Source: Escherichia phage 215Ecol030PP. From it: a stretch of 64,000 bases of DNA. Under the pieces are notes generated by a model. It searched no databases. It had not been told where the DNA came from and worked only from the letters and a program-made list of their open reading frames with translations. How positions within the stretch are numbered: the first letter of the stretch is position 1; every line of letters starts with the position of its first letter. A program made the translations under genes and the position numbers. The stretch is from sequence record PP328843.1, one strand, 5' to 3'. Positions 1-64,000 of the stretch are shown piece after piece.

Positions 1-2178
1 TTAGGCCGCAAGGGCCTTCATAGTTTTAGCGATTTGGGAAACTTCATCATCACTCAAAGAGTTACGATAACCGATGAAGTCGGAAACAATACGGAATTTC
101 TTGGTAAACTCAGCAACCATTTTATCACTATTTTTTGAAGCATTACGTGATAATTCATCAAAGAGATTAGTTACTGTCCAGATGTCATGACCGATGGTAT
201 CTTTTCCACCATTAAAATATACACCGCGCAATGAACTAACTATATTAGCGAGTCGTGTATATTCTTCAGAAACTTCATCTGTACTGAAGTACTTCATCAT
301 AAAATCTAGTTCAGGATACTTGATAATTTTATCAATATATCGTTGAGCTGAACTTGAATAACCTACGTACTTATCATAATCTACATCATCAAAAGCATCT
401 ACATATAAATCACGCAGAGTTTCAAAAATACATTGGCACTGACCGAGTTCTTTTACCTTTTTCTGCAAAAGCGGACGAATAACATAAAATTCATTAATGC
501 CAATAAGATTAGCCATACGAATCAAAATATTCATAGATGGATGACAAAGAGATGTAGTACCATCCATAGAGAAAATATCAGAACGATGCATATACGCTAC
601 ATAACCAGTAATTTCATCTGCTTCTGATGTGAGCGTAAATAATTCCTCTTTTTCCCAGCGCCCGTCTTTAATTTCAAACTTAAATGCTGTAGCAGCTTTA
701 GGACGAGGAGCTTTACTTTTAACTACCTTTGGAATATAGCTTTTAACTAAAGCTTCAATTTCTGACAAATAATGAATGTTAACTTCATCACTTTCAAACA
801 TCGCCATAATATCAGGAAGCAAATCAATCTGCGATTCTACTTCTGGATTAATAAACAGAAGGCGTTCGTTGTGATGAATATTCAAAGTGTTATTAAATTC
901 ACTATCATCTAACGCATGTGCTAATCCACGGACAATATTAACACGATTTTTAATATTATCAATAACGATATTAATTTTTGTTGTATTAATACCAAACAGA
1001 CGATAACTTGATGCAACGACTGAAGTTTCATGGCTTTGCTTAATGCGTTTCAGTCGAGGGTCAAGATTTACTTCATACACAACTCCCGCGTTGCATAACT
1101 TACTATCAGGTTCAAACATACTCTGCATCTTCTTATATGACAGATTTTTAGTCGTGAATTTGACTGAATTACTAATCATATAATCTCGAGCAGAATACCC
1201 CATCTTCATCAATTCACGATATGTGTGACGAGGAGATGTAGATTCTTTAAATCGTTTTACATCTTCATTAAATGCTTTCTCACTGAGTTCTTTAACTCGT
1301 TCAATAATATTTTTACGAGTGCGATCATCCAGTGAAAGAGCTTCACGTGATGGAGCAATATCAAGTGAACCCATTGGAAACTTAATGTAATTCACTTCAT
1401 TGCGAATGCTTAGCCAGTTACGGTCTCTAATAACACCATCGATAGGATAAACAATACCGCCATAGATAGCATATAATCCACCACGATCAGGCCAGTATCT
1501 TTCTGGATTTACGCCGTAATAATCATCAAAATCCGGAAAATAATCAATTTCGCGGTCAAGACCATTAATGATAGCCAAATCTTTGAATGGTCGCATGATA
1601 TAAGAAACTTCATAAGCAAAGTTTCTAAAGTCTTTTTCTTCAACTGGAACTACGATTTCAATACCAGTTTTATCATCTGGACCCATTTCTTTTACGAATG
1701 TAGGTTTAATCTGTGGACCATCACCATCCATGTAAGCTACATAACCACGAATTTCACCTTTATGATACGAAGTAATACTAAATGTATCAGTATAACTAAA
1801 CGGAGATTTAGAACCTAAACCAAATCCGCCAATGAAATCGTTAGATTCAGCTTTAGATGAACTGAAGTATGAATTATACAACCCAGGAGAATTATCATCA
1901 CCCTGAATATCAAAATCACTCATACCCGGACCAAAATCTCGGCAAACAAATCGCGGGTCTAATCGTCCTGGAACTTGAATGATAAATTTTTCAGGATTTC
2001 CATTGAGAGCATGGGCATCAATCATGTTAGTAATCAATTCACGGACTACTGCGCGAATCTTGTTTGTATACAAATCAGATGACAGAATTTTAAATACTTT
2101 AGGAGATGCTGTGATGCTAAATGCTTTTGATTTAGAACCATTACCAAGAATTGTTTCTTTTTCAGTGGTGATAATCAT
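1..2178 (-). CDS. rIIA: rIIA protein (membrane-associated rapid-lysis / exclusion-sensitivity protein), 725 aa
   Basis: Full-length 725-aa ORF; ATG at 2176-2178 preceded by GAGGAAA SD; sequence recognised as T4 rIIA; stop codon is window positions 1-3. Confidence 0.93.
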
Positions 2179-2188
2179 AATTTCCTCA

Positions 2189-2392
2189 TTAATTCATATT
2201 ACGCTTAATAACTTCAGCAACTTCTAGTAGTTCATCTTTAGTTGCAGTGTCGGATTGAATTTTATCTCTAATATCTTTAAAGCGGTTTTTAAATTCTTCG
2301 GCTTCTCCCATATCGAAAAAGCGTTGAATGATTCTATATTCTCGATGAACTGCTTTATCAAAAAGTTCTAAATTTACTTTATATGATTTCAT
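2189..2392 (-). CDS. small hypothetical protein upstream of rIIA (rIIA.1 position), 67 aa
   Basis: ATG at 2390-2392; tightly packed upstream of rIIA; early promoter immediately upstream. Confidence 0.6.
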
Positions 2393-2417
2393 TTCAATAT
2401 CCTCATTTGCCCAATTA

Positions 2418-2447
2418 ATTATACCACATCCTTGTGGTAAAGTAAAC
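2418..2447 (-). promoter_or_regulatory. T4-type early promoter (sigma70-like, extended -10 TGgTATAAT, -35 GTTTAC) for rIIA.1-rIIA
   Basis: Minus strand reads GTTTAC-15nt-TGGTATAAT; plus-strand attata at 2418-2423 and gtaaac at 2442-2447; near-identical copy at 50188-50217. Confidence 0.55.
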
Positions 2448-2979
2448 TACTGGCTCATCCATTCTTTACGAAGGTCAGCGTTATCTCCCATGAGCATTTC
2501 AAAAAGCTCTTTCCAGTTCTCAGGAAGTTTAACAACATCATATACTGGGTTTTGAATCATCTCACGATATTCAGATTTTTCCAAAGAGCCAAGTCCCTTA
2601 ATATAACGGATGCTATGTTTAGGTAGAGTATCTTTAGCACTCTCATATTCAGCGACTGTATAAAACCATTTTTGAGTTTTGCCAATTTGTGCAATAATTA
2701 CAGGCGTTTTAACAAAGCGAATACGTCCTTGTTCAAACAATTCTGGCCAATTACTAAAAAATCCGAGCAGAGAAGGATAAATAGAACCTAATCCAATAAT
2801 CTCTTAATTATGAGGTATTTCTATGGATAGCCCGAAGGCTATCCATCGTGATCTGCGTCTGTCATAATAGCGACATTCGCATAGTTCATTGAAGAGGATT
2901 TAATAGAACGACGAACATTGTTCTGCAATTTATATTTTTTCATATCAACGCTAGAAGAATCAATTTTTACAAATTTCAT
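2447..2979 (-). CDS. 60: DNA topoisomerase II medium subunit gp60, 160 aa, translated with a 50-nt ribosomal bypass: join(2979..2842, 2791..2447) on minus strand
   Basis: N-terminal 46 codons MKFVKIDSSSVDMKKYKLQNNVRRSIKSSSMNYANVAIMTDADHDG end at GGA (2842-2844) followed by UAG (2839-2841); coding resumes after landing GGA (2792-2794) with LGSIYPSLLGFFSNWPELFEQGRIRF...; 46+114 codons = 160 aa. Confidence 0.9.
2792..2841 (-). other. 50-nt untranslated coding gap of gene 60 (programmed translational bypass / ribosome hopping element)
   Basis: Exactly 50 nt between take-off GGA and resume codon UUA, beginning UAG and ending with matching landing GGA; take-off hairpin GGAUAGCC-UUCG-GGCUAUCC spans 2825-2844. 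Confidence 0.9.
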
Positions 2980-3778
2980 TATACACCTCATAGAACTTTT
3001 CATCAGGAATCCAACCGCGTTTAAATTCATTAAATGCTCGGCCGAATAATTTTGAATTCACAGTTATATTATTAACTGATTTCCATTTAGCAACTCCTGT
3101 TCGTTTATAATGATCGGGGTCATATTTCGTGACGTACCATTCATATAAATTTGGTATTAATTTTACAGCCTCTGGATTTGTCGCTGATTTATTATACCAT
3201 GGTTTCGCTTTTTCAAGTTCAGCTGCTTTTGCAGTAGCAGCAACAGTATTTCCAATACCAACTAATTTTTCAGCTTTAATGCGTGGATCATTAACATGAA
3301 GACGAAAAACTTCGCCCTTTTCATTTTTAAAGCATGTCATGCCTTTAATTCCAGGAAGCTTAACACCTTTATTAACACCGCACCATTCCTTTGGGTTAAA
3401 TGATCCTTTAATTAATAAGGCGCATTTACCCGATTTAATACTTCTCATTAAAACTTTATCTTTCATAAAGTTTTTTGACCATTCAGATACTGCTCTTTGA
3501 TGGTAAATTCTAGCGATTTCATATAATTTACTAGAACGTAAATATTTTTCAGTGTTTAACATTCTATTCATCGCATATGCCATTTCACGATTACGATGAA
3601 TTTTATATAGTAGAAAATGTGCTAAAAAGTGTTCACGAAAAGTCAGTTTCACCAAATTTTCTTTATCATCAGAACCTCCCATTGATCTTGGAAGGATATG
3701 ATGAATTTCACCCTTAAATTTAGAAACGCGGGTTTTACCCCGCACTATTAAGTCATTATAGATTTTTTCGTAATTCAC
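2960..3778 (-). CDS. mobA: MobA HNH homing endonuclease, 272 aa, inserted between topoisomerase genes 39 and 60
   Basis: HNH motif HHILPRSMGGSDDKENLVKLTFREHFLAHF; N-terminus MNYEKIYN matches the MNY..IY N-termini of the two other Mob-type ORFs in the window; apparent GTG start at 3776-3778; 3' end overlaps gene 60 start by about 20 nt. Confidence 0.85.
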   Translation of the reverse strand: MNYEKIYNDLIVRGKTRVSKFKGEIHHILPRSMGGSDDKENLVKLTFREHFLAHFLLYKIHRNREMAYAMNRMLNTEKYLRSSKLYEIARIYHQRAVSEWSKNFMKDKVLMRSIKSGKCALLIKGSFNPKEWCGVNKGVKLPGIKGMTCFKNEKGEVFRLHVNDPRIKAEKLVGIGNTVAATAKAAELEKAKPWYNKSATNPEAVKLIPNLYEWYVTKYDPDHYKRTGVAKWKSVNNITVNSKLFGRAFNEFKRGWIPDEKFYEVYNEICKN

Positions 3779-5306
3779 CTACTGTTATCCATTTACCATT
3801 AATCTGTACTTCATCATTTTCATTTACGATAATTGTATCGCCATTTAGTTCGAAAGTAAACCACTCGCCATCTTCTTTTTCTTCAAACGCTTTTTCACCA
3901 AGAACTAATCCAGTGATTGCGCAAATATCAAACAGTTCTTTGTTTTTAAGCATATCAGCATATGACATACCCCAACTGTTGAGAACTTTACCACGCAATG
4001 GATAACCACCATGAAGTTCTTTATCACGAACATCAATAAGATATCCGATAGCCGAATCACCCTCAGTCAAGAAAAGAGTAGTGTCAGCATCTTTACCACA
4101 AAGATTCGCTTTAATATGTTTATGAACCTTAGCTTTAGAAGCCTTTTTAGCCGCTTTAGTTTCTGCTGCTTTTTCTGCCGCCAATTTACGAGCTAATGCT
4201 GCTTCAATAATCGGCATTAAAATTGCTTCATTATTTAGAATAGCACGTGAAATCTTTTTAGCATCAAGTTGAATATGACTACGGATTTCACCAAATGGAG
4301 AAGTCAAACGCTCTTTAGTTTGAGAATCAAATCGCATGTTTTTCATATCACGAACAAACATAACGATAGTCAAACATTCTTTGACACGCGCTTTAGTTAC
4401 ATCAATTTTGAATTTACGTTTGATTTGTGGAATAAGGTCTTCACAAATATCATCCATAACGCAGTCAATGTGATGGCCACCATTCTTAGTGTGAATGTTA
4501 TTCACATAAGTTAATTGACGAAAACCATCCGGTGAACGACCAACCGCAATAGAACAATTTTCTTGTTCTTGAACGATAGCATGTTCATCATACTGTCGTG
4601 CATATTTCTTAAAATTGCCCTGAACCTTTTTACCATTAAAGGTAAATTGAATATCAGGATAAACTACTGCAAGTGTCTGGAGACGATCCAGTGTAATGTC
4701 AAGATAAACTTGGGACAGCTCATTAGTTTCAAATGACATAAAATCTGGAATGAAAGTAACACGAGTTCCTTTCCATTTTCCAGGAATAGTTTCCCAGGAT
4801 TTATTTTCCATGCCATTTGAACAACGAACTACAATATTATTTTGACCATCGCCAGTTTCACCAACAAACATCACAGAAAAAATGTTTGTCAAACTAGAAC
4901 CAACACCATTCATACCGCCAGTGACGCGTTCTTTATCATCACCGAAGTTACCACCTGCTTTTGGAATAGTCCATGCAGCAACAGGACCAGGAATTTCTTC
5001 ACCGGTAGGTGTTTTAACCATCGCCTGTGGAATACCACGACCGTTATCTTCAACTGTTACTTGATTGTTTTTAATAGTAACATTAATTTTATTTGCGAAT
5101 TTAAACTTAGTACGAATACCTTCATCTACTGAGTTATCGATAATTTCATCAATAAGCTTAACAAGACCAGGTACATACTGAACACTTTCCCATTTACCAA
5201 ACAGAAAGCGCTCATGCATTTCATTAGCAGAAGAGCCAATGTACATGCCGCTACGCTTTTTGATATGTTCAATATCGCTCAGAATTTTAATTTCATTCTT
5301 AATCAT
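3756..5306 (-). CDS. 39: DNA topoisomerase II large (ATPase, GyrB-like) subunit gp39, 516 aa
   Basis: GHKL ATPase and Toprim-type motifs (EDNGRGIP, GGxNGVGSS); ATG at 5304-5306 (the ORF track starts one codon upstream at a GTG). Confidence 0.95.
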   Translation of the reverse strand: MIKNEIKILSDIEHIKKRSGMYIGSSANEMHERFLFGKWESVQYVPGLVKLIDEIIDNSVDEGIRTKFKFANKINVTIKNNQVTVEDNGRGIPQAMVKTPTGEEIPGPVAAWTIPKAGGNFGDDKERVTGGMNGVGSSLTNIFSVMFVGETGDGQNNIVVRCSNGMENKSWETIPGKWKGTRVTFIPDFMSFETNELSQVYLDITLDRLQTLAVVYPDIQFTFNGKKVQGNFKKYARQYDEHAIVQEQENCSIAVGRSPDGFRQLTYVNNIHTKNGGHHIDCVMDDICEDLIPQIKRKFKIDVTKARVKECLTIVMFVRDMKNMRFDSQTKERLTSPFGEIRSHIQLDAKKISRAILNNEAILMPIIEAALARKLAAEKAAETKAAKKASKAKVHKHIKANLCGKDADTTLFLTEGDSAIGYLIDVRDKELHGGYPLRGKVLNSWGMSYADMLKNKELFDICAITGLVLGEKAFEEKEDGEWFTFELNGDTIIVNENDEVQINGKWITVGELRKNL

Positions 5307-5350
5307 CACTTATCCTCGTTTGGTTTCGGGAATATTATACTCCGGTAATC

Positions 5351-5373
5351 ATAAAGCTAAAGGCCCGAAGGCC
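5351..5373 (-). terminator. intrinsic terminator-like hairpin GGCC-UUCG-GGCC followed by U-rich tract
   Basis: Plus strand ggcccgaaggcc at 5362-5373 directly downstream of the 39.1 stop codon on the minus strand. Confidence 0.45.
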
Positions 5374-5375
5374 TT

Positions 5376-5636
5376 TTATTTAAAACGAATAGTTGAATCC
5401 TTAAAGAACAGCCCAGAACATACTGTTCCTTCTACTTTCTGCCCGGTAGGTCCAATAGCACGAAATCCAGTATGTTGGAAATCATTTTCAGAGCAACCGA
5501 GCCAGTTATATCCAGTGATTTCAATATTAGTAAAACCGCTTGAAGACAAAACTTTGGTTGCATTATCAGCATCAGTACATCCTATTAAAGACACTGCTAA
5601 TACTAATGCTGCAATAGAACGATTAACATATTTCAT
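5376..5636 (-). CDS. putative lipoprotein (39.1 position), 86 aa
   Basis: Signal peptide with lipobox-like LIGC; ATG at 5634-5636. Confidence 0.6.
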   Translation of the reverse strand: MKYVNRSIAALVLAVSLIGCTDADNATKVLSSSGFTNIEITGYNWLGCSENDFQHTGFRAIGPTGQKVEGTVCSGLFFKDSTIRFK

Positions 5637-5638
5637 AA

Positions 5639-5815
5639 TTACCCTTTAAGCAAGTCGTAAAATCCGCCATTCACATGCTTAGGAGCGGAAACTAACCGAA
5701 TAGCAATCCGATGACAATCAGGACATACATCAGTATCCCTTTCAGAAATTTTCTTGATTTTTTCGTATTCTTTTGCGCAGTCTTTGGATTGGCATTTATA
5801 ATCATAAAGCGGCAT
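5639..5815 (-). CDS. small zinc-ribbon protein, 58 aa (below the ORF-track size cut-off)
   Basis: Own translation MPLYDYKCQSKDCAKEYEKIKKISERDTDVCPDCHRIAIRLVSAPKHVNGGFYDLLKG; CxxxxC...CxxC zinc-ribbon pattern; fills the gap between adjacent genes exactly. Confidence 0.55.
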   Translation of the reverse strand: MPLYDYKCQSKDCAKEYEKIKKISERDTDVCPDCHRIAIRLVSAPKHVNGGFYDLLKG

Positions 5816-5817
5816 AA

Positions 5818-6237
5818 TTATTCCTTAAAGTGAGCTTTCAACATCTGATACAAGGACCATGCTTGTTCATTATTTTCAATAGTAATTTTCATGACTGGGA
5901 ATTCTGTGAAATCTTCTATTTGTTCTTGCTCTTCCTGCTCTTGTTCTTCAGCTGCCTGGTATGGATTTTCAACTTCATTAAAGAACTCGGCTTCGTTGCT
6001 AGAAAGCCAGATAAAGTTTTCGTCAATGACTGTACCTCGTGATGAATATCCAACTGTGCCAGTAGATGTCACAATTTTAGTAGGACGCCCGTAATAGTCA
6101 ACATCTAAAATTTTAAAAGGTTCCATACCTAAACGGCGTGCATAGATTCCGTTATCAGTATGGTCTTTAATAAAATTTTCTTGAGCTTGTTTATTTTTAA
6201 ATTGATACCATTTATTAACTTCAAATTTAATAGCCAT
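5818..6237 (-). CDS. hypothetical acidic protein (GoF position in T4 gene order), 139 aa
   Basis: ORF in gene train; glutamate/glutamine-rich linker [10 protein letters not shown]; assignment by position only. Confidence 0.55.
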
Positions 6238-6452
6238 TAATAAATTTCCTTCCAGTAAGTTGTGCCATCTTCAGTAATTTCACGAAATACACCATAAATT
6301 GGCTGTTTATCGCCGACTTTCTCATACACATAAACAGAAGTCAAGTGAGTAAACTTGCTAGTATGTTCCTTTTGAACTACTACCAAATCTGGATCGAATA
6401 ATACATCTTCAAATTCGTCATTAGTGCAGTTCTGAACAATTTTACGTTTCAT
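6237..6452 (-). CDS. hypothetical protein (Cef position), 71 aa
   Basis: ORF in gene train; stop/start abuts the downstream gene. Confidence 0.5.
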
Positions 6453-6624
6453 TACAATTTCCTCATTAATTGAACATTGGAGCGATGCGTTTCAGAAGAG
6501 TATCAACACCTTTAGCGAATTTTCCATTTTATTCTCCAAGTTGTTTTCTATATCAGTAGTTGATATTGATATAGTACCATAATCAACTACTGATGTATAT
6601 AGTTTTATGAAAAAATTTTAAACT

Positions 6625-7122
6625 TTATGCACAGCGAGCTTTGCTATAGTGTTTAATCCAACTTTCAGGAATGACTTTGTATGTTCCTAAAAATACCGCG
6701 TTGTACAGCTTAACACCATCTTCTACCCACTGATCGGTAATGTATGCGCACATAGCACGAGTACGGTGTTTTTGAATAACCCCTTCCTCATCTTCAGTAA
6801 ATTCGAATTCATAAGGAGCAACGAACTTGATAGCTTGACCGAGTTTCCACTTAAAGTCTACACCTACATGCGAAGTATCAATCGTTTCAATTCCTTTAGC
6901 GGGAACAGCTTTCAAAAACGCAGATTCAAGAAATTTCGCGCGAACATAACCAAACTGAGGTTTAGACTTTCCATCTTTAGGAATGATACGCACTTTTACT
7001 TCAGAATCTTCATCTTTAACGCCGTGTTTAAGCTGAATGCTTACAATTTCGACCAATTTTCCTGCTGCTTTAGAGCGGGATTTATCAGATACACGAGCAA
7101 TTTCACCAATATTAATAATCAT
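6625..7122 (-). CDS. MotB-position protein, 165 aa; paralog of the next gene
   Basis: ATG at 7120-7122; C-terminal motif TDQWVEDGVKL shared with ORF 7199-7744. Confidence 0.6.
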   Translation of the reverse strand: MIINIGEIARVSDKSRSKAAGKLVEIVSIQLKHGVKDEDSEVKVRIIPKDGKSKPQFGYVRAKFLESAFLKAVPAKGIETIDTSHVGVDFKWKLGQAIKFVAPYEFEFTEDEEGVIQKHRTRAMCAYITDQWVEDGVKLYNAVFLGTYKVIPESWIKHYSKARCA

Positions 7123-7198
7123 AGTTATCTCTCACTTGTTAAAAAGATTTTATACTCCACGGGACCATTATACTCTGGTCCCAAGAGTTTGTAAACTA

Positions 7199-7744
7199 TT
7201 AATTCAAAATAGCTACCACTGCACTACGAGGTACTACACTAAAATCACCTGCATGAACAACGTTCAGAAGTTCAACGCCATCTTCAATCCACTGGTCTGT
7301 TACCCAACCACAGATAGGATTATCAAAAGGACGACGGATAGACACAGCAGCACACAACAGGTCTGTAGGGTCTTGTTCTTCAACTTCTTGGAACAGGATG
7401 AACTCATCTTCATAAACCAGGTTTTTCTTTATTTTGTTATTATCTAACCGGCGACCGTGGATGACGTAAGATTTGTCAAACCACTCACTTTTGGCAAATT
7501 CTTCAACAATAAATTCGCCTTCGCCAAAAACATCAGTCAGAGTTTTATGACCAGAAATCAAGGCATTAGTTTTAATTTTAGGTTCAACCAGTTTGTAGGT
7601 TTTGCCGATTTCAATAGCGGTAGTCATAGTAGGTTCCTTAATTTCCAGTGGTTTAACAGGGCATACATAAGTGCTTACAACATCAAAATCAATCAGTTTA
7701 GCTACCGGATTTGGTATGTATTCAGGATTATAATTAAATTTCAT
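7199..7744 (-). CDS. hypothetical protein, 181 aa, paralog of the preceding gene (shared C-terminal TDQW[IV]EDGV domain)
   Basis: C-terminus ICGWVTDQWIEDGVELLNVVHAGDFSVVP aligns with MCAYITDQWVEDGVKLYNAVFLGTYKVIP of ORF 6625-7122. Confidence 0.6.
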   Translation of the reverse strand: MKFNYNPEYIPNPVAKLIDFDVVSTYVCPVKPLEIKEPTMTTAIEIGKTYKLVEPKIKTNALISGHKTLTDVFGEGEFIVEEFAKSEWFDKSYVIHGRRLDNNKIKKNLVYEDEFILFQEVEEQDPTDLLCAAVSIRRPFDNPICGWVTDQWIEDGVELLNVVHAGDFSVVPRSAVVAILN

Positions 7745-7746
7745 AA

Positions 7747-8247
7747 TTATCTCATTTCAATAAAATCTATGAGTTCAGCATGCGATTTGCGGAACATTAC
7801 TTGGTGCCCGCCAATGATAACTTCATCTTCAGGAACTTCGTATACAGCGAGATAAAATCCTTTAGAAGATAATTCTTCCCGCTCTTCTCGTGTGAACCAT
7901 CTCATCATATCATATTCGCTAGCGAAAGCAAAATGATAAAGACCTATAAACCATCCTGGAATATGATATTCTACTCCAACATAATCTTTCTTGAACTTAG
8001 TATTAATTACTATATTAGCGTTTTTAACTAATAATTTATCTTCGTGTGGTAAAGGAATTCTTTTATTATTATCGCTATGATGCATAAAATTAGGTCTGTC
8101 ATAACCTACGTGTAATAGCCACTCTTCGCTCCATGAATCTATTATACTCCTGTACGGCGTTATTTGAACACAAAGATTTCGACGTATTGTTATAGCATCT
8201 TCATAATCAAGAATACTAAACGATGATTCAACACGATAAATTTTCAT
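7747..8247 (-). CDS. hypothetical protein, about 166 aa
   Basis: Track ORF 7747-8286; the promoter -10 lies inside the track N-terminus so the start is more likely the ATG at 8245-8247 with GAGGA SD. Confidence 0.55.
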   Translation of the reverse strand: MKIYRVESSFSILDYEDAITIRRNLCVQITPYRSIIDSWSEEWLLHVGYDRPNFMHHSDNNKRIPLPHEDKLLVKNANIVINTKFKKDYVGVEYHIPGWFIGLYHFAFASEYDMMRWFTREEREELSSKGFYLAVYEVPEDEVIIGGHQVMFRKSHAELIDFIEMR

Positions 8248-8269
8248 TTTATTATCCTCAGTAGCTATG

Positions 8270-8305
8270 GTGTTATAATACCACAACTAACCGAGGAAGT
8301 AAACA
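8270..8305 (-). promoter_or_regulatory. T4-type early promoter
   Basis: Plus-strand ttataata ... gtaaac (8300-8305) arrangement, i.e. GTTTAC -35 and TATAAT-like -10 on the minus strand. Confidence 0.45.
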
Positions 8306-8310
8306 ACTTT

Positions 8311-8994
8311 TTATCGTTTTGTTGGAAGAGACAAAGGATCGCATTCTTCCTCTGATGGAGCATCTTCAAGACCCATAGCATATCGCAAAGCATACTTCAT
8401 CATCAGGATGTCTTTCGCACAGTCATGAATAGAATTATGCGCAACGAATCCATCTAAAGTTCCTTTTGGAAGAGGACATGTGGTCATATCACGAACAAGC
8501 AGAAGTGCTTCAATTCTGGTACGAATATCACGCTGATTCCAAAATTTACAAGGTTCTAACTTAAATGTATCAAGCTCATTCTCAGAAACACCATTAAGAC
8601 GTTGAATATCGCGAATGAGATCGACTAAAATTGGAAAATCAAACGACATTCCACGGCACCAGCCTTGAGATTTCCAAGGATCGATATTATGCGCATTGAT
8701 GTAATCATTAAATTTTACAATACCATCGATAGTGCTTACATCTTCATCTGATGGTGCAATATTTTTTCGAGCTTCAGGGGATTGATTCTTCCACCATTCG
8801 ATAGTGCTTTTAGTAAAAAGACGATGTCCTTTTTGGCTTTTTAAATCAAATTTGATTTTAATGCCACGTGAAACTAATTCATCAAATGTTTCAACTACTT
8901 CTGGGTTAGGGTCAAAAGCAATTACAGCTAAATCAATAACAGCTGCTTTTTCGCCGCTTCCCATTGTTTCAAAATCTATAATAAAATCAAACAT
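8311..8994 (-). CDS. dexA: exonuclease A (DnaQ-like 3'-5' exonuclease), 227 aa
   Basis: DEDD exonuclease motifs (FIIDFETMG ... H..DC); size and position match T4 dexA. Confidence 0.88.
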   Translation of the reverse strand: MFDFIIDFETMGSGEKAAVIDLAVIAFDPNPEVVETFDELVSRGIKIKFDLKSQKGHRLFTKSTIEWWKNQSPEARKNIAPSDEDVSTIDGIVKFNDYINAHNIDPWKSQGWCRGMSFDFPILVDLIRDIQRLNGVSENELDTFKLEPCKFWNQRDIRTRIEALLLVRDMTTCPLPKGTLDGFVAHNSIHDCAKDILMMKYALRYAMGLEDAPSEEECDPLSLPTKR

Positions 8995-9269
8995 TAAATT
9001 TTCCTTGCTAAATCGCGAATTTGACCTACAGTATAGTCTTGAATATAAACTTTATTGATAGGCTCATCAATAAATTTTGCCACAGATTCAATATCTTTTT
9101 GTATTTCTTCAAGACTGTATACTATCTTTGAAGCTTTTTCGCGAATAGTAATATTTTCAGGACCTGGATTTTCTTCAATGACATCTTTAACACTTGTCAT
9201 AAGAGATTTAAACTGCCACCAACTTAATTCAATCATTAATAACCGCCTTATAAAGATAGCTAATTTCAC
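8994..9269 (-). CDS. hypothetical protein, 91 aa (start uncertain)
   Basis: ORF in gene train; overlaps next ORF at its 5' end so the true start is probably an internal Met. Confidence 0.5.
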   Translation of the reverse strand: MKLAIFIRRLLMIELSWWQFKSLMTSVKDVIEENPGPENITIREKASKIVYSLEEIQKDIESVAKFIDEPINKVYIQDYTVGQIRDLARKI

Positions 9270-9489
9270 CTAAAATGTAATCACTGATTGTAACAGTTTT
9301 TACTTCACCACAAAAGAATTCTAACGCAATCAAATCTCGTTCAATTTCTTCCAATTGAAGCATTAACTTGCCTGATTCAGTTTTCACATTTTTGCGATTT
9401 TTGCTATAAGCTATTTCATAAATTTCGCTTACTTTATCTTGAAGAAGATAAAACTGTTCTTTAGTTATTTCCACGAATAGCTTCCTCAA
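9229..9489 (-). CDS. hypothetical protein, 86 aa
   Basis: ORF in gene train. Confidence 0.5.
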   Translation of the reverse strand: MRKLFVEITKEQFYLLQDKVSEIYEIAYSKNRKNVKTESGKLMLQLEEIERDLIALEFFCGEVKTVTISDYILGEISYLYKAVIND

Positions 9490-9495
9490 ATTTAA

Positions 9496-10815
9496 TCATA
9501 CATAAAATACATCATAACGACCACGGGTAACACCAACATAAAGAAGTTGTTGAGCTAATTCAGCATCTGCATAATGAATACAAGGCGTATAAATGAAAGC
9601 ACGGTCTACAGACATACCCTGAGCTTTATGGAATGTTGATGCAGGAAGTGCTTTCACTTTACTGAACTGTGATTTAGCATCCCAAAAATCGCTCCATGGG
9701 GCTTTTCCGCCTTTATTCCAATTTTTATAAGTTTCTGCCGTTTTACCTAAAAATAAATTAAACTTATATAGCTCTTCATCAGATGAAATTATTTTAATCT
9801 TTTCACGATAATATTCATCATCGCCGTAAGTTTCTACTGTTAAATCCCAATGACGAATTAAGTATTCTCCAGAAACACCACGAGCTTTAACAAAGGTTGA
9901 TGTATACTCTGCTTCTATAATACGAACTAATTGTCCGTTATTAAAAATAATTTCTGACACAGGCTTTCCATCAATTTTATATGTTTTAATTAATGGTTCC
10001 TGCATTACAATAATTTCACCGACAATAAAATCTTTATCAGTTTCAAAAATCTTTTTACGAATAATGCTATTTAACTTATCAACAGATTTATTCGTAAATG
10101 CCATTACGCGATTTTCAAACAAATCATCTAGAGATTTGACGATTGAAAAATAATTTACCATAAAATCGCGTAAAGCGGTATCACCAGTAAATCCACGTAC
10201 TCCATGCCCGTCAACAACTTTATCATAAATCCACTTACCGTTACGAACGTCAGTAGCTACATCAATAATAGGAGCATTACTGCGTTTAACTTCAGTGAGT
10301 TCACACTGATAAAAATCTTTATGTGTAAAGAATGGACTGATATAAGCAGTATTTTCTCCTGGGTCAACAGGTCTAATTTGCTTATTATCACCTATTCCAA
10401 TTATAGTACACCACGGCGGGATAGTTGAAAGCAGAATTTTAAATAGCTTTCTATCATACATTGACACTTCGTCGCAGATTAATACCCTGCATTTAGCTAA
10501 ATCTGGTACTTCCTTCTGTTCAAAAAGAACATTTTCTTCATATGTTACTGGGTTAATTTTAAGAATACTATGAATAGTACTCGCTTCTTTCCCTGATAGT
10601 TTTGAAAGAATCTTTTTAGCTGCATGAGTAGGAGCTGCTAAAATAATACCAGTTTCACCCGTAGATATTAAAGCTTCAATGATGAACTTGGTAAGAGTAG
10701 TCTTACCAGTACCAGCAGGTCCATTAATAGTTACATGATGTTTCTTTTCTTTAATAGCCCTCATAACGATGTTAAAGGCATTTTTCTGGCCTTCGGTCAA
10801 ATCATCAAATGTCAT
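9496..10815 (-). CDS. dda: Dda DNA helicase (SF1B), 439 aa
   Basis: Walker A GPAGTGKTT; ATG at 10813-10815; size matches T4 Dda. Confidence 0.92.
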   Translation of the reverse strand: MTFDDLTEGQKNAFNIVMRAIKEKKHHVTINGPAGTGKTTLTKFIIEALISTGETGIILAAPTHAAKKILSKLSGKEASTIHSILKINPVTYEENVLFEQKEVPDLAKCRVLICDEVSMYDRKLFKILLSTIPPWCTIIGIGDNKQIRPVDPGENTAYISPFFTHKDFYQCELTEVKRSNAPIIDVATDVRNGKWIYDKVVDGHGVRGFTGDTALRDFMVNYFSIVKSLDDLFENRVMAFTNKSVDKLNSIIRKKIFETDKDFIVGEIIVMQEPLIKTYKIDGKPVSEIIFNNGQLVRIIEAEYTSTFVKARGVSGEYLIRHWDLTVETYGDDEYYREKIKIISSDEELYKFNLFLGKTAETYKNWNKGGKAPWSDFWDAKSQFSKVKALPASTFHKAQGMSVDRAFIYTPCIHYADAELAQQLLYVGVTRGRYDVFYV

Positions 10816-11123
10816 CGTAAATTCCCTGCAATTGGTATACTAACAATACGCCCAGTATCTAAAATTCGCTGATATAATCTTTGCGTGTCTACGTCAGGCT
10901 TAACATGTTTAACTTCTATTTTATTAAACCAAAATTTACGTGGAGTCTCAACTAATCTTGGAATTCCCTTACCTAAAGCTAGTCGATACTGCTCTTTAAG
11001 AGTAGTAAATACTTTATCAGCAATATTCCATTCAAAAAATACAGCAGGACGATGTTCATCAAGCGGAACTGGCGCCGTAAATCCGTCTTTGTCTCGGTAA
11101 ACTATCGCATATACATAAACCAT
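10812..11123 (-). CDS. hypothetical protein, 103 aa
   Basis: ATG at 11121-11123; ATGA overlap with dda start. Confidence 0.55.
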   Translation of the reverse strand: MVYVYAIVYRDKDGFTAPVPLDEHRPAVFFEWNIADKVFTTLKEQYRLALGKGIPRLVETPRKFWFNKIEVKHVKPDVDTQRLYQRILDTGRIVSIPIAGNLR

Positions 11124-11124
11124 A

Positions 11125-11871
11125 TTATCCTCGGATAAGTTTAAAAATTGAACAATTTAGCGGGTATCCTCTTTTCAGTTTAAGTTTATCAATAAAAGAC
11201 AAATTTTGATACCGCTCTACACCTTGAATAATTTTATCACACATATCATATTGCATTTCTGCTTCTGACAACTTTTTCACAGTTTTCCAATCCGAACCTT
11301 TAAGAAGAACGTTCAGTTTAACAACTTCAGCGCCTTCTGCTATGCGAGAACCATCAATACGTGCTTTAAGTGCTATAATCCTTAGCTTAATGTCAGAGGT
11401 CTGTTTTGATTTAGAAAGCTGAGAAATGTGTTCAATTCGGTTTTCACGTTTTTTCTGTATAGCTTTAATTTGATTATAAGTCTTTTTGATTTTAGCCCAT
11501 TTCTTTTCATCTAAATTTAGTTTATGAACTTTTTTCGCAGATGAACGACCAATTCGCAAAGCAAACAAATCACGCTTTTCAATCAACTCTTCTAAAGTAT
11601 AATCAGAACGAAATGTATTATACTTTTTCTTTACTGCAATAACATTCCCTTTAATGTATCCAACGTTATTATCAAAACGTTCTAATGATAATTTCTCTCC
11701 TTCAATACGATTATCAAAAGGTTCTCCCGAGTAAGCACAAACTTTCTGATCTAAAATGTTCTTAATGTAATTGAAGTCTAAGTTAAAATCTTTAGAACGT
11801 CTTTTTGCAGATGCCTGAGTATGCTCTAAACGACGTTTAATTTTACGAATTTGATTATTAGACAGTTTCAT
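11125..11871 (-). CDS. Srd-position basic protein, 248 aa
   Basis: Lys/Arg-rich ORF; assignment to T4 srd is by position and size only. Confidence 0.55.
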   Translation of the reverse strand: MKLSNNQIRKIKRRLEHTQASAKRRSKDFNLDFNYIKNILDQKVCAYSGEPFDNRIEGEKLSLERFDNNVGYIKGNVIAVKKKYNTFRSDYTLEELIEKRDLFALRIGRSSAKKVHKLNLDEKKWAKIKKTYNQIKAIQKKRENRIEHISQLSKSKQTSDIKLRIIALKARIDGSRIAEGAEVVKLNVLLKGSDWKTVKKLSEAEMQYDMCDKIIQGVERYQNLSFIDKLKLKRGYPLNCSIFKLIRG

Positions 11872-11994
11872 ATTTTTCTCACATCTTACGGACGGTTAAC
11901 TACTTATACTATAACATTTTTACCTTAACTTGTAAACAACTTTATGTAAAAATGCTTTAAAACTTTCATGGTATAATGAATCTAAGTCCTTCCA

Positions 11995-12597
11995 TTATAG
12001 ATTAAATCCTTCAAAATCAAGAGTATAGATAGTGTATGTTGAACACTTTTTATACTCATATCTATCTGCAATTCTAAATACACTTCCAGCTGGTATCATT
12101 ACTTCTTGTTCATCTGAAACTAATTCCATATTACGATAACGATGACTATCCGGAAACTTAAAGTTTGGATTGTATTCTTTACAGCGTAGAGCTTTTATAG
12201 CATACTCCTGGAAATTGAATACCATAGGAGCTTTGAATTCAAAAATAACTTGTGTGTTATACTCTAAACCGGAAGCAAAATGTAGAGCTATATTTTTATC
12301 ATATGAAGCTGATACGACTTTATCAAATGTAATAATATCAATTCCTTGATTTAACACCTGCTTAGTCTCAGCTGGAACACCTCTCCAAAGAGGTTTATCG
12401 TTTGGTTCCAAACGAGATTTGATTATTTCATTTAACCAAGTATGGTCATCTGGTTTATTAGTAATACAATGAATTAAAAGTTCAATTTCAGATAAATTAA
12501 ACCCTTCAGAAAGTAATTCTTCACGAATAGAAGCACGCACCGATGCATCCATTGATTTTATTTTAAAATCTTTTAGTTGCATTACTGAGTATTTCAT
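11995..12597 (-). CDS. modA: ADP-ribosyltransferase ModA, 200 aa
   Basis: Size and position match T4 ModA; paralogous to the adjacent upstream gene. Confidence 0.7.
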   Translation of the reverse strand: MKYSVMQLKDFKIKSMDASVRASIREELLSEGFNLSEIELLIHCITNKPDDHTWLNEIIKSRLEPNDKPLWRGVPAETKQVLNQGIDIITFDKVVSASYDKNIALHFASGLEYNTQVIFEFKAPMVFNFQEYAIKALRCKEYNPNFKFPDSHRYRNMELVSDEQEVMIPAGSVFRIADRYEYKKCSTYTIYTLDFEGFNL

Positions 12598-13217
12598 TCA
12601 ACTACCTCAATATCATAAACTTTAAATGTTCCAAATGAATCGTGTAATTTTTCTTTTGAAATAGAAGTTATTCTATACTTTCCAATTGGAATCATCCATT
12701 CTTGTTCACGCACAATCATCATTAAGTTATCAGTACGCTCTGAATCTAGCCCATCAGTATCTTCATACGTGTACTTAAACTCAGTATTAGGAGAAGAAAG
12801 TATAATATCGCTGATATGGTCAGAATAATTAAAAGCTTTATCAGTTTTTAAGCGAAATATTATTTCAGTGAAATACTCAACATAAGAAAAACCACATGCT
12901 GTGTGCAAACTAGTAGTAAATGAATCTACTCTGTTCGTTGAAAACACTTCTCCGACTTGTAAATCTTTAATGAGTTCTTTTGTCGATTTTGATATACCAC
13001 GATATAGCTGATAAGGCGATTTAGTTAAATGCTTTTTAACGATTTTATTCAACTGCCGATGAAGAGCTTCATTCTTTTTGGCTTCCATACACTGCCAAAG
13101 AACTGACTGTTCAAAGTCAGTAAATTTTTCACAGACTTTTTTATACATATCATATTGAAAATCAACGCTTTCAGCTTTTATAGATAACTGTTCAACATCT
13201 GTAAGATTAATAATCAT
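12594..13217 (-). CDS. modB: ADP-ribosyltransferase ModB, about 207 aa
   Basis: Paralog of ModA; probable ATG at 13215-13217 with GGAGG SD (track start 13229). Confidence 0.7.
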   Translation of the reverse strand: MIINLTDVEQLSIKAESVDFQYDMYKKVCEKFTDFEQSVLWQCMEAKKNEALHRQLNKIVKKHLTKSPYQLYRGISKSTKELIKDLQVGEVFSTNRVDSFTTSLHTACGFSYVEYFTEIIFRLKTDKAFNYSDHISDIILSSPNTEFKYTYEDTDGLDSERTDNLMMIVREQEWMIPIGKYRITSISKEKLHDSFGTFKVYDIEVVE

Positions 13218-13284
13218 GATAGCCTCCATATACTTCAGAAGCTATCATATCATCGTTAGAAAGGAAAGTAAACAACTTTTTGAA

Positions 13285-13467
13285 TTATTTTGCCCAGGGA
13301 GCCCAAGGCGGAGGGTCAAGATGGTATGAAGCTAGTTCTTCTAGAAGAGCATCTGGGGCTTCAATTCCATAATTCTGTAATACTATACGGTACTCTTTCT
13401 TATAATCACTAGAATCATTCTGGTTATTCGTAGAATGATTATCTTCTAACATCTCAAATAAATCCAT
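13285..13467 (-). CDS. hypothetical protein, 60 aa
   Basis: ORF in gene train. Confidence 0.5.
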   Translation of the reverse strand: MDLFEMLEDNHSTNNQNDSSDYKKEYRIVLQNYGIEAPDALLEELASYHLDPPPWAPWAK

Positions 13468-13475
13468 ATTAATTC

Positions 13476-13946
13476 CTAGCGATAAAAACCAAATTGACGA
13501 TTAGCTTCAATAATCTTTCTTTCTTCTTCGGACATTCTCCAGCGTAGTCCAACATCAAAATGGGCCCAGACCATCTTAACAAATGCATTTATGTCTTTAA
13601 TATCTTCAATGATGAATGTTTTACTTTTAAAAGGCTGACTCGCTAATTTAACTTTATCATCTTCAAACAGGTCAAAAAGACCATATTCATGAGCTCTTTT
13701 ATAGCCTTTAATAGTTAAAGCTTCAGAAGAAGAAAACGGTGAATCAGTATTCTGCAAAATATCTTCAGTATGCTTTATAATTAGAATAATATTTTCTGGA
13801 TATTTTCTTTCTTTTATATCTTTAATTAAAAAATCCGGATTTTCTGCTAAAGGAATAATTAATGAGCATTTTTTATCAAGTGTATTTACTGATTTACCTT
13901 CTTTAGACATGAATTCTACTGAATAATGTTTTGCTACTTCAATCAT
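13476..13946 (-). CDS. hypothetical protein, 156 aa
   Basis: ATG at 13944-13946. Confidence 0.55.
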
Positions 13947-14103
13947 GTGATTTCCTTTTGCCTACTAATGGACCATCGGGAATTTTGTTTTCCTGGATAT
14001 ATTTCTCATTTTCTTCCATCATTTTACTGCCAATTTTAAGAAGCAAATCCAGTGCTTCATTTGCTTTTGCTTTAGCCTCTTCTAACGTTATATCTTTGTT
14101 CAT
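13939..14103 (-). CDS. small hypothetical protein, 54 aa (not in ORF track)
   Basis: Own translation [54 protein letters not shown]; ATGA stop/start overlap with upstream gene. Confidence 0.45.
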
Positions 14104-14303
14104 GATTTATCACCATAGATGTCTCTCATCAATTTAAGCGCTGAGCGTTCTAATTTCTTTTCTTTCTCAGCACTAATCATTGATTTCATCCATTCTTCCG
14201 ATTCGTTCTGCATTTCTTTATTTGCTTGTTCAACCCAACCATCGTCAATATACATTGAGTTTGGTCTATTGAACCATTCAAGAATCTTCTTGGGAGCTTT
14301 CAT
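14100..14303 (-). CDS. hypothetical protein, 67 aa
   Basis: ORF in gene train. Confidence 0.5.
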
Positions 14304-14775
14304 TTATTTTACCTAAAACAATAGTAGGAGCATCGTCAAATTTATGAATTTTTAGTAAATTTGGATTTAACTTATTCCATAAAGAGGTAATAAAATATGA
14401 TAGCGCACTTTCGTCCGTAATTATAAATTTATTTCCTTTATCTATTTTCCAATCATATATTGAATCATATGAATAGAAGGATAACGGTTTATTATTATAA
14501 TATGCTTCACTAACATCAATATAGTTAGATTTAGTAAATGCTTGAATTGCCATAAATGGAGAATTTTGTACAGTTTCAATAATTCCGATCTTTTTAAGTT
14601 TTATTTCAACATCTTCTGGAATTGGCATTGAAATAAAATCTTCTACTAGATACATGTTATTGTCATATCTTTTATCAATCATTACTGCTACGGTAATTGG
14701 AACATCCTTGACAAACGCCATACTAATACTATTGATAAACATTTCAAACAAAATTGCTTCCATAATTTTCCTCAA
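14278..14775 (-). CDS. hypothetical protein, 165 aa
   Basis: ORF in gene train. Confidence 0.55.
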
Positions 14776-15113
14776 TCACAAGATGTAGATGAACAACTAG
14801 AATCACAAGAACTTCCACATGAATCACCTGCCCATACGTGAACAGGAACATTTGTATCATATGAATCAGAACTAGACTGTGTTTTCTGTGCATTAGATGA
14901 TGTAGTAGGTGTTGACCAGCGCCAAGGATTTTTATAATATTCTTGGGCTTCTTCATAAGTCATAGTAACTGCTTCTACTGTTCCATCTCCCATATAAACA
15001 TATTCAACTACAGTTAAAGGAAGGTAGTCATTTGAAATAGGAACTACACCTTCTCCGGGAGTTGTAGAGAAAAAATCCGTAAAGAAACTTTTAAACCAAT
15101 TAAAGATAAACAT
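14772..15113 (-). CDS. hypothetical protein with Cys/Ser-rich C-terminus, 113 aa
   Basis: C-terminal [15 protein letters not shown]. Confidence 0.5.
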
Positions 15114-15319
15114 TACAAAAAGCCTCTTTTGAATTCGACTTGCTTCTCACCATAATCATATCGAATTTCTGCATTAAATTCGACAGAACCATCTGCGTAC
15201 ATCATAAATGAATGCACAACAACTTCTGTAGACCATGGTTGTAGTTCATATTTCTTCATTACATGCCGTGAAATGATAATATCTAAATCTTCATTCGGTT
15301 TAATCCAACGATTTAACAT
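15113..15319 (-). CDS. hypothetical protein, 68 aa
   Basis: Early promoter upstream at about 15340-15378. Confidence 0.5.
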   Translation of the reverse strand: MLNRWIKPNEDLDIIISRHVMKKYELQPWSTEVVVHSFMMYADGSVEFNAEIRYDYGEKQVEFKRGFL

Positions 15320-15380
15320 AGCGCTCTCCTCTATAAGATAATTCTATTATACCATACTCATTTTGGAAAGTAAACTGCAA

Positions 15381-15409
15381 AAACGAAAAAAGGACTCCCG
15401 AAGGAGTCC
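15381..15409 (-). terminator. intrinsic terminator downstream of soc: GGACUCC-UUCG-GGAGUCC plus U6
   Basis: Plus strand aaaaaa ggactcccgaaggagtcc at 15386-15409, 9 nt after the soc stop codon. Confidence 0.6.
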
Positions 15410-15417
15410 TTGAATTA

Positions 15418-15663
15418 TTAACCACCAGTTACTTTCCACAAATCTTCGTTTGCAGCAATCCATTCAGTACGCTGATTTTCTTCATATACAGTAGTATATG
15501 CTGCTTTTTCTGAAGGGAACGTCTGGTAATGAGCACCAGAAATTTTGTGAACGTCAGAATAAAGAGGGAAAGCTACTGAAATTTCCTTTCCTTCAATTTT
15601 CTTATTTCCATCTAATTTCTGCTCAAATGTTTTGATATTAACATAACCGCGAGTACTAGCCAT
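15418..15663 (-). CDS. soc: small outer capsid protein Soc, 81 aa
   Basis: Sequence MASTRGYVNIKTFEQKLDG... recognised as T4 Soc; ATG at 15661-15663. Confidence 0.9.
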   Translation of the reverse strand: MASTRGYVNIKTFEQKLDGNKKIEGKEISVAFPLYSDVHKISGAHYQTFPSEKAAYTTVYEENQRTEWIAANEDLWKVTGG

Positions 15664-15696
15664 GTAATTCTCCTTTTATTTAAATTACATGATTAT

Positions 15697-16371
15697 TTAT
15701 ACATCTTCTTTTCTGAATAAGTAAATTAAATTCTTAAGAGCTGAACTTGTTACATCATATTTTCCTTTAAGCGCCTTTACAACCGGGCCTGTTGCTGGTT
15801 TACCTAAAGAAACCCATAACTCGTGTATTTCGCTTTTAAGTGGTTCATGCCAATGCGGTGCTTTTCTTTGCGCCCTTGAAGTTCCTTCTGAAATCTTTTT
15901 ATTTCCGCCATTCGAATAAAACTTTTTCATTACTTCAGATTGCCGAGCTTTTCGTTCTGCTCTATTTTGGGCTATACGTTGTGAATTCTTCATCCGAGTT
16001 TTTGTTTCAGGGTTGTTTAATCTAAGTTTATGTTCTAATCGTTGTTGCTCAGTCCATTTTCTTCCTTCTCCACCCTGACCACCAGGAGAAATATTAATGC
16101 AAGTATCTGGGTGTTTACGTTTTAATGCAGATATTAGCTCGCGTTCAACTTCATATGATTTTTCTCTAGAACCATGGCATTTTGACCAACGTATTTTATA
16201 ATTAAAACCATACTTACGATATATGTTCCATAGTATTTTGCCTGAACCCGGATATTTATCATCATATGGATTTGCAATAAATGATTCATGTTTCCCAGCG
16301 TACCAAAAGACGCCTTTCGGCGTCCTAACTTTTACTATATATGTTCTATAAAATTTTTGTTTAATACCCAT
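15697..16371 (-). CDS. segF: GIY-YIG homing endonuclease SegF-like, 224 aa
   Basis: GIY-YIG core (YIVKV ... WYAGKH); free-standing next to gene 56; ATG at 16369-16371 (track start is an upstream TTG). Confidence 0.75.
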   Translation of the reverse strand: MGIKQKFYRTYIVKVRTPKGVFWYAGKHESFIANPYDDKYPGSGKILWNIYRKYGFNYKIRWSKCHGSREKSYEVERELISALKRKHPDTCINISPGGQGGEGRKWTEQQRLEHKLRLNNPETKTRMKNSQRIAQNRAERKARQSEVMKKFYSNGGNKKISEGTSRAQRKAPHWHEPLKSEIHELWVSLGKPATGPVVKALKGKYDVTSSALKNLIYLFRKEDV

Positions 16372-16879
16372 TATCTTGACGTTCAAAATTATGTTTATTT
16401 TTCAAATAATAAAGTTTAAAGATTTCTTCCGCATTCATTCCAAGGCCAGCAAACATATTTAATACGAAATGAAATATATCCACAAGCTCAAATTTAATTT
16501 CGAGCTGATCTTCTGGGGACATTTCATCAATGCGTTTTTCTTGCGCTTCAATATAACGTGCTTTCCATTTTTTCCAAACTGCCGATGCATCTTTTTCACC
16601 ACGTGACATTTCACCAAGAGAAGTCAGAAGTTCGCGGAATTCATCGTCAATGCAGTCTTTTTGTTCACGCATCCAAGAAACAACATCACCTGCAGTAGCC
16701 AAATCATCAGGATGACGGTTATATTCAGGTTTATCTTTAGCTAAACGAATCTGCAGAGATTTCTGCATGTCAAGCATTACCTGCAGCGGGTCTTTTTCAT
16801 CACCGAGAATATCCCAATATTCATTTTGAGCTTTATCAGCGCCTTCGATCAGTTGACTACATTCGTTAAAGTAAGCCAT
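16361..16879 (-). CDS. 56: dCTP pyrophosphatase gp56 (MazG-like dCTPase/dUTPase), about 172 aa
   Basis: MazG-type NTP pyrophosphatase; ATG at 16877-16879 with AAGGA SD (track start is an upstream TTG). Confidence 0.85.
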   Translation of the reverse strand: MAYFNECSQLIEGADKAQNEYWDILGDEKDPLQVMLDMQKSLQIRLAKDKPEYNRHPDDLATAGDVVSWMREQKDCIDDEFRELLTSLGEMSRGEKDASAVWKKWKARYIEAQEKRIDEMSPEDQLEIKFELVDIFHFVLNMFAGLGMNAEEIFKLYYLKNKHNFERQDNGY

Positions 16880-16939
16880 TATTTTTCCTTTCAATTCATC
16901 AATAAGTTAAATAATTATATCATTTGAGTATGTAAGCAA

Positions 16940-17728
<789 letters not shown>

Positions 17729-17829
17729 TCATTTATTGCAGCAAAAATGAATTATATAATTCTTCATCATATGTATTTGATAGTAATACTAACACGTTTT
17801 GCGATAAATATTAATTTAAAGGAGGACAT

Positions 17830-18030
17830 ATGGTACAAAAATTAATGGCACTTGTTGATGCCATAAAAGGTAATAAGAAACGTATAGCTTTTACTATTTC
17901 TGCTATGATAGGAATTTTACTCTGGAACTTTATTTTATCACCTGTTGCAATTGCACATGGTATTAATATTCCAATAGTTACTCTTGATACATTCGTAGAT
18001 TTAGCATTTGCTTTAGTTGGGTTAATTTAA
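17830..18030 (+). CDS. plus-strand small membrane protein (two predicted TM helices), 66 aa
   Basis: Only plus-strand ORF outside minus-strand coding sequence; strong SD AAAGGAGGA at 17818-17826 then ATG at 17830; hydrophobic segments. Confidence 0.4.
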   Translation: MVQKLMALVDAIKGNKKRIAFTISAMIGILLWNFILSPVAIAHGINIPIVTLDTFVDLAFALVGLI

Positions 18031-19055
18031 ATCTTAGCATATTTAGATAACCGCATTTTAGCCATCAACCCCTGGGCAATATTATTTTTCATATATTCCA
18101 TAATTTGTTCAGGGGTTGCACCTTCCTTTCTAATCATATCATTGACGTCTTTTGATTTCCAGGGAGATTTATCCCAAAACATAACCCTTTCTCCTGCATC
18201 AACTAATTTAGTCATTCGTTTAATAGTGTCAGGGTGACGAGGTTCATTATCTAAAACCCACACTCGTCTATCTTTAAATGGAACAACTTCTAGGTCTAAT
18301 TGACCACCCGTAATAGCTATACCATTTTCAATAAAAAGCGAATCTATAGGTCCTTCTAGAACATATACATCGCCATCTTTAACTCGTTCAACTCCATAGA
18401 TTTTTGTTGCCTCAGGATAAGCTTTAATGGTGATATATTTTTGAGGAGCATCTTTCTTTAATGCGCGTCCTTGAAAAGACTCAGCCTTTCCGTCAGCATT
18501 ATAAATTGGAATAACAAGACGAGGCTCAGAAATTTCCTTTTTGTATGTTCCCGGTGCGATGCTATTAACTAATTTAGGCCATTCGGTTGTAAACCAAAGA
18601 TATTTCCATTTATCCTTTGGAATACAACGAGCTTTTACATATTTTATAATTGGATGGTCTTCCGCCAGTTTATCTAATCTAACACATGACGGAAGAGATT
18701 TAATTATTTTCTTCTCAGGTTGTTTAGGAAGTTCTTTAGGTTTTTCTACTGGACGACTTTTACCTTTTTCTTTTCTTATTTCAAAGATATACTCACGATA
18801 TAAATCAGGTTCAAACTCCTTTAAATATATTCCGATTGGTACGTGATAGTTACAGTTATAACAATGAATATTTCCTTCATTATTATCACCATAATACCAT
18901 CCACGAGCTTTATTCTGATCGGTTTTTGAATCTCCACAAACGGGGCATCTAAACCGCAATTTAAAAGTTGAACTATTATTTACTTGTGTGAATTTAGGTA
19001 AATGAGCCAATGCACGATACGCAAACTCATTATCAATCCAAGGTATTGATGACAT
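18027..19055 (-). CDS. 61: DNA primase gp61, 342 aa
   Basis: N-terminal zinc ribbon CPVCGDSK...CYNCNYH and Toprim domain; ATG at 19053-19055. Confidence 0.92.
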   Translation of the reverse strand: MSSIPWIDNEFAYRALAHLPKFTQVNNSSTFKLRFRCPVCGDSKTDQNKARGWYYGDNNEGNIHCYNCNYHVPIGIYLKEFEPDLYREYIFEIRKEKGKSRPVEKPKELPKQPEKKIIKSLPSCVRLDKLAEDHPIIKYVKARCIPKDKWKYLWFTTEWPKLVNSIAPGTYKKEISEPRLVIPIYNADGKAESFQGRALKKDAPQKYITIKAYPEATKIYGVERVKDGDVYVLEGPIDSLFIENGIAITGGQLDLEVVPFKDRRVWVLDNEPRHPDTIKRMTKLVDAGERVMFWDKSPWKSKDVNDMIRKEGATPEQIMEYMKNNIAQGLMAKMRLSKYAKI

Positions 19056-19057
19056 TT

Positions 19058-19222
19058 TTACTCTTCTTTTTCTTTAGATTCCTCTTTTTTCTTTTTAGGA
19101 ATCTGTTCAGGACCTTTATTTACTACAGCACCTGATGTTGTTCCAGTAGAGATATTTTCAGGATTACCACCTGAATCTCCAGCAACCATATCTTCTTTAA
19201 TAAATTCTTTATATGTTTTCAT
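19058..19222 (-). CDS. small hypothetical protein (61.1 position), 54 aa (not in ORF track)
   Basis: Own translation MKTYKEFIKEDMVAGDSGGNPENISTGTTSGAVVNKGPEQIPKKKKEESKEKEE; fills the gap between two genes. Confidence 0.45.
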   Translation of the reverse strand: MKTYKEFIKEDMVAGDSGGNPENISTGTTSGAVVNKGPEQIPKKKKEESKEKEE

Positions 19223-19223
19223 A

Positions 19224-19868
19224 TTAACCTCTATTCATAAAAGCATTAAAAATTTGGTCATCAATAGAAACATTTACTTTAGACTGTTTTTCTGCTGGTA
19301 ATTCGTATCCACACACTACAATTTTTTCATCGATATCAAAATATACAGAAGCAATACGATTAATGTTATTTTCAGTTAAGTCTAAATCAACATCAACATC
19401 TTTTTGATCTACACTTAAAGGATAACTAATGCGGGTTATTTTATTATCTTTAACAAAGAGTCCGCCAACATACTCTGTACTACGTTTGAAGTTTACACGT
19501 TTCCGAATTGAAAGATATGATACATCTTTACCGTGAGCTCGGCTCATAGGACATAATGAATAGCTAGAATAAGAGATGTCAAATCCTACACCTTCAATAT
19601 GAGCCAACGCGTCATGATTAAACCAATTATAATCATATGCCAAATCCATTATATTGTAATATGTGAAAGGCACAGGATTAACATCATATGTTGTACCTTT
19701 AAAATCTGCCCAGGCAACGATTTCGTTATCTTTAACAATTACAAAAATTACACCAATATGATATCCGTTATTATTTTCATTCGGCGTTATATTATAACAT
19801 TGTGCATCAGGAAATTTACCGTATTTAAACGGTGGATTTTTGTGCATATAATAAATCATATTATTCAC
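19224..19868 (-). CDS. hypothetical protein (61.2 position), 214 aa
   Basis: ORF in gene train. Confidence 0.55.
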   Translation of the reverse strand: MNNMIYYMHKNPPFKYGKFPDAQCYNITPNENNNGYHIGVIFVIVKDNEIVAWADFKGTTYDVNPVPFTYYNIMDLAYDYNWFNHDALAHIEGVGFDISYSSYSLCPMSRAHGKDVSYLSIRKRVNFKRSTEYVGGLFVKDNKITRISYPLSVDQKDVDVDLDLTENNINRIASVYFDIDEKIVVCGYELPAEKQSKVNVSIDDQIFNAFMNRG

Positions 19869-20154
19869 CTGTGATTTCGGTTACGATATTTTTGTTATTA
19901 AAGTTTTTATCGCAATACAGAACATAATTATACTGCATTACACCACCAGACTTAAGCTGTTTTTGTACTTCAGCTTTCATTTCAGGACGATCGCGCTCAA
20001 CGATATTCATAATATCCGCTTCAATTTGAGTTTCAACTTCAGTCTGATCCGCAGTCATAGACCATTCACACAAATCTTTATCATAACCTGCCATAGCAGG
20101 CTGAGCAGCACAAGAAGCTAAAGCAAAAATTGTAGCAAAAATAAATTTTTTCAT
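19861..20154 (-). CDS. sp: Spackle periplasmic protein Sp, 97 aa
   Basis: Signal peptide MKKFIFATIFALASCAAQPAMA; size and position match T4 sp. Confidence 0.8.
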   Translation of the reverse strand: MKKFIFATIFALASCAAQPAMAGYDKDLCEWSMTADQTEVETQIEADIMNIVERDRPEMKAEVQKQLKSGGVMQYNYVLYCDKNFNNKNIVTEITGE

Positions 20155-20214
20155 GATAATCTCCTCAGTAGTTTATGTTTATATAGTATCTCAATTTCCA
20201 ACAAAAGTAAATAG

Positions 20215-20472
20215 TTATTTTAAAACTTCTGCATAATCACATGTTACAAACTGTTTCTCTAACTTAACGATCTTACGAAAATATCTTTTGCATTGACGAA
20301 TCTGCCTCTTCGTAGGACGTACAGCAAACTTAATAAATTCCACTCGACCAAATGGAGGACTTTCTTCTGCTGGAATATCTAGCACCAATTCCCATGTATC
20401 TGCAATAAGTGCTTTGAATTGCGTATTTTTCCTGACGTTATATGGAGTAGGTTTAAATAAAACAATATGCAT
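20215..20472 (-). CDS. hypothetical basic protein (61.4 position), 85 aa
   Basis: ORF immediately upstream of dmd; this position is, from memory, where a ToxN-inhibiting factor has been reported in T4 (not verifiable here). Confidence 0.55.
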   Translation of the reverse strand: MHIVLFKPTPYNVRKNTQFKALIADTWELVLDIPAEESPPFGRVEFIKFAVRPTKRQIRQCKRYFRKIVKLEKQFVTCDYAEVLK

Positions 20473-20473
20473 A

Positions 20474-20656
20474 TTATCCTCGGCAATCTACTTCACATAC
20501 TTTCTTGTCATCAATGAAAGCTTTAACTAATGCTTTATTAACTTCAGCATATTGAGTAGTAGCCCATTGAACGTCATCTTTCATCATTGTGATTTCTTTA
20601 GTAAACATGCTTTCATTCTTAAACCACCCCATAAAAACTACCTTTACCAATTCCAT
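20474..20656 (-). CDS. dmd: Dmd, discriminator of mRNA degradation (antitoxin against RnlA/LsoA), 60 aa
   Basis: Sequence MELVKVVFMGWFKNESMFTKEITMMKDDVQWATTQYAEV... recognised as T4 Dmd; SD GAGGAG upstream. Confidence 0.85.
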   Translation of the reverse strand: MELVKVVFMGWFKNESMFTKEITMMKDDVQWATTQYAEVNKALVKAFIDDKKVCEVDCRG

Positions 20657-20678
20657 AACAATCTCCTCATTTAACCAA

Positions 20679-20716
20679 CAAGACTACTATACCATAGTCT
20701 TGTCAGCTTGTAAACT
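20679..20716 (-). promoter_or_regulatory. T4-type early promoter for dmd, -10 region enclosed by a 9-bp inverted repeat
   Basis: Plus strand acaagacta-ctatacca-tagtcttgt then gtaaac at 20711-20716. Confidence 0.5.
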
Positions 20717-22142
20717 AAAATTTTAATTCATTTGCCAAAGCATCTAACTGAGCTCGAGTGGATTCATTTCTTTGATAGCGATTCTGCTCAGCCTGAATCT
20801 GTTGTGAACCTGCTACTTCACTCACTTCTGTTGGAGTAGAATCTTGTTCAATTTCTACCCATTTTTGATTTCCTTTTTGAACACCCATCAAAAACTTATT
20901 CCATTTATTCTTATCGCCATATCGTGATTTGATTTGCTTAATGAGTTGTTGTTCAGCAGCTGCTAGCTCCTCGGTTTCAATGACCGCAAGCATAAAATCA
21001 GCTGTTGCTGGAAGACCAGCAGATTCTGCGATATCACTCATGTTAACATCAGAAGAGTCCCAAGCTTGTTTACCGACCTGTGCTGCAGTCCAAAGAACAG
21101 TTTCGGTTTCAACAGCCAGAGCACGCAATTCCTCTGCAATAGCTTTAACAGTTGTGTAACTATTTTCTGAATAAACTCTAATGCGGCAAGATTTACAAAT
21201 ACCCAGATAGTCGACAATAATGATTGTTGGAACAAAATTCTTTTTGAGCTTCAATTCGTTTAAAAGTGATCGAAATGTATTAGCATCTGCTCCACCAGTA
21301 GGATATTGTTTAACGATTAAACGACCAAGAGTAGATTTCTCACGCCATTTTTCCATTTTTCCTTTATACTCAGCGTAAGAAATATGCCCATCATCAATGT
21401 CATCAAGAGAAACATCAAGCATATTAGCATCAATACGCTTAGCACAGACTTCTTCTGCCATTTCCATGGAAATGTAAAGAACATTATGACCAAGCTGCAA
21501 ATAATCTGCTGCTAATGAACAAAGTCCTAATGATTTACCAACGTTAACGCCAGCCATTAAAACGTTCAGTGTTCCAGTCTCAGCTCCGCCTTTAGTAATT
21601 TTGTTTAGAATTCTGAGTTTAAATGGAACCTTACGAGCTTTATTCATATAAGATAGCCAACGCGCTTCATAGTCATCCATCCAATCATGACCAACGTAGC
21701 TATCAAATGAAATTGATAATGCTTGGCGCATGATGTCAGGAATAGCACCAACATCTGGCATTTTCTTATTTCGTTTTTCCGGAGGAAGTTCAGCATTAGT
21801 TTGAATTTCGATTATTTTAGACGTAGCATTAAACATCGCCCTTTGCTGAACATATTTTTCTGTTTCTTTTACTAACCAGCTGTGGTCTTCCGGAGAATCA
21901 GCTAGTTTTGAAATAAGTGTTTTTACACCAGAATATTCTGTTTCAGTAAATGAACTATTTTCTAATGCAACATTTAACGCATTAATAGATGGAACGCTAT
22001 GATACTCATTAACATGGGATTTAATTAATTTGAATGTATTTTTAGCTGGACCACTTTCAAAATATTCTGAATCCATATATGGCCAAACTTTTGAAAAATA
22101 AGCTTGATCAAATATGAGATGAGAAAGAATAATTTCTACCAC
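20715..22142 (-). CDS. 41: replicative DNA helicase gp41 (DnaB-like), 475 aa
   Basis: DnaB-family Walker A/B motifs; apparent GTG start at 22140-22142. Confidence 0.93.
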   Translation of the reverse strand: MVEIILSHLIFDQAYFSKVWPYMDSEYFESGPAKNTFKLIKSHVNEYHSVPSINALNVALENSSFTETEYSGVKTLISKLADSPEDHSWLVKETEKYVQQRAMFNATSKIIEIQTNAELPPEKRNKKMPDVGAIPDIMRQALSISFDSYVGHDWMDDYEARWLSYMNKARKVPFKLRILNKITKGGAETGTLNVLMAGVNVGKSLGLCSLAADYLQLGHNVLYISMEMAEEVCAKRIDANMLDVSLDDIDDGHISYAEYKGKMEKWREKSTLGRLIVKQYPTGGADANTFRSLLNELKLKKNFVPTIIIVDYLGICKSCRIRVYSENSYTTVKAIAEELRALAVETETVLWTAAQVGKQAWDSSDVNMSDIAESAGLPATADFMLAVIETEELAAAEQQLIKQIKSRYGDKNKWNKFLMGVQKGNQKWVEIEQDSTPTEVSEVAGSQQIQAEQNRYQRNESTRAQLDALANELKF

Positions 22143-22151
22143 ACTTACTCC

Positions 22152-22514
22152 TTAAAAGAATTTAAATTTTTTCTTTGACCTTTTATTAAATGCATCTTGT
22201 AGTTGCATTGTAATACATTTTTCTACATGAGGAGCTAACTCAGCTTTTCTTTCTTGGTCAAGAACAGCAAAGTCCATTACAACCTTTCCATCAACCCAAT
22301 CCAGTTTTGTTACATACACTATATGTGTAGAACCATCTTCTAGTTTAATGACAATCTCCTGGATAACATTTTCCATAGCGGATTTAATTATCTTAAGAGA
22401 CTCATTAAAAAGACGTTCTTTTCTTTCTTCTTCCCCCTCCGAAGAGGGGGATTCGTCGATAATTTCTAGATCTAAGTCTAAATCATCTTTATTCATTAAA
22501 TTCTTCCATATCAC
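22152..22514 (-). CDS. 40: gp40 head assembly protein (by position), up to 120 aa
   Basis: ORF between 41 and uvsX; track start is GTG, alternative ATG at 22494-22496. Confidence 0.6.
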   Translation of the reverse strand: MIWKNLMNKDDLDLDLEIIDESPSSEGEEERKERLFNESLKIIKSAMENVIQEIVIKLEDGSTHIVYVTKLDWVDGKVVMDFAVLDQERKAELAPHVEKCITMQLQDAFNKRSKKKFKFF

Positions 22515-23664
22515 TTAACTGTTCGAGGTCAGTTTCTAAATCAGCTGCTGATTTACTTTTACTTTCTGGAGATTTAAATTTTTCAACCTTTGAGTTAATC
22601 AATTCATCAACTTCAGCTTCAACAATTTCATTACTATCAATAGCACCTAACTGATAAGCACGTTTAATAGCATCTCGGAATGGTTGATGCTTAAATAAAG
22701 GACCCCAGAATGTAGTGCAGTTGGTATCTTTTGCACGCCAAGATTTTTCTTCGCGAATCATCTCGCCGGTTTCTTCGTCAAGAAATTCACGAGCATACCA
22801 GCCATTTTTAGGTTTTACTACAAATCCTAATTCAAGAGCCATATCTAACAATCCAGAATAAGGATCGATACCACCGTCAAATTTAACATCAATAAAGAAT
22901 TTACTTTTTTCTTTGACGGTACGAGATTTTTCTACATTTAGAACAAATTGATACCCCTGAAGATCAGAACCATCTTTAATCTGACGTTTACCGATAATGA
23001 ATACGGTATCAGCTGAATACATCGGTCCAGTACCACCTCCCATAACTGTTTTACTAAACATTTCTTGTGTTTCGTATGTATGGTTAATAGCAATACATGG
23101 AATATTTTTAGTACTAAAATAGGGAGTTACGATACGAAATAAGCTTTTCATTGTTTTAGCTCTAGTCATATCACTAACAACTTTTTCATTTAAAGCATCT
23201 TCAGTTTCTTTCTTAGAAGCTAAGTTACCAAGTGAATCGATAAAAACGACTACCTTTTCGCCGCGTTCAATTGCATCCAATTGATTAACCATGTCAATAC
23301 GTAATTGCTCAAGTGATTGAACCGGAGTATGAATTACTCGTTCTGGATCGACTCCCATAGACCGCAAATAAGCAGGAGTAATACCAAATTCACTATCATA
23401 AAACAAACATACTGCATCAGGATATTGACGCATGTAAGATGACACCATTGTTAATCCAAAGTTTGATTTAAATGATTTTGATGGACCTGCCAAAATTAAC
23501 AGACCAGATTGCATACCACCAGTAATTTCACCAGAAAGTGCAATATTCATCATAGGAATTTTTGTTCGAACTACATCTTTTTCATTAAAGAATTTAGATG
23601 CTGTTAATTCTGCAGTCAATTTAGAAGTAGAAGCTTTAATCAAACGAGATTTTAAATCAGACAT
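22489..23664 (-). CDS. uvsX: UvsX recombinase (RecA-like), 391 aa
   Basis: RecA fold Walker A (GPSKSFKS); ATG at 23662-23664. Confidence 0.93.
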   Translation of the reverse strand: MSDLKSRLIKASTSKLTAELTASKFFNEKDVVRTKIPMMNIALSGEITGGMQSGLLILAGPSKSFKSNFGLTMVSSYMRQYPDAVCLFYDSEFGITPAYLRSMGVDPERVIHTPVQSLEQLRIDMVNQLDAIERGEKVVVFIDSLGNLASKKETEDALNEKVVSDMTRAKTMKSLFRIVTPYFSTKNIPCIAINHTYETQEMFSKTVMGGGTGPMYSADTVFIIGKRQIKDGSDLQGYQFVLNVEKSRTVKEKSKFFIDVKFDGGIDPYSGLLDMALELGFVVKPKNGWYAREFLDEETGEMIREEKSWRAKDTNCTTFWGPLFKHQPFRDAIKRAYQLGAIDSNEIVEAEVDELINSKVEKFKSPESKSKSAADLETDLEQLSDMEEFNE

Positions 23665-23672
23665 ATAATACC

Positions 23673-24338
23673 TTATAGTAGTGTTCTTGTTCCACGAAAT
23701 ACTTCGAGCATTCTTGCATAAGATTTATTTGGAAATCCAGCTTCAATTGCTAATTTTTTAAGCTTAATAGCACCGGGTTTTCCAGAGTTTTCCCATATTT
23801 CTTTAATCTTTTCAATGTTATCCCATATTATTGGGTCACGTTTATGTGATGGTTTATTTCTATTATAACCATATGGATTATTAAGCAAAGCTTCTTTTCG
23901 TTTTGCTTTAGTTTCTTCTGACTGCTTTTTGCCTAGCTGGGCTTTCCGGCAAACATCACTAAATCCAAGATGTTTTGGTTTTCCTTTTTGAGCTTTTGAA
24001 ATTTTTTCTTTGGTTTCTGATGAAACTCTATAACCAATTCTTCTACCACCCTCTCCACCAATTTTTAAATTATAAGTCATAGGATCATTTACCACATCTA
24101 TTGTTACTAATTCTCTTTCAGCATCACGGGCTGATTTAAAATCTTTATAAAACCCAAGAATGCTTAAATTGAAATTTTTCTTACCATACTTTTTCTTGGC
24201 TTGTGCTAATAAAGTTCCTGACCCCATATAACCATCATTTAAATCATCGGTTGAATGAGTTCCATAGTAAATTTTATTATTAACTAAATTAGTTATAACA
24301 TAAGTATAATTATATTTCTTTTCTTTATGTCTTTTCAT
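23673..24338 (-). CDS. segA: GIY-YIG homing endonuclease SegA-like, about 221 aa
   Basis: GIY-YIG core (YTYVIT ... YYGTH) with repeated basic xxSxExKxK segments; ATG at 24336-24338. Confidence 0.75.
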   Translation of the reverse strand: MKRHKEKKYNYTYVITNLVNNKIYYGTHSTDDLNDGYMGSGTLLAQAKKKYGKKNFNLSILGFYKDFKSARDAERELVTIDVVNDPMTYNLKIGGEGGRRIGYRVSSETKEKISKAQKGKPKHLGFSDVCRKAQLGKKQSEETKAKRKEALLNNPYGYNRNKPSHKRDPIIWDNIEKIKEIWENSGKPGAIKLKKLAIEAGFPNKSYARMLEVFRGTRTLL

Positions 24339-24342
24339 GTCA

Positions 24343-25185
24343 TTAATCAACTGCTATTGGATGAATAGCATTAAACTTATGAAATGCTTCTGATTTTTCT
24401 TTACGCGAAACGCACATGCGAAGAACCTTTAGTGGTTCATCTTCTTCACCCAACGATTTTCGTTTTTCAATATTAGAAGTTTTCCAACGAGCTTGTTCTG
24501 GAAACTCTCTATTGATTTGCTCAAGCGCTCTATTATGTTTAGAATTACTGCGAATTGAACTACACCCACCAGGAGCTTGTGATTTTCCAGATACAACTAG
24601 ATATTTGAACAAGGCCAAATGTGGATAACCTTGATTAATTAAATTGAGAAATGCATACATATCTTCGCATAAATCAATTTTTCCATACCCAATTTGTTCT
24701 GTCGTAAGTTTTCCGAGGTCATACCATGTATTCGTGAATCCATATGAGTTTTCACGATAATTACCCCAAGATGAAGTAATTTTAAAAATTGGTAGACGAG
24801 CATGACCGTGATAATACCCGCAATCCATGGCATCCTCAACATATTGAATCAATTCATAGAACTGTTCACGAGTTAATTGATTAATTTTATCTACGCGCCG
24901 TTTATCGTCTCTCTTTCGTATTGAACTCATACGAATAGTAGTATCATCATCAATCATCCATATTCGTTGACCTGCATACATATCAGTAATTGCTTTACGA
25001 GTACCGGAAATTCCGTTTACATCATCAGGAATAGTTACAATTTTAGCTCTAGACCCATAGGCATCATAATAAGCTTTTTCTTCATGTTCACGCACTACAA
25101 TATGGGGTTCATAATCAGTCGGAAACATATCAAGGGCAGAAACTGCCCCTACACGTTGATAGCTCGGAATTACGAATTGAATCAT
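24343..25185 (-). CDS. GT-A type (DxD) glycosyltransferase, 280 aa; candidate DNA glucosyl-HMC glucosyltransferase occupying the T4 beta-gt locus
   Basis: DxD motif IWMIDDDTT; lies between segA and gene 42 where T4 carries the 351-aa GT-B beta-glucosyltransferase. Confidence 0.6.
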   Translation of the reverse strand: MIQFVIPSYQRVGAVSALDMFPTDYEPHIVVREHEEKAYYDAYGSRAKIVTIPDDVNGISGTRKAITDMYAGQRIWMIDDDTTIRMSSIRKRDDKRRVDKINQLTREQFYELIQYVEDAMDCGYYHGHARLPIFKITSSWGNYRENSYGFTNTWYDLGKLTTEQIGYGKIDLCEDMYAFLNLINQGYPHLALFKYLVVSGKSQAPGGCSSIRSNSKHNRALEQINREFPEQARWKTSNIEKRKSLGEEDEPLKVLRMCVSRKEKSEAFHKFNAIHPIAVD

Positions 25186-25823
25186 TTAAGTGCCTTACAT
25201 TTATCAAAATGGTATCTTGTCATATTTGGCCCACGTCCTTTTAGTCCGCAATGCGGACATATTTTTTCTATCAAATTATGAGGTTTTCCTTTACGATTTT
25301 TAGACATCGTTTCTTTAATTATTTTAGCTTTTTCTACGCCAAAAATTTCTTCATAAGTTTTACCAGAATTTTCCTTGGCTCGATTTATAATTCCATATGC
25401 CTGCTCATTTTTACCATACATTGGATTACCTTCGCCTTTCATTCTTTTAGAATGATCAGGACGCTTGATTCCACGAAAGGCATTTCCGCACTTATATCTT
25501 TCTTCTGGAGATAGTTTTTTACCGTACATTCCATTTAATTTGCCTGGAAAACTTCCTCCCCATGCTTCATTCTTTAAATTATATGAATCCGGACAATTAG
25601 CAGCATCTAAACAAGTTAAAATAATTTCTTCAACCTGTCTAAACATTGGTCCTTCATATAATATTTCTTTATTAAAGGATTTTATTCCATATTTCTTTTT
25701 AACATGTTGCCAAACTACACCCGAACCATCATAATTCGGGTTGTGACCATCATGACTTCCTATATACCACTTTTTAGTTTTAGGATGTTTATACTTATAA
25801 ACATGCGGCACATTTACTTCCAT
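25182..25823 (-). CDS. Seg-like GIY-YIG homing endonuclease with C-terminal zinc finger, 213 aa
   Basis: GIY-YIG core (VYKYKH...KKWYIGSHDG), repeated GKKLSPEER/GKNEQ segments, C-terminal CPHCGLKGRGPNMTRYHFDKC; ATG at 25821-25823. Confidence 0.7.
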   Translation of the reverse strand: MEVNVPHVYKYKHPKTKKWYIGSHDGHNPNYDGSGVVWQHVKKKYGIKSFNKEILYEGPMFRQVEEIILTCLDAANCPDSYNLKNEAWGGSFPGKLNGMYGKKLSPEERYKCGNAFRGIKRPDHSKRMKGEGNPMYGKNEQAYGIINRAKENSGKTYEEIFGVEKAKIIKETMSKNRKGKPHNLIEKICPHCGLKGRGPNMTRYHFDKCKALK

Positions 25824-26554
25824 TTTCCAGTATAATCCTTTTTAGCAATATGAGTCTCACCGGTGTTCCACCAATGGTCAACTAAATAAAACTGATTTTC
25901 GTACACATGAAGACTTCCAACGTTCCATATAATAGAACCTGCTTTATATTGCCGCGATGGGTCGCCTGCATTCAAATCAGATACTAATTTATCTAGTACG
26001 TATTTTTGCCAAGCATAATCATTACGATAGCCTGCCCAGCAATCATTGCTTCTCATGCTAACAACCGCATTGACTTTCTTATCACGAATCAGGTACTGTA
26101 CTGTATTCGTACACATGAAATCTGACATACCATCTTTATTGTAGTCAAATTGCATGGATGGACGAGTATAAATCATGATACCACGTCGAGAATCAGGATT
26201 TTGACCAAGTTCAGCTAAACACATGTCATATTGAGCATAGTTATCTTCTGACCAGATAGCCCAACCATAATTCGAGTTAATTTCACCTTTAGAAGATGCT
26301 ACCTGCTGCCAAATCTTTGGTGTTTCGCCTGGAATATCTTTAACAAACAAGCTCTTAGATTTATACCATTCAAGTTCACGTTGAATGTATTCATCATTAA
26401 GAGCGCCAAAAATAAACGGTTCATCTGCTACAAATGATGCGCCAATAATTTCAATAGTTTTAACACCAGTTTTATCAACTACGAAATCTTTTTCTTTTAA
26501 TGCAAGCCCCAAATGAAGACGGATTTCTTCAACTGTCATAGAGTCACTAATCAT
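25814..26554 (-). CDS. 42: dCMP hydroxymethylase gp42, 246 aa
   Basis: Thymidylate-synthase-like fold; N-terminus MISDSMTVEEIRLHLG recognised; ATG at 26552-26554. Confidence 0.93.
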   Translation of the reverse strand: MISDSMTVEEIRLHLGLALKEKDFVVDKTGVKTIEIIGASFVADEPFIFGALNDEYIQRELEWYKSKSLFVKDIPGETPKIWQQVASSKGEINSNYGWAIWSEDNYAQYDMCLAELGQNPDSRRGIMIYTRPSMQFDYNKDGMSDFMCTNTVQYLIRDKKVNAVVSMRSNDCWAGYRNDYAWQKYVLDKLVSDLNAGDPSRQYKAGSIIWNVGSLHVYENQFYLVDHWWNTGETHIAKKDYTGKWK

Positions 26555-26707
26555 TTAAACCTCAATTGATACATTCATATTTAACTTGTAACAGTAATAA
26601 ACTCCAACCTAAAATAATAGTTGGAATCATAAGAGGAACCGTTACACTATAGTATATACTTATTATAACCATCAAGATTAAAAGCAATGCTGTTATAATT
26701 TTGCTTT

Positions 26708-26959
26708 TCATTCCTTCTCTCTGATGATAATTACCTGATTTGGCTGCGCAGACTTTTTAGTTTCACCTGCAATTGACCAAATAAATGTAATAAACCAACC
26801 AATAATTGACCAGTTAAACAGTAAAGACGTGAAAAAGATTCCTACTGTCGATTTTGACCCACGCATCAAGGCGATAAACCATGGAAGCATGTATATAATA
26901 ATAGCCAACACGCCTGAAACTAAAACCATAAAAATTGAACCTGCTACTAAAGTTTCCAT
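26708..26959 (-). CDS. imm: Imm superinfection immunity membrane protein, 83 aa
   Basis: Two hydrophobic helices; sequence recognised as T4 Imm. Confidence 0.85.
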   Translation of the reverse strand: METLVAGSIFMVLVSGVLAIIIYMLPWFIALMRGSKSTVGIFFTSLLFNWSIIGWFITFIWSIAGETKKSAQPNQVIIIREKE

Positions 26960-26966
26960 GTTTTCC

Positions 26967-27347
26967 TCACTTAGTCAAATTTTTTACACATGAATTATAA
27001 GAATTCACTACATACTCCATCGGAGCGTTTTTACCTGTACGCCACTGGTAATTATTAGCCCAATTTGCCCAAAGTTCTGCACAGTAGTTTTCAATTTTTT
27101 CTTCGCGTGTAATTACATCCGAATTACGATATGCTTGAGCAGATTCATCTGGACGAATAGCTTCGTCAAAATTCGCCTGCATTTGTTCTACTATTTGCTT
27201 TGGAGCTTCTTTATAACACTTGACATTAGGATTATAAAATTTGCTTGAACAATTTACAATTTTTCCTACATCAGACTGATTTACTACCGGTCCTTGAGCT
27301 ACACAACCAGTAAGACCTAATGCAATAACCAAAATAGCGATTTTCAT
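26967..27347 (-). CDS. putative lipoprotein (imm.1 position), 126 aa
   Basis: Signal peptide with lipobox LGLTGC. Confidence 0.6.
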   Translation of the reverse strand: MKIAILVIALGLTGCVAQGPVVNQSDVGKIVNCSSKFYNPNVKCYKEAPKQIVEQMQANFDEAIRPDESAQAYRNSDVITREEKIENYCAELWANWANNYQWRTGKNAPMEYVVNSYNSCVKNLTK

Positions 27348-27357
27348 AATAATTTCC

Positions 27358-27615
27358 TCAAATGCAAGTAGTAATTACTCCAGTAGTGCTTATGCAGATA
27401 TTACCCATTTGCACACCTAAAGACCCATTTGTATTCACATGAAGATTATCATCAATTTTAACTGATATTTTACCATTAGTGTGAATAACGGTGCTAGATT
27501 CAATCACAGGTTGAGTATCATTTTCAACACTAACAAATGGAACTGCTGCTAATGCAACTAAACAAACTGCTAATGCAACTAAACACACTGCTAAACAACC
27601 ATAAACAATTTTCAT
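27358..27615 (-). CDS. small membrane/secreted protein with internal 7-aa tandem duplication, about 85 aa
   Basis: AVCLVAL-AVCLVAL encoded by a 21-bp tandem repeat at 27551-27592; probable ATG at 27613-27615 with GGAG SD. Confidence 0.55.
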   Translation of the reverse strand: MKIVYGCLAVCLVALAVCLVALAAVPFVSVENDTQPVIESSTVIHTNGKISVKIDDNLHVNTNGSLGVQMGNICISTTGVITTCI

Positions 27616-27639
27616 TTTATTCTCCAATCCATATCAGTT

Positions 27640-27677
27640 GATAGTTGTATAGTACCATGGAAGAACGGGGATGTAAA
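27640..27677 (-). promoter_or_regulatory. T4-type early promoter (member of the gatagttgtatagtacca family)
   Basis: 18-mer gatagttgtatagtacca at 27640-27657 followed by gtaaac at 27672-27677; the 18-mer recurs at 53152, 55063 and 59277. Confidence 0.5.
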
Positions 27678-27760
27678 CAGTTTTGTGAAAAAATTTTTAA
27701 TGAATTTACAGGACCTAGAATCATCTGTTTTTCATAAGTATAGATTTATATTACTTGTAT

Positions 27761-27782
27761 GAAAAAGGGACCCGGAGGTCCC
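27761..27782 (-). terminator. intrinsic terminator downstream of gene 43: GGGACC-UCCG-GGUCCC plus U-run
   Basis: Plus strand aaaaa gggacccggaggtccc at 27762-27782, 14 nt after the gene 43 stop. Confidence 0.55.
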
Positions 27783-27795
27783 TAGATTTATTCTA

Positions 27796-30492
27796 TCAGC
27801 CAAACAGGAAGTCTAACGAAGCTTTTTCTTCATAGTCCATGCCAGCCGATTCACACATACCCGCAAGCGGTTTAACAAACGATTTTTGGAACAAAGTTGA
27901 GTGGTCAATCCAAGATAGCACATCAGAACGAATTTCTTTTGGAAGTTCTGTACCCGATGGCCAAGCAATGCACTTGTCACCAAATGGATTTCCTTCACGT
28001 AATGGAAGAACCATTACTTTATTTCCATCCAAAATTGGAGCTACACCCAGACCACTAACAGCTCGACGATAAGTTAGCACACCGCGAATATGGAACGGGC
28101 ATTTAAATCCTGGCCAACCTTTATCATCATATTTCGCTATATCGTTCGCAGTTTTTACTTCAGCAATAACTTTATAGTCAAGTTGACGATATTCTTTCTC
28201 GAAGTTCTTATAGTATTCTTGGACAGACTCTTCACCTTCCTGAAGAATACGACGAATACTTTCTTCGAGAGCTTCTTGCACTGCTTTTGGTGTTGAACTC
28301 TGCTGAGTTTCCATACCCATGATTTTTAGATGCGGTTCAGCAAATCGCTTATCTTCCATATCATAAACGTTCAGAGCATAACGCTTTTTCGCTTTCCAAA
28401 ATCCACCAACGCCCTTTGAACCAAGCGGAGGGCAAGAAATAGCTTCACGGTCCATATGCATCAGATGCTCGCGGTTATTCATATAATCACATAACTCACG
28501 ATATGCAACATCAATCATAGGTTCCATCTTTTTCTTACCAAACTGATTCATAAATTCAACTAAATCGTTCTGCTCTTTGAATCGGTCAAGACCAACTTTT
28601 TCAATAACTTTATCTACACAAACATATACCGAATCAGTATCACCTGCTGCGATGAAATCTTCACCATTAGTTCCGCATACTTTATTCAGATATTCATTAA
28701 TTTTACGAGCAATCCACTGAATACCGACTTGGCCGAAAATTGTGATAGCAGTAGCATTTCGCAAATCATAGTAACGGAAATGAATATTACCAAGAGCACC
28801 ATAAAGACTGTTAATAAGAATTTTACGGTTCAGCTGATTTGTGTTAGCAAGTGTAGCTGCTTTTTCACATTCTTCGATCAGACTATTAAGAACAGATTCA
28901 GTGTAATTCGATAATTCATTTAAGAAATCATCATTGAACTTAACATATCGTTCAACTTCTGGTTTAGTTGAACAAGACCCTGCACCTTTCATAATAATCT
29001 TTTTAATAGCTTCGGCATTCATTTCTTCAGCGAACATTTTCTTTTTCCAATCTTTACGCTGGAAAAATACTTTAGCGATTTCCTTTGGAATGATACCTTC
29101 TTGATGCTTATCATACATCCATCCATTCGGAGAACAAGAATATTCATCACTCGGTTTAGGAGCTGTTCCTGCGATATATTCATGAATTGGATGAACTTTA
29201 AATTGTCCACGAATAGTCTCAGGACTAATGTTAACCTGGCGAATAATACTCGGATACAGAGACGTCAAGTCAAAACTCATAATGTATCGACGAGCAATTG
29301 GCTTAGGTTCAAACACAAATGCACCCGGAAAACTCTGTTTAACATGCGAACCTTGTTGAGGAATAACCTTATGTTCACCTTTCAATGAGTTAAAAATAAT
29401 AGCATCCCAAGTTTTAATAGGACTCATTACACCAGAAAAAGGCATTTTAGCATAATAAGACATACTTAAAACTAGATCGATAAACCCACGAATTTTATCA
29501 ATTGCTTGAACTGATTCTACGTCAATGATGTTATAACTAATGTATCGTTGATGATTAGTCTCACGAAGTTTATTAATAGGACCGTCGTATGGCAATTTAC
29601 CTTTTTTGGTTTCATGTTGAGCAACTGATTCCAAAGAGAATGATGGCAAATTAGTAAATGCGAATTTCTTGTACAAATCTAAATAATCAAGAATAGATAC
29701 GCCATCAATAGAATAAATTTCTTTGCTACCGTACATATTTTGAATTAGTTTAGATTTTACTCGACCGATTGGAGAGAAGCGTTTCATACTACGTTCACCG
29801 AGAACCATTTTAACACGATTCATGATATACGGAACGTCAAATCCCTCAATATTCCAACCGGTAAAAATAGCAGGTCGTTTCTGTTCCCAGAGATTAATAT
29901 ATTCCATGAGCATATCACGCTCATTATCAAATGGCATATAAATTACTCGGTCAAGAATTTCTTGAGGAACTTCATCACCACCTTCACAGTCAAGCTTAGC
30001 AGCTAACTTTGCATCCCATTTTGATACTGAACCATACATTGAATTCAAAAGGTCGAAAACATAAAAACGATCATCAATTGAATCGTAATGAGTGATAGCA
30101 TCAATTTCATATTCAGCTTTCATTGGGTCAGGAAATTTATCACCAGTAACCTCAATGTCACAGTTAGCTACACGAACAAATTTTCGGTCATAAACAATTT
30201 CTGAACCATATGTATCACTGATATAAGCGAGTTTAAAATCGTTCATACCGAGAGCTTCGAGACCGATGTCTTCCATTCGTTTCATCCAATCTCGAGCATC
30301 TTTCATTGATGGAAATTTTTGAGGAGCACAATTTTTACCATAGATGTCTTTGTACTTTGACTCTTCCTTACAATGCCTAAACATAGTCGGAAGATATTCT
30401 ACTTCACGAGTACGTTCCTTTCCGTTTTCATCAATATAACGTTCAACAATGTTATTTCCGACTGTTTCGATAGAGATATAAAATTCTTTCAT
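27796..30492 (-). CDS. 43: DNA polymerase gp43 (family B, with 3'-5' exonuclease), 898 aa
   Basis: Exo motifs and polymerase motifs (DTDS); ATG at 30490-30492; size matches T4 gp43. Confidence 0.97.
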   Translation of the reverse strand: MKEFYISIETVGNNIVERYIDENGKERTREVEYLPTMFRHCKEESKYKDIYGKNCAPQKFPSMKDARDWMKRMEDIGLEALGMNDFKLAYISDTYGSEIVYDRKFVRVANCDIEVTGDKFPDPMKAEYEIDAITHYDSIDDRFYVFDLLNSMYGSVSKWDAKLAAKLDCEGGDEVPQEILDRVIYMPFDNERDMLMEYINLWEQKRPAIFTGWNIEGFDVPYIMNRVKMVLGERSMKRFSPIGRVKSKLIQNMYGSKEIYSIDGVSILDYLDLYKKFAFTNLPSFSLESVAQHETKKGKLPYDGPINKLRETNHQRYISYNIIDVESVQAIDKIRGFIDLVLSMSYYAKMPFSGVMSPIKTWDAIIFNSLKGEHKVIPQQGSHVKQSFPGAFVFEPKPIARRYIMSFDLTSLYPSIIRQVNISPETIRGQFKVHPIHEYIAGTAPKPSDEYSCSPNGWMYDKHQEGIIPKEIAKVFFQRKDWKKKMFAEEMNAEAIKKIIMKGAGSCSTKPEVERYVKFNDDFLNELSNYTESVLNSLIEECEKAATLANTNQLNRKILINSLYGALGNIHFRYYDLRNATAITIFGQVGIQWIARKINEYLNKVCGTNGEDFIAAGDTDSVYVCVDKVIEKVGLDRFKEQNDLVEFMNQFGKKKMEPMIDVAYRELCDYMNNREHLMHMDREAISCPPLGSKGVGGFWKAKKRYALNVYDMEDKRFAEPHLKIMGMETQQSSTPKAVQEALEESIRRILQEGEESVQEYYKNFEKEYRQLDYKVIAEVKTANDIAKYDDKGWPGFKCPFHIRGVLTYRRAVSGLGVAPILDGNKVMVLPLREGNPFGDKCIAWPSGTELPKEIRSDVLSWIDHSTLFQKSFVKPLAGMCESAGMDYEEKASLDFLFG

Positions 30493-30544
30493 AGATATTC
30501 CTTAGTTTATAGCCCGAGTTATTAGGCTCTTGATATATTATACT

Positions 30545-30566
30545 CCAAATAAGGGGCCGAAGCCCC
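30545..30566 (-). terminator. hairpin GGGGC-UUCG-GCCCC downstream of regA
   Basis: Plus strand ggggccgaagcccc at 30553-30566 followed on the minus strand by UUAUUU. Confidence 0.45.
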
Positions 30567-30570
30567 TTGC

Positions 30571-30939
30571 TTAATTACCAATCGTATATTTAGGAACGAG
30601 TTTCCATTCATGTTTTTGTTTAAAAGAAATAACTCGGAAGTTATTAGTTAAATCTTTCATAAAAGTTCTTTGACCAGGAACGATTTCAATCAGTCCCCAA
30701 TCTTCTAATAGCCATGCAATCGAATCACGACGAACTTCATCTTCTTCTGTCATTTCAACCTGGCGACCATCCATACGAAGCATTTCTTTAAAATGAACGA
30801 TATAGTATAGTCCTTTTTTCTGAAGAATATGACAGGACTGATACAGAACTTTATCTTTATTATTAGCAATTCCCATACGAGTCAAAGTTTCTTTTACTTT
30901 CAGAAAATCTTCAGGTTTTTTAAGAGTAATTTCAATCAT
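30571..30939 (-). CDS. regA: RegA translational repressor of early genes, 122 aa
   Basis: Size and position (between 43 and 62) match T4 regA; ATG at 30937-30939. Confidence 0.88.
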   Translation of the reverse strand: MIEITLKKPEDFLKVKETLTRMGIANNKDKVLYQSCHILQKKGLYYIVHFKEMLRMDGRQVEMTEEDEVRRDSIAWLLEDWGLIEIVPGQRTFMKDLTNNFRVISFKQKHEWKLVPKYTIGN

Positions 30940-30940
30940 T

Positions 30941-31504
30941 TTACCATTCCAATGCTAGTTTTTTGAGTTGTTTCTGTTCTTTTACGTTCTTAGTCACTTC
31001 TTTCAAAAAATCATCCGTGACTAATCCTTTTAGTTCTTTTAATACTAAAGGTAGTTTTCCGTTTTTAGTAAGAATTGATTTATAGTTAATTGCATCATTT
31101 GTATTAACTTGATACCGCTTAGAAAGTAACTTAATAATCAATACTTCGGTGGAATCTTCAACCAGTTTTGCCCATTTACCATATCTTTTACCACGAGGAA
31201 CTGCAGCCATTAGATAATTAAAATGAGCTTCATCACTTAAGCCTGATCCAATTAAATTCATAGCATATACAGCTGGCATGCATTCAGGAAATTGTGATAA
31301 TGCATTTTCGACCATGTATTTTGAATAATCTTTTTGAGCAATAGAGCATTTAGTTTTATTATTAATAGCTCCAATTATTTCAAAAAACTCATTTTCAGCT
31401 TTTTCTTTAAAAGAATCAGCAGCGGATTGGACAGCTGTCCAATCTTTAGAATACCAAGCAACTTGATGCTCGTTTAATTGAATATCATCTTCAAATAAGC
31501 TCAT
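30941..31504 (-). CDS. 62: clamp loader small subunit gp62, 187 aa
   Basis: ATG at 31502-31504 ([13 protein letters not shown]...); track ORF extends upstream from a non-initiating codon. Confidence 0.9.
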
Positions 31505-31505
31505 A

Positions 31506-32465
31506 TCACTTCCACTGCATTTCACATGCTAACTGAATGAAAAGATAAGCTAGATGCAATTCAGTATTAGCTGCAATACCATGATACTGATTATTTTCGC
31601 CGACAATTTCGTACATACGAATAATGCTCTGTGGAGTTACACGTGAATAGATTTCTTCGGCAAGTTTACCCACGAACCACGAATAATCTGCTGCATATTT
31701 TGGTGCTAAAGCTCTGAGTTGTTTAACATCTTTATTTTTGAGAGACTCAAGAACATCATCAATAGCACCACGATCGTTAGTAACCAGTGATAAAATACCA
31801 GCATCCAAAACACCTTTAGATGAATAACTATCGAGCTCGCCAATAGTTTTACGAAAATCAGGAAAATTCTTTTTAACCAAAGCTGCTACAACTTTCATAT
31901 CAGCTATAGCAATTCCTTCATGCTTACAGATTTCAGTCAATCGACGAATCATCTGCTTCATCATTTCAATTTTATCTTCATCGGTCGGTTGACCGAATGT
32001 AATAACTCGGCAGCGTGACTGAAGCGGTTTAATAATACCATCAATATTGTTAGCAGTAATAATAATACTACAGTTTGAACTATAAGCTTCCATAAAGGAA
32101 CGAAGATGTCGCTGAGACTCTGCTAGCCCTGAACGGTCAAATTCATCAATAACGATTACTTTTTGACGACCATCAAATGAAGCTGCACTGGCAAAATTAG
32201 TCAAAGGACCGCGAACGAAATCAATTTTACAATCTGATCCATTCACAAACATCATATCAGCATTTACATCATGACACAATGCTTTTGCTACAGTTGTTTT
32301 ACCTGTTCCTGGAGAAGGAGAATGAAGAATAATATGTGGAATCTTACCTTTACTTGTAATAGATTTAAAGGTTTCTTTATCAAAGGCGGGAAGAATACAT
32401 TCATCGATAGTAGATGGACGATATTTCTGTTCAAGAATGTGTTCTTTTTCATTTACGGTAATCAT
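31506..32465 (-). CDS. 44: clamp loader ATPase subunit gp44 (AAA+), 319 aa
   Basis: Walker [11 protein letters not shown], Walker [12 protein letters not shown] motif; ATG at 32463-32465 with GAGGAAA SD. Confidence 0.95.
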
Positions 32466-32490
32466 AATTTCCTCATTCAAGTTTTAGTGT

Positions 32491-32512
32491 AAATTATAAA
32501 GGGCCGAAGCCC
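32491..32512 (-). terminator. hairpin GGGC-UUCG-GCCC plus U-rich tract downstream of gene 45
   Basis: Plus strand gggccgaagccc at 32501-32512. Confidence 0.45.
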
Positions 32513-32516
32513 TCTA

Positions 32517-33203
32517 TTAAAAATCGTGGGTAGAATCAGCTTCAAGAGCTACTACATAATTCGCGTGTTCACCTTCAAATTTAGCAGCGCCTTGTTTACC
32601 TTTTGCCCAGAGCAGAAGTTTATAATTTCCTGGTTGCATTTTCATATTTGCCATATTGATAATGAAATTAAATGTATTTTCACCATCATAATCACCAAGA
32701 GTCAAAGAATATTTAACACGGGTCAGAGCAGAATCTTCTACTTTATTAAAACCGTTAATTACGATTTTACCTTCTTTTACCGTGATAGCAATTGTATCAA
32801 TTTGCAGACCACGAGATACACGCAACAGTTGTTGAAGGTCTTCAGCTTTAATTTCAGTAACAACAGATGCTATCGGGAATGGAATTGGTTTATTAGGAGC
32901 AACTACTGTACTCGGATCGGCTGCTGGCCAAAAAATTGTTGAGCGAGCATCAGCAATTTTAATATTACCATCTTCTGACTGGGAAATTTCTGCATCATCA
33001 TTAACTAAAGACAGAATACCGAGAAAACCGTTCAAATCGTAAATCGCTACATCAAAATCAATAACGTCAGAAATATTTGCTTCCGCATAAGTTGTACCAT
33101 TAACTGCGCGAGTCATAATAAATTGACCGGATTTAAGCATAATACCGGAGTTAATAGTAGCGAAATTTTTCAAAATATTCAGTGTATCTTTAGACAGTTT
33201 CAT
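32517..33203 (-). CDS. 45: sliding clamp gp45, 228 aa
   Basis: Size, position and sequence match T4 gp45; ATG at 33201-33203. Confidence 0.95.
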   Translation of the reverse strand: MKLSKDTLNILKNFATINSGIMLKSGQFIMTRAVNGTTYAEANISDVIDFDVAIYDLNGFLGILSLVNDDAEISQSEDGNIKIADARSTIFWPAADPSTVVAPNKPIPFPIASVVTEIKAEDLQQLLRVSRGLQIDTIAITVKEGKIVINGFNKVEDSALTRVKYSLTLGDYDGENTFNFIINMANMKMQPGNYKLLLWAKGKQGAAKFEGEHANYVVALEADSTHDF

Positions 33204-33258
33204 GTAATTTCCTTCAATTCAAATGAGATTTAATTTTATAACTAATTTAATAAAGCAA

Positions 33259-33648
33259 TTAACGATTAAAATCAGCCGCAATTGTTTCCGCAACAATTTG
33301 TGCAGCAACAATTAGACGTTCATCTGCATTACCGCAATAATCATCTTCAAGGCGTTCACCACATGAAGTCATAATAAATTTAGCACCGGCGTTTAGGGAT
33401 TCTGCAGTATGTTTGCGCATTAGTTCAATCCATTTATTACTTACTTCACGATCGATAGCTTCATAATACGCATGACGAGCAGGTGCAGATTTAATTTTGT
33501 TCTGAATAACTTCCATTGCGTTATCAGAAAGAGACAAAACCCATGCTCGACGAATTTTATTTTGGTTTTGTGGATTTGATTCAGAACGCACGTGTTTTGG
33601 CTGAATATCTTTTACGTCAACAGTATAATTCACAGTAATTTTAGTCAT
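33259..33648 (-). CDS. rpbA: RNA polymerase-binding protein RpbA, 129 aa
   Basis: Size and position after gene 45 match T4 rpbA. Confidence 0.8.
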
Positions 33649-33657
33649 AATACACCT

Positions 33658-33846
33658 TTAGTCATAATAATCAGTAACAGTCCAAGCTTCATTTCTATTG
33701 GACATTATTTTTGTATATTCTGCTTTAAATGCATTCTTAAGCATAAATTCAGTAACTATATGCTCTTCATTAGAAAAATTATTTCTCAGAATATATCGTT
33801 TTATTTCAGGAATAGTTAATAGATGCTGTCCAGTTGAATATTCCAT
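33658..33846 (-). CDS. hypothetical protein, 62 aa
   Basis: ORF in gene train. Confidence 0.5.
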   Translation of the reverse strand: MEYSTGQHLLTIPEIKRYILRNNFSNEEHIVTEFMLKNAFKAEYTKIMSNRNEAWTVTDYYD

Positions 33847-33901
33847 GTTTTTCCTCCATAGAGATTATACTCTAATAAATTAAAGCATAATCTCTTATAA
33901 A

Positions 33902-35584
33902 TTAAACCATTACAGTAAATCGACCAACTTTCTTCATTTGAAGATGCTGACCATATTCTTGTGGGTCATGGTCTTTATGCGAAATTATAAAAACGTTAGT
34001 GTTTTTCATTGAATTTATAATATTAGCTACACCTTTAATACCTTCGGCATCAAATGACCCATCAAACACTTCATCAAGAATTAATGTACTAATACTAACA
34101 CCAGATACGATAGAAGCAATATCACGCCAAGTAAATAAAAGAGCAATATCAATTCTTGCTTTTTCACCTTCACTAAATGAAGCATAACTAAAATCTTCAC
34201 GACCACGGGATTTAATTGTCTCATTAAATTCTTCATCTAATGTAAACACATAATCCGCTTCCATTATTTTAAGATAATGGTTAATCTGCTTATTAAATAA
34301 TGGAATGTACTTTTTAATAATAGCACCTTTAATACCAGAATCTTTGAGCATATCAGTCAAAATTCCTCGGTGGTATTTTTCCATTACTAAATTAGTTTTT
34401 GTCTTAACAATTTTATCAAGTTCTTCTTGAAGCAGTGCTATTTCATCAGCATGGTCAATAAACTCAGAAGATGCTTTTTCTATAGCCGCTTTAACCTTTT
34501 TGGCTTTATCTACCGTCGTGATTAGAGATTGCTTTTTATTGCGAATATCATTTGCCAACGACTGTTGGGTTTTAATATTATCTCGGTATTCATCAACAAG
34601 AACTTTTAAATTATCACGGTGTGTTGAAAGCTGTTCAAACGAATGCGTGCATTCAGAAACTTTATCTTTAATTTTAGAAACAACTTTATCACCGGAACTT
34701 AATTGTGACAAACAGGTTGGACATAATCCACCTTCGTGATACATATTAATGACTTTATTATACGAGTCAATTTTTGATTTAATTAAAAATGCTTCTTGGC
34801 CGATTTTATTAAATGCATCAGTCGGGTCTTCATCCAAAACAATATTAACTAATCTTTCATTAGCTTCTTCTATTTCCGATTTTAGCGTTCTAGCTTCTTT
34901 TGCCAAATCATCATACATATTTTGAAGACGAGTAAGGTTGTCACCCGTTAATTTTTTCTGGCGTTCAACGTTATCATTATATATTTTAATTTGTTGGATA
35001 ATACTATCTTTTTTAACATCAAGCACTTGGTTCTGCGAATTTAATTCGCGTATTAGTGCTTTATTAAGCTTATCCATTTCAGCTAATGTTCCTACCTCAA
35101 GCAGGTCTTCCACAAGCTTTCTTCGCGCAGGGGTCGACAAACCCATGAAAGGGGTATACCCTGCTGTACCAAGGACAACAATCTGCTTGAAACTGGCATA
35201 TGACATTCCGATAAGCTGTTCAAATTCTGCTTGGAAATCTTTACTGCTGGCAGATTCATTAAGACGTGTACCGTTAACGGTGATTTCGAAAACGTTTGGT
35301 TTTTGTCCTCTTTTGATATAATACTTTTTCTCATCATATTCCATCCACAGTTCAACTAAAAGTTCTTTCTTATTTGTGCTGTTTATTAATTGGCCTTTCT
35401 TTACATCACGAAATGGCTTGCCAAAAAGCCCAAATGTGATGGCTTCTAGCATAGTAGACTTACCACCGCCATTTCGTCCAGTAATAAGAGTTTTTTGAAC
35501 CTTATCTAATTGAATGTCAATCCCATTTTGACCAACTGACATTATATTTTTATATTTTACTCTATTAAGTTTAAAATTCTTCAC
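33902..35584 (-). CDS. 46: recombination endonuclease subunit gp46 (SbcC/Rad50-like ABC ATPase), 560 aa
   Basis: Walker A GRNGGGKST, coiled-coil middle, CPTC zinc hook, C-terminal signature/Walker B; apparent GTG start. Confidence 0.95.
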   Translation of the reverse strand: MKNFKLNRVKYKNIMSVGQNGIDIQLDKVQKTLITGRNGGGKSTMLEAITFGLFGKPFRDVKKGQLINSTNKKELLVELWMEYDEKKYYIKRGQKPNVFEITVNGTRLNESASSKDFQAEFEQLIGMSYASFKQIVVLGTAGYTPFMGLSTPARRKLVEDLLEVGTLAEMDKLNKALIRELNSQNQVLDVKKDSIIQQIKIYNDNVERQKKLTGDNLTRLQNMYDDLAKEARTLKSEIEEANERLVNIVLDEDPTDAFNKIGQEAFLIKSKIDSYNKVINMYHEGGLCPTCLSQLSSGDKVVSKIKDKVSECTHSFEQLSTHRDNLKVLVDEYRDNIKTQQSLANDIRNKKQSLITTVDKAKKVKAAIEKASSEFIDHADEIALLQEELDKIVKTKTNLVMEKYHRGILTDMLKDSGIKGAIIKKYIPLFNKQINHYLKIMEADYVFTLDEEFNETIKSRGREDFSYASFSEGEKARIDIALLFTWRDIASIVSGVSISTLILDEVFDGSFDAEGIKGVANIINSMKNTNVFIISHKDHDPQEYGQHLQMKKVGRFTVMV

Positions 35585-35844
35585 AAAAGATTCCTTTTAA
35601 TGTATCTTTTAGACCATTCTATCATATCATCATAATCTAAAAAGTATTCATCAAATTCAGCCATGCAAACAACACCTTGTGCTGCTTTTGATGTGATATA
35701 AATTATTCCAACATATCTAGAATCTTCTTCGGTATAATCAATGTTTGCTATGAATTCATCATTAATGTCAAATGTCGAAAACTTCACAGTATGCATCCTT
35801 AATACAAGATACGGCCATATCTCGCAATGATTTAGGTGTGTCAT
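35581..35844 (-). CDS. hypothetical protein, 87 aa (start uncertain)
   Basis: ORF in gene train; overlaps upstream ORF. Confidence 0.5.
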   Translation of the reverse strand: MTHLNHCEIWPYLVLRMHTVKFSTFDINDEFIANIDYTEEDSRYVGIIYITSKAAQGVVCMAEFDEYFLDYDDMIEWSKRYIKRNLL

Positions 35845-36031
35845 TATCTAAAATGTTGAAGTTAAAAGATACAGCCCAGTCAGTGCAGACCGTGACCTTT
35901 TTAATACAATTATCTTCAACCTCTAGCGGTTCAAACCAATATTCAATAATTTCTTTATGCCCAATATCATCTTTTACTTCGCATTCAAAATGCTGACTCA
36001 TCATAACATTTTTAAATTCATCAAAAGTCAT
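35768..36031 (-). CDS. hypothetical protein, 87 aa
   Basis: ORF in gene train. Confidence 0.5.
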   Translation of the reverse strand: MTFDEFKNVMMSQHFECEVKDDIGHKEIIEYWFEPLEVEDNCIKKVTVCTDWAVSFNFNILDNDTPKSLRDMAVSCIKDAYCEVFDI

Positions 36032-37047
36032 TGTGTTGCCTCTACATATAGCTGATTTGCATATTGAATAAGTGCTTCGCGATCAGAATCAGTGATGTCT
36101 GGAATTGCATTAATATACTCTTCCATTAATGTCTGAAGCGATTGAACTTCAACTTCTTCACTGTCATCTGACTCGACAGAGTTATCAATCTTTGACACAA
36201 CTCGTAATGAATGCACAACTTTTTCTAGTTCAGATTCGAACTTCGTTAGATTTTTGTCTACTTCAGTTACTATAACACGTACTGATAGATTTGTAAAATC
36301 TTTATAGTCAATTTTTCCTTTAAATGGATAATGAATTCTACGATGCCAAGTAGTGTTGTTTGGAATAAATTCCATTCGTTCTGTTTCTGTATCAAACATC
36401 CAGAACCCACGAGGGTCATTCTCGTCACCTGCAGTTAGTGTCCATGGTGTCCCAATATATCTGACGTTAGCAGCCTCAGAGATAGTATGGAAGTGACCAG
36501 ACCACACTTCTTTATAAGTCTTAAGGAAATCAGGTTCAAGACCGTGAGATTTCATTCCTTTATAAAAATAAAATCCATTCAGTTCCCAGTGACCAACACA
36601 AAAAGAAGCAGATGAAGTTTTGATATGCTCAAGAATTTCACCAGTATTTTCTTCACACATCCAAGGAATTAAATCAATTAAACATCCGTCAAAATCTACT
36701 GTAGTAGGCTTATCATATACTTTAACATTAGGATATTTAGCCAAAAGCTCAGTAGAGGCATTTGGAGTTAAAGTATTTTTAAAGTGCATATCATGGTTTC
36801 CTACAACAGTATGTAGGGTAATACCAGCATCATCAAGCATTTGAACTATTTCACGAGCGAACTCCATAGTTTTATGCGTGATTGCTTTTCGCACATCAAA
36901 AATATCACCATATTGAATCCATACAGTAATTCCATTTTTCTTAGAATATTCTATCGCTTGCTTAATTCCATCAATTTGAATACCGCGAATCCACTCATCA
37001 TCAGCTTTAACGCCTAAATGCCAATCACCTAAATTTAAAATTTTCAT
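36028..37047 (-). CDS. 47: recombination endonuclease subunit gp47 (SbcD/Mre11-like phosphoesterase), 339 aa
   Basis: Calcineurin-like phosphoesterase motifs (DWHLG, GNHD, GHxH); ATG at 37045-37047. Confidence 0.95.
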   Translation of the reverse strand: MKILNLGDWHLGVKADDEWIRGIQIDGIKQAIEYSKKNGITVWIQYGDIFDVRKAITHKTMEFAREIVQMLDDAGITLHTVVGNHDMHFKNTLTPNASTELLAKYPNVKVYDKPTTVDFDGCLIDLIPWMCEENTGEILEHIKTSSASFCVGHWELNGFYFYKGMKSHGLEPDFLKTYKEVWSGHFHTISEAANVRYIGTPWTLTAGDENDPRGFWMFDTETERMEFIPNNTTWHRRIHYPFKGKIDYKDFTNLSVRVIVTEVDKNLTKFESELEKVVHSLRVVSKIDNSVESDDSEEVEVQSLQTLMEEYINAIPDITDSDREALIQYANQLYVEATQ

Positions 37048-37184
37048 ATATCAAGAACCGTCATTGAAATGCAAAATAAAATTATTGAAATAAATTCATC
37101 TGGAGTACTAAAGAACCCAATCCAACACGCTCTGGTGAATAGATAAAATGCAAGAAAAAGTATCACATATCCAAGAAATATCAT
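37044..37184 (-). CDS. small hydrophobic peptide, 46 aa, translationally coupled to gene 47 (not in ORF track)
   Basis: Own translation MIFLGYVILFLAFYLFTRACWIGFFSTPDEFISIILFCISMTVLDI; stop overlaps gene 47 ATG (ATGA). Confidence 0.4.
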   Translation of the reverse strand: MIFLGYVILFLAFYLFTRACWIGFFSTPDEFISIILFCISMTVLDI

Positions 37185-37223
37185 TATATCAAACTCCGCA
37201 TAAAGCTAAAGGGCCGAAGCCCT

Positions 37224-38426
37224 TTATTTTGTAATAATGTCAAACTGTTCTTTAAAGCAGAAGCTTGAATCTTGATGCTGATACAAAAATTCATATGCTT
37301 TTTCTCGCTCACGGTCATAAAGAGCTCGGTCAGATGACAGTTCTTTAATACGCTCGAATGTTGATTCCATGTCATTTTCATCAAACCAAACGATACCGCT
37401 ATCATGAGAAATTAATGGAGTGTTATCAACACGGAATTTTAAATTTTCGCCTGTAGATTTCCAAAATACCGGAATTGTTCCACATGCACCAAGCTCGAGA
37501 TGAGTATATTCTAAAGAACGTTGTAGATATTTTTTATCTAATTTACTCAGCTGATAACCAAATCCGGATTTACTCATGCGTTCAAGCATTTCGCTATTTA
37601 CATAACGATCGAGAATTTGCGTTGGCAAATTAGGAGCAATTTTAATTTGGTCTACTTGATGAAGACGATAATACTCGTATGGAATTCCTTTTTCTTTAAT
37701 AGGAATGAACGCTGGAGAACGTTCCAGACCTTCCATAATAGTACTCAATCCCGCAGGTTTAAGATGTTTTTCATGAAAATCAAACATCTGATAAAAGCCT
37801 TTCCATGTAGTAGTACGACCAATCCAACGGTTGATATTCATGTTAATTTCAGAAACATCTTTCCAGTAGGTTGATCGAACCTTCGCAATATCCATAGGAG
37901 GCTGAAAGTTATATACGGTCGGTGCTTCTTCAATATCATCAAACAAAGAAACAGTTTCCGGATACCATTCTTTCATTAAAACTTTATTAAAATCACCATT
38001 ATCAGAATGGCTAAAAATAACATCAGCTCGACGAACAGTTTCTTCTAATCCCAAATTTCGACGCAAAGAAAGAGAAGAATGGTCATGCTGATAAACTACA
38101 ACACGAACCGAAGGTTTAATGTTATCAATAATTTTTTTATAGTTATTAATAGTGTCTTCTTCGACTGAAGTAGCAGGAACTGAATTGATAACTAGAATAT
38201 CACAATCATTTACCAGCTTAAGTGTTTTATCGTATTCTTTTGCCAATAAAACCGGAATTGAAAATGATTTATAATCATGCGCGCAATTACGGGTAAATGA
38301 TTTATCTTTAGCATAAACCAAAGTTACTTCATGACCATTTTTAATAAACCAATCACGCTGCTCGAGTGAGAATTTTGTTACACCACAACCTTCAAGACCC
38401 CGAGCCATAAAAATGCAAATACGCAT
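37224..38426 (-). CDS. agt: DNA alpha-glucosyltransferase, 400 aa
   Basis: ATG at 38424-38426 with AAGAGGAAA SD (track start is an upstream TTG); size and N-terminus MRICIFMARGLEGCGVTKF match T4 alpha-gt. Confidence 0.88.
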   Translation of the reverse strand: MRICIFMARGLEGCGVTKFSLEQRDWFIKNGHEVTLVYAKDKSFTRNCAHDYKSFSIPVLLAKEYDKTLKLVNDCDILVINSVPATSVEEDTINNYKKIIDNIKPSVRVVVYQHDHSSLSLRRNLGLEETVRRADVIFSHSDNGDFNKVLMKEWYPETVSLFDDIEEAPTVYNFQPPMDIAKVRSTYWKDVSEINMNINRWIGRTTTWKGFYQMFDFHEKHLKPAGLSTIMEGLERSPAFIPIKEKGIPYEYYRLHQVDQIKIAPNLPTQILDRYVNSEMLERMSKSGFGYQLSKLDKKYLQRSLEYTHLELGACGTIPVFWKSTGENLKFRVDNTPLISHDSGIVWFDENDMESTFERIKELSSDRALYDREREKAYEFLYQHQDSSFCFKEQFDIITK

Positions 38427-38484
38427 AGTTTTCCTCTTTTCATTCAATAAATCATGTAAATAATATTTTATTTTCTATAAAACG

Positions 38485-39279
38485 CTACGAATAGGCCCAA
38501 ACATATCCATAAGCAATTTTGCTTTTTCCAGATATGCACTTTTTAATATTAGACATGCATCCTTTAACGGATACAGCTGCGTCTTTAATTTTAGGAAATA
38601 CTCGTAATAATTTTCCAGTAGTATCATATTGAAATACTGGCACATTTCTTTTCTGAGTTATCCCACGTTTAGATTTAGACATTTTTTGTTTAGTTGCATT
38701 AGACATCCTAGAGGGCTTTCCTATGTTATCAGAATAATAATATTTCCATTGAAATCCTCCAGCGGTTTTCCTTTTCCCATCTACACATTGTTTAATTGAA
38801 CTTGAACAGCTATATGACATATCTTCTGCAGCATCTGTAATACATCTATATTTGCGAATAAAATTTCCATTTAAATCATATTGATAAATTGGTTTTCCAG
38901 CATTTCGTCTAGCGTTAGACATGTATTTTTTATTATCATCATCTTTCCAGAACTCTTTCATGCCTTCCGATATTGAGGAAGATACGGCTGTTTTAATCCA
39001 TCCATACATTTTATTATTTAGTCTTGTTCCGTCAGAACTATAACACATCATACGAATAGCTAAAGCCAATTTAGGAAGTCTATAAATTTTAAATAATAAT
39101 AAATGCGCGGTAAAATGTTCTTCTGGTGTCAAAAGAACTAAATTAGTTTTATCATCTGTACCACCCATACATCTAGGAATTATATGATGAGTTTCAGTAT
39201 AGTATGTCAAAAGACTTTTATCATTGCCTCTGTTTAGTCCTTTTTCGATCAGTAAATTATATATGTTTAAATAATTCAT
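38485..39279 (-). CDS. mobB: MobB-like HNH homing endonuclease, 264 aa
   Basis: HNH motif THHIIPRCMGGTDDKTNLVLLTPEEHFTAH; N-terminus MNYLNIYN; free-standing next to agt. Confidence 0.78.
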   Translation of the reverse strand: MNYLNIYNLLIEKGLNRGNDKSLLTYYTETHHIIPRCMGGTDDKTNLVLLTPEEHFTAHLLLFKIYRLPKLALAIRMMCYSSDGTRLNNKMYGWIKTAVSSSISEGMKEFWKDDDNKKYMSNARRNAGKPIYQYDLNGNFIRKYRCITDAAEDMSYSCSSSIKQCVDGKRKTAGGFQWKYYYSDNIGKPSRMSNATKQKMSKSKRGITQKRNVPVFQYDTTGKLLRVFPKIKDAAVSVKGCMSNIKKCISGKSKIAYGYVWAYS

Positions 39280-39328
39280 TTTAATTATTTTACCAAAAAT
39301 TTATAAAGCAATATAGGAGCCGAAGCTC

Positions 39329-39499
39329 CTATCCACATAATACGCCATATAGAGGCTCATTTGAACTTTTAAATCGAATGGGCTTGTACGTAATAGTTCC
39401 TTCGGCTTTAGCTTTATCATAAGACTCTTTAAAACGTCTCATTCTTTCTGCTTTGCCTTTACGGATTTTATCGAAATTTTCAGAAGTCTGGATGTTCAT
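39329..39499 (-). CDS. small basic hypothetical protein, 56 aa (not in ORF track)
   Basis: Own translation MNIQTSENFDKIRKGKAERMRRFKESYDKAKAEGTITYKPIRFKSSNEPLYGVLCG; UUCG hairpin (39316-39329) immediately after the stop. Confidence 0.4.
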   Translation of the reverse strand: MNIQTSENFDKIRKGKAERMRRFKESYDKAKAEGTITYKPIRFKSSNEPLYGVLCG

Positions 39500-39502
39500 C
39501 TT

Positions 39503-39709
39503 TCACAGTTGCCACCATTTTTTGACTTGATAAGAATCAACCCACACTTTCATATTAGGGTCTGCTCTTATAATAGGAGGATTAACTTCTTTAATTGAAC
39601 TATCATGGTATTCTTTTTCAGAAATTTTCACACAAAGATGACCGTTCAAAGATTCAGTAAATCCTGCATTAATTTTAAGACGCTTGAATTTTACGTGTGT
39701 AAGCATCAA
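39503..39709 (-). CDS. hypothetical protein, 68 aa
   Basis: ORF in gene train. Confidence 0.5.
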   Translation of the reverse strand: MMLTHVKFKRLKINAGFTESLNGHLCVKISEKEYHDSSIKEVNPPIIRADPNMKVWVDSYQVKKWWQL

Positions 39710-39992
39710 TCATATCCTCAATCTGTGATCTAGTAGTCTTCCAAAGAATACTAATGAGTTCATCGTTATATGGCTGTTTTAGAATATCCCGACTTTTCTT
39801 GATAGCATATTCGTATTGAGCAAAATTATTGTTTTCAGCTGCAATCTGAGCGTGCTTATAAAGACGATTCAGTTCGCGTTTGTTTTTAGACAATAACTTA
39901 TTTGCTTTTCTTTCTGCTTCAAGACGGTTCTTTTCTTCAATAGAAGAAATAAGCTTTTCCACTTCATCATTGATTTCGGGTTTATCAGTCAT
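39675..39992 (-). CDS. hypothetical protein, 105 aa
   Basis: ORF in gene train. Confidence 0.5.
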   Translation of the reverse strand: MTDKPEINDEVEKLISSIEEKNRLEAERKANKLLSKNKRELNRLYKHAQIAAENNNFAQYEYAIKKSRDILKQPYNDELISILWKTTRSQIEDMIDAYTRKIQAS

Positions 39993-39993
39993 A

Positions 39994-40212
39994 TTATTTC
40001 TCTAATATAAAATAAAAATCATCATCTGTTAAATGATACCGATAGTTTAATTCTACACCATTAGATTTAAAAGCGGTATCATATGGATTTTCTGGATCAA
40101 TATCAATGTCAAGAGCTAAAACTTCCCTGAGATACATTTTAAGTAAATAGGGAATAGCTTCAACTTCAGGTATTTCTTCCAAGAATCCGGAGAGGTTAAT
40201 CGTTAGCCTCAT
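39994..40212 (-). CDS. hypothetical protein, 72 aa
   Basis: ORF in gene train. Confidence 0.5.
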
Positions 40213-40753
40213 ATAAAAAATCCAAACTAGGAGAATCGTCTACAACACTTTTCTTTTCAGCCCCCGGTGTTCTATAGGTTGATTCTTCGTAATGCGTCAT
40301 TTTATCGTAGATGTCTTGAATAAAAGTTTCATCTACTAACGCAACCATATCGTCGTCACGGCTGTCATAGACATTGTGAACGAAGTAACTATATTTCTTT
40401 GCAACTTCCTTACGTTCTTTTTTAATACGTTGGACGAATGCATTAAAACAAGCTTGAGTTATATACGCATGTGGGTTTTTATATTTCGTTTCATCAAAAT
40501 TATGAAGCCCCTTAATAGAAGCTTCTATACCATCTGCAATCATTTCTTGTTTCCAAGACTGGGTGTATCCTGAAAAGTTGAAACGTTTAGATAAGCCTTC
40601 TGCAATAAGCATAATGGCTAATCCGATAGTATCATTCTGACGAACTACTTTATTTGGGTCTTTATTATTTGCTAATTCTGTTTTCCAATCAATAATAGCT
40701 TGTAAAAGCTCTTTATTGTTTACGTAATTATATTTAGGCTTAGTTTCTGACAT
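40196..40753 (-). CDS. 55: late-transcription sigma factor gp55, 185 aa
   Basis: ATG at 40751-40753 with AAGAGGUGA SD; sequence [24 protein letters not shown] recognised. Confidence 0.9.
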
Positions 40754-40831
40754 TTTCACCTCTTAGCTCAATTCATAGATCTATTATATCATAACATTTG
40801 AAGATCTATCTTAAAGCATAGAGGATATCAG

Positions 40832-41101
40832 TTATCTAAGTAAGCAGTATGCTTGGAATACTTTCTCCATCATCTTTTTAAATTCATGAATATCTATATA
40901 ATGACTAGTTAGATCAGCATGATATAAAAAGTCTAAAAACTTTTCATGTGTGCTAACATATTCGCTTTCATTTAATTCAGAAACATGGCTTTCCCAATAT
41001 CCAACACCAGTCTTATTTGGGAAAAATGAAATTTTCATGTATTGGTCAACATAGAAAATGCCATAATTTTCAATAGTAATAGAAATATTAATAAATTTCA
41101 T
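40832..41101 (-). CDS. hypothetical protein, 89 aa
   Basis: ORF in gene train. Confidence 0.5.
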   Translation of the reverse strand: MKFINISITIENYGIFYVDQYMKISFFPNKTGVGYWESHVSELNESEYVSTHEKFLDFLYHADLTSHYIDIHEFKKMMEKVFQAYCLLR

Positions 41102-41313
41102 ACATTCATCAACTTAGCCGCTTCAAGAGCTGCATCTAGTGAATCAAATTGGTCAACGTATTCAATCAATTCGCCATAATTGGCATATAACCACCATTGG
41201 CTAAATTCATACTCAAGGATGAATCCGTTTCCTTCAATTTGAGTTAAACCAATGCCATTTGTATTTACTTCATATCCAGCAAGACGCAAATCGTTAATAA
41301 GAGCTTCGTTCAT
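41098..41313 (-). CDS. hypothetical protein, 71 aa
   Basis: ORF in gene train. Confidence 0.5.
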   Translation of the reverse strand: MNEALINDLRLAGYEVNTNGIGLTQIEGNGFILEYEFSQWWLYANYGELIEYVDQFDSLDAALEAAKLMNV

Positions 41314-41315
41314 AA

Positions 41316-41642
41316 TTATGCCTTAGTAATTTTCAGGTCAGCAAATTTTTTCTTGCGTTGATTTTTCATGCGACGAATAGTTTTATCGGAAATTTCATGC
41401 TTTTGATAAGCTTTAGATTCTACACCAAAAGCTTTAACATCAAATTCTGACAAGATATATTGAACCAACAATTCACGGACAGTATTGCGTCCAATCTTCT
41501 GATCATTCTGTTTCATCGTCTGATGAAGCTCTTTTTCCCATTTATCCAAAATTTGAGGAGTTACAATATCGCCTTTTTCTAGCAAAGAAACTACTTTATC
41601 ATATGCGTAAGAATTAATGACGTTTTTAATTTGAATAGTCAT
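41316..41642 (-). CDS. hypothetical protein, 108 aa
   Basis: ORF in gene train. Confidence 0.5.
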   Translation of the reverse strand: MTIQIKNVINSYAYDKVVSLLEKGDIVTPQILDKWEKELHQTMKQNDQKIGRNTVRELLVQYILSEFDVKAFGVESKAYQKHEISDKTIRRMKNQRKKKFADLKITKA

Positions 41643-41675
41643 ACATTATCCTCAATTACGTTAAAATTTTATTAT

Positions 41676-41694
41676 CCAAAAAGGGCCGAAGCCC
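41676..41694 (-). terminator. intrinsic terminator GGGC-UUCG-GCCC plus UUUUUGG
   Basis: Plus strand ccaaaaagggccgaagccc ending at 41694, directly after the stop of ORF 41695-41895. Confidence 0.55.
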
Positions 41695-41895
41695 TTAGCT
41701 AAACTTTTTGGCACCCTTCCAGCCTTCGTACATCATTGCGACTGACAATGACAAAGCTCCTTCACATGCTGCATACTTATTATTCCAGAACCAATTTAGA
41801 AAAACTTCATCCTCAATACCATTGTGTTTCATGTTCTGGAAAAATTTGGCGCGTTCTTCAGCAATTCGCTGCGATAATTTAGATTCAGGATTCAT
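41695..41895 (-). CDS. hypothetical protein, 66 aa
   Basis: ORF in gene train. Confidence 0.5.
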   Translation of the reverse strand: MNPESKLSQRIAEERAKFFQNMKHNGIEDEVFLNWFWNNKYAACEGALSLSVAMMYEGWKGAKKFS

Positions 41896-42030
41896 TTAAA
41901 TTTCCCACCAATTGCCATTTTCATCAATGAATTTAATCCAGTCATTTACTGACCACTTAGTTGTATCGCCTTTTGGAGTAACATTTAAAGTGTATAACCC
42001 TTGCTTAAAAAGCATTCGTTTGATATTCAT
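41896..42030 (-). CDS. small hypothetical protein, about 44 aa
   Basis: Probable ATG at 42028-42030 with GAGGAAA SD (track ORF 41896-42114 overlaps the upstream gene). Confidence 0.4.
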   Translation of the reverse strand: MNIKRMLFKQGLYTLNVTPKGDTTKWSVNDWIKFIDENGNWWEI

Positions 42031-42037
42031 ATTTTCC

Positions 42038-42331
42038 TCAGCTGTAACGATAGCACTCGTTTGATTTACGTTTAGCAACTCGTTGAGAAGTATTATAATC
42101 AAAATCATCATCAATGTAAACTGATTTTTTCAACTTTCTTACTTCACTACGTAATTGACGATTTAGCTCATCTTTAACTTCTGAATCAATACCTTTCATT
42201 CTACGCCATTTATCTGAGCGAAAAATGTTTTCAACCATATCTTTATGACTTACACCATCAGGAGCTTTACGCTTTCCGAAATAGTCATAATCACGCACTT
42301 TTAAGTCTTTACGACGATACGTTTTACCCAT
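42038..42331 (-). CDS. hypothetical basic protein, about 97 aa
   Basis: Track ORF 42038-42376; in-frame ATG at 42329-42331. Confidence 0.5.
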   Translation of the reverse strand: MGKTYRRKDLKVRDYDYFGKRKAPDGVSHKDMVENIFRSDKWRRMKGIDSEVKDELNRQLRSEVRKLKKSVYIDDDFDYNTSQRVAKRKSNECYRYS

Positions 42332-42506
42332 GGAGTTTAATTTCCTTAGCAACTGAACTAAATACAGCACGATCACAAATCATCTGTTTATGTAACTTGA
42401 GTATAAGATAATAAACTTCAAAACCGTTTACATAAGTAACACGAACAACATTACCATTAATAAAATAATATTGTCCCTTTTTAATTTCTTTATCAACCAC
42501 AACCAT
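42324..42506 (-). CDS. hypothetical protein, 60 aa
   Basis: Early promoter upstream at about 42527-42566. Confidence 0.5.
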   Translation of the reverse strand: MVVVDKEIKKGQYYFINGNVVRVTYVNGFEVYYLILKLHKQMICDRAVFSSVAKEIKLHG

Positions 42507-42640
42507 ATCAAATCCTCAAAGGCAATTCATATGTTAATAATACCATAGTTTGAACTTCTTGTAAACAACTTTGTGAAAATTATTTTAGGGAATGATAAGA
42601 AGGGAACAATAGCTTAGAATGGTAATATACAGAATGTGAG

Positions 42641-42661
42641 AAAGAAAGGCCCAGAGGGCCC
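42641..42661 (-). terminator. GC-rich hairpin plus U-rich tract downstream of nrdH
   Basis: Plus strand aaagaaaggcccagagggccc at 42641-42661. Confidence 0.45.
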
Positions 42662-42664
42662 GTC

Positions 42665-42973
42665 TTAGTCTTCTATGATATCTCTATCATATCCAAGTGA
42701 AATGAGAGTTTCTTTGAAGTGTTTAATGTTCTTTTGTCTAGAATCATTAATGAAAATGACTGGATAACGAATGTTAAGAGATGTGAATCCAGCGCGTTTA
42801 GCAAGAGATACAATCAGCGGACGATCATACTCAATCTTACCATTATTTGTAAGAACTTTATAGAAAGTAAAAGGAGCATTGAGCTCCTTTAGAAGTTTTG
42901 TAACTGATTGACATCCAGGACAACGACCTACTTCATCTGGAATTCCATAGACTTCAATCTTATTTTGTTTCAC
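42665..42973 (-). CDS. nrdH: glutaredoxin-like protein NrdH, 102 aa
   Basis: Redox-active CPGC motif near N-terminus; apparent GTG start. Confidence 0.8.
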   Translation of the reverse strand: MKQNKIEVYGIPDEVGRCPGCQSVTKLLKELNAPFTFYKVLTNNGKIEYDRPLIVSLAKRAGFTSLNIRYPVIFINDSRQKNIKHFKETLISLGYDRDIIED

Positions 42974-42975
42974 AA

Positions 42976-43188
42976 CTATTCCTTACTAAGAGCAGCATTC
43001 AGCTTGTTAGTAATTTTATCCAGACGCTCACTGAACTCACTGGAAGATAAGCCTTTTTCTGGAGAAATTAAACTAATCACGAAAAATATAGCAATAAAAG
43101 GAATAAGGAAAATAGCTCCAACTGCCATAAACAGAAAGAATGTTACAGTTGTAAGAAAATCAGCTAAACCTTTACGAAATTTATACAT
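42976..43188 (-). CDS. small membrane protein, 70 aa
   Basis: Two hydrophobic segments. Confidence 0.5.
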   Translation of the reverse strand: MYKFRKGLADFLTTVTFFLFMAVGAIFLIPFIAIFFVISLISPEKGLSSSEFSERLDKITNKLNAALSKE

Positions 43189-43303
43189 ATTTTACCCTTA
43201 ATTGATTAACCAAGCATTGATAAGCACTAAACTATACTGCGAATAAAATTCTGGACCAAAATGAAAAATCATATCATTTATAGTATCCATAATGCAATTC
43301 AAT

Positions 43304-43774
43304 TTAATCATGTTTCCACACCCCATCGGTATTTGACCAAAGTCGCTGATTATCTGATCCTCGCCACAACTTTTTGGTCGGAAGATTTTTCTCATACTTC
43401 CCATCAATAATAACATCAACATATTTAAGCATTTCTAGTTGTTTAATATCTTCAAACTTATATCCTGTCCACAACCAGATATCTTTCTTCGGAAATCTTG
43501 CTTTAACCCAAGAAACTAAATTTGAAATCTCTTCTCGGTTCTGTGGATAAAGTGGGTCACCACCGGTTAAGGTAAGGCCTTGGATATACGATTTGCTTAA
43601 ATGGGACGCAAGTTCTTTAACGGTATTCATAGTGAATAACTGTCCGTTACGAGCATTCCAAGTACTACGATTATAACAACCTTCGCATTTATGCAAACAT
43701 CCAGTGACGAAGAGAACGACCCTGCATCCAGGACCATTAACAAAGCAGCACGGGTATATTCTATCATAATTCAT
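43304..43774 (-). CDS. nrdG: anaerobic ribonucleotide reductase activating protein NrdG (radical SAM), 156 aa
   Basis: Radical SAM CxxxCxxC (CLHKCEGC); ATG at 43772-43774 (track ORF extends upstream into mobC). Confidence 0.88.
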   Translation of the reverse strand: MNYDRIYPCCFVNGPGCRVVLFVTGCLHKCEGCYNRSTWNARNGQLFTMNTVKELASHLSKSYIQGLTLTGGDPLYPQNREEISNLVSWVKARFPKKDIWLWTGYKFEDIKQLEMLKYVDVIIDGKYEKNLPTKKLWRGSDNQRLWSNTDGVWKHD

Positions 43775-44396
43775 CTTTATATTTCCAAGTATATCCCTTA
43801 TGAATAGATTGAATTCCTTTGCAACATTTATAAACAGCAGAATGAAAAAATCCTGCATTTCTTATTTCAGTTGCTCCAGTTAGTTCTATTGTATTTCCGT
43901 CTGGTGAATAGCCAATAACCGTTTTGGTGTTAAAGCGATTTCTAGAACTATTTTTGATATGCTCTTTATGACTAGTAGACAAAGTTCTTCCTGTTAGCCC
44001 ATCAGATATCCTTTTTCCAAAATCATCAGGAAGAGTTACTTTAGACCTAGCTATGCTCATTAGCTTCTTAGTTTTATCGCTTCTTTTTGCGCCACGCTGA
44101 TTTTCAAATTTCTTAGCTTTTGCATACGCGTATTGTGAAGAAGTAACTTTTCTATGCTTACTATTACTCATTATCCAATATGCATCATACATCTTTCCAC
44201 CATATATTTTAGCCAATAAATGGTGAGCAGTATAGTGGGCCTTATAAGTTAAAAATACTAAGTTGTCTAAATCATCTGAACCACCCATACTTCTTGGAAT
44301 TATATGATGAAGTTCATACCCGGCTTTAGTTTGACGGGGCTTAGATGGGTGTTCAGCAGAATTAACTAGATTTGAATAGATTCTGTCATAATTCAT
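43764..44396 (-). CDS. mobC: MobC-like HNH homing endonuclease, 210 aa
   Basis: HNH motif LHHIIPRSMGGSDDLDNLVFLTYKAHYTAH; N-terminus MNYDRIYS; inserted between nrdD and nrdG. Confidence 0.78.
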   Translation of the reverse strand: MNYDRIYSNLVNSAEHPSKPRQTKAGYELHHIIPRSMGGSDDLDNLVFLTYKAHYTAHHLLAKIYGGKMYDAYWIMSNSKHRKVTSSQYAYAKAKKFENQRGAKRSDKTKKLMSIARSKVTLPDDFGKRISDGLTGRTLSTSHKEHIKNSSRNRFNTKTVIGYSPDGNTIELTGATEIRNAGFFHSAVYKCCKGIQSIHKGYTWKYKDEL

Positions 44397-44408
44397 TGGT
44401 GTTTAACC

Positions 44409-45688
44409 CTATGCATGTTTTACTCGTTTTACCATTTCTTTCATTTTACCTAAATTCCATGGAACAACGCTAGGAGTTCCAAGATATCCGCATGTTCTTC
44501 TTATTGTGTTCATCTTTTTAGGATCAGTTTCTCCACAAATAGAACAAACAAATCCGTTTTCAGTAGGAGTCATTTCATGGGTACTTCCACACGTAAAACA
44601 TTTATCTACTGGCATATTAACACCAAAATAATCTAAATGTTGTGCAGCATAATCCCATACAGCCTCAAGACCTTTTAAGTTATTTTTCATATCAGGAAGT
44701 TCAACATAAGAAATGTGACCACCTGTCGCAATGAAATGATATGGCGCTTCACGAGAAATCTTTTCAAACGGAGTAATATTTTCTTCTACTGAAACATGGA
44801 AACTGTTAGTGTACCAACCTTTATCAGTAACATCCTTTACACTTCCATATTTTTCTGTATCGAGTTTACAGAAGCGATAACAAAGGTTTTCAGCAGGAGT
44901 CGAATATAAACTAAAAGCAAATCCAGTTCTTTCAGTCCACTGTTTAAGACGAGCATTCATTTTAGTTAAAATTTCTCGTCCAATATCACGACCGGCAAGA
45001 ATATTCAATTCGTGAATACCAATGTATCCTAGGGACACTGAACTTCTACCGTTTTTAAATAACTCAATTATGTCGTCATCAGGTTTAAGACGAACCCCGA
45101 ATGCACCTTCTTGGTAAAGAATAGGAGCAACAGTCGCTTTAACTCCTTTTAAGGAACTAATTCTACACATCAAAGCTTCAAAACATAAATCCATTCGCTC
45201 ATTGAATAATTCAGTAAATTTCTGTTCATTGAACTGTGTTCCAATATAAGAATCTAACGCGATGCGAGGAAGATTCAGTGTTACAACACCAAGATTATTA
45301 CGTCCATCAAGAATTTCATTACCAGTCGAATCTTTCCATACGCTCAAGAAACTACGGCAACCCATTGGAGAAACAGGAATAGATGAACCAGTGATAGCTT
45401 TATTGTTCTTAGCTGAAATAATATCAGGATACATCCTTTTGCTTGCACACTCTAGAGCAAGCTGCTTAATATCATAGTTCGGATCGTCTTTATAAAGATT
45501 AACACCTTCTTCAACAAACATAACAAGCTTAGGGAAAATAGGAGTTATCCCATCACGACCGAGACCTTTAATACGATTTTTCAGAATTGCTTTCTGAATC
45601 ATTCGTTCAGTCCAGTCAGTTCCCGTACCAAATGTAATTGTTACAAAAGGAGTCTGTCCGTTTGAACTGAAAAGTGTATTTACTTCAT
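44409..45688 (-). CDS. nrdD: anaerobic ribonucleoside-triphosphate reductase NrdD, exon 2 (C-terminal 426 codons including the split Tyr codon)
   Basis: Glycyl-radical motif RRTCGYLG near C-terminus; proposed splice joins ...QAYE-Y-EVNTLF... and gives 605 aa in total. Confidence 0.85.
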
Positions 45689-45714
45689 CATTATATTCAG
45701 CATGAGTCGCAAAT

Positions 45715-45919
45715 TCATGCTCGTTTATATGAAACAACAAAATTTGGATAGTCCATAGATATGCAACGTTCTTTTATAGTGCTAGGATGAAAATTTAGCG
45801 CTTTAGCTGCTTCTATATAAGACGTATACTTAATACCGTCAACAACCACATATTCAGGAACTTTATGAATAGTAGTCTTTATCTTTTATTTTAGTACAAC
45901 GTCTTTTTATCCATTTCAT
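45715..45919 (-). pseudogene. remnant of intron-encoded homing endonuclease: 18-codon N-terminal stub plus out-of-frame 56-codon C-terminal DNA-binding fragment
   Basis: Late-promoter-like TATAAATA (45949-45956), SD GAGGUGA, ATG at 45917-45919 then MKWIKRRCTKIKDKDYYS-stop; in the +1 frame ...VPEYVVVDGIKYTSYIEAAKALNFHPSTIKERCISMDYPNFVVSYKRA resembles the C-terminal helix-turn-helix tail of GIY-YIG intron endonucleases. Confidence 0.6.
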
Positions 45920-45948
45920 TGTTTCACCTCGTATTCATAAGATAATCT

Positions 45949-45956
45949 TATTTATA
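45949..45956 (-). promoter_or_regulatory. T4 late-promoter-like TATAAATA inside the nrdD intron
   Basis: Exact TATAAATA on the minus strand about 30 nt upstream of the endonuclease stub ATG. Confidence 0.4.
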
Positions 45957-46167
45957 CAAGATGACTGCTGCATGTCGCCATGCAGATTAGACTATATCTT
46001 CATCTTTCGATGCCGGCCGTTTCGAATAGCATTAGCTTCTATTCTACACCGCTACATTCATCACGGTTAGTCGTTAGGCATTTAGTTCAAAAGAACATTT
46101 AGCACGGGATTGTCTACTAGAGAGGTTCCCCGTTTAGACCGGTTTTACATGAGCCTGAATTAAATTA

Positions 46168-46705
46168 ACTCATACGCCTGGAATGCATCGTATACATCTT
46201 TTTCTGTTTTAGATTGAGCATAATTCAACGCATCAGCGATTTGCCATTTTTCTGCATCCTCAATATGTTTTGCATAGGTGCGTTTAACATAAGGAGAAAG
46301 TACTTTATCTACATTTGCAAAAGTCGTTCCGCCATATTGATGGGAAGCAACCTGCGCAGTAATTTGTGCCATAATTGCAGTAGCAACGCCAATTGATTTA
46401 GGAGTTTCAATCTGTGCATTACCTAGCTTAAATCCGTTCTCAAGCATTCCTTTTAAATCTACTAAACAGCAATTAGTAAATGGAAGAGCAGGGGAATAAT
46501 CAATATCATGGAAATGGATAATTCCGCTTTCATGCGCTTTCATAATAAAAGACGGGACCATATTTTTGGCAATGTGTTTAGACACAATACCAGCCATAAG
46601 GTCCCGTTGAGTTGGAAAAACACGAGAATCTTTATTAGCATTCTCGTTTAAAAGGTCTTTATTAGTTTTATGAATCAATCCTTCAATTTCTTTTTCAATT
46701 GTCAT
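46168..46705 (-). CDS. nrdD: anaerobic ribonucleoside-triphosphate reductase NrdD, exon 1 (N-terminal 179 codons)
   Basis: ATG at 46703-46705; ORF continues in frame into the intron for only 2 codons before a stop. Confidence 0.85.
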
Positions 46706-47175
46706 TTTAAACTCTTTCTAAGCTGCTTCTTAAATGAAGCTATTAACTGTGTTTTGGTGTCAGATTCATTATATTCAAATCCTCTTTGAAGCATCTCGGC
46801 CATCATTTCCTCTTTTCCTAAACGAGAAAATTCCTTTGATTTATCTCCAACAAAGTTAGGGTGAATATTATTTTGGGTGTAATCGGATTTTAAATAAGTA
46901 AGTAAATTTTCTAACCATTCAAGATAATCAACACCTTGTCCCTTTAAGCCAGAACGATTAAATTTATGCTTCATTTGACCTTCTGCAGCATTGCAGAGAT
47001 TACAAAGCAATCCACGTATCTTTCCTGCTTTTGGTCCATTTAATTCATGGTCATGATCAAGATGATTAGCTTGAACATCAGGATTTAGTTCTCGTTGGCA
47101 AATTAAGCATTTACCGTTTTGTGCATTATAAAATTTCTGTTTTTCTTCTTTGTATAATTTGCCAGTCAATAACAT
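46702..47175 (-). CDS. 49: endonuclease VII (Holliday junction resolvase) gp49, 157 aa
   Basis: Zinc-binding CLICQ...CNLCN and catalytic HLDHDHE region; sequence recognised as T4 endo VII; ATGA overlap with nrdD start. Confidence 0.93.
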   Translation of the reverse strand: MLLTGKLYKEEKQKFYNAQNGKCLICQRELNPDVQANHLDHDHELNGPKAGKIRGLLCNLCNAAEGQMKHKFNRSGLKGQGVDYLEWLENLLTYLKSDYTQNNIHPNFVGDKSKEFSRLGKEEMMAEMLQRGFEYNESDTKTQLIASFKKQLRKSLK

Positions 47176-47217
47176 AATAAAACCCTTACCTTAAATAGAT
47201 AAGGGTATTTATTATTT

Positions 47218-47394
47218 TTAAGTATTGTAAAACATTCGATGCAATCGTTTATACTGTCGAATCATCTTTTTAGTAGGACGAGAATAGGTTCCTACGCAAG
47301 TGGTCATATGAGGGTCCGTAGAATGTCCTTTAATAAAAAGTTTCCAAACCTTACCGCCATTTAACTTTTCAGTATAAACCAATTCGGTTTTCAT
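47218..47394 (-). CDS. small protein, 58 aa, whose C-terminal 14 aa duplicate the C-terminus of the adjacent Pin-like gene (not in ORF track)
   Basis: Own translation MKTELVYTEKLNGGKVWKLFIKGHSTDPHMTTCVGTYSRPTKKMIRQYKRLHRMFYNT; 3' end lies in a 43-bp direct repeat. Confidence 0.45.
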   Translation of the reverse strand: MKTELVYTEKLNGGKVWKLFIKGHSTDPHMTTCVGTYSRPTKKMIRQYKRLHRMFYNT

Positions 47395-47430
47395 TAAAAT
47401 GCCTTGTCAGAAAAAGAATTTTGAGTTTTT

Positions 47431-47916
47431 TCAAGTATTGTAAAACATTTGATGCAATCGCTTATATTGCCGAATCTTTTGGTCAGAAAAAGAAATTTGA
47501 TTTTCAAGCCATTCAATGTATTCTGCGGCAGCTTGCATCAGGTTACCTTCATAGCCATCGTTATTTTCTTGTGCAGCTAATTTAGCTAATGCGTATGAAA
47601 TACGTTCACCTTGAAAATCGGCTTTAGGCTTCTGAACAACTTGATTAGTTTGCTCTACAACTTCTTCAATTTCGCCATTTTCTACTGATTCAGTATTCCA
47701 CAAACACCAATACGTAATTGGTTTATCGTAGATGTTAATAATCTTTCCATCAGAAAGTTCAATTTCAATAATTCCAGTATCAGGTTCTATATCATCTTCA
47801 CATTCTTTTGCAAGTTCACGAACTTTAAAGACAGTACCTGCACTAAGTTCCGGCCAGTAATTACATAGCCCTGTATCAGCACGATTAATTCTAAACCACT
47901 TATCTACTGTAATCAT
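47431..47916 (-). CDS. PinA-like protein (inhibitor of host Lon protease, by position and size), about 161 aa
   Basis: ATG at 47914-47916; size matches recalled T4 pin; no diagnostic motif. Confidence 0.55.
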   Translation of the reverse strand: MITVDKWFRINRADTGLCNYWPELSAGTVFKVRELAKECEDDIEPDTGIIEIELSDGKIINIYDKPITYWCLWNTESVENGEIEEVVEQTNQVVQKPKADFQGERISYALAKLAAQENNDGYEGNLMQAAAEYIEWLENQISFSDQKIRQYKRLHQMFYNT

Positions 47917-48038
47917 GTCCCATCTCCACATCAATTAAGTCATTTATCGTTGGTTCATTATATACTGTTTCTTCATCAGTGTAAACCGGTTCTTCCGGCT
48001 CTGGCTCTACAGTTTCCCATCTAGCCGCCCACCAAGGT

Positions 48039-48233
48039 TTAACCCCGAAGCTTATTAAGTTCTTCATAACCAATCCAGGATTCTAATCCTGATGGCAGGT
48101 CACATTCAATTTCCCAAAGAAGTTCTTCAATTTTATGAAGACGATCTAATTCTTCAGCTGGAATAGTAACCATTGATGGAGTTCTTGATACACTAATATC
48201 GTAAATCATATTTACCCCAGTTTGACCATGCAA
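48039..48233 (-). CDS. hypothetical protein, 64 aa
   Basis: ORF in gene train. Confidence 0.5.
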   Translation of the reverse strand: MHGQTGVNMIYDISVSRTPSMVTIPAEELDRLHKIEELLWEIECDLPSGLESWIGYEELNKLRG

Positions 48234-48427
48234 TCACCGTATTTCCACTTAGAAATAGACTTTTCACCATTAGAATAATAAACTTCGAGTTTAGCACGAT
48301 TATTTTTAATTTGAATAACCTTGGCTGTCATCAAAGTTCCATACCCATAGTAAACTGCAACTTCATCACCTACATATACCGCGCTTCCGCGGTAATCATG
48401 GATATAATCAGTTCCTTCGAGAATCAT
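48212..48427 (-). CDS. hypothetical protein, 71 aa
   Basis: ORF in gene train. Confidence 0.5.
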   Translation of the reverse strand: MILEGTDYIHDYRGSAVYVGDEVAVYYGYGTLMTAKVIQIKNNRAKLEVYYSNGEKSISKWKYGDCMVKLG

Positions 48428-48687
48428 TTAAAGTATTCCCGCAATTGGTCAAATCCACCAATATGACTTCCATCAGGAGCAAATACCTGAGGCATCGTCA
48501 ATCCGATTTGAGTATCACGACCTAGTTTAGTCAGAAGCTCAGCAATTTTCTCATCATCAAAAACACCTTTTTCCGGCATAATGTTGATAAATTCAAACGG
48601 CTGTTTCTTCACAGTCAAAAGACGTTTTGCATTATCACAATACACACATTTATGAATGTTGCTATCATAACCATATACTTTAAACAT
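48424..48687 (-). CDS. nrdC: thioredoxin/glutaredoxin NrdC, 87 aa
   Basis: Active-site CVYC; sequence recognised as T4 thioredoxin. Confidence 0.88.
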   Translation of the reverse strand: MFKVYGYDSNIHKCVYCDNAKRLLTVKKQPFEFINIMPEKGVFDDEKIAELLTKLGRDTQIGLTMPQVFAPDGSHIGGFDQLREYFK

Positions 48688-48688
48688 A

Positions 48689-48931
48689 TTATTCCTTAAT
48701 TCCTAATACTTGTTTAAAAGTCTCGTCGTAATCAAGACTTTGGCCCGTTTGTTCTTTATGTTTGTATATAATATCACTTACTTCTGATAGCATATTTTTA
48801 TATGAACGAGTTAAAGCTGATTTAAGCACGCTGTATCTATCAGGAAATTTACCATGTTCATTATAATAAGCTATTGCTAATTCACGGACTGCCTTTTCAG
48901 CAGTCTCCATATATTCTTTACGCTTGGCCAT
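48689..48931 (-). CDS. hypothetical protein, about 80 aa
   Basis: Probable start [13 protein letters not shown] within track ORF 48689-49090. Confidence 0.5.
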
Positions 48932-49235
48932 TTTCTTCTCGGTCAAATCGGTGTTTACAATGGCGACATTTATAACGAAGATTATTAGTCTGCCAATGGA
49001 CCAATTGCACCTGTTCAGTTCCACATTCAGGGCAATTAGGAACGTTTTTAGAAGCCCTTTCGCGACGTTCAACCATAACCATAATAGCATCCCAGGCTGG
49101 GGGTTTAAAATCTAAATCGTCACAGCCATGAATCTTTCCACGCATTTCCATATCATCTTCCTCACCAGCCATAATAATTTTAATTAGACTAGAATTACTT
49201 GAAGCTGCAATGTCTTCTAATAGACGCTTTTTCAT
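48918..49235 (-). CDS. zinc-ribbon protein, 105 aa
   Basis: CPEC...CRHC motif. Confidence 0.5.
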
Positions 49236-50158
49236 TTCAATACCTCAATAGCATTACGTAAACCATTTGCTTTTGCATTAAGAGCTTTTAACAATTTGGT
49301 GTGTTCTGCAATTTGGGCTTCAACTTCAATCAAACGAGCATTGAGATATTCGCGTTCTTCACTCAGATTATCAACCTTTTCTACTTTAGGTTCTTTTACA
49401 ACTGGCTTATACGTATTAGGGTTCTTCAGTTTAATTAGAATGCGTGAACTGTATAACATTGAACCATTATCTTCGGTTTCGTCATACATTTCTACTACGT
49501 CCATAATTTTTAACATCATGCGAAGTTTATAAGACAACGAACGAATAGTTTTGTTGTGCTTATTAATTTCTCTAGCTGTCATGGTGCCGAGATTACGTGA
49601 GTAATAATAAGGAACCTGGATATTAATTAATACTGATGAACCACCTGGCTTGTGTGTTACTTCATCAGCAATAACCCAGTCCTTAACATGAACTGTATTT
49701 GTACGGTCATCACCCGCGGTAAACAGTTTGCGAGCATGCTTAAAAAGCATATTCACTTGGGTATTGAATTGACAAGCAAATTTATCAGCAAATTTAGTTT
49801 CAGGAATGGTAGATAACCAATCAGCCAAATGGGTCTTTTTAACATCGTTAACAATAGTAAATTCAACCAAATCGGTTATAGATGTCTCAGATTTAATAAA
49901 GCTCGGCTTCATAAAGTTTTCAATGTTATCACGAGCTACAGTAGAAGATAACATACGAGAACGTTTAAACCATTCAAGCAAATTGCCTAACGAATGAGAA
50001 TAAGCGTTTTGAGTATCTTTACAGATATGATTTTCCTGGCCAACATATTGAAGGAAATCACGAAGAATATTATTAATTACTGCTCTGTGTCCGATCTGAT
50101 AATTGCGGTGTTTAGTAATAAGACTGTCAAAATAATCAATATAATGTTTACGAGTCAT
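49232..50158 (-). CDS. hypothetical protein with C-terminal coiled coil, about 308 aa
   Basis: Probable ATG at 50156-50158 with GAGGAG SD (the track start at 50209 would lie inside the promoter). Confidence 0.55.
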   Translation of the reverse strand: MTRKHYIDYFDSLITKHRNYQIGHRAVINNILRDFLQYVGQENHICKDTQNAYSHSLGNLLEWFKRSRMLSSTVARDNIENFMKPSFIKSETSITDLVEFTIVNDVKKTHLADWLSTIPETKFADKFACQFNTQVNMLFKHARKLFTAGDDRTNTVHVKDWVIADEVTHKPGGSSVLINIQVPYYYSRNLGTMTAREINKHNKTIRSLSYKLRMMLKIMDVVEMYDETEDNGSMLYSSRILIKLKNPNTYKPVVKEPKVEKVDNLSEEREYLNARLIEVEAQIAEHTKLLKALNAKANGLRNAIEVLK

Positions 50159-50187
50159 ATTAATCTCCTCAGTAGAAAGTAAGAACA

Positions 50188-50217
50188 TTATACCACATCC
50201 TTGTGGCAAAGTAAACT
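50188..50217 (-). promoter_or_regulatory. T4-type early promoter, 31/32 nt identical to the rIIA.1 promoter
   Basis: attataccacatccttgtggcaaagtaaacta versus 2418-2449 attataccacatccttgtggtaaagtaaacta. Confidence 0.55.
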
Positions 50218-51238
50218 AGTTCAGTGCATTTAGTGCGTTGTTCAGTTTAGAACGTTGCTTCGTAAGATTTTTGACTTTTTCTTGAGCTTTTTCCAGCATC
50301 TTTTCAGCTTCTAGCACTTCATTGGTCGCTTTAACGAGTTCATCATCTACTGCCTTAAGAGACTTCTCAATCGCATCCGCGTGCCATTTTTCAACAGGTT
50401 TAAGACTCGGATTTTCAATAGGAAGAAAATTCACTTTATTGAATTTCCATGCATCTTTATTACCTGAGCTATACATCCAAAATTTAGGATCGTTTGATGA
50501 GCAATTAGATAAATTTAAGTTATCTTGCACTTCCTGCTTTTTCTCTTGCGGGACTTCATCCTTTCTCAAAAAATCGTATTTAAATGAAACGATCATATCA
50601 AGTTCATACGTTGTTGTATGTTCCCAATTTCGCTCAAAATGAGGTAAAATCTTAGACTGAACAGCGGCAACAACATCCATATACTTAAATGCTTCTGTCA
50701 ACTGTGATTTAAGGCATTCACAAATTGAAAGAGAATTTTTTGTATTAGGTTTAAAGCTAATTCGTGCAGTTCTATTATTTTCTTTTAATGGTCTTACTTC
50801 CATCTGAAGAGTATAACCATCAAATTTCAGGTTCTTTAAGTTAATGTCAGAACCTTTTAATCGACTAGCCGTCGACAAAATTTGCTTTAATTGTTTACGG
50901 AATAGAGCAATAAATCTCCATTCAATACGATAATGATTTGGATTGAAAAATCCAGATGATAAATCGACCTTACTTTGACCAACGCCTTGAACAATCAAAG
51001 GATTTTTATAATCAATAGTTTTACAGAAATCGGTGAGCTGCTCACGAGCAGTCATTTGCGTAATATACCCTGCTTTATTAAAATTACGCACCCATTCACT
51101 GCTATTCTTATACTTAAAGTGATGAATAGTACGATTAACTTTATCAAGGTCTAAATTATTTTCACACAAAAATGTCATAACATCACGAGTATCGCTGGCA
51201 TTACGAACCATATCTTCAATTTGAGAACGAGTTTTCAT
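50216..51238 (-). CDS. hypothetical protein with C-terminal coiled coil, 340 aa
   Basis: ORF in gene train. Confidence 0.55.
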   Translation of the reverse strand: MKTRSQIEDMVRNASDTRDVMTFLCENNLDLDKVNRTIHHFKYKNSSEWVRNFNKAGYITQMTAREQLTDFCKTIDYKNPLIVQGVGQSKVDLSSGFFNPNHYRIEWRFIALFRKQLKQILSTASRLKGSDINLKNLKFDGYTLQMEVRPLKENNRTARISFKPNTKNSLSICECLKSQLTEAFKYMDVVAAVQSKILPHFERNWEHTTTYELDMIVSFKYDFLRKDEVPQEKKQEVQDNLNLSNCSSNDPKFWMYSSGNKDAWKFNKVNFLPIENPSLKPVEKWHADAIEKSLKAVDDELVKATNEVLEAEKMLEKAQEKVKNLTKQRSKLNNALNALN

Positions 51239-51246
51239 GGTGTTCC

Positions 51247-52155
51247 TTAAGATTTAAGTAAATCAACAATTTTAATTAACTTTTCACGCTCAGATTTAGC
51301 TTTACTACTCAATCCAGATAGTCTGAAAATTTCATCGTCATATTGTTGAATAGAAATATTCAGCTCTTCAATCTGCTTATTAAAATAATCAATTTGTTCA
51401 GAATGTTTTTCGTTACTACGAACTGGTACAGGTTTTGTAGGCAATTTGGTTGAACTGGATTCATCCGGGCGATAAATTAAAATACAACTTGAACCAATCG
51501 GGCATTTTGCCCCAGATGAATATTCTAATGTTCCAGCTTCTTTTAAAACTTCAAAAGCCAAACAGAGATGATGCCCCATATTAACATAATCTGTAGAGCG
51601 AGCTCTGATGTAATAATCATCTCCACGAGTACTAAATTTAAAGCATTTAAGGTCTTCTGTATTATTGGTCTTAAAAATCATTTGTTTATCTAGACCTTTA
51701 GCTAATCGAGCGCCTAATGCTAATAATCGTCGTTGATTTTCCCACAAATCCGCAATCATTTGGTCAAATGATAATTTCGGCATTAGTCTACCATAAAGGT
51801 CATATCCTTTATTATAATTGCGAAGGATTTCACTCGCATTAATACGAGACAACGCTCCAATTTTATTAAGGGCTTTCATGATGCGATTAGATAAACCCAT
51901 TCCAGATCCGTTTGTTCGTTGCAAATGTTTATCTAACCCAAACCCAATATCAACTTTAAATTTATCTAAAATTTCAGCATGAACATCTCTGTCAATAACA
52001 TTCAAATCCAAAGTTGGGTTAAATCTATGAAAAAATTTATCTGGCTCTCCACGACGAAGTACAGTCCATTCATTTAATTTTTTATTAACTAAAGATTTAA
52101 TTACTGCATTGACATTATTAATTACTACTGACATATTTTCCTCACTCAATTTCAA
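51247..52155 (-). CDS. hypothetical protein with C-terminal coiled coil, 302 aa
   Basis: ORF in gene train. Confidence 0.55.
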   Translation of the reverse strand: MKLSEENMSVVINNVNAVIKSLVNKKLNEWTVLRRGEPDKFFHRFNPTLDLNVIDRDVHAEILDKFKVDIGFGLDKHLQRTNGSGMGLSNRIMKALNKIGALSRINASEILRNYNKGYDLYGRLMPKLSFDQMIADLWENQRRLLALGARLAKGLDKQMIFKTNNTEDLKCFKFSTRGDDYYIRARSTDYVNMGHHLCLAFEVLKEAGTLEYSSGAKCPIGSSCILIYRPDESSSTKLPTKPVPVRSNEKHSEQIDYFNKQIEELNISIQQYDDEIFRLSGLSSKAKSEREKLIKIVDLLKS

Positions 52156-52549
52156 TTTTACTAAATATACAGAATAAGATGGAACAGACTATATAAGCAC
52201 CACACACAGATTGAACTAATACCATTCCAAAGAACCAAACAATATTATCAAACAATGTCTGTTTTACGTCGAAAGGACGTAAACTTACAGTAATATTATC
52301 GCCTTTTTCTATTGAAGAATACATCTCTGGGGAAATATATTCACTAAATCTATAACCGTCTTTGAGTTCATATACGGCAATAAACGATAAACTAGACCCC
52401 TTTCCTTGAGTTCCTATAAGGGTATTAACTACAGTAACATCATAATCTTTATAATGCATATAATCATTAATTGCATAATAACCATATGCAACTACTACAC
52501 ATAAACAACATATCAATAAATTCAATCTTTTAATTATCAACTGTTTCAT
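52142..52549 (-). CDS. membrane protein, 135 aa
   Basis: N- and C-terminal hydrophobic segments. Confidence 0.5.
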   Translation of the reverse strand: MKQLIIKRLNLLICCLCVVVAYGYYAINDYMHYKDYDVTVVNTLIGTQGKGSSLSFIAVYELKDGYRFSEYISPEMYSSIEKGDNITVSLRPFDVKQTLFDNIVWFFGMVLVQSVCGAYIVCSILFCIFSKIEIE

Positions 52550-52604
52550 AATAATCTCAATTAAAAGGGCTTAGAACCATTATACCATCCTTGGTATAAA
52601 GCGG

Positions 52605-53132
52605 TTATGCGAGTACCGTCTTTAACCGTTCTTCAAACTTCCGAAGAGTATTTTGGCGTTCAGCTCTTTGCTTTTTGTAAGTTTCAATACGCTCTGAAAT
52701 GAGAGTGTATCGTTCATTTACTGATTCTTTCATAAAATCAGGAATTTCACGAGAAGCTTTAATCTCGTCAAATTTATCAATAACAGCTTGCTCTTCAGCA
52801 ATTAAGTTATCATACATCAAAATATCTTTCTTGATGAACTCAATATCTTCTTGAGTTACACGAGATAATTTAGATGCTTTATCCTTTTTGTACTGTTCAT
52901 TAGTATCACGAGACCAGTGTAATGTACGATTTTTATTCGTATTTTTGTAAATTTCTACAATACCAATCTCATCGATAATAACGATCCAATTCCAACGAGA
53001 TTTGTAAATTTGTCCTCCATCAACCGTGATTTCACCTCCAATTGAGATGTCATTAAAGAACTTGCTTTGAGCTTCAGATTTAAATTTACCATCATTGTAG
53101 TTTACCAAGTTGAAAATATCTTTAGCATTCAT
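52605..53132 (-). CDS. hypothetical protein with C-terminal coiled coil, about 175 aa
   Basis: ATG at 53130-53132 with GGAGGA SD; the track start at 53192 falls inside the upstream promoter. Confidence 0.55.
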   Translation of the reverse strand: MNAKDIFNLVNYNDGKFKSEAQSKFFNDISIGGEITVDGGQIYKSRWNWIVIIDEIGIVEIYKNTNKNRTLHWSRDTNEQYKKDKASKLSRVTQEDIEFIKKDILMYDNLIAEEQAVIDKFDEIKASREIPDFMKESVNERYTLISERIETYKKQRAERQNTLRKFEERLKTVLA

Positions 53133-53151
53133 TTTCTGTTCCTCCGTAGTT

Positions 53152-53190
53152 GATAGTTGTATAGTACCACAAAGGAACAGTCTTGTAAAC
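53152..53190 (-). promoter_or_regulatory. T4-type early promoter (gatagttgtatagtacca family)
   Basis: 18-mer at 53152-53169, gtaaac at 53185-53190. Confidence 0.5.
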
Positions 53191-53192
53191 AA

Positions 53193-53507
53193 CTAAAAGA
53201 AACTTCTTTCACAATTTTTTCCACTGAACCACGCGCTCACCGCTTTCTTAGTCTCAGGAGCAGTGTTATCCATAAACCATTCAAAAGCAGCCTTTTTATG
53301 ATTCTGGAGGGCTTCTCGGGCTTTAATCTGCTCACGGTCTATTAACACTAACATATGAGCCTTTCTTGTCACCATGGGCTTCTTATGATTTTTTGAATAC
53401 TCCCAATCATTTGTCCATCGCATCGTTGTTGCGAACTGAAATACAGCTTCTTTAATCTTAGTTTCGTAAATTTCACGAGCCTTTGAGTATAACATCACTA
53501 CCTCCAT
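53193..53507 (-). CDS. hypothetical protein, 100-104 aa
   Basis: Alternative ATG at 53493-53495 with GGAGGU SD. Confidence 0.5.
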   Translation of the reverse strand: MEVVMLYSKAREIYETKIKEAVFQFATTMRWTNDWEYSKNHKKPMVTRKAHMLVLIDREQIKAREALQNHKKAAFEWFMDNTAPETKKAVSAWFSGKNCERSFF

Positions 53508-53596
53508 TTACCAGTTTAATTCTAGTCATCTTTTTGATGGCAGTCCATATAATCTATTTCTGAACTGCCTTTTTGTCTTAGAAGGCCTCTTATGAA

Positions 53597-54583
53597 TTAT
53601 TTCAGAAGAGTAACCTCAGCAATTTCTTCCCAACCGTTTTTGTCGGTCATAATAAAGTCAGCAAGATAAAGTGCAGTACGCAGTGAAACATTGCGTAAAC
53701 GGTTAACATTGACTTTCATCCATGATAATGCTTTATAAGTTTCTTCATCAGAAAGACCGCGCTTTTGCATCATGTCGGTTGAAAGAATAACATCTTCAAC
53801 CCTGACCATAATTTCTTCATTAGTGTGAACACCCAAATCTAAATAAACTGAGCGGGACACTAATGCTTGTAAATGTGGAGCGAGTTTAGTACCACGGTCT
53901 AATTCGCGGTCAATATCAACGTTTGTGATAAAAACAATCGTTCCTTTAAATTCAAACTCACGCTCAATGCCTTTTTCTTCTAAGTAAGAAGATGCAGTGC
54001 TCCAGCAGACTTTACGGGTCTCTCCAGTGTCCAGAGCAGCTTTCAGAAGATTAAGAATGTCCATATCAGAGAAAACATCCACATCATCAATCAAAAGGAC
54101 AGAATTCTCTTCACGATTATTCCAAAGCTGCTCATAAAGACCGATACCGGAGATTTTACCATTAATGCTTTTATACTCAATGTATCCAATATCATTTGCT
54201 TTATTCAAAGCTTTATCTAAAGAATACGTTTTACCAATACCTGCCGCACCAGAGATAATTAATGAACGAATGTTTCCGTTAATAATACCATTCGTCATCA
54301 TTCCCATAACATTAAATCTTTTATTAATGCGGGTTTTCATATCTTCATATGATTCTTTAACTTCTTCAACTTTTACACCATCATATGAAATGTCTGATTT
54401 GTAAACCCAAACACCGCGACGCTTACCGTCAATTTCAACAAAAACTTTACCATCTCCTTGTGCATCTACCGGAGCATTATCTGGGAACCATTCACCTAAG
54501 AGCTCAAAAGTTCCAGAGATTTCTTTACCGAAGTAGATACCCTTATTGATAGTTACAGTTTTCATTTTATTCTCCAATTTCAC
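53597..54583 (-). CDS. P-loop NTPase (AAA-like ATPase), 328 aa
   Basis: Walker A GAAGIGKT and Walker B LLIDDVD. Confidence 0.6.
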   Translation of the reverse strand: MKLENKMKTVTINKGIYFGKEISGTFELLGEWFPDNAPVDAQGDGKVFVEIDGKRRGVWVYKSDISYDGVKVEEVKESYEDMKTRINKRFNVMGMMTNGIINGNIRSLIISGAAGIGKTYSLDKALNKANDIGYIEYKSINGKISGIGLYEQLWNNREENSVLLIDDVDVFSDMDILNLLKAALDTGETRKVCWSTASSYLEEKGIEREFEFKGTIVFITNVDIDRELDRGTKLAPHLQALVSRSVYLDLGVHTNEEIMVRVEDVILSTDMMQKRGLSDEETYKALSWMKVNVNRLRNVSLRTALYLADFIMTDKNGWEEIAEVTLLK

Positions 54584-54634
54584 ATTTGTTTTGATAGGGT
54601 AATAGTATCACACTACTACCCTTCTGTAAACAAT

Positions 54635-54898
54635 TTATTTTAACGTTCGCCAAATTTTTACTGCTTCACGGCGAGATACTTCTACAGCTCCAAGTTCTAC
54701 AGCTTTTTGGCGTCGGCGAGCGTGTAAGTCATAATGTTTAATGCGTTTATCTTGAAACCAAGAACGTTTCATTCCTATTGCTTCTGCCATTTCATGAAGC
54801 TCTTCAATATCTCCATCAGTGAACATATGACAATTTTTAGTTGGATGACCGCGAAGTTTCCATCCATGATTCATTAAAACATCTACGTAAACTGTCAT
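54635..54898 (-). CDS. hypothetical protein, 87 aa
   Basis: ORF in gene train. Confidence 0.5.
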   Translation of the reverse strand: MTVYVDVLMNHGWKLRGHPTKNCHMFTDGDIEELHEMAEAIGMKRSWFQDKRIKHYDLHARRRQKAVELGAVEVSRREAVKIWRTLK

Positions 54899-55044
54899 TG
54901 ATTCTTCTCCAAATAAGTTTCGATAATTTTCTGGGCGAGATAAACCGCGTTATCTTCAGTTGCGTCTTCTAAGAAACTTTCAAAACACTCTGAAATTTCT
55001 TCTGTGTCAATCAACTTTTTTACTTCAATTGGTGTAATTTTCAT
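54895..55044 (-). CDS. small acidic protein, 49 aa (not in ORF track)
   Basis: Own translation MKITPIEVKKLIDTEEISECFESFLEDATEDNAVYLAQKIIETYLEKNQ; ATGA overlap with downstream gene; early promoter upstream at 55063-55101. Confidence 0.4.
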   Translation of the reverse strand: MKITPIEVKKLIDTEEISECFESFLEDATEDNAVYLAQKIIETYLEKNQ

Positions 55045-55168
55045 TTTGTTTTTCCGTTTAAGTGTTTGTTTTGATAGTTGTATAGTACCATAAAGCTTTA
55101 TGCTTGTAAACTGTTTTGTGAAAAATTTTTGAAATAAAAAAAGGGACCTCTAAGGCCCCTTTATGCTT

Positions 55169-55654
55169 TTATTCCATTTCTATTATATGCATGTTCTTTT
55201 TGCTATCAAAATATATGTTTTTAACTGTTAACTCCGAATTAATTGGCAATAAAAACTCTCTTTCATAATCTACCATACAAAGGTTATCATAAAGCTTGTT
55301 AAGCTTATCATCGTCAGTTTGGCCAGATTCTTCAACTGCGATTAAATTTTCTAAAATGTCAATCATAGCAGTCGAATAGTCAAAAACGTTTGCATTTTTT
55401 AACACTACTAAAACATTAGTCATATAGCGTTCTGCAGCAAACGTTTCAGCTATATGAGACTCACTGCTAAAGGAAGTTATTCTTTTAAATTTGATTCTCC
55501 TATTAACTTCAAACTTATAAGATAGTACTTCCTCTATTGTAAGTCCTCTAAAAAGCACGTCTTTAATCTCAAGTTTGTCTTTAATGTAATCATTAACACG
55601 CTTATGATTAAAATCATTAATTTTGTTGCCAAGGCATTGCATTAAAATATGCAT
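55169..55654 (-). CDS. hypothetical protein, 161 aa
   Basis: ORF in gene train. Confidence 0.5.
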   Translation of the reverse strand: MHILMQCLGNKINDFNHKRVNDYIKDKLEIKDVLFRGLTIEEVLSYKFEVNRRIKFKRITSFSSESHIAETFAAERYMTNVLVVLKNANVFDYSTAMIDILENLIAVEESGQTDDDKLNKLYDNLCMVDYEREFLLPINSELTVKNIYFDSKKNMHIIEME

Positions 55655-55750
55655 TGTATTCTCCTCAATTTTTAAAGAGCAATTAATTAACTACACGTAT
55701 ATTATAATATGCTTTGCGGCAGAAGTAAACAACTTTGTGACGTCATTTTA

Positions 55751-55775
55751 AACAAAAAAGGAGCCCGAAGGCTCC
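55751..55775 (-). terminator. intrinsic terminator GGAGCC-UUCG-GGCUCC plus U6
   Basis: Plus strand aaaaaaggagcccgaaggctcc ending at 55775, 3 nt after the stop of ORF 55779-56792. Confidence 0.6.
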
Positions 55776-55778
55776 CTA

Positions 55779-56792
55779 TCATTTATAATAACTTCGGTGG
55801 TTTTCAAGATAGACCTTCTCAAGGAAGTCATCCCAGAAACTCATGTCTACTGTTTTAGGCATACCGTTCTTAGAAGCTTCAGTAGATGCTGCTTCTACTT
55901 GATCGACCACATCTTCCAAAAACTCTTGAACTGTTTTAAATGGATGTTTACCCAACTTCACGTCGAGAATAAATGGAGCATCTTGAAGTGGATAGACTAA
56001 GTCACCAGTTTTGTAAATTTCCAATAGTTGGAGTCCACCACGGCAAGCATGACTCAGAGCTTTCCAGTCAATGCCTTCATTGGCTTCGGCCTTACGAGCA
56101 CGTTCACCGTATTCAGCATCTAATTTGTTCAGTGACTGCTTAAGCTCAATAAGAGAAAGCGTTGTCTGATATTTACGACCCAACACAGTGTAGAACATTT
56201 GTGGGCCTGTTTTCTCATGATTATGGAACACCCATTCACAGAATTCGTTTTCTGGAAGACGATGCTTAATATCTTCAACTTTAGTACGACGCTGCTTAAT
56301 GGAACCGTCTTCTTGGTAATCAACCCATTGCTCAGGGATTTGATTAACTACTTTCAATACATCGCGTAATGCAGCCAAACGAGAACCCTTGACACCGTAT
56401 TTAGAAGCTTGCTTGCGAACATATCCTAAATAGGATTTCATGTTAGTCGTATAAAAACGAGAACGGTTGTCTTGAATAAACTTCCACACATCAGGCAAAT
56501 CAGATTTAACCACTAGTTCAGGTGGAGTGTGAAGCATATCCAACGCTACAGTTTCACCATCTGCTGCTAATTTAAAGAAATATTTAAGACTGTATAGTTC
56601 ATGGTCAATATCATCTTTAGTGTTTTTAGATGATGTGTTGTTAGTGTTTTTACTCATGTGCTCTTTGACATTTCCGATAAGAATATCGCGAGCAGGAGGA
56701 ACAAAGATTTCTTTAAAATCTACATCAGATTCTGGGGTAGAAGTTCCATAAAGATGGCTACCAAAATAACTTTTCATTACTGTTTTCATCAT
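55779..56792 (-). CDS. predicted nucleotidyltransferase (Pol-beta-like superfamily), 337 aa
   Basis: N-terminal GSHLYGTSTPESDVDF matches the GS...D.D nucleotidyltransferase signature. Confidence 0.55.
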   Translation of the reverse strand: MMKTVMKSYFGSHLYGTSTPESDVDFKEIFVPPARDILIGNVKEHMSKNTNNTSSKNTKDDIDHELYSLKYFFKLAADGETVALDMLHTPPELVVKSDLPDVWKFIQDNRSRFYTTNMKSYLGYVRKQASKYGVKGSRLAALRDVLKVVNQIPEQWVDYQEDGSIKQRRTKVEDIKHRLPENEFCEWVFHNHEKTGPQMFYTVLGRKYQTTLSLIELKQSLNKLDAEYGERARKAEANEGIDWKALSHACRGGLQLLEIYKTGDLVYPLQDAPFILDVKLGKHPFKTVQEFLEDVVDQVEAASTEASKNGMPKTVDMSFWDDFLEKVYLENHRSYYK

Positions 56793-57250
56793 TCAGCCTT
56801 ATATTCAATAACAGGACATACTTTAGCTTTACGAGCTTTTAAAAATTCAACGATAATCGATTTCTTGGGTTGAATAGGAGGTAAACCTTTATACGCTCTA
56901 TCAATATTTTCTACGTGTAAAGCATAATCCTTCTTCCATTTATAATCTTTATATTTTTCACGCAAATGTGCAGGAATAACAAATGAACCGATAATAAGTA
57001 AAACAACCAAAAGCGCAAGTATAAATGCTGATGGAAGCAAAGTCCATAAACTACCGAAAATAAGCCAACGTTGTAGACTTTCTGCACAAATAATTGTTAG
57101 CCCTACGAGTATAGTACATCCGAAAAAAGAAACGAAAAATGTAGGAATGGCAATAGACCAAAAGTATGCGCACAGCGTCTTAGGTCGTTGCCATTCATCG
57201 TTAAACAATTTGAATAATTTATAGTGCCAAGAGTTTTCATTAATAATCAT
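56789..57250 (-). CDS. integral membrane protein, 153 aa
   Basis: Multiple hydrophobic helices. Confidence 0.55.
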   Translation of the reverse strand: MIINENSWHYKLFKLFNDEWQRPKTLCAYFWSIAIPTFFVSFFGCTILVGLTIICAESLQRWLIFGSLWTLLPSAFILALLVVLLIIGSFVIPAHLREKYKDYKWKKDYALHVENIDRAYKGLPPIQPKKSIIVEFLKARKAKVCPVIEYKAE

Positions 57251-57252
57251 AA

Positions 57253-57774
57253 TTATCCTTTCATTGAAGGTGTAACAGTTGTTAAATACTTAATCATAGC
57301 TTCAGCTTCTGATTTTGATAATGAAATTTCTTCATTGTTTTGACGAATAGAAATAAAATCCGGATGACGGTCACCACCAGCTTTTAAAACACACATATAA
57401 GTATCAGTTTCATCTTCAATATCTGAAATGATTGAAGCAGTTCCACATGAATGTGGTTTTTGATAAATCAATACAGCTTTTCTTCCACCGTTTGACTGTT
57501 CATAAACTTTTAACACATCAAACAAATCGCTTCTTTTATCAATAGCTAAGATGTTGTTTTCATCTTCAATATTAAATCCTTCGGATACTTCATAAAGTGT
57601 CACCCATAAATCACCAATATCAATAACAGCGTTCACTTTTCCATGACTTTCAAGAGTATGACAAATTTTCTTGATTTCGTCATAACTCATTTTAATAATA
57701 TCATCTCCTTGAATAAGGAAGATGTCATTTTTAAATTCAACACGAATTAAACCACTTCCACTTGAAATAAACAT
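57253..57774 (-). CDS. hypothetical protein, 173 aa; distant paralog of the next gene
   Basis: C-terminus EAEAMIKYLTTVTPSM resembles DEAIALKTYLDSVIPTM of ORF 57781-58338. Confidence 0.5.
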   Translation of the reverse strand: MFISSGSGLIRVEFKNDIFLIQGDDIIKMSYDEIKKICHTLESHGKVNAVIDIGDLWVTLYEVSEGFNIEDENNILAIDKRSDLFDVLKVYEQSNGGRKAVLIYQKPHSCGTASIISDIEDETDTYMCVLKAGGDRHPDFISIRQNNEEISLSKSEAEAMIKYLTTVTPSMKG

Positions 57775-57780
57775 ATTTCC

Positions 57781-58338
57781 TCACTTTGAAATCATAGTTG
57801 GAATGACAGAATCGAGATAAGTCTTTAGCGCAATAGCTTCGTCTTTGGTAAATGTGACAATATACGATCGAAAATCATCAATTTGACGAATAGTTAAGAC
57901 ATCACCATCTTCATAGCATTTTGATACGTTTAAAACAGTTTCATCATTCTGATTGCAAGCGTTAGTAATAATAGCATTGCAATTTTTGAGCCATTTTAAA
58001 CTATGTTTTCTTTCATTAGAATAATAAAAATATTTAATCTTATCTATAAAACTATCCCAATGGATAACTGATAAACACATTGACTCACTTTTAATATTAA
58101 ATCCTGGGCATGAAGAATAAAAATGAATTTTGTGCTCATCATTGATGCTTACTATTTTATCAGTATAAGGATATTCAATTTGGGTTAAATGAATGATTTC
58201 ACTAGGCGTAAAATATAGCATATCGTCTTCTTGTGTCAAACGATACATATTATTTACTTTTTCTATAGCTAATTCACCAAAAAGCGGACTAACTTCTAAT
58301 ACTAATCGTTTCATATTGATTCTCTTCGACTCACCCAC
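57781..58338 (-). CDS. hypothetical protein, 185 aa
   Basis: Early promoter with 12-bp perfect inverted repeat upstream at 58463-58500. Confidence 0.5.
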   Translation of the reverse strand: MGESKRINMKRLVLEVSPLFGELAIEKVNNMYRLTQEDDMLYFTPSEIIHLTQIEYPYTDKIVSINDEHKIHFYSSCPGFNIKSESMCLSVIHWDSFIDKIKYFYYSNERKHSLKWLKNCNAIITNACNQNDETVLNVSKCYEDGDVLTIRQIDDFRSYIVTFTKDEAIALKTYLDSVIPTMISK

Positions 58339-58505
58339 AATTACATACTCCTTTGAATAATATCAATAATGTTGTTCACCAGATTATAAGTAAACATTGG
58401 ATAATTATATTGAATCATCACATACACAACAAACAAAACTTTCATTCTCTTCTCCTTGGCAGTTGACAAGATTACTATATCATAATCTTGTCAACTTGTA
58501 AACCA

Positions 58506-58679
58506 TTAAATGACGTTTTCAATAAAATTCTGAAGCTTTGTGTGAGCATCAACCATGATTTTCATTTCTTCTTTGGCGAAAGCTGTACCTCTTTCCCGAG
58601 AAGAACACTCATAGTCAGAAACTGCATTAGCATATTCTTCAATTAGTTTCATTAAAAACATCTGCTTTTCAGTTTTCAT
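58506..58679 (-). CDS. small hypothetical protein, 57 aa (not in ORF track)
   Basis: Own translation MKTEKQMFLMKLIEEYANAVSDYECSSRERGTAFAKEEMKIMVDAHTKLQNFIENVI; SD AGGUGGA; ATGA overlap with upstream ORF. Confidence 0.4.
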   Translation of the reverse strand: MKTEKQMFLMKLIEEYANAVSDYECSSRERGTAFAKEEMKIMVDAHTKLQNFIENVI

Positions 58680-58863
58680 TGTTCCACCTAATCATTTCAA
58701 GATATTGAACTAACTTAGCTTTAGATTTATCCAAATCCTTTTTAGCTGCTTCTATACCATCGTATGAATATCCTTCACAATGCTCAACTGCTAATTGATA
58801 TGAATCTATTTCAATATCACGTGCTAATTTAATGATTTTTTCAAACTGTTCACGTGTTAGCAT
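58669..58863 (-). CDS. hypothetical protein, 64 aa
   Basis: ORF in gene train. Confidence 0.5.
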   Translation of the reverse strand: MLTREQFEKIIKLARDIEIDSYQLAVEHCEGYSYDGIEAAKKDLDKSKAKLVQYLEMIRWNNEN

Positions 58864-58865
58864 AA

Positions 58866-59105
58866 TTAAACTCTCGTATTATGATCGATAATTTCATCAA
58901 GAAACATATCTAACGCTTCTAAAGCATTATCAACTTTAGCTTCAAATTTTTCAATACCTTTATTTGCAATGCCTGCCGAAAACCAAGCAAAGTCACTAAG
59001 TTCCTCATCTGCTTTACGAATTGAAGCCACTAATTCCTTGATTTTATCCGCTTGTTCGATACTAATCATTATTCCACCACATATGAAAGAGAGAACATTG
59101 CACAC
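58866..59105 (-). CDS. hypothetical protein, 79 aa
   Basis: ORF in gene train. Confidence 0.5.
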
Positions 59106-59302
59106 GCCATATGAGTTGCAGCTTCATCACACATATCATAACGTTTCTTAAGAAGTTCTACAAGTTCTTCACTAGTAACTTCATCCATGTCGACGAAAAA
59201 ATCACCATTAATGATGACGTAGATATTTCCTTCTTGATTAAGTGCTTCAATTTTCATGATGTTCTCCTCTTTATCCGATAGTTGTATAGTACCACAGCTC
59301 AA
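59069..59302 (-). CDS. hypothetical protein, 77 aa (start uncertain)
   Basis: ORF in gene train. Confidence 0.45.
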
Positions 59303-59324
59303 ACGGAAAGTAAACCGGTAAAAT

Positions 59325-59348
59325 GAAAAAAGTCTCCCGAAGGAGACT
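59325..59348 (-). terminator. intrinsic terminator GUCUCC-UUCG-GGAGAC plus U6
   Basis: Plus strand aaaaaagtctcccgaaggagac at 59327-59348, 4 nt after the stop of ORF 59353-59739. Confidence 0.6.
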
Positions 59349-59352
59349 AATG

Positions 59353-59739
59353 TTATTCGAGGGAAAGAAGATACTTACTCTGGTAAAACATTCCAGTAAT
59401 ATCATCTATCGTGCTTTGGATGGCTGGAGGCATTTCTTTATAAATGCTGTTAGATTGGTCTAGTATGCGATCAATCATTTTAATTGTGTCGGTAGGAAGT
59501 TTACTAGCATCTGGAATTGAAGGTGTGTATTTTCTACCAGAATACCCCAAATATCGCTCACCAAATTTATCAATCAAATCTGGCAACTCGGAGAAAATAA
59601 AATCGTATGCTTTGTGTCTAGCATAATTTTTAGTTTCAAAATGTGCAGAATGAAAATAAGCTTGTGCAGCCATTAATAAACCTAAGTATTCATCTGCCTT
59701 TGAAGGTTTTCCACTTTGTGAAAAGTCGCTGAATTTCAT
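59353..59739 (-). CDS. hypothetical protein upstream of rI, 128 aa
   Basis: ORF in gene train. Confidence 0.55.
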
Positions 59740-60029
59740 TCAGTCTCCAATTTAATGTTCATAATTCTAGCGTATGATTGTGCCATCTCCGCGCCTCGTT
59801 CTATACATTCAAAATCAGAAGAGCACGGGTCATTTTTATAGGTCGTTCTCATAAAACTATAGAATTGTTCAGACGATTCTACGCTTTTATTTTCAAAAAG
59901 CATATAAACGTGCCTAATACCAGATTCCATAAATTTATCAAAATGAGGATCGACATTCGCTTCAATCGATGGAGATAAAACAAATGACAATCCTAGCATG
60001 GCAAATAGTGCCGTTGCTTTTAAGGCCAT
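59736..60029 (-). CDS. rI: RI lysis-inhibition regulator (secreted/periplasmic), 97 aa
   Basis: N-terminal signal-anchor MALKATALFAMLGLSFVLSPSIEA; size and position upstream of tk match T4 rI. Confidence 0.78.
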   Translation of the reverse strand: MALKATALFAMLGLSFVLSPSIEANVDPHFDKFMESGIRHVYMLFENKSVESSEQFYSFMRTTYKNDPCSSDFECIERGAEMAQSYARIMNIKLETE

Positions 60030-60041
60030 AAAGGCCTCCTA

Positions 60042-60254
60042 TCATTTTTGCCCTGTATTTACTTTATGCCGATGCACGGCCTTAACTTTATCAAGGTATT
60101 TTTCAAAATTTCGCAATCTAGTATAGTCTGCCGGAGATTGGTTGAGTGATACTTCTCGACGCAAAGCTGAAATGATATTTCCAACTTCCCTACGAATTTC
60201 ATCTAATTGAAGAACGGTAAGATTGCGAAGTTGCTTTTCAGTTAATTGTAGCAT
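60042..60254 (-). CDS. hypothetical protein, 70 aa
   Basis: ORF in gene train. Confidence 0.5.
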
Positions 60255-60296
60255 ATATACCCCTTTAGTTAGATAAACCTATTTATAACTTTTGCA

Positions 60297-60878
60297 CTAA
60301 CCGAGCTTTTTAGTTAATTCATTCCAATGTTTTCTACACAAAGAAACATAAATTTCATCACCAATACAGATTTGATTACCTTCTTTAACTGGTGTTCCAT
60401 CTTCCATTAATCGAGCTGTCATAATAGCTTTTTTACCACAATGACAAACTGCCTTTAGTTCAATAAGTTTATCTGCAATCGCTAAAAGTTCTTTAGAACC
60501 TTCAAACAATTTTCCAGCGAAATCAGTCCTTAATCCATAAGCCATAACAGGAACATTATATGTATCAACAATTCGACTTAATTGATGCACTTGTTCAGTT
60601 TTTAAAAACTGGGCTTCATCTACAAATACGCAATGAATATCTTTTTGTGCTTCAGCCCATTTATAGAACTCGAAAATATCCATATCATCTGTAATAATAT
60701 TTGCTTCCTGCCTAATTCCAATGCGAGAAACGACTTCACAGACAGAATCGCGAGTATCAATAGCAGGCTTAAGAACTAATACACTCATTCCGCGTTCTTT
60801 ATAATTATGTGCAGCAGTCAAAAGAGAAGCAGATTTTCCAGCATTCATTGCTGCATAAGTAAAAATTAAACTCGCCAT
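60297..60878 (-). CDS. tk: thymidine kinase, 193 aa
   Basis: P-loop AMNAGKS and C-terminal zinc-binding cysteines; ATG at 60876-60878. Confidence 0.93.
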   Translation of the reverse strand: MASLIFTYAAMNAGKSASLLTAAHNYKERGMSVLVLKPAIDTRDSVCEVVSRIGIRQEANIITDDMDIFEFYKWAEAQKDIHCVFVDEAQFLKTEQVHQLSRIVDTYNVPVMAYGLRTDFAGKLFEGSKELLAIADKLIELKAVCHCGKKAIMTARLMEDGTPVKEGNQICIGDEIYVSLCRKHWNELTKKLG

Positions 60879-60887
60879 ATCACCTTC

Positions 60888-61073
60888 TTAAAGCGTATTC
60901 ACATAAGCTATTAATTCGTTTTCTTTCTTATCAAACCGATCAGCAAATTCTTCTTGCTGTTCGGGAGATAGCGGGCCGTATTCATCATAAAAGGTGTTTG
61001 CTTCTGTATGCTCATCTAGAAGTTCATGGATAAGCTCAAACAATTTGTCTTTTTGTTCTTTGCTTAGGCTCAT
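60888..61073 (-). CDS. hypothetical acidic protein, 61 aa
   Basis: ORF in gene train. Confidence 0.5.
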   Translation of the reverse strand: MSLSKEQKDKLFELIHELLDEHTEANTFYDEYGPLSPEQQEEFADRFDKKENELIAYVNTL

Positions 61074-61239
61074 ATATTAATTTCCAGAAGTTTTAAAATA
61101 ATTCGCTTTTGCTTAAATATTTCCACAGTTAAATGATCAGTATCTTTTTGACCAATTCCAATGGCAAAACCTTTATTAACAGCGAGTTCAATTAAATTAT
61201 CAAGTTCACGTAACACTTCATATTGTAACTCAGAACTAT

Positions 61240-61467
61240 TCATTTCGGTTTACCTTCTTTAACGAAATCTGGATAAGGATAAAATCCCGAATAAAATCCT
61301 TCACCTTTATGATTGATGCATCCTTTATTAGAACAATAGCACCAATAATCGAAATCACAAGCCATTTCATCATTACATAAAGCAAAAACAACAGGCCATT
61401 TACACTTTTCACAATGGGCATTTTTAAGAATACTAGTTTGGCTCATAACCATGTAACCTTTAAGCAA
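61240..61467 (-). CDS. Cys-rich (probable zinc-binding) small protein, up to 75 aa
   Basis: CEKC...CNDEMAC...CYC...C pattern. Confidence 0.5.
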   Translation of the reverse strand: MLKGYMVMSQTSILKNAHCEKCKWPVVFALCNDEMACDFDYWCYCSNKGCINHKGEGFYSGFYPYPDFVKEGKPK

Positions 61468-61655
61468 TATTCTTCTACATGTTGTTTACGACCTTTCTTA
61501 TCAATAAAGGTATATTCAACGAATGTTCCAATGTAGTCTTTATCTACATCATGTGGACTATTAATTGGACATTTAGTACGGCAAATGCGTTCCCATTGAC
61601 GAATAATTTCCACTTTGTTTTTAGGATCAAACGGATGTGGGTAATGTACTTTCAT
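61443..61655 (-). CDS. hypothetical protein, 70 aa
   Basis: ORF in gene train. Confidence 0.5.
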   Translation of the reverse strand: MKVHYPHPFDPKNKVEIIRQWERICRTKCPINSPHDVDKDYIGTFVEYTFIDKKGRKQHVEEYCLKVTWL

Positions 61656-62106
61656 AATCCACCACTATTAAATCAATATCAGGAGTAAACATGTCGATTA
61701 ATTTAGAAACCTTATCCCAATCGCCGCCAGCAATACCACAACCTATGCGTGGAATGTAAATTACTGGTTTAAACAAAAGGGTTTCTGCCTGTAGATTTAA
61801 TTCTATCATGCAGTTTACTAAAGCACCATAATCAAGATTAGGACCTGGTTCGTATTGCGTATACAGGTTATAGCATATACCAAAACCATTAGGTTTATGT
61901 TTAAAAACAATAGACATATCGCCTAATTTATCACGAGAACCGTACTCAGTAGTGGTTTTATCTATTTCTAAAATTTTGGGATAGGCTCTTGCTAATTGAC
62001 CAGCTACACCTGAACCCATAGTATGAAAACAATTGCACCCGTGCGCAATAATATTACCTTGAAGAAATAGGGCGACAATATCGCCCTTGATATATTTTAC
62101 AATCAT
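61627..62106 (-). CDS. macro-domain-like protein (candidate ADP-ribose binding/hydrolase), 159 aa
   Basis: N-terminal AHGCNCFHTMGSGVAGQLARAYP and C-terminal PRIGCGIAGGDW resemble macro-domain glycine-rich loops; motif-level inference only. Confidence 0.45.
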   Translation of the reverse strand: MIVKYIKGDIVALFLQGNIIAHGCNCFHTMGSGVAGQLARAYPKILEIDKTTTEYGSRDKLGDMSIVFKHKPNGFGICYNLYTQYEPGPNLDYGALVNCMIELNLQAETLLFKPVIYIPRIGCGIAGGDWDKVSKLIDMFTPDIDLIVVDYESTLPTSV

Positions 62107-62444
62107 CTAGTACTCAATCCTCGATTATAAGAATCTACCAAACGGTCAACCATTGAATGACAAGCGGCTTTATCTTTCTCCTCCGCAACTGAACATTCTA
62201 AGGTATTCCACTTTTTAGCATATCGTTTTAATAAAGTATCATTTTTGTATCTGCTTGATTTATCTCTTTCTCCGTCTTTATATGCATATATTAATTTCTG
62301 CGCAAATTCAGCTTGGCATGCTTTATTTTTCCCGCAATAATCCGCTGCAGTACGGTTTACATACTCTCTAATTTCAGTATATGATGTATCTGCTAACGCA
62401 GAAAATGAAATTAATCCTATACATAAAACCAAAATTTTAGTCAT
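62103..62444 (-). CDS. secreted protein (Vs position), 113 aa
   Basis: Signal peptide MTKILVLCIGLISFSALA; four Cys in mature part. Confidence 0.55.
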   Translation of the reverse strand: MTKILVLCIGLISFSALADTSYTEIREYVNRTAADYCGKNKACQAEFAQKLIYAYKDGERDKSSRYKNDTLLKRYAKKWNTLECSVAEEKDKAACHSMVDRLVDSYNRGLSTR

Positions 62445-62982
62445 TTACTATTTCCAAAAGTTTATTATTTTTAAGGTAATTAGCCTTTTCTAGGACTTCA
62501 GAAGCATATTTAGAACCAGCTTTAACATTCCATCCCGAATTATAAGAGGATATTGCTTTTCTTATATCGCCCTTATGTATATTTAACCAATAAGAAAGTT
62601 CAATGTACGCCCAGGAAGCTGAATTGGATCGTTTATTCAACATTCTTTTTATTTCAGCATCGGTCATATTATAACCAAGTTCCTTAACTCTTGCTCGCAT
62701 AGTAGGCAAATAATTTTGGAACATTCCATAAGCGTGATGCTTTGGTTTAGATTTTAAATTAACTCCGCCAGAGCTTTCTTGCCATAAAATAGCAGCCATT
62801 ATATGACCTAATCCGCTCTTGTGGATATTTTTGTGTGTTTTATATTTTCCATCCTTAGAAAATTGTTCCCCGAATTGATACGCGTAACGCATGTTATCGA
62901 GTTGGACATTACTGAAAGTATGCTCGGAGCTATGTGCCATCATTGAAATGGCCAATAGACCAGCGAGTAGTGCTTTTCTCAT
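62437..62982 (-). CDS. secreted lytic-transglycosylase-like protein (SLT domain), 181 aa
   Basis: Signal peptide; SLT motifs ES (WQESSGG), AYGMFQ (GLMQ-like), SYNSGW (AYNxG-like). Confidence 0.6.
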   Translation of the reverse strand: MRKALLAGLLAISMMAHSSEHTFSNVQLDNMRYAYQFGEQFSKDGKYKTHKNIHKSGLGHIMAAILWQESSGGVNLKSKPKHHAYGMFQNYLPTMRARVKELGYNMTDAEIKRMLNKRSNSASWAYIELSYWLNIHKGDIRKAISSYNSGWNVKAGSKYASEVLEKANYLKNNKLLEIVND

Positions 62983-62989
62983 GTTTACC

Positions 62990-63451
62990 TCATTGAGTTT
63001 TAATTACTGCTTTAGAAGCCTTTCCTGGTAAACGACGACTGTTGATAATTGCCATCCTACATTGAAGTGACGGGTCTTTGAACTTCGCGTTAGGTTTACA
63101 AACTGTAAATCCAAGCCAAAGATTTCCATCTGTGATTTCTAAACGTCCAGGACGATATTCAACTCCATCAATAAAATCCTCATCAATGTCAGGACGCGGA
63201 GGCATACTCAGGAATTCATTAACTTCTAAAACATGGTCTTTTATTTTATGGAATAATTCAAAAACGTATGTCTCATCAATCTCCCGTTGAATTGCGCGAT
63301 CAAGAAGATGTTGAGAATATTTTAGATGAAACGATGAGACTCCTGCTGCTTTTGATGCCTCACGAATCTCATTGTTAATTTGACGAAACTCCGACTCAAA
63401 GTGACGACGAAGCTTATTTCGACGGATAAAAACTTCTGTATTGATAGTCAT
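62990..63451 (-). CDS. regB: RegB sequence-specific endoribonuclease, 153 aa
   Basis: Sequence MTINTEVFIRRNKLRRHFESEF... recognised as T4 RegB; ATG at 63449-63451. Confidence 0.9.
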   Translation of the reverse strand: MTINTEVFIRRNKLRRHFESEFRQINNEIREASKAAGVSSFHLKYSQHLLDRAIQREIDETYVFELFHKIKDHVLEVNEFLSMPPRPDIDEDFIDGVEYRPGRLEITDGNLWLGFTVCKPNAKFKDPSLQCRMAIINSRRLPGKASKAVIKTQ

Positions 63452-63470
63452 GTTATTCTCCTCTTAACTG

Positions 63471-63508
63471 ATAGAAAAATTATACCACAGTCAAGAGGAA
63501 AAGTAAAC
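63471..63508 (-). promoter_or_regulatory. T4-type early promoter for regB
   Basis: Plus strand attataccac ... gtaaac (63503-63508). Confidence 0.5.
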
Positions 63509-63510
63509 AG

Positions 63511-63789
63511 TTATTCTTTAAATCTAATCAATTTATTCATAGACTTTGAAACTTCTGCACGAACCTCATGTAGATTTTTGAGCTGTTCAAGACGCTGCTC
63601 ATAGTAAGCAATTTCATCTTCTTCGAGACAGTCCTGTGAATCTTCTTTAAGATAACGTGCATAGTCCTGGAAAGCGTTACGAACTACTTCTTGGAAGTCA
63701 TCAAGACTTTGAATTTTCTTAGGAGCAACAGATACACGACGAGGGGCAGTATAATACTCATAACCAAACCCTGCGCTTAATTGAGCCAT
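63511..63789 (-). CDS. hypothetical acidic helical protein, about 92 aa
   Basis: ATG at 63787-63789 with GAGGAAA SD (track ORF extends to 63831). Confidence 0.55.
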
Positions 63790-64000
63790 TAATATTTTTC
63801 CTCTGGTTGGAACACAGCACGACAAGCCCACATACTGGCTTCTTTGAGTTTCGTTTTAGCAATAGTTAACTGATCAAGACTTTCAGCATAATTCTTCGCG
63901 AATTCACAGTCTTCACAATTATCTAGTGCTTCCCAGAATTCATCATATAAAGCATCAAAGATAAGTCCTAAACGAACTTCAGCGTCTTTGATAGCATTCA
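63789..64000 (-). CDS. hypothetical protein, C-terminal 70 codons only (5' end beyond the window)
   Basis: Open frame from the window edge to TAA at 63789-63791, overlapping the downstream ATG (TAATG); C-terminus ...[18 protein letters not shown]. Confidence 0.45.

Follow-up and report, generated by a model that had tools for sequence, protein, structure and literature searches.

How did the topoisomerase II large-subunit gene of Escherichia phage 215Ecol030PP come to lie in two pieces with an endonuclease gene between them, and does the 50-nt untranslated gap in its second piece belong to the same event? We examined this locus within a 64,000-nt stretch of the genome (PP328843.1), referred to here as the window. 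Programmed translational bypassing has its classic example in the T4 gene 60 hop, and the T4 mobA/gene 60 bypass cassette was reportedly described by Bonocora, Zeng, Abel & Shub in 2011. An earlier note on this DNA had read mobA and the 50-nt element as one mobile cassette that split an ancestral single gene. We conclude with high confidence that this locus holds the MobA mobile element known from T4-type phages, a 1106-bp selfish cassette in the TOPRIM-coding part of the large-subunit gene. The mobA-bypass cassette is real, was correctly read in that note and is already published (Edgell 2010; Manning & Atkins 2022; also Bonocora 2011).

The gene 39-mobA-gene 60 arrangement (Table 1) coincides with the phage T4T annotation, coordinate for coordinate. 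As claimed earlier, an intact gene for a 272-aa HNH protein lies between gene 39 and gene 60, and its last codons overlap the gene 60 start, by 20 nt. At its other end, mobA shares 23 nt with the 3' end of gene 39, an overlap absent from the earlier note. Identity to T4 is 97.9% across this locus and 97% in gene 39, and the rest of the window is ~95-96% identical to its nearest record; judged by these identities, the source phage is a Tequatrovirus distinct from T4.

The GTG start proposed for mobA is borne out by several observations. An in-frame TAG lies directly upstream, so that the ORF cannot begin further 5'; the N-terminus of MobA aligns residue for residue with those of MobB and MobC; the MobA orthologues of three other phage genera begin at the identical MNY, that of the Proteus phage likewise with GTG; the T4T annotation uses the same GTG; and GUG is the predicted mobA start (Edgell et al. 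2010). The encoded protein differs from T4T MobA by a single residue change, A169T (271/272, 99.6% identity).

MobA had also been said to share its MNY..IY N-terminus and HNH core with the products of two other ORFs in the window, at 38485-39279 and 43764-44396, which synteny with T4T identifies as mobB (beside a-gt) and mobC (in the nrdG/nrdD interval). This resemblance holds: M1, N2, Y3, I6, Y7, H26, H27, N41, H50 and H54 are invariant in a three-way alignment, and all three proteins match phrog_655 'homing endonuclease' (MobA, 2.5e-57; MobB, 1.6e-52; MobC, 3.9e-43). The catalytic/metal-binding His...Asn...His motif of MobA is conserved in four orthologues too. Against Pfam HNH (PF01844), MobA scores 20.1 bits versus a curated gathering cut-off of 21.4, which MobB (22.6) and MobC (26.9) exceed. 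A PDB sequence search returned a local match to the HNH domain of the group II intron maturase 6me0 (E 0.0095) and no solved MobA relative beyond this short HNH motif. Pfam finds NUMOD1 repeats in the C-terminal region of MobB and detects none in MobA.

The insertion borders were defined, along the lines of a check proposed in the earlier note, by alignment against relatives with an unsplit gene 39 (phages G8, T6, FL12 and 235Ecol030PP; unsplit product 605 aa). We set them by pairwise blastn; a global MAFFT alignment of split and unsplit genes placed the 1-kb gap wrongly at the end. Homology to the unsplit gene stops cleanly after coding nt 1418 (window 3889), and high identity resumes 1106 nt on, so that the net increase is 1042 nt, as is also calculated from match spans of 1854 and 812 nt. 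Upstream of the insertion, nt 1-1418 of gene 39 are 97-99.4% identical to unsplit gene 39 and encode the Pfam matches HATPase_c and DNA_gyraseB; downstream, the ancestral part of gene 60 corresponds to nt 1483-1818 of the unsplit gene, at 94% identity. When joined, the two products match T4 gp39-gp60 in PDB 8yo3 (E 1e-102). Over 46 nt, the recoded target copy within the element agrees with the unsplit gene at only 76-78% of nucleotides, versus 94-98% in the flanks. The element exceeds mobA and the 50-nt gap, taking in 43 gene 39 codons, 30 gene 60 codons and the recoded 16-codon target copy as well.

Table 1 Features of the gene 39-mobA-gene 60 locus (window coordinates)
Feature	Position	Strand	Details
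Gene 39 (whole)	3756-5306	minus	516 aa, ATG at 5306 (ORF listing)
Gene 39, ancestral part	3889-5306	minus	Codons 1-472: GHKL ATPase, GyrB transducer domain, TOPRIM start
MobA element	2783-3888	minus	1106 nt replacing 64 nt (nt 1419-1482 of unsplit gene)
gp39 C-terminal extension, element-encoded	3759-3888	minus	43 codons FEEKEDGEWFTFELNGDTIIVNENDEVQINGKWITVGELRKNL; stop 3756-3758
mobA	2960-3778	minus	272 codons; GTG 3778-3776, stop 2960-2962 (ORF listing)
HNH core of MobA	~3617-3709	minus	Residues 24-54
Gene 60	2842-2979 + 2447-2791	minus	ATG at 2979; 50-nt gap 2792-2841 between the parts
Gene 60 Shine-Dalgarno GAGG	2986-2989	minus	
gp60 N-terminal extension, element-encoded, unique	2890-2979	minus	30 codons MKFVKIDSSSVDMKKYKLQNNVRRSIKSSS; includes nascent-peptide bypass signal
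Recoded homologous region	2842-2889	minus	16 codons MNYANVAIMTDADHDG in place of parental target stretch
Equivalent of reported MobA nick site	inside 2842-2889	minus	Position from literature
5' stem-loop	~2854-2881	minus	RNA fold
Take-off codon GGA (codon 46)	2842-2844	minus	Closes recoded region
Take-off hairpin, UUCG loop	2823-2846	minus	RNA fold
Untranslated coding gap, 50 nt	2792-2841	minus	
UAG stop after take-off	2839-2841	minus	
GAG mini-SD	2801-2803	minus	6 nt ahead of landing GGA
Landing GGA	2792-2794	minus	
Final 9 nt of element past gap	2783-2791	minus	Recoded: TTAGGTTCT vs CTAGGAAGC in unsplit gene
Gene 60, ancestral part	2447-2782	minus	TOPRIM remainder and former large-subunit C-terminus; stop 2447-2449

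This anatomy is that of the published MobA element, described as 1097-1106 nt with 64 nt deleted, a 43-aa C-terminal extension, a 30-aa N-terminal extension and a 16-aa homologous region (Manning & Atkins 2022). Specifically, such elements sit in the TOPRIM-coding part at nt 1399-1419 (here after 1418) and replace 55-75 nt with 1097-1106 nt (here 64 with 1106). They give the upstream ORF an in-frame C-terminal extension of ~44 aa (here 43) and the downstream one a head of ~30 aa plus a homologous region of ~15 aa with 67-81% DNA identity (here 30 and 16 aa, 76-78%), and they carry a MobA ORF of 269-279 aa (here 272) in out-of-frame overlap with both neighbours (Manning & Atkins 2022). The T4 cassette is classed there as a 'clade 1' MobA element (bioRxiv 10.1101/2022.08.31.505936), and the 'additional 9 nt in clade 1' agree with the 9 nt that end the present element.

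The bypass signals are likewise complete, with matched GGA codons, a stop codon, a tetraloop stem-loop, a mini-SD 6 nt before landing and the nascent-peptide residues, as listed for such elements, in which the mini-SD lies 5-7 nt before landing (Manning & Atkins 2022). The first 46 residues of gp60 are those of T4 gp60, of PDB 8yo3 and of the 46-aa nascent chain in PDB 5np6. The take-off stem consists of 10 bp with a UUCG loop, its 8-bp core folding at -14.9 kcal/mol. Compared with T4, the 50-nt gap has one difference: at position 2825 the mRNA has C in place of U, so that the lowest pair of the take-off stem is G-C and no longer G.U. Phages G50 and F26 share this variant. From the near-identity to T4, where bypass has been experimentally shown, we infer that ribosomes would also make full-length gp60 in the source phage and that the G-C hairpin variant is probably active. 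For annotation, gene 60 should be entered as one CDS joined over the 50-nt gap, and mobA as an intact gene with a GTG start.

The T4 late-promoter motif TATAAATA has no occurrence anywhere in 2300-5500, and a scan for sigma-70-type promoters returned fewer sites than in shuffled sequences, an outcome that agrees with the published view of mobA as a promoter-less cassette (Edgell et al. 2010). One sigma-70-type site, at 3832-3860 on the minus strand and ~50 nt upstream of mobA, was not taken as evidence.

On the reading we favour, MobA would be translated at a low level from the gene 39 transcript, its GTG overlapping the end of gene 39, and as an HNH enzyme would nick gene 39 of a co-infecting phage in which the gene is uninterrupted and the element absent. 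Recombinational repair would then copy the cassette, plus some flanking DNA, into the cut genome. The 43-aa tail on gp39 and the 30-aa head, with its own ribosome-binding site, on gp60 would let the two halves reassemble with gp52; in published T4/T6 topoisomerase II structures the extra ~70 aa form a TOPRIM pendant without effect on activity. The recoded target copy and the 50-nt insert ~20 nt from the nick site would destroy the MobA recognition site, leaving the carrier genome immune to its own nuclease. The nascent peptide, the UAG, the UUCG hairpin and the GAG mini-SD would drive ribosomes to hop from the GGA at codon 46 over the 50 nt to the landing GGA, so that intact gp60 would be made. 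The link to MobA explains the odd bypass sequence, which makes a selfish element immune to the nuclease that it encodes. Published work reports nicking by MobA, homing in T4 x T2 crosses and, experimentally, protection by the gap against MobA nicking; the present MobA, with its A169T change, is probably active too.

We think there is only a small chance that the gap is instead the remnant of a degenerate self-splicing intron, or a regulatory device, with immunity to MobA not its sole or main role. As a regulator, it might set the gp60:gp39 ratio or yield a functional 46-aa peptide. Published work has suggested that it derives from an intron, the reported efficiency of bypass is only ~50%, and other functions are not excluded by the preprint authors (Manning & Atkins 2022). 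However, no significant Rfam family, intron or other, is present in 2300-5500, the gap occurs only together with a MobA-type element (Manning & Atkins 2022), and experiments are reported in which the gap protects from MobA nicking. Pfam also detects no Hint/intein domain in gp39 or MobA; the locus is not that of a group I intron or intein carrier, and the gene is genuinely split into two ORFs.

The distribution of the cassette bears on its mobility. It is present in 41 of 671 matching phage records and is 99.5-99.9% identical among most carriers. In pairwise comparisons with other carriers, it shows 2-5 differences per 1097 nt, versus 29-45 per 1155 nt in the adjacent part of gene 39 (Fisher p 1.5e-6 to 1.8e-11); between carriers, it is 7-22 times less diverged than the adjacent DNA. 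The distal part of gene 39 (4152-5306) has 1 difference in 1155 nt from the unsplit gene of 235Ecol030PP, and the best 60 records for this flank are all unsplit. Since 235Ecol030PP is absent among the best 12 records listed for the further 25 kb at 5400-30000, its status as closest relative is limited to gene 39. Donor-like sites run from 3889 to at least 4011, and the switch to an unsplit-type backbone falls within ~120-260 bp of the cassette on the gene 39 side. The cassette/flank contrast is a footprint of horizontal gain, and the low cassette divergence and the near-identical flank from an unsplit phage fit mobility. Together with the insertion borders, they support the earlier proposal that mobA and the 50-nt element form one cassette that split an ancestral gene. 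No observation made at the locus runs counter to this explanation.

T-even genomes are generally and highly mosaic, so that this discordance shows horizontal exchange and does not by itself identify MobA as the cause. The cassette could then be a fixed, domesticated relic, with an inactive or immobile MobA, exchanged by ordinary homologous recombination between co-infecting T-even phages, a reading that we regard as improbable. A laboratory T4 mutant with a truncated mobA stays viable according to the literature, other clades have reportedly lost the endonuclease while keeping the bypass (Manning & Atkins 2022), and the weak ribosome-binding site and GTG start of mobA imply low expression. Yet the ORF is intact and one residue away from T4T MobA, its catalytic residues are conserved, and homing activity is reported for T4-type MobA. 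The donor-like sequence also lies exactly around the cassette and gives way to unsplit-type backbone over a short distance, which is the pattern of homing with co-conversion.

An ancestral split, with unsplit gene 39 arising by cassette loss and fusion, is scarcely credible: the patchy distribution alone could stem from repeated loss, and Aeromonas phages with secondary fusions that keep the added tails are reported (Manning & Atkins 2022), but the unsplit genes here bear no trace of such tails, their site holds a different 64 nt (76-78% identical to the cassette copy) so that deletion could not recreate it, type IIA topoisomerases are generally single-chain here (T6, eukaryotic topo II), the cassette has reportedly been transferred into T2 by experiment, and a cassette far less diverged than its flanks is the opposite of the equal divergence and monophyletic carriers expected. 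The earlier note had held that relatives with the same split and neither mobA nor bypass would count against the cassette model. Such phages exist among the clades of Campylobacter and Aeromonas phages, where they are explained by secondary loss (Manning & Atkins 2022), so that their existence does not discriminate.

Among known systems, the MobA element of this phage is closest to the T4 cassette, which shares the insertion after nt 1418, the 1106-nt length, the 64 nt replaced, the gp39 tail, the first 46 residues of gp60, a 99.6% identical MobA, the 23-nt and 20-nt overlaps, the GTG and a 50-nt gap one base off. Unlike T4, the window has U to C at 2825, A169T in MobA and a gene 39 flank of the 235Ecol030PP type, in a different Tequatrovirus genome. 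The elements of Proteus phage Pm5461, Salmonella phage S16 and Acinetobacter phage fHyAci03 resemble it in architecture, topoisomerase site, split gene and bypass, and in MobA proteins of 269-278 aa with an MNY..IY start; however, these MobA proteins are only 51-61% identical, those of S16 and fHyAci03 start with ATG, and some elements of this type use other take-off and landing codons according to the literature. MobE in nrdA of Aeromonas phage Aeh1 similarly splits an essential gene, with added tails that let the halves reassemble (Edgell 2010). The free-standing T4 MobB, MobC and MobE have the same HNH N-terminal nuclease domain (phrog_655), but other C-terminal DNA-binding regions, other targets and no translational bypass. 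I-TevI/II/III and I-HmuI, the last also an HNH nickase, likewise cleave or nick an empty allele that then undergoes recombinational repair (Edgell 2010), whereas RNA or protein splicing restores their host genes; here the gene stays split and the ribosome skips the insert. The window adds no new principle, but one more natural carrier, in which the take-off stem is a G-C variant and the recombination footprint between cassette and backbone is very clean. These could serve as material for studies of homing tracts in nature and of the sequence changes that bypassing tolerates.

On the gene 60 side, an 86-nt patch at 2658-2743 is identical to Mosigvirus-type gene 39. Clustered substitutions at 2629-2732 were considered as mutational damage and rejected as such, with 11 of 15 changed codons synonymous and the run identical to Mosigvirus-type sequence. 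It is conceivable, if rather unlikely, that the genome preserves a fresh natural homing event into an unsplit backbone of the 235Ecol030PP type, with co-conversion ending 120-260 bp from the cassette on the gene 39 side. In that case, the patch could have arisen in a cell infected by three phages, if repair of the break made by MobA switched templates. In more general terms, exchange between phage genera may be concentrated at the 3' end of gene 39, a hot spot driven by several Mob-type endonucleases.

The mobA open reading frame shares 23 nt with the end of gene 39 and 20 nt with the beginning of gene 60. Phage T4T is annotated identically, position for position, with a joined gene 60 CDS, an 819-nt mobA and gene 39; this confirms the earlier note, which had placed mobA between gene 39 and gene 60 with an overlap of about 20 nt at the gene 60 start.

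Gene layout of the split topoisomerase region, 2447-5306
Feature	Coordinates	Strand	Description
gene 39	3756..5306	minus	516 aa, ATG at 5306; Pfam HATPase_c and DNA_gyraseB
mobA ORF	2960..3778	minus	272 codons, GTG start
gene 60 part 1	2842..2979	minus	46 codons, ending in GGA, then UAG
gene 60 untranslated gap	2792..2841	minus	50 nt, ending in second GGA
gene 60 part 2	2447..2791	minus	

Insertion boundaries were set by pairwise blastn against unsplit gene 39 and junction sequences. Window 2447-4300 is matched by 671 phage records, only 41 of which contain the entire stretch; among the matches listed, nearly all others align as two adjacent pieces, spanning 812 nt versus 1854 nt. In phages G8, T6, FL12 and 235Ecol030PP, gene 39 is annotated as a single 605-aa gene. 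The window follows the unsplit gene at 97-99% identity as far as coding nt 1418 (window 3889), past which FEEKEDG...RKNL-stop takes the place of ENLNYHNIAIMTDADHDG-LGSIY in the unsplit gene. Identity returns at just 76-78% across 46 nt encoding NYANVAIMTDADHDG; after these come the 50-nt gap and 9 recoded nucleotides, and 94% identity to the unsplit gene is restored from window 2782 downward. Alignment with unsplit relatives, as proposed in the earlier note, therefore gives clean boundaries, with an element at 2783..3888 in which 1106 nt replace 64 nt (net gain 1042 nt). It supplies a 43-aa gp39 tail, mobA, a 30-aa gp60 head, a 16-aa recoded gp60 segment and the bypass. These figures equal those of the clade 1 MobA element, which is 1097-1106 nt long with 64 nt deleted, and which carries a 43-aa C-terminal extension, a 30-aa plus 16-aa N-terminal extension and 9 extra nt past the gap (Manning & Atkins 2022, bioRxiv 10.1101/2022.08.31.505936). 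The matching boundaries support the view that mobA and the 50-nt bypass form one insertion cassette, as in the T4 model. Cryo-EM of T4 and T6 topoisomerase II has shown that the added ~70 residues form a pendant on the TOPRIM domain that leaves activity unaffected and possibly aids assembly.

The bypass signals are present in the gene 60 mRNA, which reads GAU GGA UAG CCU UCG GGC UAU CCA UAG ... AAGAGAUUAUU GGA UUA at the gap. GGA is both take-off and landing codon, with UAG right after the first of the two; UUCG forms the loop of the take-off hairpin, and GAG lies 6 nt ahead of the landing codon. A 5' stem-loop is predicted too, and for the 141-nt region the predicted fold is more stable than for shuffled sequence (z = -2.4). 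Over its first 46 residues, KKYKLQNNVRRSIKSSS included, gp60 has the same sequence as in T4 and as the nascent chain of PDB 5np6; after joining, gp60 hits the T4 gp39-gp60 chain of PDB 8yo3 (E 1e-102). The gap differs from that of T4 only at window 2825 (mRNA U to C), a base common to phages G50 and F26. The first G of the take-off codon consequently pairs with C rather than U on the 3' arm of the stem, so that G-C replaces G.U. With this change, the energy of the 8-bp core stem goes from -12.2 (T4) to -14.9 kcal/mol (window), making the stem 2.7 kcal/mol more stable.

MobA matches phrog_655 'homing endonuclease' (E 2.5e-57), as do ORFs 38485..39279 and 43764..44396, which by synteny with T4T are mobB (beside a-gt) and mobC (between nrdG and nrdD). 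All three proteins have M1 N2 Y3 I6 Y7 and the motif H26 H27 ... N41 ... H50 ... H54 in common, so the Mob-type kinship first noticed from the sequence alone is borne out. Against Pfam HNH, MobA scores 20.1 bits, slightly below the curated cut-off of 21.4 that MobB and MobC reach, and a PDB sequence search with MobA matched only a short HNH motif in a group II intron maturase. A169T is the sole residue difference from T4T MobA. The GTG start, also suggested earlier, is upheld by an in-frame TAG immediately 5' of it, by an N-terminus alignable residue for residue with MobB and MobC, and by orthologues in Proteus phage Pm5461 (GTG), Salmonella phage S16 and Acinetobacter phage fHyAci03 (both ATG) that have the same MNY beginning. 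It also agrees with Edgell et al. (2010), who name mobA as the one free-standing T4 endonuclease gene with a predicted GUG start and describe it as a promoter-less cassette with a 23-bp overlap with gene 39. In line with the latter, no T4 late-promoter motif was found in 2300-5500, and a scan of the region for sigma-70-like promoters returned sites no more than expected by chance. Both mobB (264 aa, two NUMOD1 repeats) and mobC (210 aa) are intact, on the minus strand and in T4-syntenic positions; the mobC ORF is overlapped by an ATG-initiated ORF that extends nrdG upstream.

Across 2300-5500 the window is 97.9% identical to T4 and T4T, gap-free, and 98.1% identical to F26. By sequence comparison, its source is a Tequatrovirus related to T4 yet distinct from it, since outside the rIIA-gene 39 region, at 5400-30000, even the closest of the best phage records listed reaches only ~95-96%; the 2025 phage collection thus holds no near-identical representative. 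Several comparisons point to horizontal movement of the cassette in this genome. The cassette and its close flanks (2733-3848) differ from T4T at 4 of 1116 nt, versus 3% in gene 39 and 5% in the second part of gene 60. In all six pairs of four carriers (window, T4T, G50, F26), the cassette shows 2-5 differences in 1097 nt, whereas adjacent gene 39 (4152-5306) shows 29-45 in 1155 nt (Fisher p 1.5e-6 to 1.8e-11). That same part of gene 39 differs from unsplit 235Ecol030PP at just 1 of 1155 positions, and the best 60 database matches to flank 3889-5306 are all unsplit phages. At informative sites the window has the carrier-type base from 3889 up to 4011 at least, and the 235Ecol030PP-type base from 4152 onward, a switch of the kind expected from homing with a short co-conversion tract. 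Ordinary recombination among these very mosaic T-even genomes is another possible source of this pattern. Homing by MobA is described by Edgell et al. (2010) and Manning & Atkins (2022), both citing Bonocora et al. 2011, as nicking of an uninterrupted gene 39, for instance that of phage T2, after which the cassette is inherited at high frequency in mixed infection. By the same accounts, the carrier is protected from its own nuclease by the 50-nt insert, ~20 nt from the nick site, and not by the recoded polymorphisms, and ribosomal bypass of the insert is roughly 50% efficient.

The feature is thus real, lies at 2447-5306 and was interpreted correctly from the start; what lies here is the published T4 MobA/bypass cassette, nearly unchanged, in a Tequatrovirus other than T4, and the cassette reading is already textbook knowledge for T4-type phages. 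The earlier note had regarded a split without mobA or bypass as evidence against that reading, but this does not discriminate, because such relatives exist and are read as secondary loss (Manning & Atkins 2022). Laboratory T4 mutant clone T4_583L (MZ375356, 842-1306), in which mobA is internally truncated and the split and gap are kept, shows that, after insertion of the cassette, mobA is dispensable.

In the old T4 reference (AF158101 / NC_000866), mobA is listed as a pseudogene, accompanied by ORF 60.1 (gp60.1). Compared with T4T, AF158101.6 has 11 single-base insertions, mostly C, within ~210 nt at 1640-1857, which are absent from the window and from the resequenced T4 records aligned in the 2300-5500 comparison. 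They probably represent historical sequencing error rather than mobA decay, and the pseudogene status given to T4 mobA may be artefactual.

Within the 104 nt of 2629-2732, which belong to the ancestral portion of gene 60 (minus strand), the window departs from each Tequatrovirus compared at 15-16 positions; 11 of 15 changed codons are synonymous, and the best phage-collection match to window 2600-2760 is 91.9%. An IMG/VR contig, 98% identical to Mosigvirus-type phages, matches the window exactly over 86 nt (2658-2743) and is elsewhere just 74-84% identical to it. We interpret 2629-2743, which alters four gp60 residues (V82I, K85T, E87K, A101T) and lies 40-155 nt from the cassette boundary, as a small inter-genus recombination patch (micro-mosaic).

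FL12 carries a different Mob-type HNH gene (1618-2415, minus; MNYRKIY..., NUMOD3 motifs) directly after its unsplit gene 39. Over its last 328 nt, this gene 39 has just 83% identity with the window, suggestive of a second homing element whose target is the 3' end of gene 39. Near gene 39, Mosigvirus records a20, p000v and F27 have an insertion of ~781 nt annotated as a homing endonuclease, and the 3' end of gene 39 may be a recurrent homing-endonuclease target.

Follow-up and report, generated by a model that had tools for sequence, protein, structure and literature searches.

What are the inverted repeats that enclose the -10 element at several early promoters of this phage for, and do they work as DNA or as RNA? 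The window (the whole 64,000-nt stretch of record PP328843.1 that was analysed) is the early-gene region of a Tequatrovirus, ~96% identical to and co-linear with T4 (T4 map ~0-63.5 kb), with its genes on the minus strand. A motif search of the window identifies ~20 T4-type early promoters on the minus strand, each with an A/T-rich upstream tract, GTTTAC (-35 GTTTAC(A/T)), a spacer of 17 ± 1 nt and an extended -10, TGnTAnnnT, placed between a stop codon and the Shine-Dalgarno (SD)-ATG that follows. T4 counterparts exist for 18 of the 20 (the exceptions are 55701 and 54602), and one of the sites, the regB promoter, is classed in the literature as typical of early promoters (PMC3014915). Judged by motif, spacer, intergenic placement and T4 counterparts, the sites are T4-type early promoters, read by the host sigma-70 holoenzyme; an earlier note, which had described them as recurrent early promoters, read them soundly.

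Some of these promoters are repeated modules (Table 1). The near-identity claimed earlier for two 32-nt copies stands, with the second at 50187-50218 instead of 50188-50219. The 18-mer GATAGTTGTATAGTACCA, for which shuffles expect 0 matches, is indeed found at four sites (27640, 53152, 55073 and 59277), 55063 having been a typo for 55073. Modules near-identical over 18-32 nt could mean that the repeats have no expression function and are recombination signals or by-products of promoter-cassette shuffling, as in the modular exchange mediated by the promoter-early stem-loop (PeSL) cassettes of T4-type phages (Arbiol et al. 2010, PMC2839356; Comeau et al. 2014, PMC4122927), for which both papers propose this role. 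Four of the 14 breaks in the T4 alignment have an edge ≤60 nt from a promoter, and 6 of the 28 break edges lie within 60 nt of one (3.8% expected, p = 5e-4). A 1.17-kb insertion relative to T4 has promoter 54602 on one side and 55701 on the other, and the promoter at 50187 adjoins the edge of a 1042-bp deletion in which nrdC.4 is lost. Homologous exchange, however, requires conserved promoter and 5'UTR sequence and has no need of arms peculiar to each promoter. It is the arms that vary, and they covary; nor does exchange explain why promoters pair with their own SD or why one-sided changes follow a strand-specific G.U pattern (both below). We consider this explanation unlikely. Recombination and expression roles are not mutually exclusive.

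Table 1. Early promoters, repeated modules and promoter hairpins in the window, by position; fold energies are for RNA.
Feature	Position	Strand	Fold (kcal/mol)	z	Details
Early promoter copy A, upstream of rIIA.1	2418-2449	-			small spacer hairpin CCACAaggaTGTGG at 2424-2437
Hairpin of early promoter between motB (upstream) and cef (downstream)	6552-6594	-	-20.2	-5.97	around -10 TACTAT, 6571-6576
motB promoter hairpin	7154-7188	-	-19.7	-4.94	around -10 TATAAT, 7167-7172
motB.2 promoter (T4 map ~8.1-8.2 kb)	8255-8297	-	-23.7	-7.35	spacer TTCCTCGGTTAGTTGTGG pairs with SD-containing CCATAGCTACTGAGGA
modB promoter	13210-13253	-	-16.5	-4.11	-10 and discriminator TGATAGCTTC pair with SD and start codon GGAGGCTATCA
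dmd promoter hairpin	20673-20708	-	-18.9	-5.86	around -10 TATAGT, 20686-20691; straight after gene 41 stop codon
18-mer TGGTACTATACAACTATC, copy 1 of 4	27640-27657	-			extended -10 plus start region
Early promoter copy B	50187-50218	-			31/32 identical to copy A; same spacer hairpin at 50193-50206
nrdC.8 promoter	53136-53180	-	-20.5	-5.62	spacer CTGTTCCTTTGTGG pairs with SD-containing CTACGGAGGAACAG
18-mer, copy 2 of 4	53152-53169	-			
Hairpin AGGGTAGTAGTG.../...TACTATTACCCT, promoter upstream of nrdC.10	54593-54624	-	-15.9	-4.67	around -10
18-mer, copy 3 of 4	55073-55090	-			canonical terminator upstream of promoter; no nested hairpin
mobD.2 promoter hairpin	58461-58496	-	-20.2	-7.95	around -10 TATAGT, 58474-58479; most stable 60-nt fold of the window
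18-mer, copy 4 of 4	59277-59294	-			CUUCGG-hairpin terminator upstream of promoter
regB promoter	63456-63502	-	-21.6	-6.63	spacer TTTTCCTCTTGACTG pairs with 5'UTR and SD region CAGTTAAGAGGAGAA, enclosing -10 and +1

Four enclosing repeats had been listed in the earlier note, at the cef, motB, dmd and mobD.2 promoters. All four are present in T4 too and belong to promoters with a 17-nt spacer; the -10 hexamer falls either within the loop or where the downstream arm begins. A repeat search recovers the 13-bp arms within 6552-6594 (ATCAGTAGTTGAT/ATCAACTACTGAT, the downstream arm beginning at ~+1) and the 9-bp arms at 20678-20703 (perfect core 20678-20686/20695-20703, 15 pairs counting G.U). It also returns the 7-bp motB arms, 1 nt off from 7160-7181: the core GGGACCA/TGGTCCC lies at 7161-7167/7176-7182 and is extended by G.U-containing pairs. 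The repeat placed at 58463-58494 with 12-bp arms has perfect 14-bp arms, AGTTGACAAGATTA/TAATCTTGTCAACT, at 58461-58474/58483-58496. Two similar repeats are absent from that list, the one upstream of nrdC.10 and a weak one at 40775-40809 (z = -1.1), and ~6 of the 20 promoters are without notable structure.

Could such repeats arise by chance, or simply descend by duplication from one ancestral promoter with an accidental palindrome? Short repeats are frequent in A/T-rich sequence: among 1595 other same-strand TAnnnT sites, 5.6% are enclosed by perfect repeats of at least 7 bp and 1.1% by at least 9 bp. The dmd and mobD.2 hairpins are moreover paralogues with homologous arms (ACAAGAyTA...TArTCTTGT, with one compensatory C-G to T-A difference), so the claim that arm sequences differ holds across promoters generally but not for this pair. 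None of the control sites reaches 12 bp, whereas the 20 promoters include 8 with at least 7 bp, 3 with at least 9 bp and 2 with at least 12 bp, the latter with perfect arms of 13 and 14 bp. Across nine hairpins z ranges from -4.1 to -8.0 and 0/200 shuffles fold as well; five rank in the top 15 when the 60-nt folds of the 64-kb strand are ordered by stability, and the z-scores of the four listed repeats (-4.9 to -8.0) place them far outside chance. Compensatory changes, unrelated arms at different promoters and replication in another genus likewise argue against an accidental or inherited origin, which is barely credible.

The pairing is conserved where the sequence is not. In the motB stem, 63/63 cells (100%) are paired in nine sequences from three genera (Tequatro-, Gapriver- and Dhakavirus), with both sides changed in 4 of the 7 pairs; once partners are slid, only 28.6-50.8% are paired. 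The cef hairpin is unchanged in T4 and 13 related loci, and the repeats that enclose the -10 of the cef promoter have different arms in different genera; in Dhakavirus they are the TAGGGTA/TACCCTA arms of the 54593-54624 hairpin. The L012 and T4 variants of the dmd hairpin stay paired via G.U/G-C, and in T2 and UFV05 the mobD.2 hairpin carries two A>G changes, both giving G.U. Spacers pair with their own downstream region at -11.9 kcal/mol vs -7.2 kcal/mol with the regions of other promoters (permutation p = 2e-5), a preference reproduced in a Mosigvirus (p = 0.007). This covariation and promoter-specific complementarity support selection of the arms for a structural role. One-sided changes from Watson-Crick pairs yield G.U in 10 cases and A.C in 2 (binomial p ~0.02), and sense folds are more stable than antisense ones (energy difference -3.8 vs a background of -1.4, p = 0.005).

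The repeats might instead work as DNA: a cruciform or another structural element at the promoter could adjust initiation, or the palindrome could be the operator of a phage protein that turns early promoters off. The arms flank the -10 and could influence melting, operators are typically perfect palindromes, and the mechanism of T4 early-promoter shut-off is still called unknown (PMC2988021, PMC3014915). Arms that vary among promoters and genera while pairing is kept argue against a sequence-specific protein, and a G.U pair on the sense strand is a C.A mismatch on the other, which breaks a symmetric DNA cruciform. Sense also folds better than antisense, the downstream arm is the SD at many promoters, 20-30 nt from the -10, and the feature is present at only about half of the promoters. 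A DNA-level role thus appears quite unlikely. Inverted repeats are integral to the early promoters of phage N4 as well, in which an extruded DNA hairpin with conserved stem and loop is the recognition element for the virion RNA polymerase; here, the host sigma-70 holoenzyme reads an ordinary -35/-10, the arms vary and the evidence favours RNA. Because one-sided changes give G.U on the sense strand, sense outfolds antisense, and the upstream arm lies outside the promoter's own transcript, the evidence favours an RNA hairpin, formed on the transcribed strand in read-through transcripts, over a DNA device regulating initiation. The structural or regulatory role proposed earlier is partly supported. 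If the hairpin acts in read-through RNA, removal of an arm would probably change footprints and in vitro transcription little. A hairpin in the non-template DNA strand would also fit G.T-tolerant pairing.

With +1 taken as 7 nt past the -10 (the standard assumption), the upstream arm is always upstream of +1, so that only read-through RNA is able to fold. The promoters' own, short RNAs fold at 0 to -6.7 kcal/mol (in 16 of the 20, at -2.2 or weaker) and the long read-through RNAs at -3.7 to -26.7 kcal/mol. In predicted folds, the SD..AUG segment is unpaired at 0.71 in own transcripts vs 0.51 in read-through (p = 0.002). Four further promoters, those of regB, nrdC.8, motB.2 and modB (-10 hexamers starting at 63479, 53161, 8275 and 13244), pair promoter sequence with their own SD region: the SD and/or AUG is paired in the long transcript and the 5' arm is upstream of the start site. 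The predicted unpaired fraction falls from 0.71 in the own transcript to 0.20 in read-through RNA at regB and from 0.59 to 0.05 at modB. The motB.2 orthologues of RB69 and IME08 carry perfect anti-SD/SD repeats of 13 and 11 bp that differ in their extensions, and the modB-type design is also found in a Mosigvirus. By predicted fold, the four have the geometry of T4 e, soc, 49 and I-TevI, in which the promoter lies within the 5' arm of an SD-masking hairpin: long upstream transcripts carry both arms and are poorly translated, while those that begin at the enclosed promoter are free of the 5' arm and are translated (PMC3014915). The T4 cases use late promoters (TATAAATA) and delay expression; the enclosed promoters of this window are early sigma-70 ones.

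None of the cef, motB, dmd and mobD.2 hairpins has this geometry. Their SD is unpaired in the predicted long-RNA folds, unlike in the T4 examples, and the logic of translational masking is therefore inapplicable to them. Nor do they have the G+C-rich stem and immediate U-tract of an intrinsic (Rho-independent) terminator: no U-run directly follows any of the four stems (tails AUAGAAAACA, GCCAAGGAGA, AAAUGAGGAG and AUAAAAUCUU) and a terminator scan of 1-20000 called neither 6552-6594 nor 7161-7182, so efficient intrinsic termination is doubtful. Six early promoters do have a G+C-rich hairpin and T-run 16-89 nt upstream of the -35, like terminator-promoter junctions, where an intrinsic terminator is directly upstream. 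Promoters behind such a canonical terminator have no nested hairpin. Mean promoter MFE is -7.3 for these 6 vs -15.9 for the 14 without an upstream terminator (p = 0.005, a post hoc comparison with n = 20), which suggests that nested hairpins at promoters without a terminator do an equivalent job. Unlike the junctions, the nested hairpins are A/U-rich, have no U-tract and overlap the promoter rather than precede it.

The explanation that we consider probable is that many of these promoters are packaged in promoter/stem-loop cassettes of the PeSL type whose hairpin marks and insulates read-through RNA at internal promoters. One arm occupies the part of the promoter least read by RNA polymerase, either the spacer or the -10 plus discriminator; the other falls in the discriminator, the SD region or the first bases of the transcript. 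The promoter's own mRNA, without the upstream arm, would form no hairpin and be almost unstructured, while RNA from an upstream promoter would hold both arms and form a hairpin of -16 to -24 kcal/mol; both the presence of read-through RNA at each site and the effect of the hairpin on it are what we infer. At regB, nrdC.8, motB.2 and modB, the hairpin would bury the ribosome-binding site, and translation would come mainly from the own promoter, or only once upstream translation opens the stem. The cef, motB, dmd and mobD.2 hairpins would most likely be attenuators or 3'-end/processing hairpins that replace an ordinary upstream terminator.

The promoter/stem-loop architecture is real and largely known, being already published as PeSL. 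PeSLs are known for the T4/PST pair, with the consensus TTTACW-N17-TAYWAT (PMC4122927); their stem-loops mostly sit over the -10 or in the interval from -35 to -10, and one lowered downstream lacZ like rrnB T1 (PMC2839356). The sites described here likewise combine an early promoter with a stable stem-loop, inside it or adjoining, in the intergenic space from a stop codon to the SD/ATG that follows, and share the A/T-rich intergenic tract, the sigma-70-type promoter and the many copies; the cassettes are repeated, conserved over tens of bases and linked to indels between close relatives. The RB49 and phi1 stems are G-run/C-run, one terminating like rrnB T1, whereas the stems here are mostly A/U-rich and have no U-run. 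The published PST/T4 legend puts the stem-loops just upstream of the promoter; here they are nested in it. Recombination of adjacent cassettes into mini-circles is a further mark of the PeSL class. The PeSL accounts (PMC2839356, PMC4122927) make no mention of promoter/own-SD pairing or G.U-type covariation. What is added here is support for selection on the stems as strand-specific structures of RNA type that lie outside the promoter's own mRNA, several of them predicted to bury a ribosome-binding site. A descriptive motif thereby becomes a testable model, insulation of densely packed co-oriented early genes from read-through. For the engineering of T4-like phages, a promoter moved without its partner arm would alter the behaviour of read-through RNA.

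The findings also bear on two T4 questions, the extra conserved early-promoter positions and the shut-off of early expression. It is possible, although we hold it more doubtful than insulation, that most T4-type internal early promoters double as RNA switches, with spacer and discriminator selected as the anti-5'UTR or anti-SD strand, so that expression from the own promoter and from read-through differ. On that view, part of the unexplained 'extra consensus' seen in T4 early promoters would be RNA signal and not polymerase contact, and early-promoter shut-off would silence these genes translationally despite persisting read-through RNA. The RNA-switch reading counts the conserved CTTTCC/TTCTCC block that directly follows the -35 as a part of the spacer unread by polymerase.

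The promoters described here belong to the classical T4-type early region, as the window is co-linear with T4 1–66000 (T4 loci L001 and L002; 14 breaks) and its minus-strand genes run in the order rIIA, 60, 39, cef, motB, dexA, dda, modA/B, soc, 56, 61, dmd, 41, uvsX, 42, 43, 45, 46, 47, 55, nrdD, nrdC, mobD, rI, tk and regB. From T4 position 12 in rIIA onwards, the first 20 kb align over 97% of their length, at ~96% identity, with T4 and with many Tequatrovirus genomes. The G+C content is 32–36%, and the GC skew on the plus strand is negative throughout. The earlier note had claimed that early promoters recur through the window, which a motif search bears out with about 20 minus-strand sites (GTTTAC, then TGnTAnnnT, with a 17-nt spacer). 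Most of these fall in gaps that run from a stop codon to a Shine–Dalgarno (SD)–ATG; the promoter assignment of the note appears correct. Site 40788 (named, like the others, by the start of its -10 hexamer) is probably part of a promoter of the MotA-box or middle type; the repeat there lacks significance (z = -1.1). Site 42092, inside a coding sequence, is doubtful. Both are retained among the 20, which makes the statistics conservative. The T4 GenBank record carries no promoter or terminator annotation.

The inverted repeats at these promoters are real, highly non-random and conserved. A repeat search recovers all four that had been singled out as enclosing a -10 region, those of the cef, motB, dmd and mobD.2 promoters: the cef and dmd repeats as described, the motB repeat at a slightly shifted location, and the mobD.2 repeat with longer perfect arms than the 12 bp first given. 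Perfect enclosing repeats of at least 7, 9 and 12 bp are found at 8, 3 and 2 of the 20 promoters; the control, 1595 further TAnnnT sites of that strand, gives 5.6%, 1.1% and 0%. A chance origin is hardly credible. T4 itself has eighteen of the 20 promoters and all four repeats, so these are shared beyond this isolate. The mobD.2 and dmd arms are paralogues (ACAAGAyTA...TArTCTTGT), one compensatory C-G to T-A pair apart, and are therefore not independent. A divergent plus-strand promoter starting from the palindromic TTGACA at 58463 was rejected, as the sequence there has no -10 element at the proper spacing. The two near-identical promoter copies, A and B, are 31/32 identical as claimed, with the second copy now placed correctly, and the shared 18-mer (0 occurrences expected, 100 shuffles) is confirmed at three of its four positions, the fourth having been misplaced at 55063.

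Positions of the promoters, repeats and neighbouring features
Feature	Position	Strand	Arms or motif	Remark
cef promoter repeat	6552–6594	-	13-bp arms	arms lie inside the interval
motB promoter repeat	7161–7182	-	7-bp arms	
dmd promoter repeat	20678–20703	-	9-bp arms	
mobD.2 promoter repeat	58461–58496	-	14-bp perfect arms	
Promoter copy A	2418–2449	-	CCACAaggaTGTGG	small hairpin within spacer, 2424–2437
Promoter copy B	50187–50218	-	CCACAaggaTGTGG	small hairpin within spacer, 50193–50206
Shared 18-mer	27640, 53152, 55073, 59277			
Repeat upstream of gene 46	33860–33895	-	AGAGATTAT/ATAATCTCT, 9 bp	around MotA-box-like ATGCTTTAA
SD-ATG after cef-side promoter	~6492–6527	-	GGAGAATAAAATG	11-codon ORF
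motB leader start	7149–7158	-	GGAG(T/A)ATAAA	immediately 3' of motB-promoter hairpin
ORF upstream of motB (motB.1 position)	7199–7744			
Terminator–promoter junction	15390–15411			
Insertion relative to T4	54577–55745			1.17 kb, three small ORFs, between nrdC.11 and nrdC.10
Site of T4 nrdC.4 segment (1.04 kb, absent)	50139–50155			adjoins promoter 50187
RB69 (L025) spacer hairpins	884–950; 1446–1504		AACCAaggaTGGTT; CATCCaaggacGGATG	

In the four enclosing repeats, the upstream arm fills the promoter spacer, TGnTAnnn lies in the loop, and the downstream arm runs from the last -10 base(s) through the discriminator into the first transcribed bases. With +1 assumed to be the seventh base after the -10 element, the upstream arm is never part of that promoter's own transcript. 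Folded as sense RNA, the four reach -18.9 to -20.2 kcal/mol (z = -4.9 to -8.0; 0/200 shuffles as good) and come 1st, 5th, 7th and 12th when all 2132 60-nt windows along the strand are ordered by stability, in the company of obvious terminators. At the regB, nrdC.8, motB.2 and modB promoters, sequence 5' of +1 pairs with the gene's own 5'UTR, SD region or AUG (-16.5 to -23.7 kcal/mol, z = -4.1 to -7.4). RNA that starts at +1 of the 20 promoters is mostly unstructured (0 to -6.7 kcal/mol, 16 of the 20 no lower than -2.2), and with the promoter included the RNA reaches -3.7 to -26.7 kcal/mol. The mean unpaired probability of the SD-to-AUG segment is 0.51 in the long form vs 0.71 in the promoter's own transcript (Wilcoxon p = 0.002). 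Small hairpins within the spacer are present in copies A and B and in RB69; the SD-like AAGGA-type loop is kept between them and the stems vary.

Several tests bear on whether the pairing is selected and on which molecule it acts. Protein-anchored scans with MotB and Dmd of viral_contigs and metagenome_contigs gave only 5–10 loci each, so the sequence diversity was taken from the phage collection. Spacers pair better with their own downstream region than with those of the other 19 promoters (means -11.9 vs -7.2 kcal/mol, permutation p = 2e-5, start codons SD-anchored), and eight promoters rank first in both directions. The test gave p = 0.007 for nine promoters of an unannotated Mosigvirus; a 40-kb stretch of Gaprivervirus TH44 held only one promoter under the strict pattern and so could offer no replication. 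Across nine distinct motB promoter sequences (Tequatrovirus, Gaprivervirus and Dhakavirus), every one of the 63 cells in the 7-bp stem holds a standard pair, and in four of the seven pairs both partners have changed (GGGACCA/TGGTCCC, GGGGTCA/TGACCCC, AGAGCCA/TGGCTCT). When the partner is shifted by 1–3 columns, pairing falls to 28.6–50.8%. The cef promoter is enclosed by repeats with unrelated arms across genera (ATCAGTAGTTGAT in the T4 type, TAGGGTA in Dhakavirus, GGTCTAT in Mosigvirus), and Gaprivervirus has GATAGGG/CCCTATC at this position without an obvious promoter.

Pairing survives one-sided changes only when read on the sense strand. Starting from Watson–Crick pairs in the window, such changes in relatives produce ten G.U and two A.C combinations, one of the latter in an old partial T4 record; when pairs already G.U in the window are added, the count is 18 vs 2. 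The mobD.2 hairpin of T2 and UFV05, for instance, has two A>G changes on its upstream arm, each facing a U. Sense folds of the same 60-nt segments are more stable than antisense folds by 3.8 kcal/mol, against a background of 1.4 (p = 0.005). Together, these five results on pairing, covariation and strand favour a single-stranded structure of the transcribed sense, for which RNA is the simplest candidate. They agree poorly with a symmetric DNA cruciform or with a palindromic site for a protein, and a DNA-level role at the promoter is quite improbable. The structural role that the earlier note saw in the arms is right in spirit, with RNA rather than promoter DNA as its likely level.

The hairpins also stand in a particular relation to terminators. 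Six of the 20 promoters are preceded, 16–89 nt upstream, by a canonical G+C-rich hairpin with a T-run; several of these terminators are of the CUUCGG type, and the T-run runs into the A/T-rich upstream element. These six show no notable nested structure, their mean MFE of -7.3 equalling background, vs -15.9 for the 14 promoters lacking an upstream terminator (p = 0.005, a post hoc comparison of small numbers). The motB, dmd and mobD.2 promoters have the preceding stop codon at most 3 nt from their -35 element, which leaves no space for a separate terminator. This complementarity, post hoc and drawn from small numbers, suggests that the nested hairpin acts on read-through RNA as a terminator hairpin does elsewhere. 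The four enclosing repeats are not canonical terminators, as they have no U-tracts; the terminator scan made no call on those of the four within its range, and efficient intrinsic termination is therefore not expected from sequence alone. Stems of 13–15 bp are too short for RNase III, and a reading as RNase III substrates was dropped on this general ground. Compact terminator–promoter junctions occur at 15390–15411 and upstream of promoters 59286, 55701 and 55082, with the terminator 16–30 nt before the -35 element, several C(UUCG)G loops, and T-runs that carry on into the next promoter's A/T-rich upstream element.

The promoter–hairpin architecture is already published for phages of this group. 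Promoter-early stem-loop (PeSL) cassettes were described in RB49 and phi1 by Arbiol et al. 2010, who read the stem-loop as a terminator or attenuator and the cassettes, in addition, as sites of recombination by which gene cassettes are shuffled; one stem cut lacZ expression like rrnB T1 (PMC2839356). Comeau et al. 2014 extended PeSLs to the T4/PST pair (consensus TTTACW-N17-TAYWAT, stems variable) and to nt-1/KVP40, middle-promoter versions included (PMC4122927). Both the sequence-level features and the indel association of the PeSL family are found in the window. Edges of alignment breaks with T4 fall within 60 nt of a promoter in 6 of 28 cases, vs 3.8% expected (p = 5e-4). Among these, the insertion between nrdC.11 and nrdC.10 is flanked by early promoters 54602 and 55701, the missing nrdC.4 segment adjoins promoter 50187, and extra ORFs, with insertions of ~250 bp relative to T4, lie beside promoters 27649 and 40788. 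A role of the repeats in recombination only, to which these edges would point, is unlikely; the sense-strand pairing favours structure in the transcribed sequence.

In the RNA-level reading, a polymerase coming from an upstream promoter would cross the internal promoter and transcribe both arms, and the hairpin would form. A downstream arm that takes in the SD or AUG would mask the ribosome-binding site in read-through RNA; the site would be open in the promoter's own mRNA or briefly opened by ribosomes ending the upstream gene. At the cef, motB, dmd and mobD.2 promoters, where the hairpin ends before the SD, it would most likely attenuate transcription, or form a 3'-end or processing barrier between transcription units, judging from the complementarity with terminators and the PeSL experiment. 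This read-through-specific reading as a whole is rather probable; what is left after it and the recombination, DNA-level and chance readings falls to something else. The SD-masking subclass shares its geometry with T4 e, soc, 49 and I-TevI, in which a late promoter lies within the 5' arm of an inhibitory hairpin (PMC3014915), and translation is confined to the transcripts which that promoter starts. No statement of this design with early promoters was found in the literature accessible here. Reviews describe extra consensus positions of T4 early promoters as unexplained and the mechanism of early shut-off as not understood (PMC2988021, PMC3014915). Promoter spacers may double as anti-5'UTR or anti-SD strands in these phages, which is the more interesting extension of the finding.

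Further features were noted in the window and in relatives. In the repeat upstream of gene 46, the downstream arm overlaps TATAAT, and the 60-nt fold (-19.3 kcal/mol) is among the most stable in the window; the arrangement resembles a 'PmSL', with a middle promoter inside a hairpin. The strong SD-ATG after the cef-side promoter opens the same short ORF in T4, and at loci L003 and L017 this start runs on into different, longer sequence; the ORF looks like the scar of a gene cassette lost or exchanged. At the cef promoter position, 3' of motB, three SP18-like loci (L008, L023, L027) have a hairpin GATAGGG...CCCTATC followed by CAATGAGGAG and no recognisable -35/-10, which may be a degraded cassette reduced to its stem-loop, as in 'half' PeSLs. 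The motif at the start of the motB leader is kept across Tequatro-, Gapriver- and Dhakavirus, with the real motB SD ~30 nt further on, and could be a RegB-type GGAG site or a vestigial SD. In the ORF at the motB.1 position, the C-terminal 30–40 residues match MotB residues ~116–154 at 41–50% identity (also at loci L003–L009), so this domain is common to the neighbouring genes. The MotB protein of the window is ~88% identical to that of T4 and 99% identical to those of RB32 and ZCEC14, which indicates mosaicism.

Follow-up and report, generated by a model that had tools for sequence, protein, structure and literature searches.

How does gene 60 of Escherichia phage 215Ecol030PP (record PP328843.1) yield a single topoisomerase subunit when its coding sequence is broken by 50 nucleotides that open with a stop codon? 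The window (the whole 64,000-nt stretch of this record that was analyzed) carries the gene and all its associated features on the minus strand. Gene 60 bypassing is the textbook example of ribosomes hopping over a long untranslated stretch, and the T4 case has reportedly been the subject of work by Huang et al. 1988, Weiss et al. 1990 and the groups of Atkins, Rodnina and Puglisi. The element in the window is almost certainly a functional copy of the bypass cassette known from T4 gene 60, borne on a MobA homing element by which the topoisomerase II large-subunit gene is divided into genes 39 and 60; nothing that we read in its sequence is contrary to bypassing.

All gene 60 coordinates and counts were reproduced by reading positions 2300-3200 of the window on the minus strand. 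The gene starts at an ATG (2979-2977) preceded by GAGGTG, and its first segment (2842..2979; codons 1-46, MKFVKIDSSSVDMKKYKLQNNVRRSIKSSSMNYANVAIMTDADHDG) is identical to T4 at the DNA level. The segment ends at the take-off codon GGA (2842..2844; codon 46, Gly46), followed at once by the stop UAG (2839..2841). The coding gap (2792..2841), annotated as the bypass region in T4, measures 50 nt by the usual convention of counting from the UAG through the landing codon (2841-2792), while 47 nt lie between the two GGA codons. The landing codon (2792..2794) is the same as the take-off codon, GGA in both cases, and next to it is the resume codon UUA (2791-2789), which opens segment 2 (2447..2791; codons 47-160 plus stop). 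This second segment runs for 114 codons to a stop at 2449-2447, encodes the TOPRIM C-terminal part of the topoisomerase subunit (Pfam TOPRIM_C, E = 6.5e-8) and is colinear with the subunit of phage RB18. The joined gp60 would comprise 160 aa (about 18 kDa), with a predicted Gly46-Leu47 junction reading ...DADHDGLGSIYPSLL... The first-pass annotation had placed the end of the 46 codons at GGA 2842-2844, before a UAG within a perfect hairpin at 2825-2844, and had described a 50-nt gap with a landing GGA at 2792-2794 and 114 further codons; on recomputation all of these figures were exact.

Its interpretation of this layout as the programmed bypass of T4 gene 60 is supported by the match to the annotated T4 region: over the stretch that begins with the gene 60 start and ends 59 nt beyond the landing codon, 246 of 247 nt are identical, leaving one substitution. 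In the T4 reference, the annotation of the homologous region gives gene 60 as a joined CDS and adds a misc_feature, "non-coding translational bypass region in mRNA". Judged by this match, the 247 nt contain every known bypass signal. Simple +1 or -1 frameshifting over the gap was ruled out: stops are found within the gap in all three frames (gap nt 1, 19, 32 and 36), and therefore a +1/-1 shift cannot join the two open reading frames and a long hop is required.

At the protein level, the joined gp60 aligned to the uninterrupted RB18 subunit with no gap at the junction (93% identity over 135 aa). In the RB18 alignment the 50 nt fall between ...GATCACGATGGA and TTAGGT..., which in the protein is ...DADHDG/LGSI... 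(the slash marks the junction); the junction alignment reads ...IMTDADHDG/LGSIYPSLLGFF... (also ...IMTDADHDG/LGSIYPSLL...), a conserved TOPRIM motif. The insertion is located at the invariant Gly46/Asp45 codon of ORF2, in the DxDxDG motif of TOPRIM. Such colinearity bears on whether ribosomes might simply terminate at the UAG, releasing a 46-aa peptide, with the downstream 114 codons being initiated independently, as might be supposed from the two CDS listed in many GenBank records of carriers (e.g., 141 nt + 294 nt) and from the GAG just upstream of the landing site. Several lines of evidence make this very improbable: i) in the landing frame, a UAA is separated from the resume codon by just four codons (GAG AUU AUU GGA), with no AUG, GUG or UUG among them; ii) the first in-frame canonical start is a UUG at codon 64 (2740), which has no Shine-Dalgarno sequence and whose use would lose 17 conserved residues (LGSIYPSLLGFFSNWPE); iii) the junction is within the conserved metal-binding TOPRIM motif and is colinear with uninterrupted homologues; iv) in T4, the sole bypass product found in vivo by mass spectrometry lands at the corresponding GGA.

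The signals expected of a bypass site were located one by one. The take-off hairpin, GGAUAGCC-UUCG-GGCUAUCC (GGATAGCC-TTCG-GGCTATCC in DNA), is a perfect hairpin of 20 nt (2844-2825), the stem of which extends to 10 bp (AUGGAUAGCC/GGCUAUCCAU) closed by the UUCG loop (2823..2846), within the 28-nt extended stem-loop form known from T4 (2848-2821). Folding of a 33-nt stretch gave -17.0 kcal/mol for the take-off stem (z = -6.0 versus shuffles, with 0 of 200 shuffles as good). The take-off codon sits in the 5' arm of this stem-loop, and the CC-UUCG-GG apex is identical to that of T4, where cryo-EM showed it as an A-site hairpin made up of three C-G pairs and the UUCG loop and where apex mutations that remove a G-C pair lower bypass. 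Upstream, a 5' stem-loop identical in sequence to T4 was predicted at 2854..2881 in both minimum-energy and centroid folds; it ends 9 nt upstream of the take-off codon, and this spacing equals the literature value. The nascent-peptide signal named in the literature, KKYKLQNNVRRSIKSSS, is encoded by codons 14-30 (2890..2940), and the first 46 residues are identical to those of T4, with Y16, Q19, V22, R24, Y33, M39, T40 and H44 all there. Within the gap, nt 18-47 are 80% A+U, and no GGN triplet occurs between gap nt 12 and the landing codon, the only other one being a GGG at nt 9-11 in the unscanned 5' part. The mini Shine-Dalgarno GAG (2801..2803) is separated from the landing codon by 6 nt, inside the 5-7 nt range expected for the T4 cassette. 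Beyond the landing codon the sequence is identical to T4 for 59 nt, a segment that in T4 forms the forward-slippage barrier and may do so here.

By statistics alone, the hairpin was rejected as remarkable: the window holds ten perfect hairpins with 8-bp stems and 4-nt loops, versus 2.1 expected from shuffles. Five of the ten have a UUCG loop on the minus strand (plus-strand starts 2825, 15391, 22432, 37207 and 39313); the four other than the bypass hairpin are presumably RNA-stabilizing or terminator hairpins of the T4 type. Could the hairpin at the UAG likewise be a generic RNA-stabilizing or terminator hairpin with no role in recoding? UUCG hairpins are recurrent in T4 according to the literature, five perfect 8-bp ones lie on this strand of the window, and CTTCGG occurs 30 times over both strands. 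Yet the hairpin in question is located in coding sequence, includes the last sense codon and the stop codon, and is not followed by a U-run; moreover, it is embedded in a complete set of bypass signals, which a generic role leaves unexplained. We accordingly give this explanation hardly any weight. The combination of features, i.e., closed frames, matching codons, gapless protein alignment and near-identity to the T4 element, exceeds chance.

Given the near-identity to T4, where each step has been shown experimentally, we infer that bypassing in 215Ecol030PP would proceed as follows. The ribosome would translate 46 codons and would be slowed and rotated by the nascent peptide within its exit tunnel (KKYKLQNNVRRSIKSSS together with residues that follow it). 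Once GGA occupies the P site and UAG the A site, the CC-UUCG-GG apex would fold as an A-site hairpin, blocking both RF1 and read-through. The peptidyl-tRNA-Gly would then leave the GGA while remaining on the ribosome, which would slide forward driven by EF-G and helped by refolding of the mRNA behind it. The GAG mini Shine-Dalgarno, 6 nt upstream, would aid re-pairing of the tRNA with the landing GGA, and synthesis would restart at the UUA to give a single gp60 of 160 aa. As the published efficiency of bypass in T4 is about 50%, a 46-aa terminated or dropped-off product would also be expected.

The same gapless protein would result if the 50 nt were removed from the RNA, by a small intron or other splicing, before conventional translation. 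Group I introns are indeed found in T4-like phages, and the window has one at 45968-46203. For gene 60, however, this route has a negligible probability: i) positions 2000-6000 returned no meaningful Rfam match at E <= 1, RF00028 included, while the genuine nrdD intron was detected elsewhere in the window; ii) 50 nt is far too short for a self-splicing intron; iii) bypassing of T4 gene 60 is reproduced by in vitro translation of the full-length mRNA. Rfam has no family for the bypass element itself, and none matched it, either at E <= 1 in 2000-6000 or at gathering thresholds over the whole window; matches to TeloSII_ncR30 and to the FdoG thermometer were far below thresholds and were set aside as chance. 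As for the nrdD intron (45968-46203, minus strand, in region 45750-46203), it scored 70.9 bits against RF00028. T4 positions 44877-45625, which hold the I-TevII ORF, have no aligned counterpart in 215Ecol030PP and are replaced by ~190 nt of non-aligning sequence, which suggests that this copy of the intron is without its endonuclease ORF.

Where does the interruption come from? Alignment with the cassette-free RB18 delimited a MobA mobile cassette of 1,106 nt at about 3888-2783 on the minus strand. Upstream is gene 39 (3756..5306, minus strand; ORF1, 516 aa), the other part of the split topoisomerase II large subunit (Pfam HATPase_c and DNA_gyraseB). RB18 homology ends near 3888, and the last ~44 codons of gene 39 (about 3888-3756) are a C-terminal extension encoded by the cassette. 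Next comes mobA (2960..3778, minus strand), an intact gene for an HNH homing endonuclease of 272 aa that matched PHROG 655 over its full length (E = 2.5e-57) and Pfam HNH weakly. It begins with GUG and overlaps the gene 39 end by 23 nt and the gene 60 start by 20 nt; T4 mobA is likewise described with a GUG start and a 23-bp overlap. Codons 1-46 of gene 60 likewise come from the cassette, which holds the N-terminal extension of gp60; they include a segment of ~47 nt that is homologous to, but diverged from, the host sequence it replaced. The 3' end of the cassette consists of the 50-nt gap plus 9 nt beyond the landing codon. According to Bonocora et al. 2011, as relayed in later papers, the site that MobA recognizes is broken up by the gap, which keeps the endonuclease from nicking its own carrier genome, and the cassette homes in mixed infection. 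By analogy, the 50-nt insert in 215Ecol030PP would shield the DNA of its carrier from MobA, and endonuclease and gap would travel as one homing cassette.

The distribution of the element was assessed in 653 related phage records, of which 41 contain the gap region; in the rest, alignment begins only some 10 nt beyond the landing codon. The recurrence in 41 records speaks to the suspicion that faulty sequencing or assembly produced the interruption, or that an inactivating mutation has made gene 60 a pseudogene, a view to which one GenBank record comes close in labeling the downstream piece "frameshift". An error would have to account for the same 50 nt turning up in 41 phage records that are independent of one another, plus a metagenome contig, and a pseudogene for a segment more conserved than the surrounding coding DNA and for two ORF halves that are both intact and conserved. 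Error or decay is thus exceedingly unlikely, and the functional bypass cassette remains the preferred reading.

The first-pass annotation had further taken the bypass as proof that the phage belongs to the T4 lineage that carries it. That conclusion fails on comparison of cassette with flanks in seven carriers (six with intact mobA, plus T4) and the non-carrier RB18. The cassette of 215Ecol030PP is 99.5-99.9% identical to those of the six intact-mobA carriers and 98.1% identical, with indels, to that of laboratory T4, while flank identities are 96.5-97.6% for gene 39, 95.1-96.8% for the gene 60 C-terminus plus rIIA.1 and 95.5-97.9% for rIIA. Moreover, the RB18 flanks are as close to 215Ecol030PP as those of any carrier, or closer, and the closest database matches of the 3' flank include non-carriers. 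The cassette as a lineage marker was therefore ruled out by the flank-versus-cassette identities. As it is more conserved than its flanks and patchily distributed (41/653), the cassette is best interpreted as a mobile insert, a homing cassette that has been spreading recently; this pattern agrees with the mixed-infection homing that later papers attribute to Bonocora et al. 2011. The phages vB_EcoM_G50 and vB_Eco_F26 illustrate the point: over the whole 1,106-nt cassette they are 99.8-99.9% identical to 215Ecol030PP, versus 96.5-97.4% in the gene 39 flank and 95.5-96.1% in rIIA. Given this flank divergence, 215Ecol030PP is, on the sequence evidence, a different phage from G50 and F26 that has the same cassette variant.

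The genome itself is that of a Tequatrovirus: the first 25 kb match T4 at 96.6% identity across 95% of that length, and the phage collection searched contained no record identical to these 25 kb. In place of the b-gt of T4, 215Ecol030PP has a T2/T6-type gene for a beta-glucosyl-HMC-alpha-glucosyltransferase of 280 aa (24343-25185, minus strand; PHROG 842, E = 5e-88), and the presence of such a gene in a T4-like genome makes the genome a mosaic. Two homing-endonuclease ORFs of PHROG 314 flank the glucosyltransferase gene (23673-24350 and 25182-25823, both on the minus strand); one of them is at the segA position, and the second, 213 aa long, is in a stretch for which T4 gave no alignment.

The single mismatch to T4 in the 247 nt is at gap nt 17 (2825), which is C in 215Ecol030PP and U in T4 and which pairs with the first base of the take-off codon, forming G-C rather than G·U. 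The first-pass annotation had held that the locus agrees with classical T4 in every element, and this is true of nearly all of them; the exception is the very hairpin that it had described as perfect, in which this pair is the sole difference. The U is shared by T4, EC128, CJY920, GRNsp7, Manna and one metagenome contig, while the C is also found in G50 (100% identity over 111 nt around the gap) and F26 (100% over 110 of the 111 nt aligned). The recurrence of C17 in G50 and F26, each sequenced independently, rules out a sequencing error. Nor is C17 new: File S3 of Manning & Atkins 2022 (bioRxiv 10.1101/2022.08.31.505936) already contains the sequence of G50 with GGCTATCCAT. A scan of metagenomes for the exact take-off region matched one contig (Ga0079226_10034289, 2314-2344), which has the T4-type U at nt 17, and IMG/VR viral contigs gave 0 exact-pattern matches for either the C variant or the Y-degenerate pattern; thus these collections are uninformative on the frequency of C17.

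In predictions on the 33-nt stretch, the change from U to C took the stem from -14.7 to -17.0 kcal/mol, making it 2.3 kcal/mol more stable. Nucleotide 17 lies outside the small A-site hairpin of the cryo-EM structure and can pair only after the take-off codon leaves the anticodon, and a construct with enhanced pairing at the stem-loop's base still makes nearly all of its landings at the normal GGA. From this position and the normal landing of that construct, the effect of U17C on bypass would be neutral or mildly favorable. A bolder proposal is that U17C is a naturally selected tuning variant of a sub-lineage whose MobA is intact and presumably active (215Ecol030PP, G50 and F26); we regard this as rather doubtful. 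If true, U17C could change the take-off rate, the landing fidelity (GGG at 9-11 versus GGA at 48-50) or the temperature dependence of bypass. Another departure from the common gap was noted in Salmonella phage GRNsp7 (ON720975.1, about locus 2860-2912), where the gap is 51 nt: GAGATTTATTGGA has one T more, and the mini Shine-Dalgarno is thereby 7 nt from the landing codon. This may be a homopolymer sequencing error or, since bypass does not depend on frame, a real variant.

The literature already covers the element together with its mechanism, mobility and distribution in T4 relatives, as well as the exact one-base variant, and since element, mobility and variant have been described, the locus adds little new biology. 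Its value lies elsewhere. On the one hand, the model of the extended stem-loop as a forward driver could be tested on this natural G-C variant, a ready-made substrate that is biologically validated and comes with an intact MobA. On the other hand, gene 60 of 215Ecol030PP should be annotated as a joined CDS, because automated annotation still splits the gene or calls a frameshift in most carriers. In the carrier records fetched other than T4, gene 60 appeared as two CDS, as "frameshift" or as "hypothetical protein", with the downstream piece usually starting from the spurious UUG at codon 64. Such two-CDS, "frameshift" and "hypothetical protein" entries in GenBank misannotate the bypass.

Comparison with known systems places the locus as follows. 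With T4 gene 60 it shares the host gene and the insertion point; mobA is intact in 215Ecol030PP, whereas it is a pseudogene ("defective") in the T4 reference, and the two gp60 proteins differ at four of 160 residues (V82I, K85T, E87K and A101T), none before residue 82. These four changes stem from a dense patch of substitutions at 2640-2730 of the window (minus strand; about codons 68-101 of gene 60), seen in comparison with T4, EC128 and RB18, in otherwise near-identical surroundings; it looks as if a short piece had been acquired by recombination with a more distant relative. With the uninterrupted gene 39 of T2, T6, RB18 and most Tequatroviruses, the locus shares the same topoisomerase subunit and flanks that are 96-98% identical, but those phages are without mobA, split or gap, and homology to them resumes 9 nt past the landing codon. 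Among described MobA elements (1097-1106 nt, with an endonuclease of 269-279 aa and "+9 nt in clade 1"; Manning & Atkins 2022, bioRxiv 10.1101/2022.08.31.505936), the cassette agrees with those of clade 1 in insert size, endonuclease size and the +9 nt. Finally, the "byp" elements in the mitochondria of the yeast Magnusiomyces capitatus differ from it in being of unrelated sequence, in their host and in the type of mobile element; their likeness to the gene 60 gap is an analogy of mechanism and does not imply membership in one family.

Follow-up and report, generated by a model that had tools for sequence, protein, structure and literature searches.

Does a T4-like phage that attaches ADP-ribose to host proteins also encode the enzyme that takes it off again? 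This question is raised by the window analyzed here, a 64,000-nt stretch of Escherichia phage 215Ecol030PP (PP328843.1) that represents a segment of a Tequatrovirus (T4-like) genome. A first-pass annotation had grouped modA, modB and a 159-residue candidate macro-domain protein in one early genome block, and had proposed regulated or reversible ADP-ribosylation. All three open reading frames (ORFs) are present, each on the minus strand: modA at 11995..12597, modB at 12594..13217, and the 159-residue ORF at 61627..62106. Their membership of a common block is true in a trivial sense, but the two loci belong to different gene clusters and lie 48,410 bases apart, a spacing similar to the one that the T4 map shows for modA/modB and tk.4. 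Other genes in the window with an anti-defence role, or candidates for one, are adfA (gene 61.2) and vs.4, of which the start is included.

The assignment of the two transferases is well founded. ModA (200 aa), an arginine-specific R-S-EXE ADP-ribosyltransferase, is identical to T4 ModA at 198 of 200 residues (99%), and its gene is syntenic with T4 modA. ModB, an ADP-ribosyltransferase and RNAylating enzyme, is identical to its T4 counterpart at 197 of 207 residues (95%); its length of 207 aa is counted from the second ATG (the T4-type start), while the open frame runs upstream to an ATG at 13229. Both proteins match PHROG 832 (‘RNA polymerase ADP-ribosylase’) and retain catalytic residues of the R-S-EXE list (PMC8120803), comprising R72, S109 and E163-Q-E165 in ModA, and R73 and E171-Q-E173 in ModB. 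ModA attaches its ADP-ribose to Arg265 in the alpha subunit of RNA polymerase (PMC8120803). Both enzymes are arginine-specific ADP-ribosyltransferases of the usual T4 kind, directed at host proteins, and on the favored reading their function is unrelated to that of the tk.4 orthologue described below.

The 159-residue protein is a macro domain, as confirmed by Pfam, by a family profile, and by AlphaFold2 combined with Foldseek. Pfam Macro (PF01661) matches residues 22–136 (E = 6.2e-8) at 33.1 bits, above the cut-off of 22, and a single-sequence query also matches solved macrodomains. A profile built from 42 family sequences and run against the PDB with HMMER retrieved BT1257 (1.8e-20, 76.7 bits), TARG1 (1.5e-17, 67.3 bits), SCO6735 (1.4e-16, 64.1 bits), and Poa1p (56.8 bits). 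The AlphaFold2 model has a pLDDT of 94 and a pTM of 0.89, and every top-ranking PDB match found for it by Foldseek is a macrodomain, with TARG1 first (2e-10, probability 1.00) and Poa1p, BT1257, DarG, and SCO6735 also among the best folds. The resemblance that the first-pass annotation had seen in glycine-rich loops is thus borne out by profile and structure searches alike, and the loops themselves are present. Loop 1 (MGSGVAG, residues 30–36; 61999..62019, minus strand), whose G31, G33, and A35 do not vary among the family members, is the counterpart of the GxG loop that macro domains conserve (PMC9503650). Loop 2 (PRIGCGIAGG, residues 119–128; 61723..61752, minus strand) carries A126 at the position of TARG1 D125. 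Fold and sequence place the protein in the TARG1/DarG/SCO6735 (ALC1-like) class, in which this allele would act as a stand-alone ADP-ribosylglycohydrolase.

The gene has a known counterpart. The protein shares 57% identity (E = 1e-69) with Tk.4 of T4 (NP_049723, 155 aa), and its gene lies between tk.3 and vs, the slot that tk.4 occupies in T4. All 17 family-invariant residues are identical in T4 Tk.4. Judged by sequence and gene order, the ORF is the syntenic orthologue, that is, an allele, of T4 tk.4 (adfM), which encodes a macrodomain anti-DarT factor. The macro-domain protein is already known as T4 Tk.4/AdfM, and there is nothing unusual in finding one here. The small addition made by this window is that the 57%-identical allele is an intragenic mosaic with glutamine at the catalytic lysine position. 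Residues 1–50 are identical to T4 Tk.4 at 42 of 50 positions (84%), compared with 47 of 105 (45%) for residues 51–155, while the neighboring tk, tk.3, and vs are 93–99% identical to their T4 counterparts. The DNA shows the same drop, with 37–72% identity to T4 between about 61960 and 61650, flanked by vs and tk.3 at 88–100%, and megablast matches to T4, T2, and T6 are confined to the ~150 nt at the start of the gene. Codons 51–159 (61630..61956, minus strand) have apparently been replaced by recombination. About 294 phage records, PhiZZ23, slur02, and Sf22 among them, carry the window-type allele at ≥90% identity; T4, T2, and T6 do not.

We then considered whether the protein would erase ADP-ribose or bind it passively. 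Three residues, H22 and N25 in the H22-G-C-N25 motif (62032..62043, minus strand) and Q84 (61855..61857, minus strand), are invariant across 42 homologues and are among the 17 shared with T4. The aligned counterpart of N25 in PhiKZ AdfM is N23, and the N23A change lowers the activity of that protein. H22 aligns in sequence with Poa1p H23; PDB entry 6lfs is the Poa1p H23A mutant. When the family profile is aligned with TARG1 and BT1257 in HMMER, Q84 falls at the catalytic lysine position of TARG1 (K84) and DarG (K80), equivalent to Gln85 of SCO6735, which is essential there, as the Q85A mutant is inactive (PMC9411070). With alanine (A126) where TARG1 has D125, the protein lacks the Lys/Asp dyad, as would suit an ADP-ribose reader or sponge devoid of catalytic activity. 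We regard such a role as extremely unlikely, given that SCO6735 also lacks the dyad and is highly active through the equivalent glutamine (PMC9411070), and that Q84, N25, and H22 do not vary in the family. Because the residues important in characterized relatives are kept, the protein is more likely a hydrolase than a passive binder. Of the earlier ‘eraser/reader’ proposal, the eraser half is therefore favored, at the expense of the reader.

If the protein is an eraser, the marks left by the phage’s own enzymes are one candidate substrate. It would then remove or read the ADP-ribose (or RNA-ADP-ribose) placed on host proteins by ModA, ModB, or Alt, making this modification reversible or timed. 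We know of no TARG1-like macrodomain that removes arginine N-glycoside ADP-ribose. Writers and a macrodomain hydrolase do occur within one genome, SCO6735 and TARG1 also use some protein substrates, and in the literature searched we found no report of T4 Tk.4 assayed on Mod or Alt products. Nevertheless, we consider this arrangement very improbable. The marks are of the wrong chemistry: Mod and Alt join ADP-ribose to arginine as an N-glycoside, and the ModB product withstands NH2OH and is cleaved by ARH1 (PMC10468400); reversal of arginine ADP-ribosylation is assigned to DraG/ARH enzymes, whereas Asp/Glu esters and O-acetyl-ADP-ribose are assigned to MacroD/TARG1-like macrodomains (PMC8120803). 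Genomic coupling is also missing, both in the 48.4 kb that separate modA/modB from the macro gene and in the distribution of the two families. A tblastn search found Tk.4-like macrodomains in 2,773 phage records, among them phages of Pseudomonas, Vibrio, Acinetobacter, and Aeromonas, compared with 922 records, nearly all from enterobacterial T-even-like phages, for ModA/ModB homologues; at least 1,850 records therefore carry a Tk.4-like macrodomain without a detectable Mod homologue. Finally, the tk.4 phenotype arose specifically on a DarTG2 host. Distance, linkage, distribution, and the role in T4 all speak against the regulated writer/eraser pair proposed initially.

That phenotype points to a different substrate. 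A 2025 preprint identifies T4 tk.4 genetically as AdfM, an anti-DarTG2 counter-defence factor: a HIDEN-SEQ transposon screen of T4 on a host carrying DarTG2 gave tk.4 as the single significant hit, and T4 with a clean knockout of the gene becomes sensitive to DarTG2 (10.1101/2025.11.20.689424). In addition, T2 and T4 without adfA and adfN stay resistant to DarTG2, indicating a further factor (PMC11825919). For T4 itself, the preprint provides genetic evidence, and no Tk.4 biochemistry was found in the literature searched. PhiKZ AdfM and SCO6735 take DarT2 marks off DNA in vitro, and thymidine-linked ADP-ribosylation of DNA is reversed by SCO6735, in a Gln85-dependent manner, as well as by TARG1 and DarG (PMC9411070). 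We consider it likely that the 159-residue protein strips ADP-ribose placed by host DarT2 from phage DNA, extending the T4 result to this allele. Three features count against a DNA-acting role or its extension: the protein is acidic (predicted pI 5.25); the long mobile loop whose lysines aid DNA binding in SCO6735 is missing, leaving a 6-residue gap relative to BT1257 in the family-profile alignment; and identity to the T4 protein tested in the DarTG2 work is only 57%, falling to 45% over residues 51–155.

Other substrates are conceivable, as macrodomains are often promiscuous, and include ADP-ribose-1''-phosphate, O-acetyl-ADP-ribose, Asp/Glu-linked ADP-ribose, and uracil-linked ADP-ribose on RNA. 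The protein could act on small ADP-ribose derivatives, as a Poa1p-like ADP-ribose-1''-phosphate phosphatase, an O-acetyl-ADP-ribose deacetylase, or a degrader of ADP-ribose-based immune signals or toxins (e.g., Thoeris-type). The phosphatase or deacetylase version is the historical annotation, with phosphatase labels in T4 RefSeq (“A1pp phosphatase motif”) and PHROG 335; Poa1p ranks among the top matches in both sequence and fold and shares the aligned histidine, and Iyer and Aravind proposed immune-signal degradation for phage macrodomains generally (PMC9503650). We judge this unlikely: the ‘phosphatase’ name is a motif-transferred annotation, no assay or phenotype speaks for such an activity in the T4 family, whose sole genetic phenotype is DarTG2-specific, and Poa1p scores below BT1257, TARG1, and SCO6735 against the family profile. 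Somewhat less probable, in our view, is a broader nucleic-acid de-ADP-ribosylase acting on RNA bases such as uracil, or against DarT-like toxins beyond the tested DarT2, with the divergent allele serving another target range. TARG1-like macrodomains, bacterial homologues included, efficiently reverse uracil ADP-ribosylation on RNA (PMC13036486), and an allelic mosaic amid near-identical context would fit diversifying pressure. However, the active-site residues are all identical in the window and T4 alleles, so that their differences look peripheral; T-even accessory regions are commonly mosaic without functional change; and a bacterial RNA-uracil ADP-ribosylating defence was not found documented in the literature searched.

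For the favored role in DarT2 reversal, the following mechanism may be envisaged. The gene abuts or overlaps its neighbors in the vs.1–vs–tk.4–tk.3 run, which suggests co-expression. The protein would bind ADP-ribose attached by the DarT2 toxin of host DarTG2 to thymidine in single-stranded phage DNA, with the invariant N25 and H22 predicted to lie in the ribose pocket, and would hydrolyze the base–ribose bond, restoring replicable DNA. Catalysis would probably be of the SCO6735 type, given that the invariant Q84 occupies the Gln85 position in place of the catalytic lysine of TARG1 and DarG. In this way, the protein could serve as an ‘orphan antitoxin’ that requires no contact with the toxin.

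Among known systems, T4 Tk.4/AdfM is alike in gene slot, single macro domain, length (155 versus 159 aa), and the 17 invariant residues, and differs in overall identity (57%), which is 84% over residues 1–50 and 45% over the remainder. SCO6735 of Streptomyces coelicolor (PDB: 5E3B) and BT1257 of Bacteroides (PDB: 2FG1, 2AFC) are likewise stand-alone, Gln-type ALC1-like macrodomains without an Asp125 equivalent; among PDB sequences, BT1257 matches the phage family best, with SCO6735 close behind. SCO6735 removes thymidine-linked ADP-ribose from DNA and rescues cells from DarT (PMC9411070). Both are bacterial housekeeping or repair proteins rather than phage counter-defence proteins, with a Lys-bearing mobile loop ~5–6 residues longer, and SCO6735 has an electropositive surface rather than an acidic character.

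DarG of DarTG2 (PDB: 5M31, 5M3E, 5M3I) belongs to the same macro-fold class (Foldseek E = 3.5e-8 to 1e-7), and its reaction, removal of ADP-ribose from thymidine in single-stranded DNA, is the one predicted here. The window protein matches its macro part alone (NCBIfam NF048014, model positions 2–142 of 338, 27.8 bits where the cut-off is 250); it lacks the C-terminal DarT-binding domain, has glutamine in place of Lys80, and adjoins no darT. Human TARG1/OARD1 (PDB: 4J5R, 4J5S) is the top structural match (Foldseek E = 2e-10, TM 0.72–0.82) and shares a short mobile loop, aligning without a gap to the phage family profile. It reverses thymidine ADP-ribosylation on DNA (PMC9411070) and uracil ADP-ribosylation on RNA (PMC13036486), but identity is ~20% and its K84/D125 dyad is replaced by Q84/A126. 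PhiKZ gp104 (‘AdfM’ of chimalliviruses) is also a stand-alone phage macrodomain that counters DarTG2 and has the equivalent asparagine (N23). Its relationship to the window protein is remote (BLASTP E = 0.001 over 33 residues; hhalign probability 96%), carries a Lys-containing ‘PTK’ motif typical of DarG, and is imported into the phage nucleus; the motif and the remote similarity mark it as an independent recruitment from a different macro subclass. DarT–DarG, DraT–DraG, and SirTM–Macro resemble this phage in that one genome encodes both ADP-ribosyltransferase and ADP-ribosylhydrolase. In those pairs, however, transferase and hydrolase genes lie side by side, and the hydrolase fits the linkage made by its transferase, whereas 48.4 kb separate the genes in this phage, and the arginine N-glycoside made by the Mod enzymes belongs to the ARH/DraG class.

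The three open reading frames singled out by the first-pass annotation, modA (11995-12597), modB (12594-13217) and a 159-aa ORF (61627-62106), are all present on the minus strand of the window, a Tequatrovirus segment that is colinear with the T4 map over about its first 64 kb. The annotation had read the 159-aa ORF as a candidate macro domain with glycine-rich loops, and the macro-profile HMM check that it proposed and a structure search each returned macrodomain matches. Residues 22-136 of the protein (hereafter the macro protein, whose residue numbers we use) match Pfam PF01661 with 33.1 bits (gathering threshold 22, E 6.2e-8), spanning model positions 2-117 of 118. A single-sequence search matched the solved macrodomains BT1257, Poa1p, SCO6735, DarG and TARG1, and a profile of the family, built from 42 homologues, recovered BT1257 (1.8e-20), TARG1 (1.5e-17), SCO6735 (1.4e-16), Poa1p (2.6e-14) and DarG (7.7e-12). 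The AlphaFold2 model from the family alignment, in which a database cluster representative was substituted for the T4 sequence, adopts an alpha/beta macro fold (pLDDT 94, pTM 0.89). Searching the PDB with this model using Foldseek gave 188 matches at E <= 0.001, the top 50 being macrodomains or designs on a macro scaffold, with TARG1 (2e-10), Poa1p, BT1257, DarG and SCO6735 as the best. Four of these, SCO6735, BT1257, TARG1 and DarG, are ALC1-like macrodomains (PMC9411070). Of the two glycine-rich loops, one spans residues 30-36 (MGSGVAG) and the other residues 119-128 (PRIGCGIAGG); G31, G33, G122 and G124 within them are invariant among the 42 homologues. The macro-domain observation is confirmed well beyond chance.

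The macro gene lies between tk.3 and vs, the slot occupied by tk.4 in T4, and its product aligns with T4 Tk.4 over its full length (89 of 155 residues identical, E 1e-69). On this basis, the macro protein is the orthologue of Tk.4, recently renamed AdfM for anti-DarT factor macrodomain. In a 2025 preprint, a T4 transposon library was grown on a host expressing DarTG2, a toxin–antitoxin defence system; only tk.4 came out as significant, a clean deletion of it rendered T4 sensitive to DarTG2, and the gene was given its new name adfM (10.1101/2025.11.20.689424). T2 and T4 devoid of adfA and adfN had been found to remain resistant to DarTG2 (PMC11825919), and the tk.4 result fills this gap. The DarT2 toxin ADP-ribosylates thymidine within single-stranded DNA, and its ADP-ribose mark is reversed by the antitoxin DarG, by TARG1 and by SCO6735 (PMC9411070). 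PhiKZ gp104, a phage macrodomain of an unrelated lineage that was also named AdfM, frees DNA of DarT2 marks in vitro (PMC13309987).

The active site of the family was compared with those of characterized macrodomains. The 42-sequence alignment contains 17 invariant columns: G8, H22, G23, N25, C26, G31, G33, A35, D49, G62, N80, Y82, Q84, P119, G122, G124 and W130. In HMMER alignments of the family profile, the TARG1 residues opposite Q84 and A126 are the catalytic K84 and D125, respectively, and the BT1257 residue opposite Q84 is a glutamine. A glutamine at the position of TARG1 K84 and DarG K80, without an equivalent of Asp125, is the arrangement of SCO6735 and BT1257; the mobile loop of that Gln-type subclass, about five residues longer and Lys-bearing in SCO6735 and BT1257, is not found in the phage family. 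Directly after Q84, the family is six residues shorter than BT1257 and ungapped against TARG1, so that it shares TARG1's short mobile loop; this loop, Q-Y-E-P-G-P-N-L-D-Y, contains no lysine. The protein as a whole is acidic (pI 5.25). SCO6735 itself lacks the Lys/Asp dyad and carries Gln85 at the lysine position; the Q85A substitution abolishes all activity, and the enzyme was the fastest of three tested on T-ADPr DNA (PMC9411070). Furthermore, N25 of the macro protein aligns with N23 of PhiKZ AdfM, the N23A mutant of which is impaired (PMC13309987).

These comparisons bear on a less likely reading, namely that the protein is a Poa1p-like ADP-ribose-1''-phosphate phosphatase. In T4 RefSeq, the entry for tk.4 reads 'phosphatase; contains A1pp phosphatase motif', and many GenBank entries for near-identical genes are labelled 'macro domain protein', 'Poa1p-like family protein', 'Appr-1-p processing protein' or 'RNase III inhibitor'. 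H22, invariant in the family, aligns with H23 of Poa1p in the HxCN motif, and the conserved histidine expected of Poa1p-like phosphatases is thus present; the same histidine also occurs in BT1257 and TARG1, so H22 does not tell these families apart. DarG was likewise tried as an identity and rejected: the score with NCBIfam NF048014 is 27.8 bits, where the cut-off is 250, and of the 338 model positions the match takes in 2-142, the macro part only, the C-terminal DarT-binding domain of DarG being absent. No darT gene lies next to the macro gene, whose neighbours are vs and tk.3, and no DarT neighbour was found for the bacterial homologue Pelagimonas P0090, a stand-alone gene and the one case looked at, which by itself does not bear on origin.

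Taken together, we consider it likely that the macro protein is an AdfM/Tk.4 orthologue that would strip the ADP-ribose added by host DarT2 off phage DNA, with catalysis by an active site of the Gln type, like that of SCO6735. Uncertainty comes mainly from two sides: the T4 support for this role is genetic and comes from a preprint, and the function of the window allele is a prediction. The need for adfM on DarTG2 hosts was demonstrated for the T4 allele only (10.1101/2025.11.20.689424). As a discovery, the assignment carries little weight: the slot has long been annotated as a macro domain in T-even genomes, and its anti-DarTG2 role, recently assigned, is already known.

The allele carried in the window differs markedly from that of T4. 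A 2-kb piece around the macro gene shows 98.5-99% identity to many T4-like phages of Escherichia, Shigella and Citrobacter, and about 294 phage records hold this allele at >= 90% identity over its full length in megablast, a search in which the match of T4, T2 and T6 is confined to the first ~150 nt of the gene. The macro protein is 57% identical to T4 Tk.4, compared with 191 of 193 residues for tk, 65 of 70 for tk.3 and 112 of 115 for vs. In a sliding DNA comparison with T4, the end of vs is 100% identical and codons 1-50 are 82-87% identical; between ~61960 and 61650 the value falls to 37-72%, and in tk.3 it is again 88-100%. The protein follows the same course, with 42 of 50 residues identical over residues 1-50 and 47 of 105 over residues 51-155. 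The window and T4 alleles agree at every invariant residue, and their differences are therefore peripheral. The macro protein also bears a C-terminal extension (…LPTSV), which carries its ORF 29 nt into the start of tk.3 (61627-61655, minus strand), compared with a tk.4/tk.3 overlap of only 4 nt in T4.

A similar pattern is seen at the gene 61.2 homologue (19227-19859, minus strand), which corresponds to adfA, an inhibitor of DarT toxins. It is 70% identical to its T4 counterpart, while the neighbouring sp, 61.1 and dmd are 95%, 95% and 100% identical, making adfA a second putative divergent anti-DarT cassette of the window. The counter-defence genes adfM (57%) and adfA (70%) are thus sharply divergent among neighbours that are 93-100% identical, a pattern that, as far as sequence comparison goes, fits the general view that counter-defence genes are exchangeable cassettes.

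Several features in the vicinity of the macro gene were also recorded. The interval between tk and tk.3 (60888-61467, minus strand) has a gene content unlike that of T4: a tk.2-like ORF (60888-61073, minus strand) is 54% identical to tk.2, and a 57-aa ORF (61070-61243, minus strand; PHROG 3452) and a 75-aa Cys-rich ORF (61240-61467, minus strand; PHROG 2306) have no counterpart in the tk.1-tk.2 interval of T4. On the other side, vs.1 (62437-62982, minus strand; 181 aa) is 100% identical to T4 and matches the Pfam SLT lytic transglycosylase domain with 25.1 bits against a cut-off of 21.3, its RefSeq label being hypothetical. Some 1.7 kb upstream from the macro gene, beyond vs, vs.1, regB and vs.3, lies the 3' part of a vs.4 homologue (63792-63998, minus strand), which runs off the window end and is identical to T4 at all 69 aligned residues; we take vs.4 to be Acb2, the anti-CBASS sponge. 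A scan of 60200-64000 found 14 promoter-like sites against 14.3 in shuffled sequence and 5 terminator-like sites against 2.3 ± 1.8, and since these counts are about those of shuffled sequence, it is uninformative on transcription units. The terminator scan, with a total barely above shuffled, flagged on both strands a GC-rich palindrome, AGGGCGA-CAATA-TCGCCCT (62069-62087), within the first 40 nt of the macro coding sequence.

The assignment of modA and modB as ADP-ribosyltransferase genes was borne out. ModA (200 aa) is identical to its T4 counterpart at 198 of 200 residues (99%) and ModB at 197 of 207 (95%); the open frame of modB runs on to an upstream ATG at 13229, and the T4-type start is the coordinate used in the first-pass annotation. 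As on the T4 map, both genes are flanked by srd and modA.2. The catalytic residues are kept as R72, S109 and E163-Q-E165 in ModA, following the R-S-EXE list for this enzyme (PMC8120803), and as R73 and E171-Q-E173 in ModB. Both proteins match PHROG 832, 'RNA polymerase ADP-ribosylase'; Pfam and NCBIfam searches gave no match for either, so their identity is drawn only from PHROGs and direct comparison with T4.

From these genes, the annotation had proposed that the ModA/ModB writers and a macro-domain eraser or reader in one early region act together in regulated or reversible ADP-ribosylation. The genomic coupling does not hold: 48,410 bases separate modB from the macro gene, and the two lie in different gene clusters, the macro gene overlapping or abutting its neighbours in a vs.1-vs-tk.4-tk.3 run. 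The distributions also diverge. In tblastn searches at E <= 1e-5, a threshold that very divergent ADP-ribosyltransferases may escape, Tk.4-like macros turned up in 2,773 phage records, among them 184 from phages of Pseudomonas, 137 of Vibrio, 93 of Acinetobacter and 86 of Aeromonas, versus 922 records for ModA/ModB homologues, almost all from enterobacterial T-even-like phages; at least ~1,850 records therefore have a macro and no detectable Mod enzyme.

The chemistry reported for the two activities points the same way. The residue that ModA modifies is Arg265 in the alpha subunit of RNA polymerase (PMC8120803), and ModB products are arginine N-glycosides, resistant to NH2OH, a reagent that cleaves Asp/Glu esters, and removable by ARH1 (PMC10468400). 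Reversal of arginine-linked ADP-ribose is assigned to DraG/ARH enzymes, and that of Asp/Glu esters and O-acetyl-ADPr to MacroD/TARG1-like macros (PMC8120803). The literature thus argues against cleavage of the Mod linkage by the macro protein, since ARH1, rather than TARG1-like macros, removes arginine N-glycosides. Literature searches turned up no experiment in which Tk.4 was assayed on the products of Mod or Alt, and neither the CmdTAC paper nor the Thoeris II preprint mentions phage macrodomains. That the macro protein erases the phage's own Mod or Alt marks is highly improbable, a distinct anti-DarTG2 function having direct genetic support (10.1101/2025.11.20.689424). It is equally far-fetched that, besides DarT2 marks, it trims phage-written ones, its sharply divergent C-terminal two-thirds reflecting a changed substrate range; the targets might then be ADP-ribose linked off-target to Asp/Glu or to nucleic acid, or the products of RNAylation by ModB, and the phage would thereby control the timing of its own ADP-ribosylation. 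The eraser interpretation is half right: the macro protein is a predicted ADP-ribose eraser, but the substrate and partner proposed for it are very probably wrong. The transferases act against host proteins at arginine, and the hydrolase most likely mends phage DNA hit by a host toxin. The useful outcome is a correction, in that transferases and a macrodomain in one phage are not to be taken for a self-contained reversible signalling circuit.

Comparison with PhiKZ gp104 places the T-even protein beside a second solution to DarT2. The two are only remotely related, and gp104 carries a Lys-containing 'PTK' motif, in contrast to the T-even AdfM family, which resembles SCO6735 in being Gln-type. 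We did not adopt a direct equation of Q84 with the PhiKZ lysine, as the hhalign region is of low confidence and offset by two residues. Judged by its motif, the PhiKZ AdfM seems to belong with the Lys-type, DarG-like macros. Given the remote relatedness and the 'PTK' motif, the two proteins named AdfM look independently recruited, and phages seem to have drawn on two different macro subclasses for one job.
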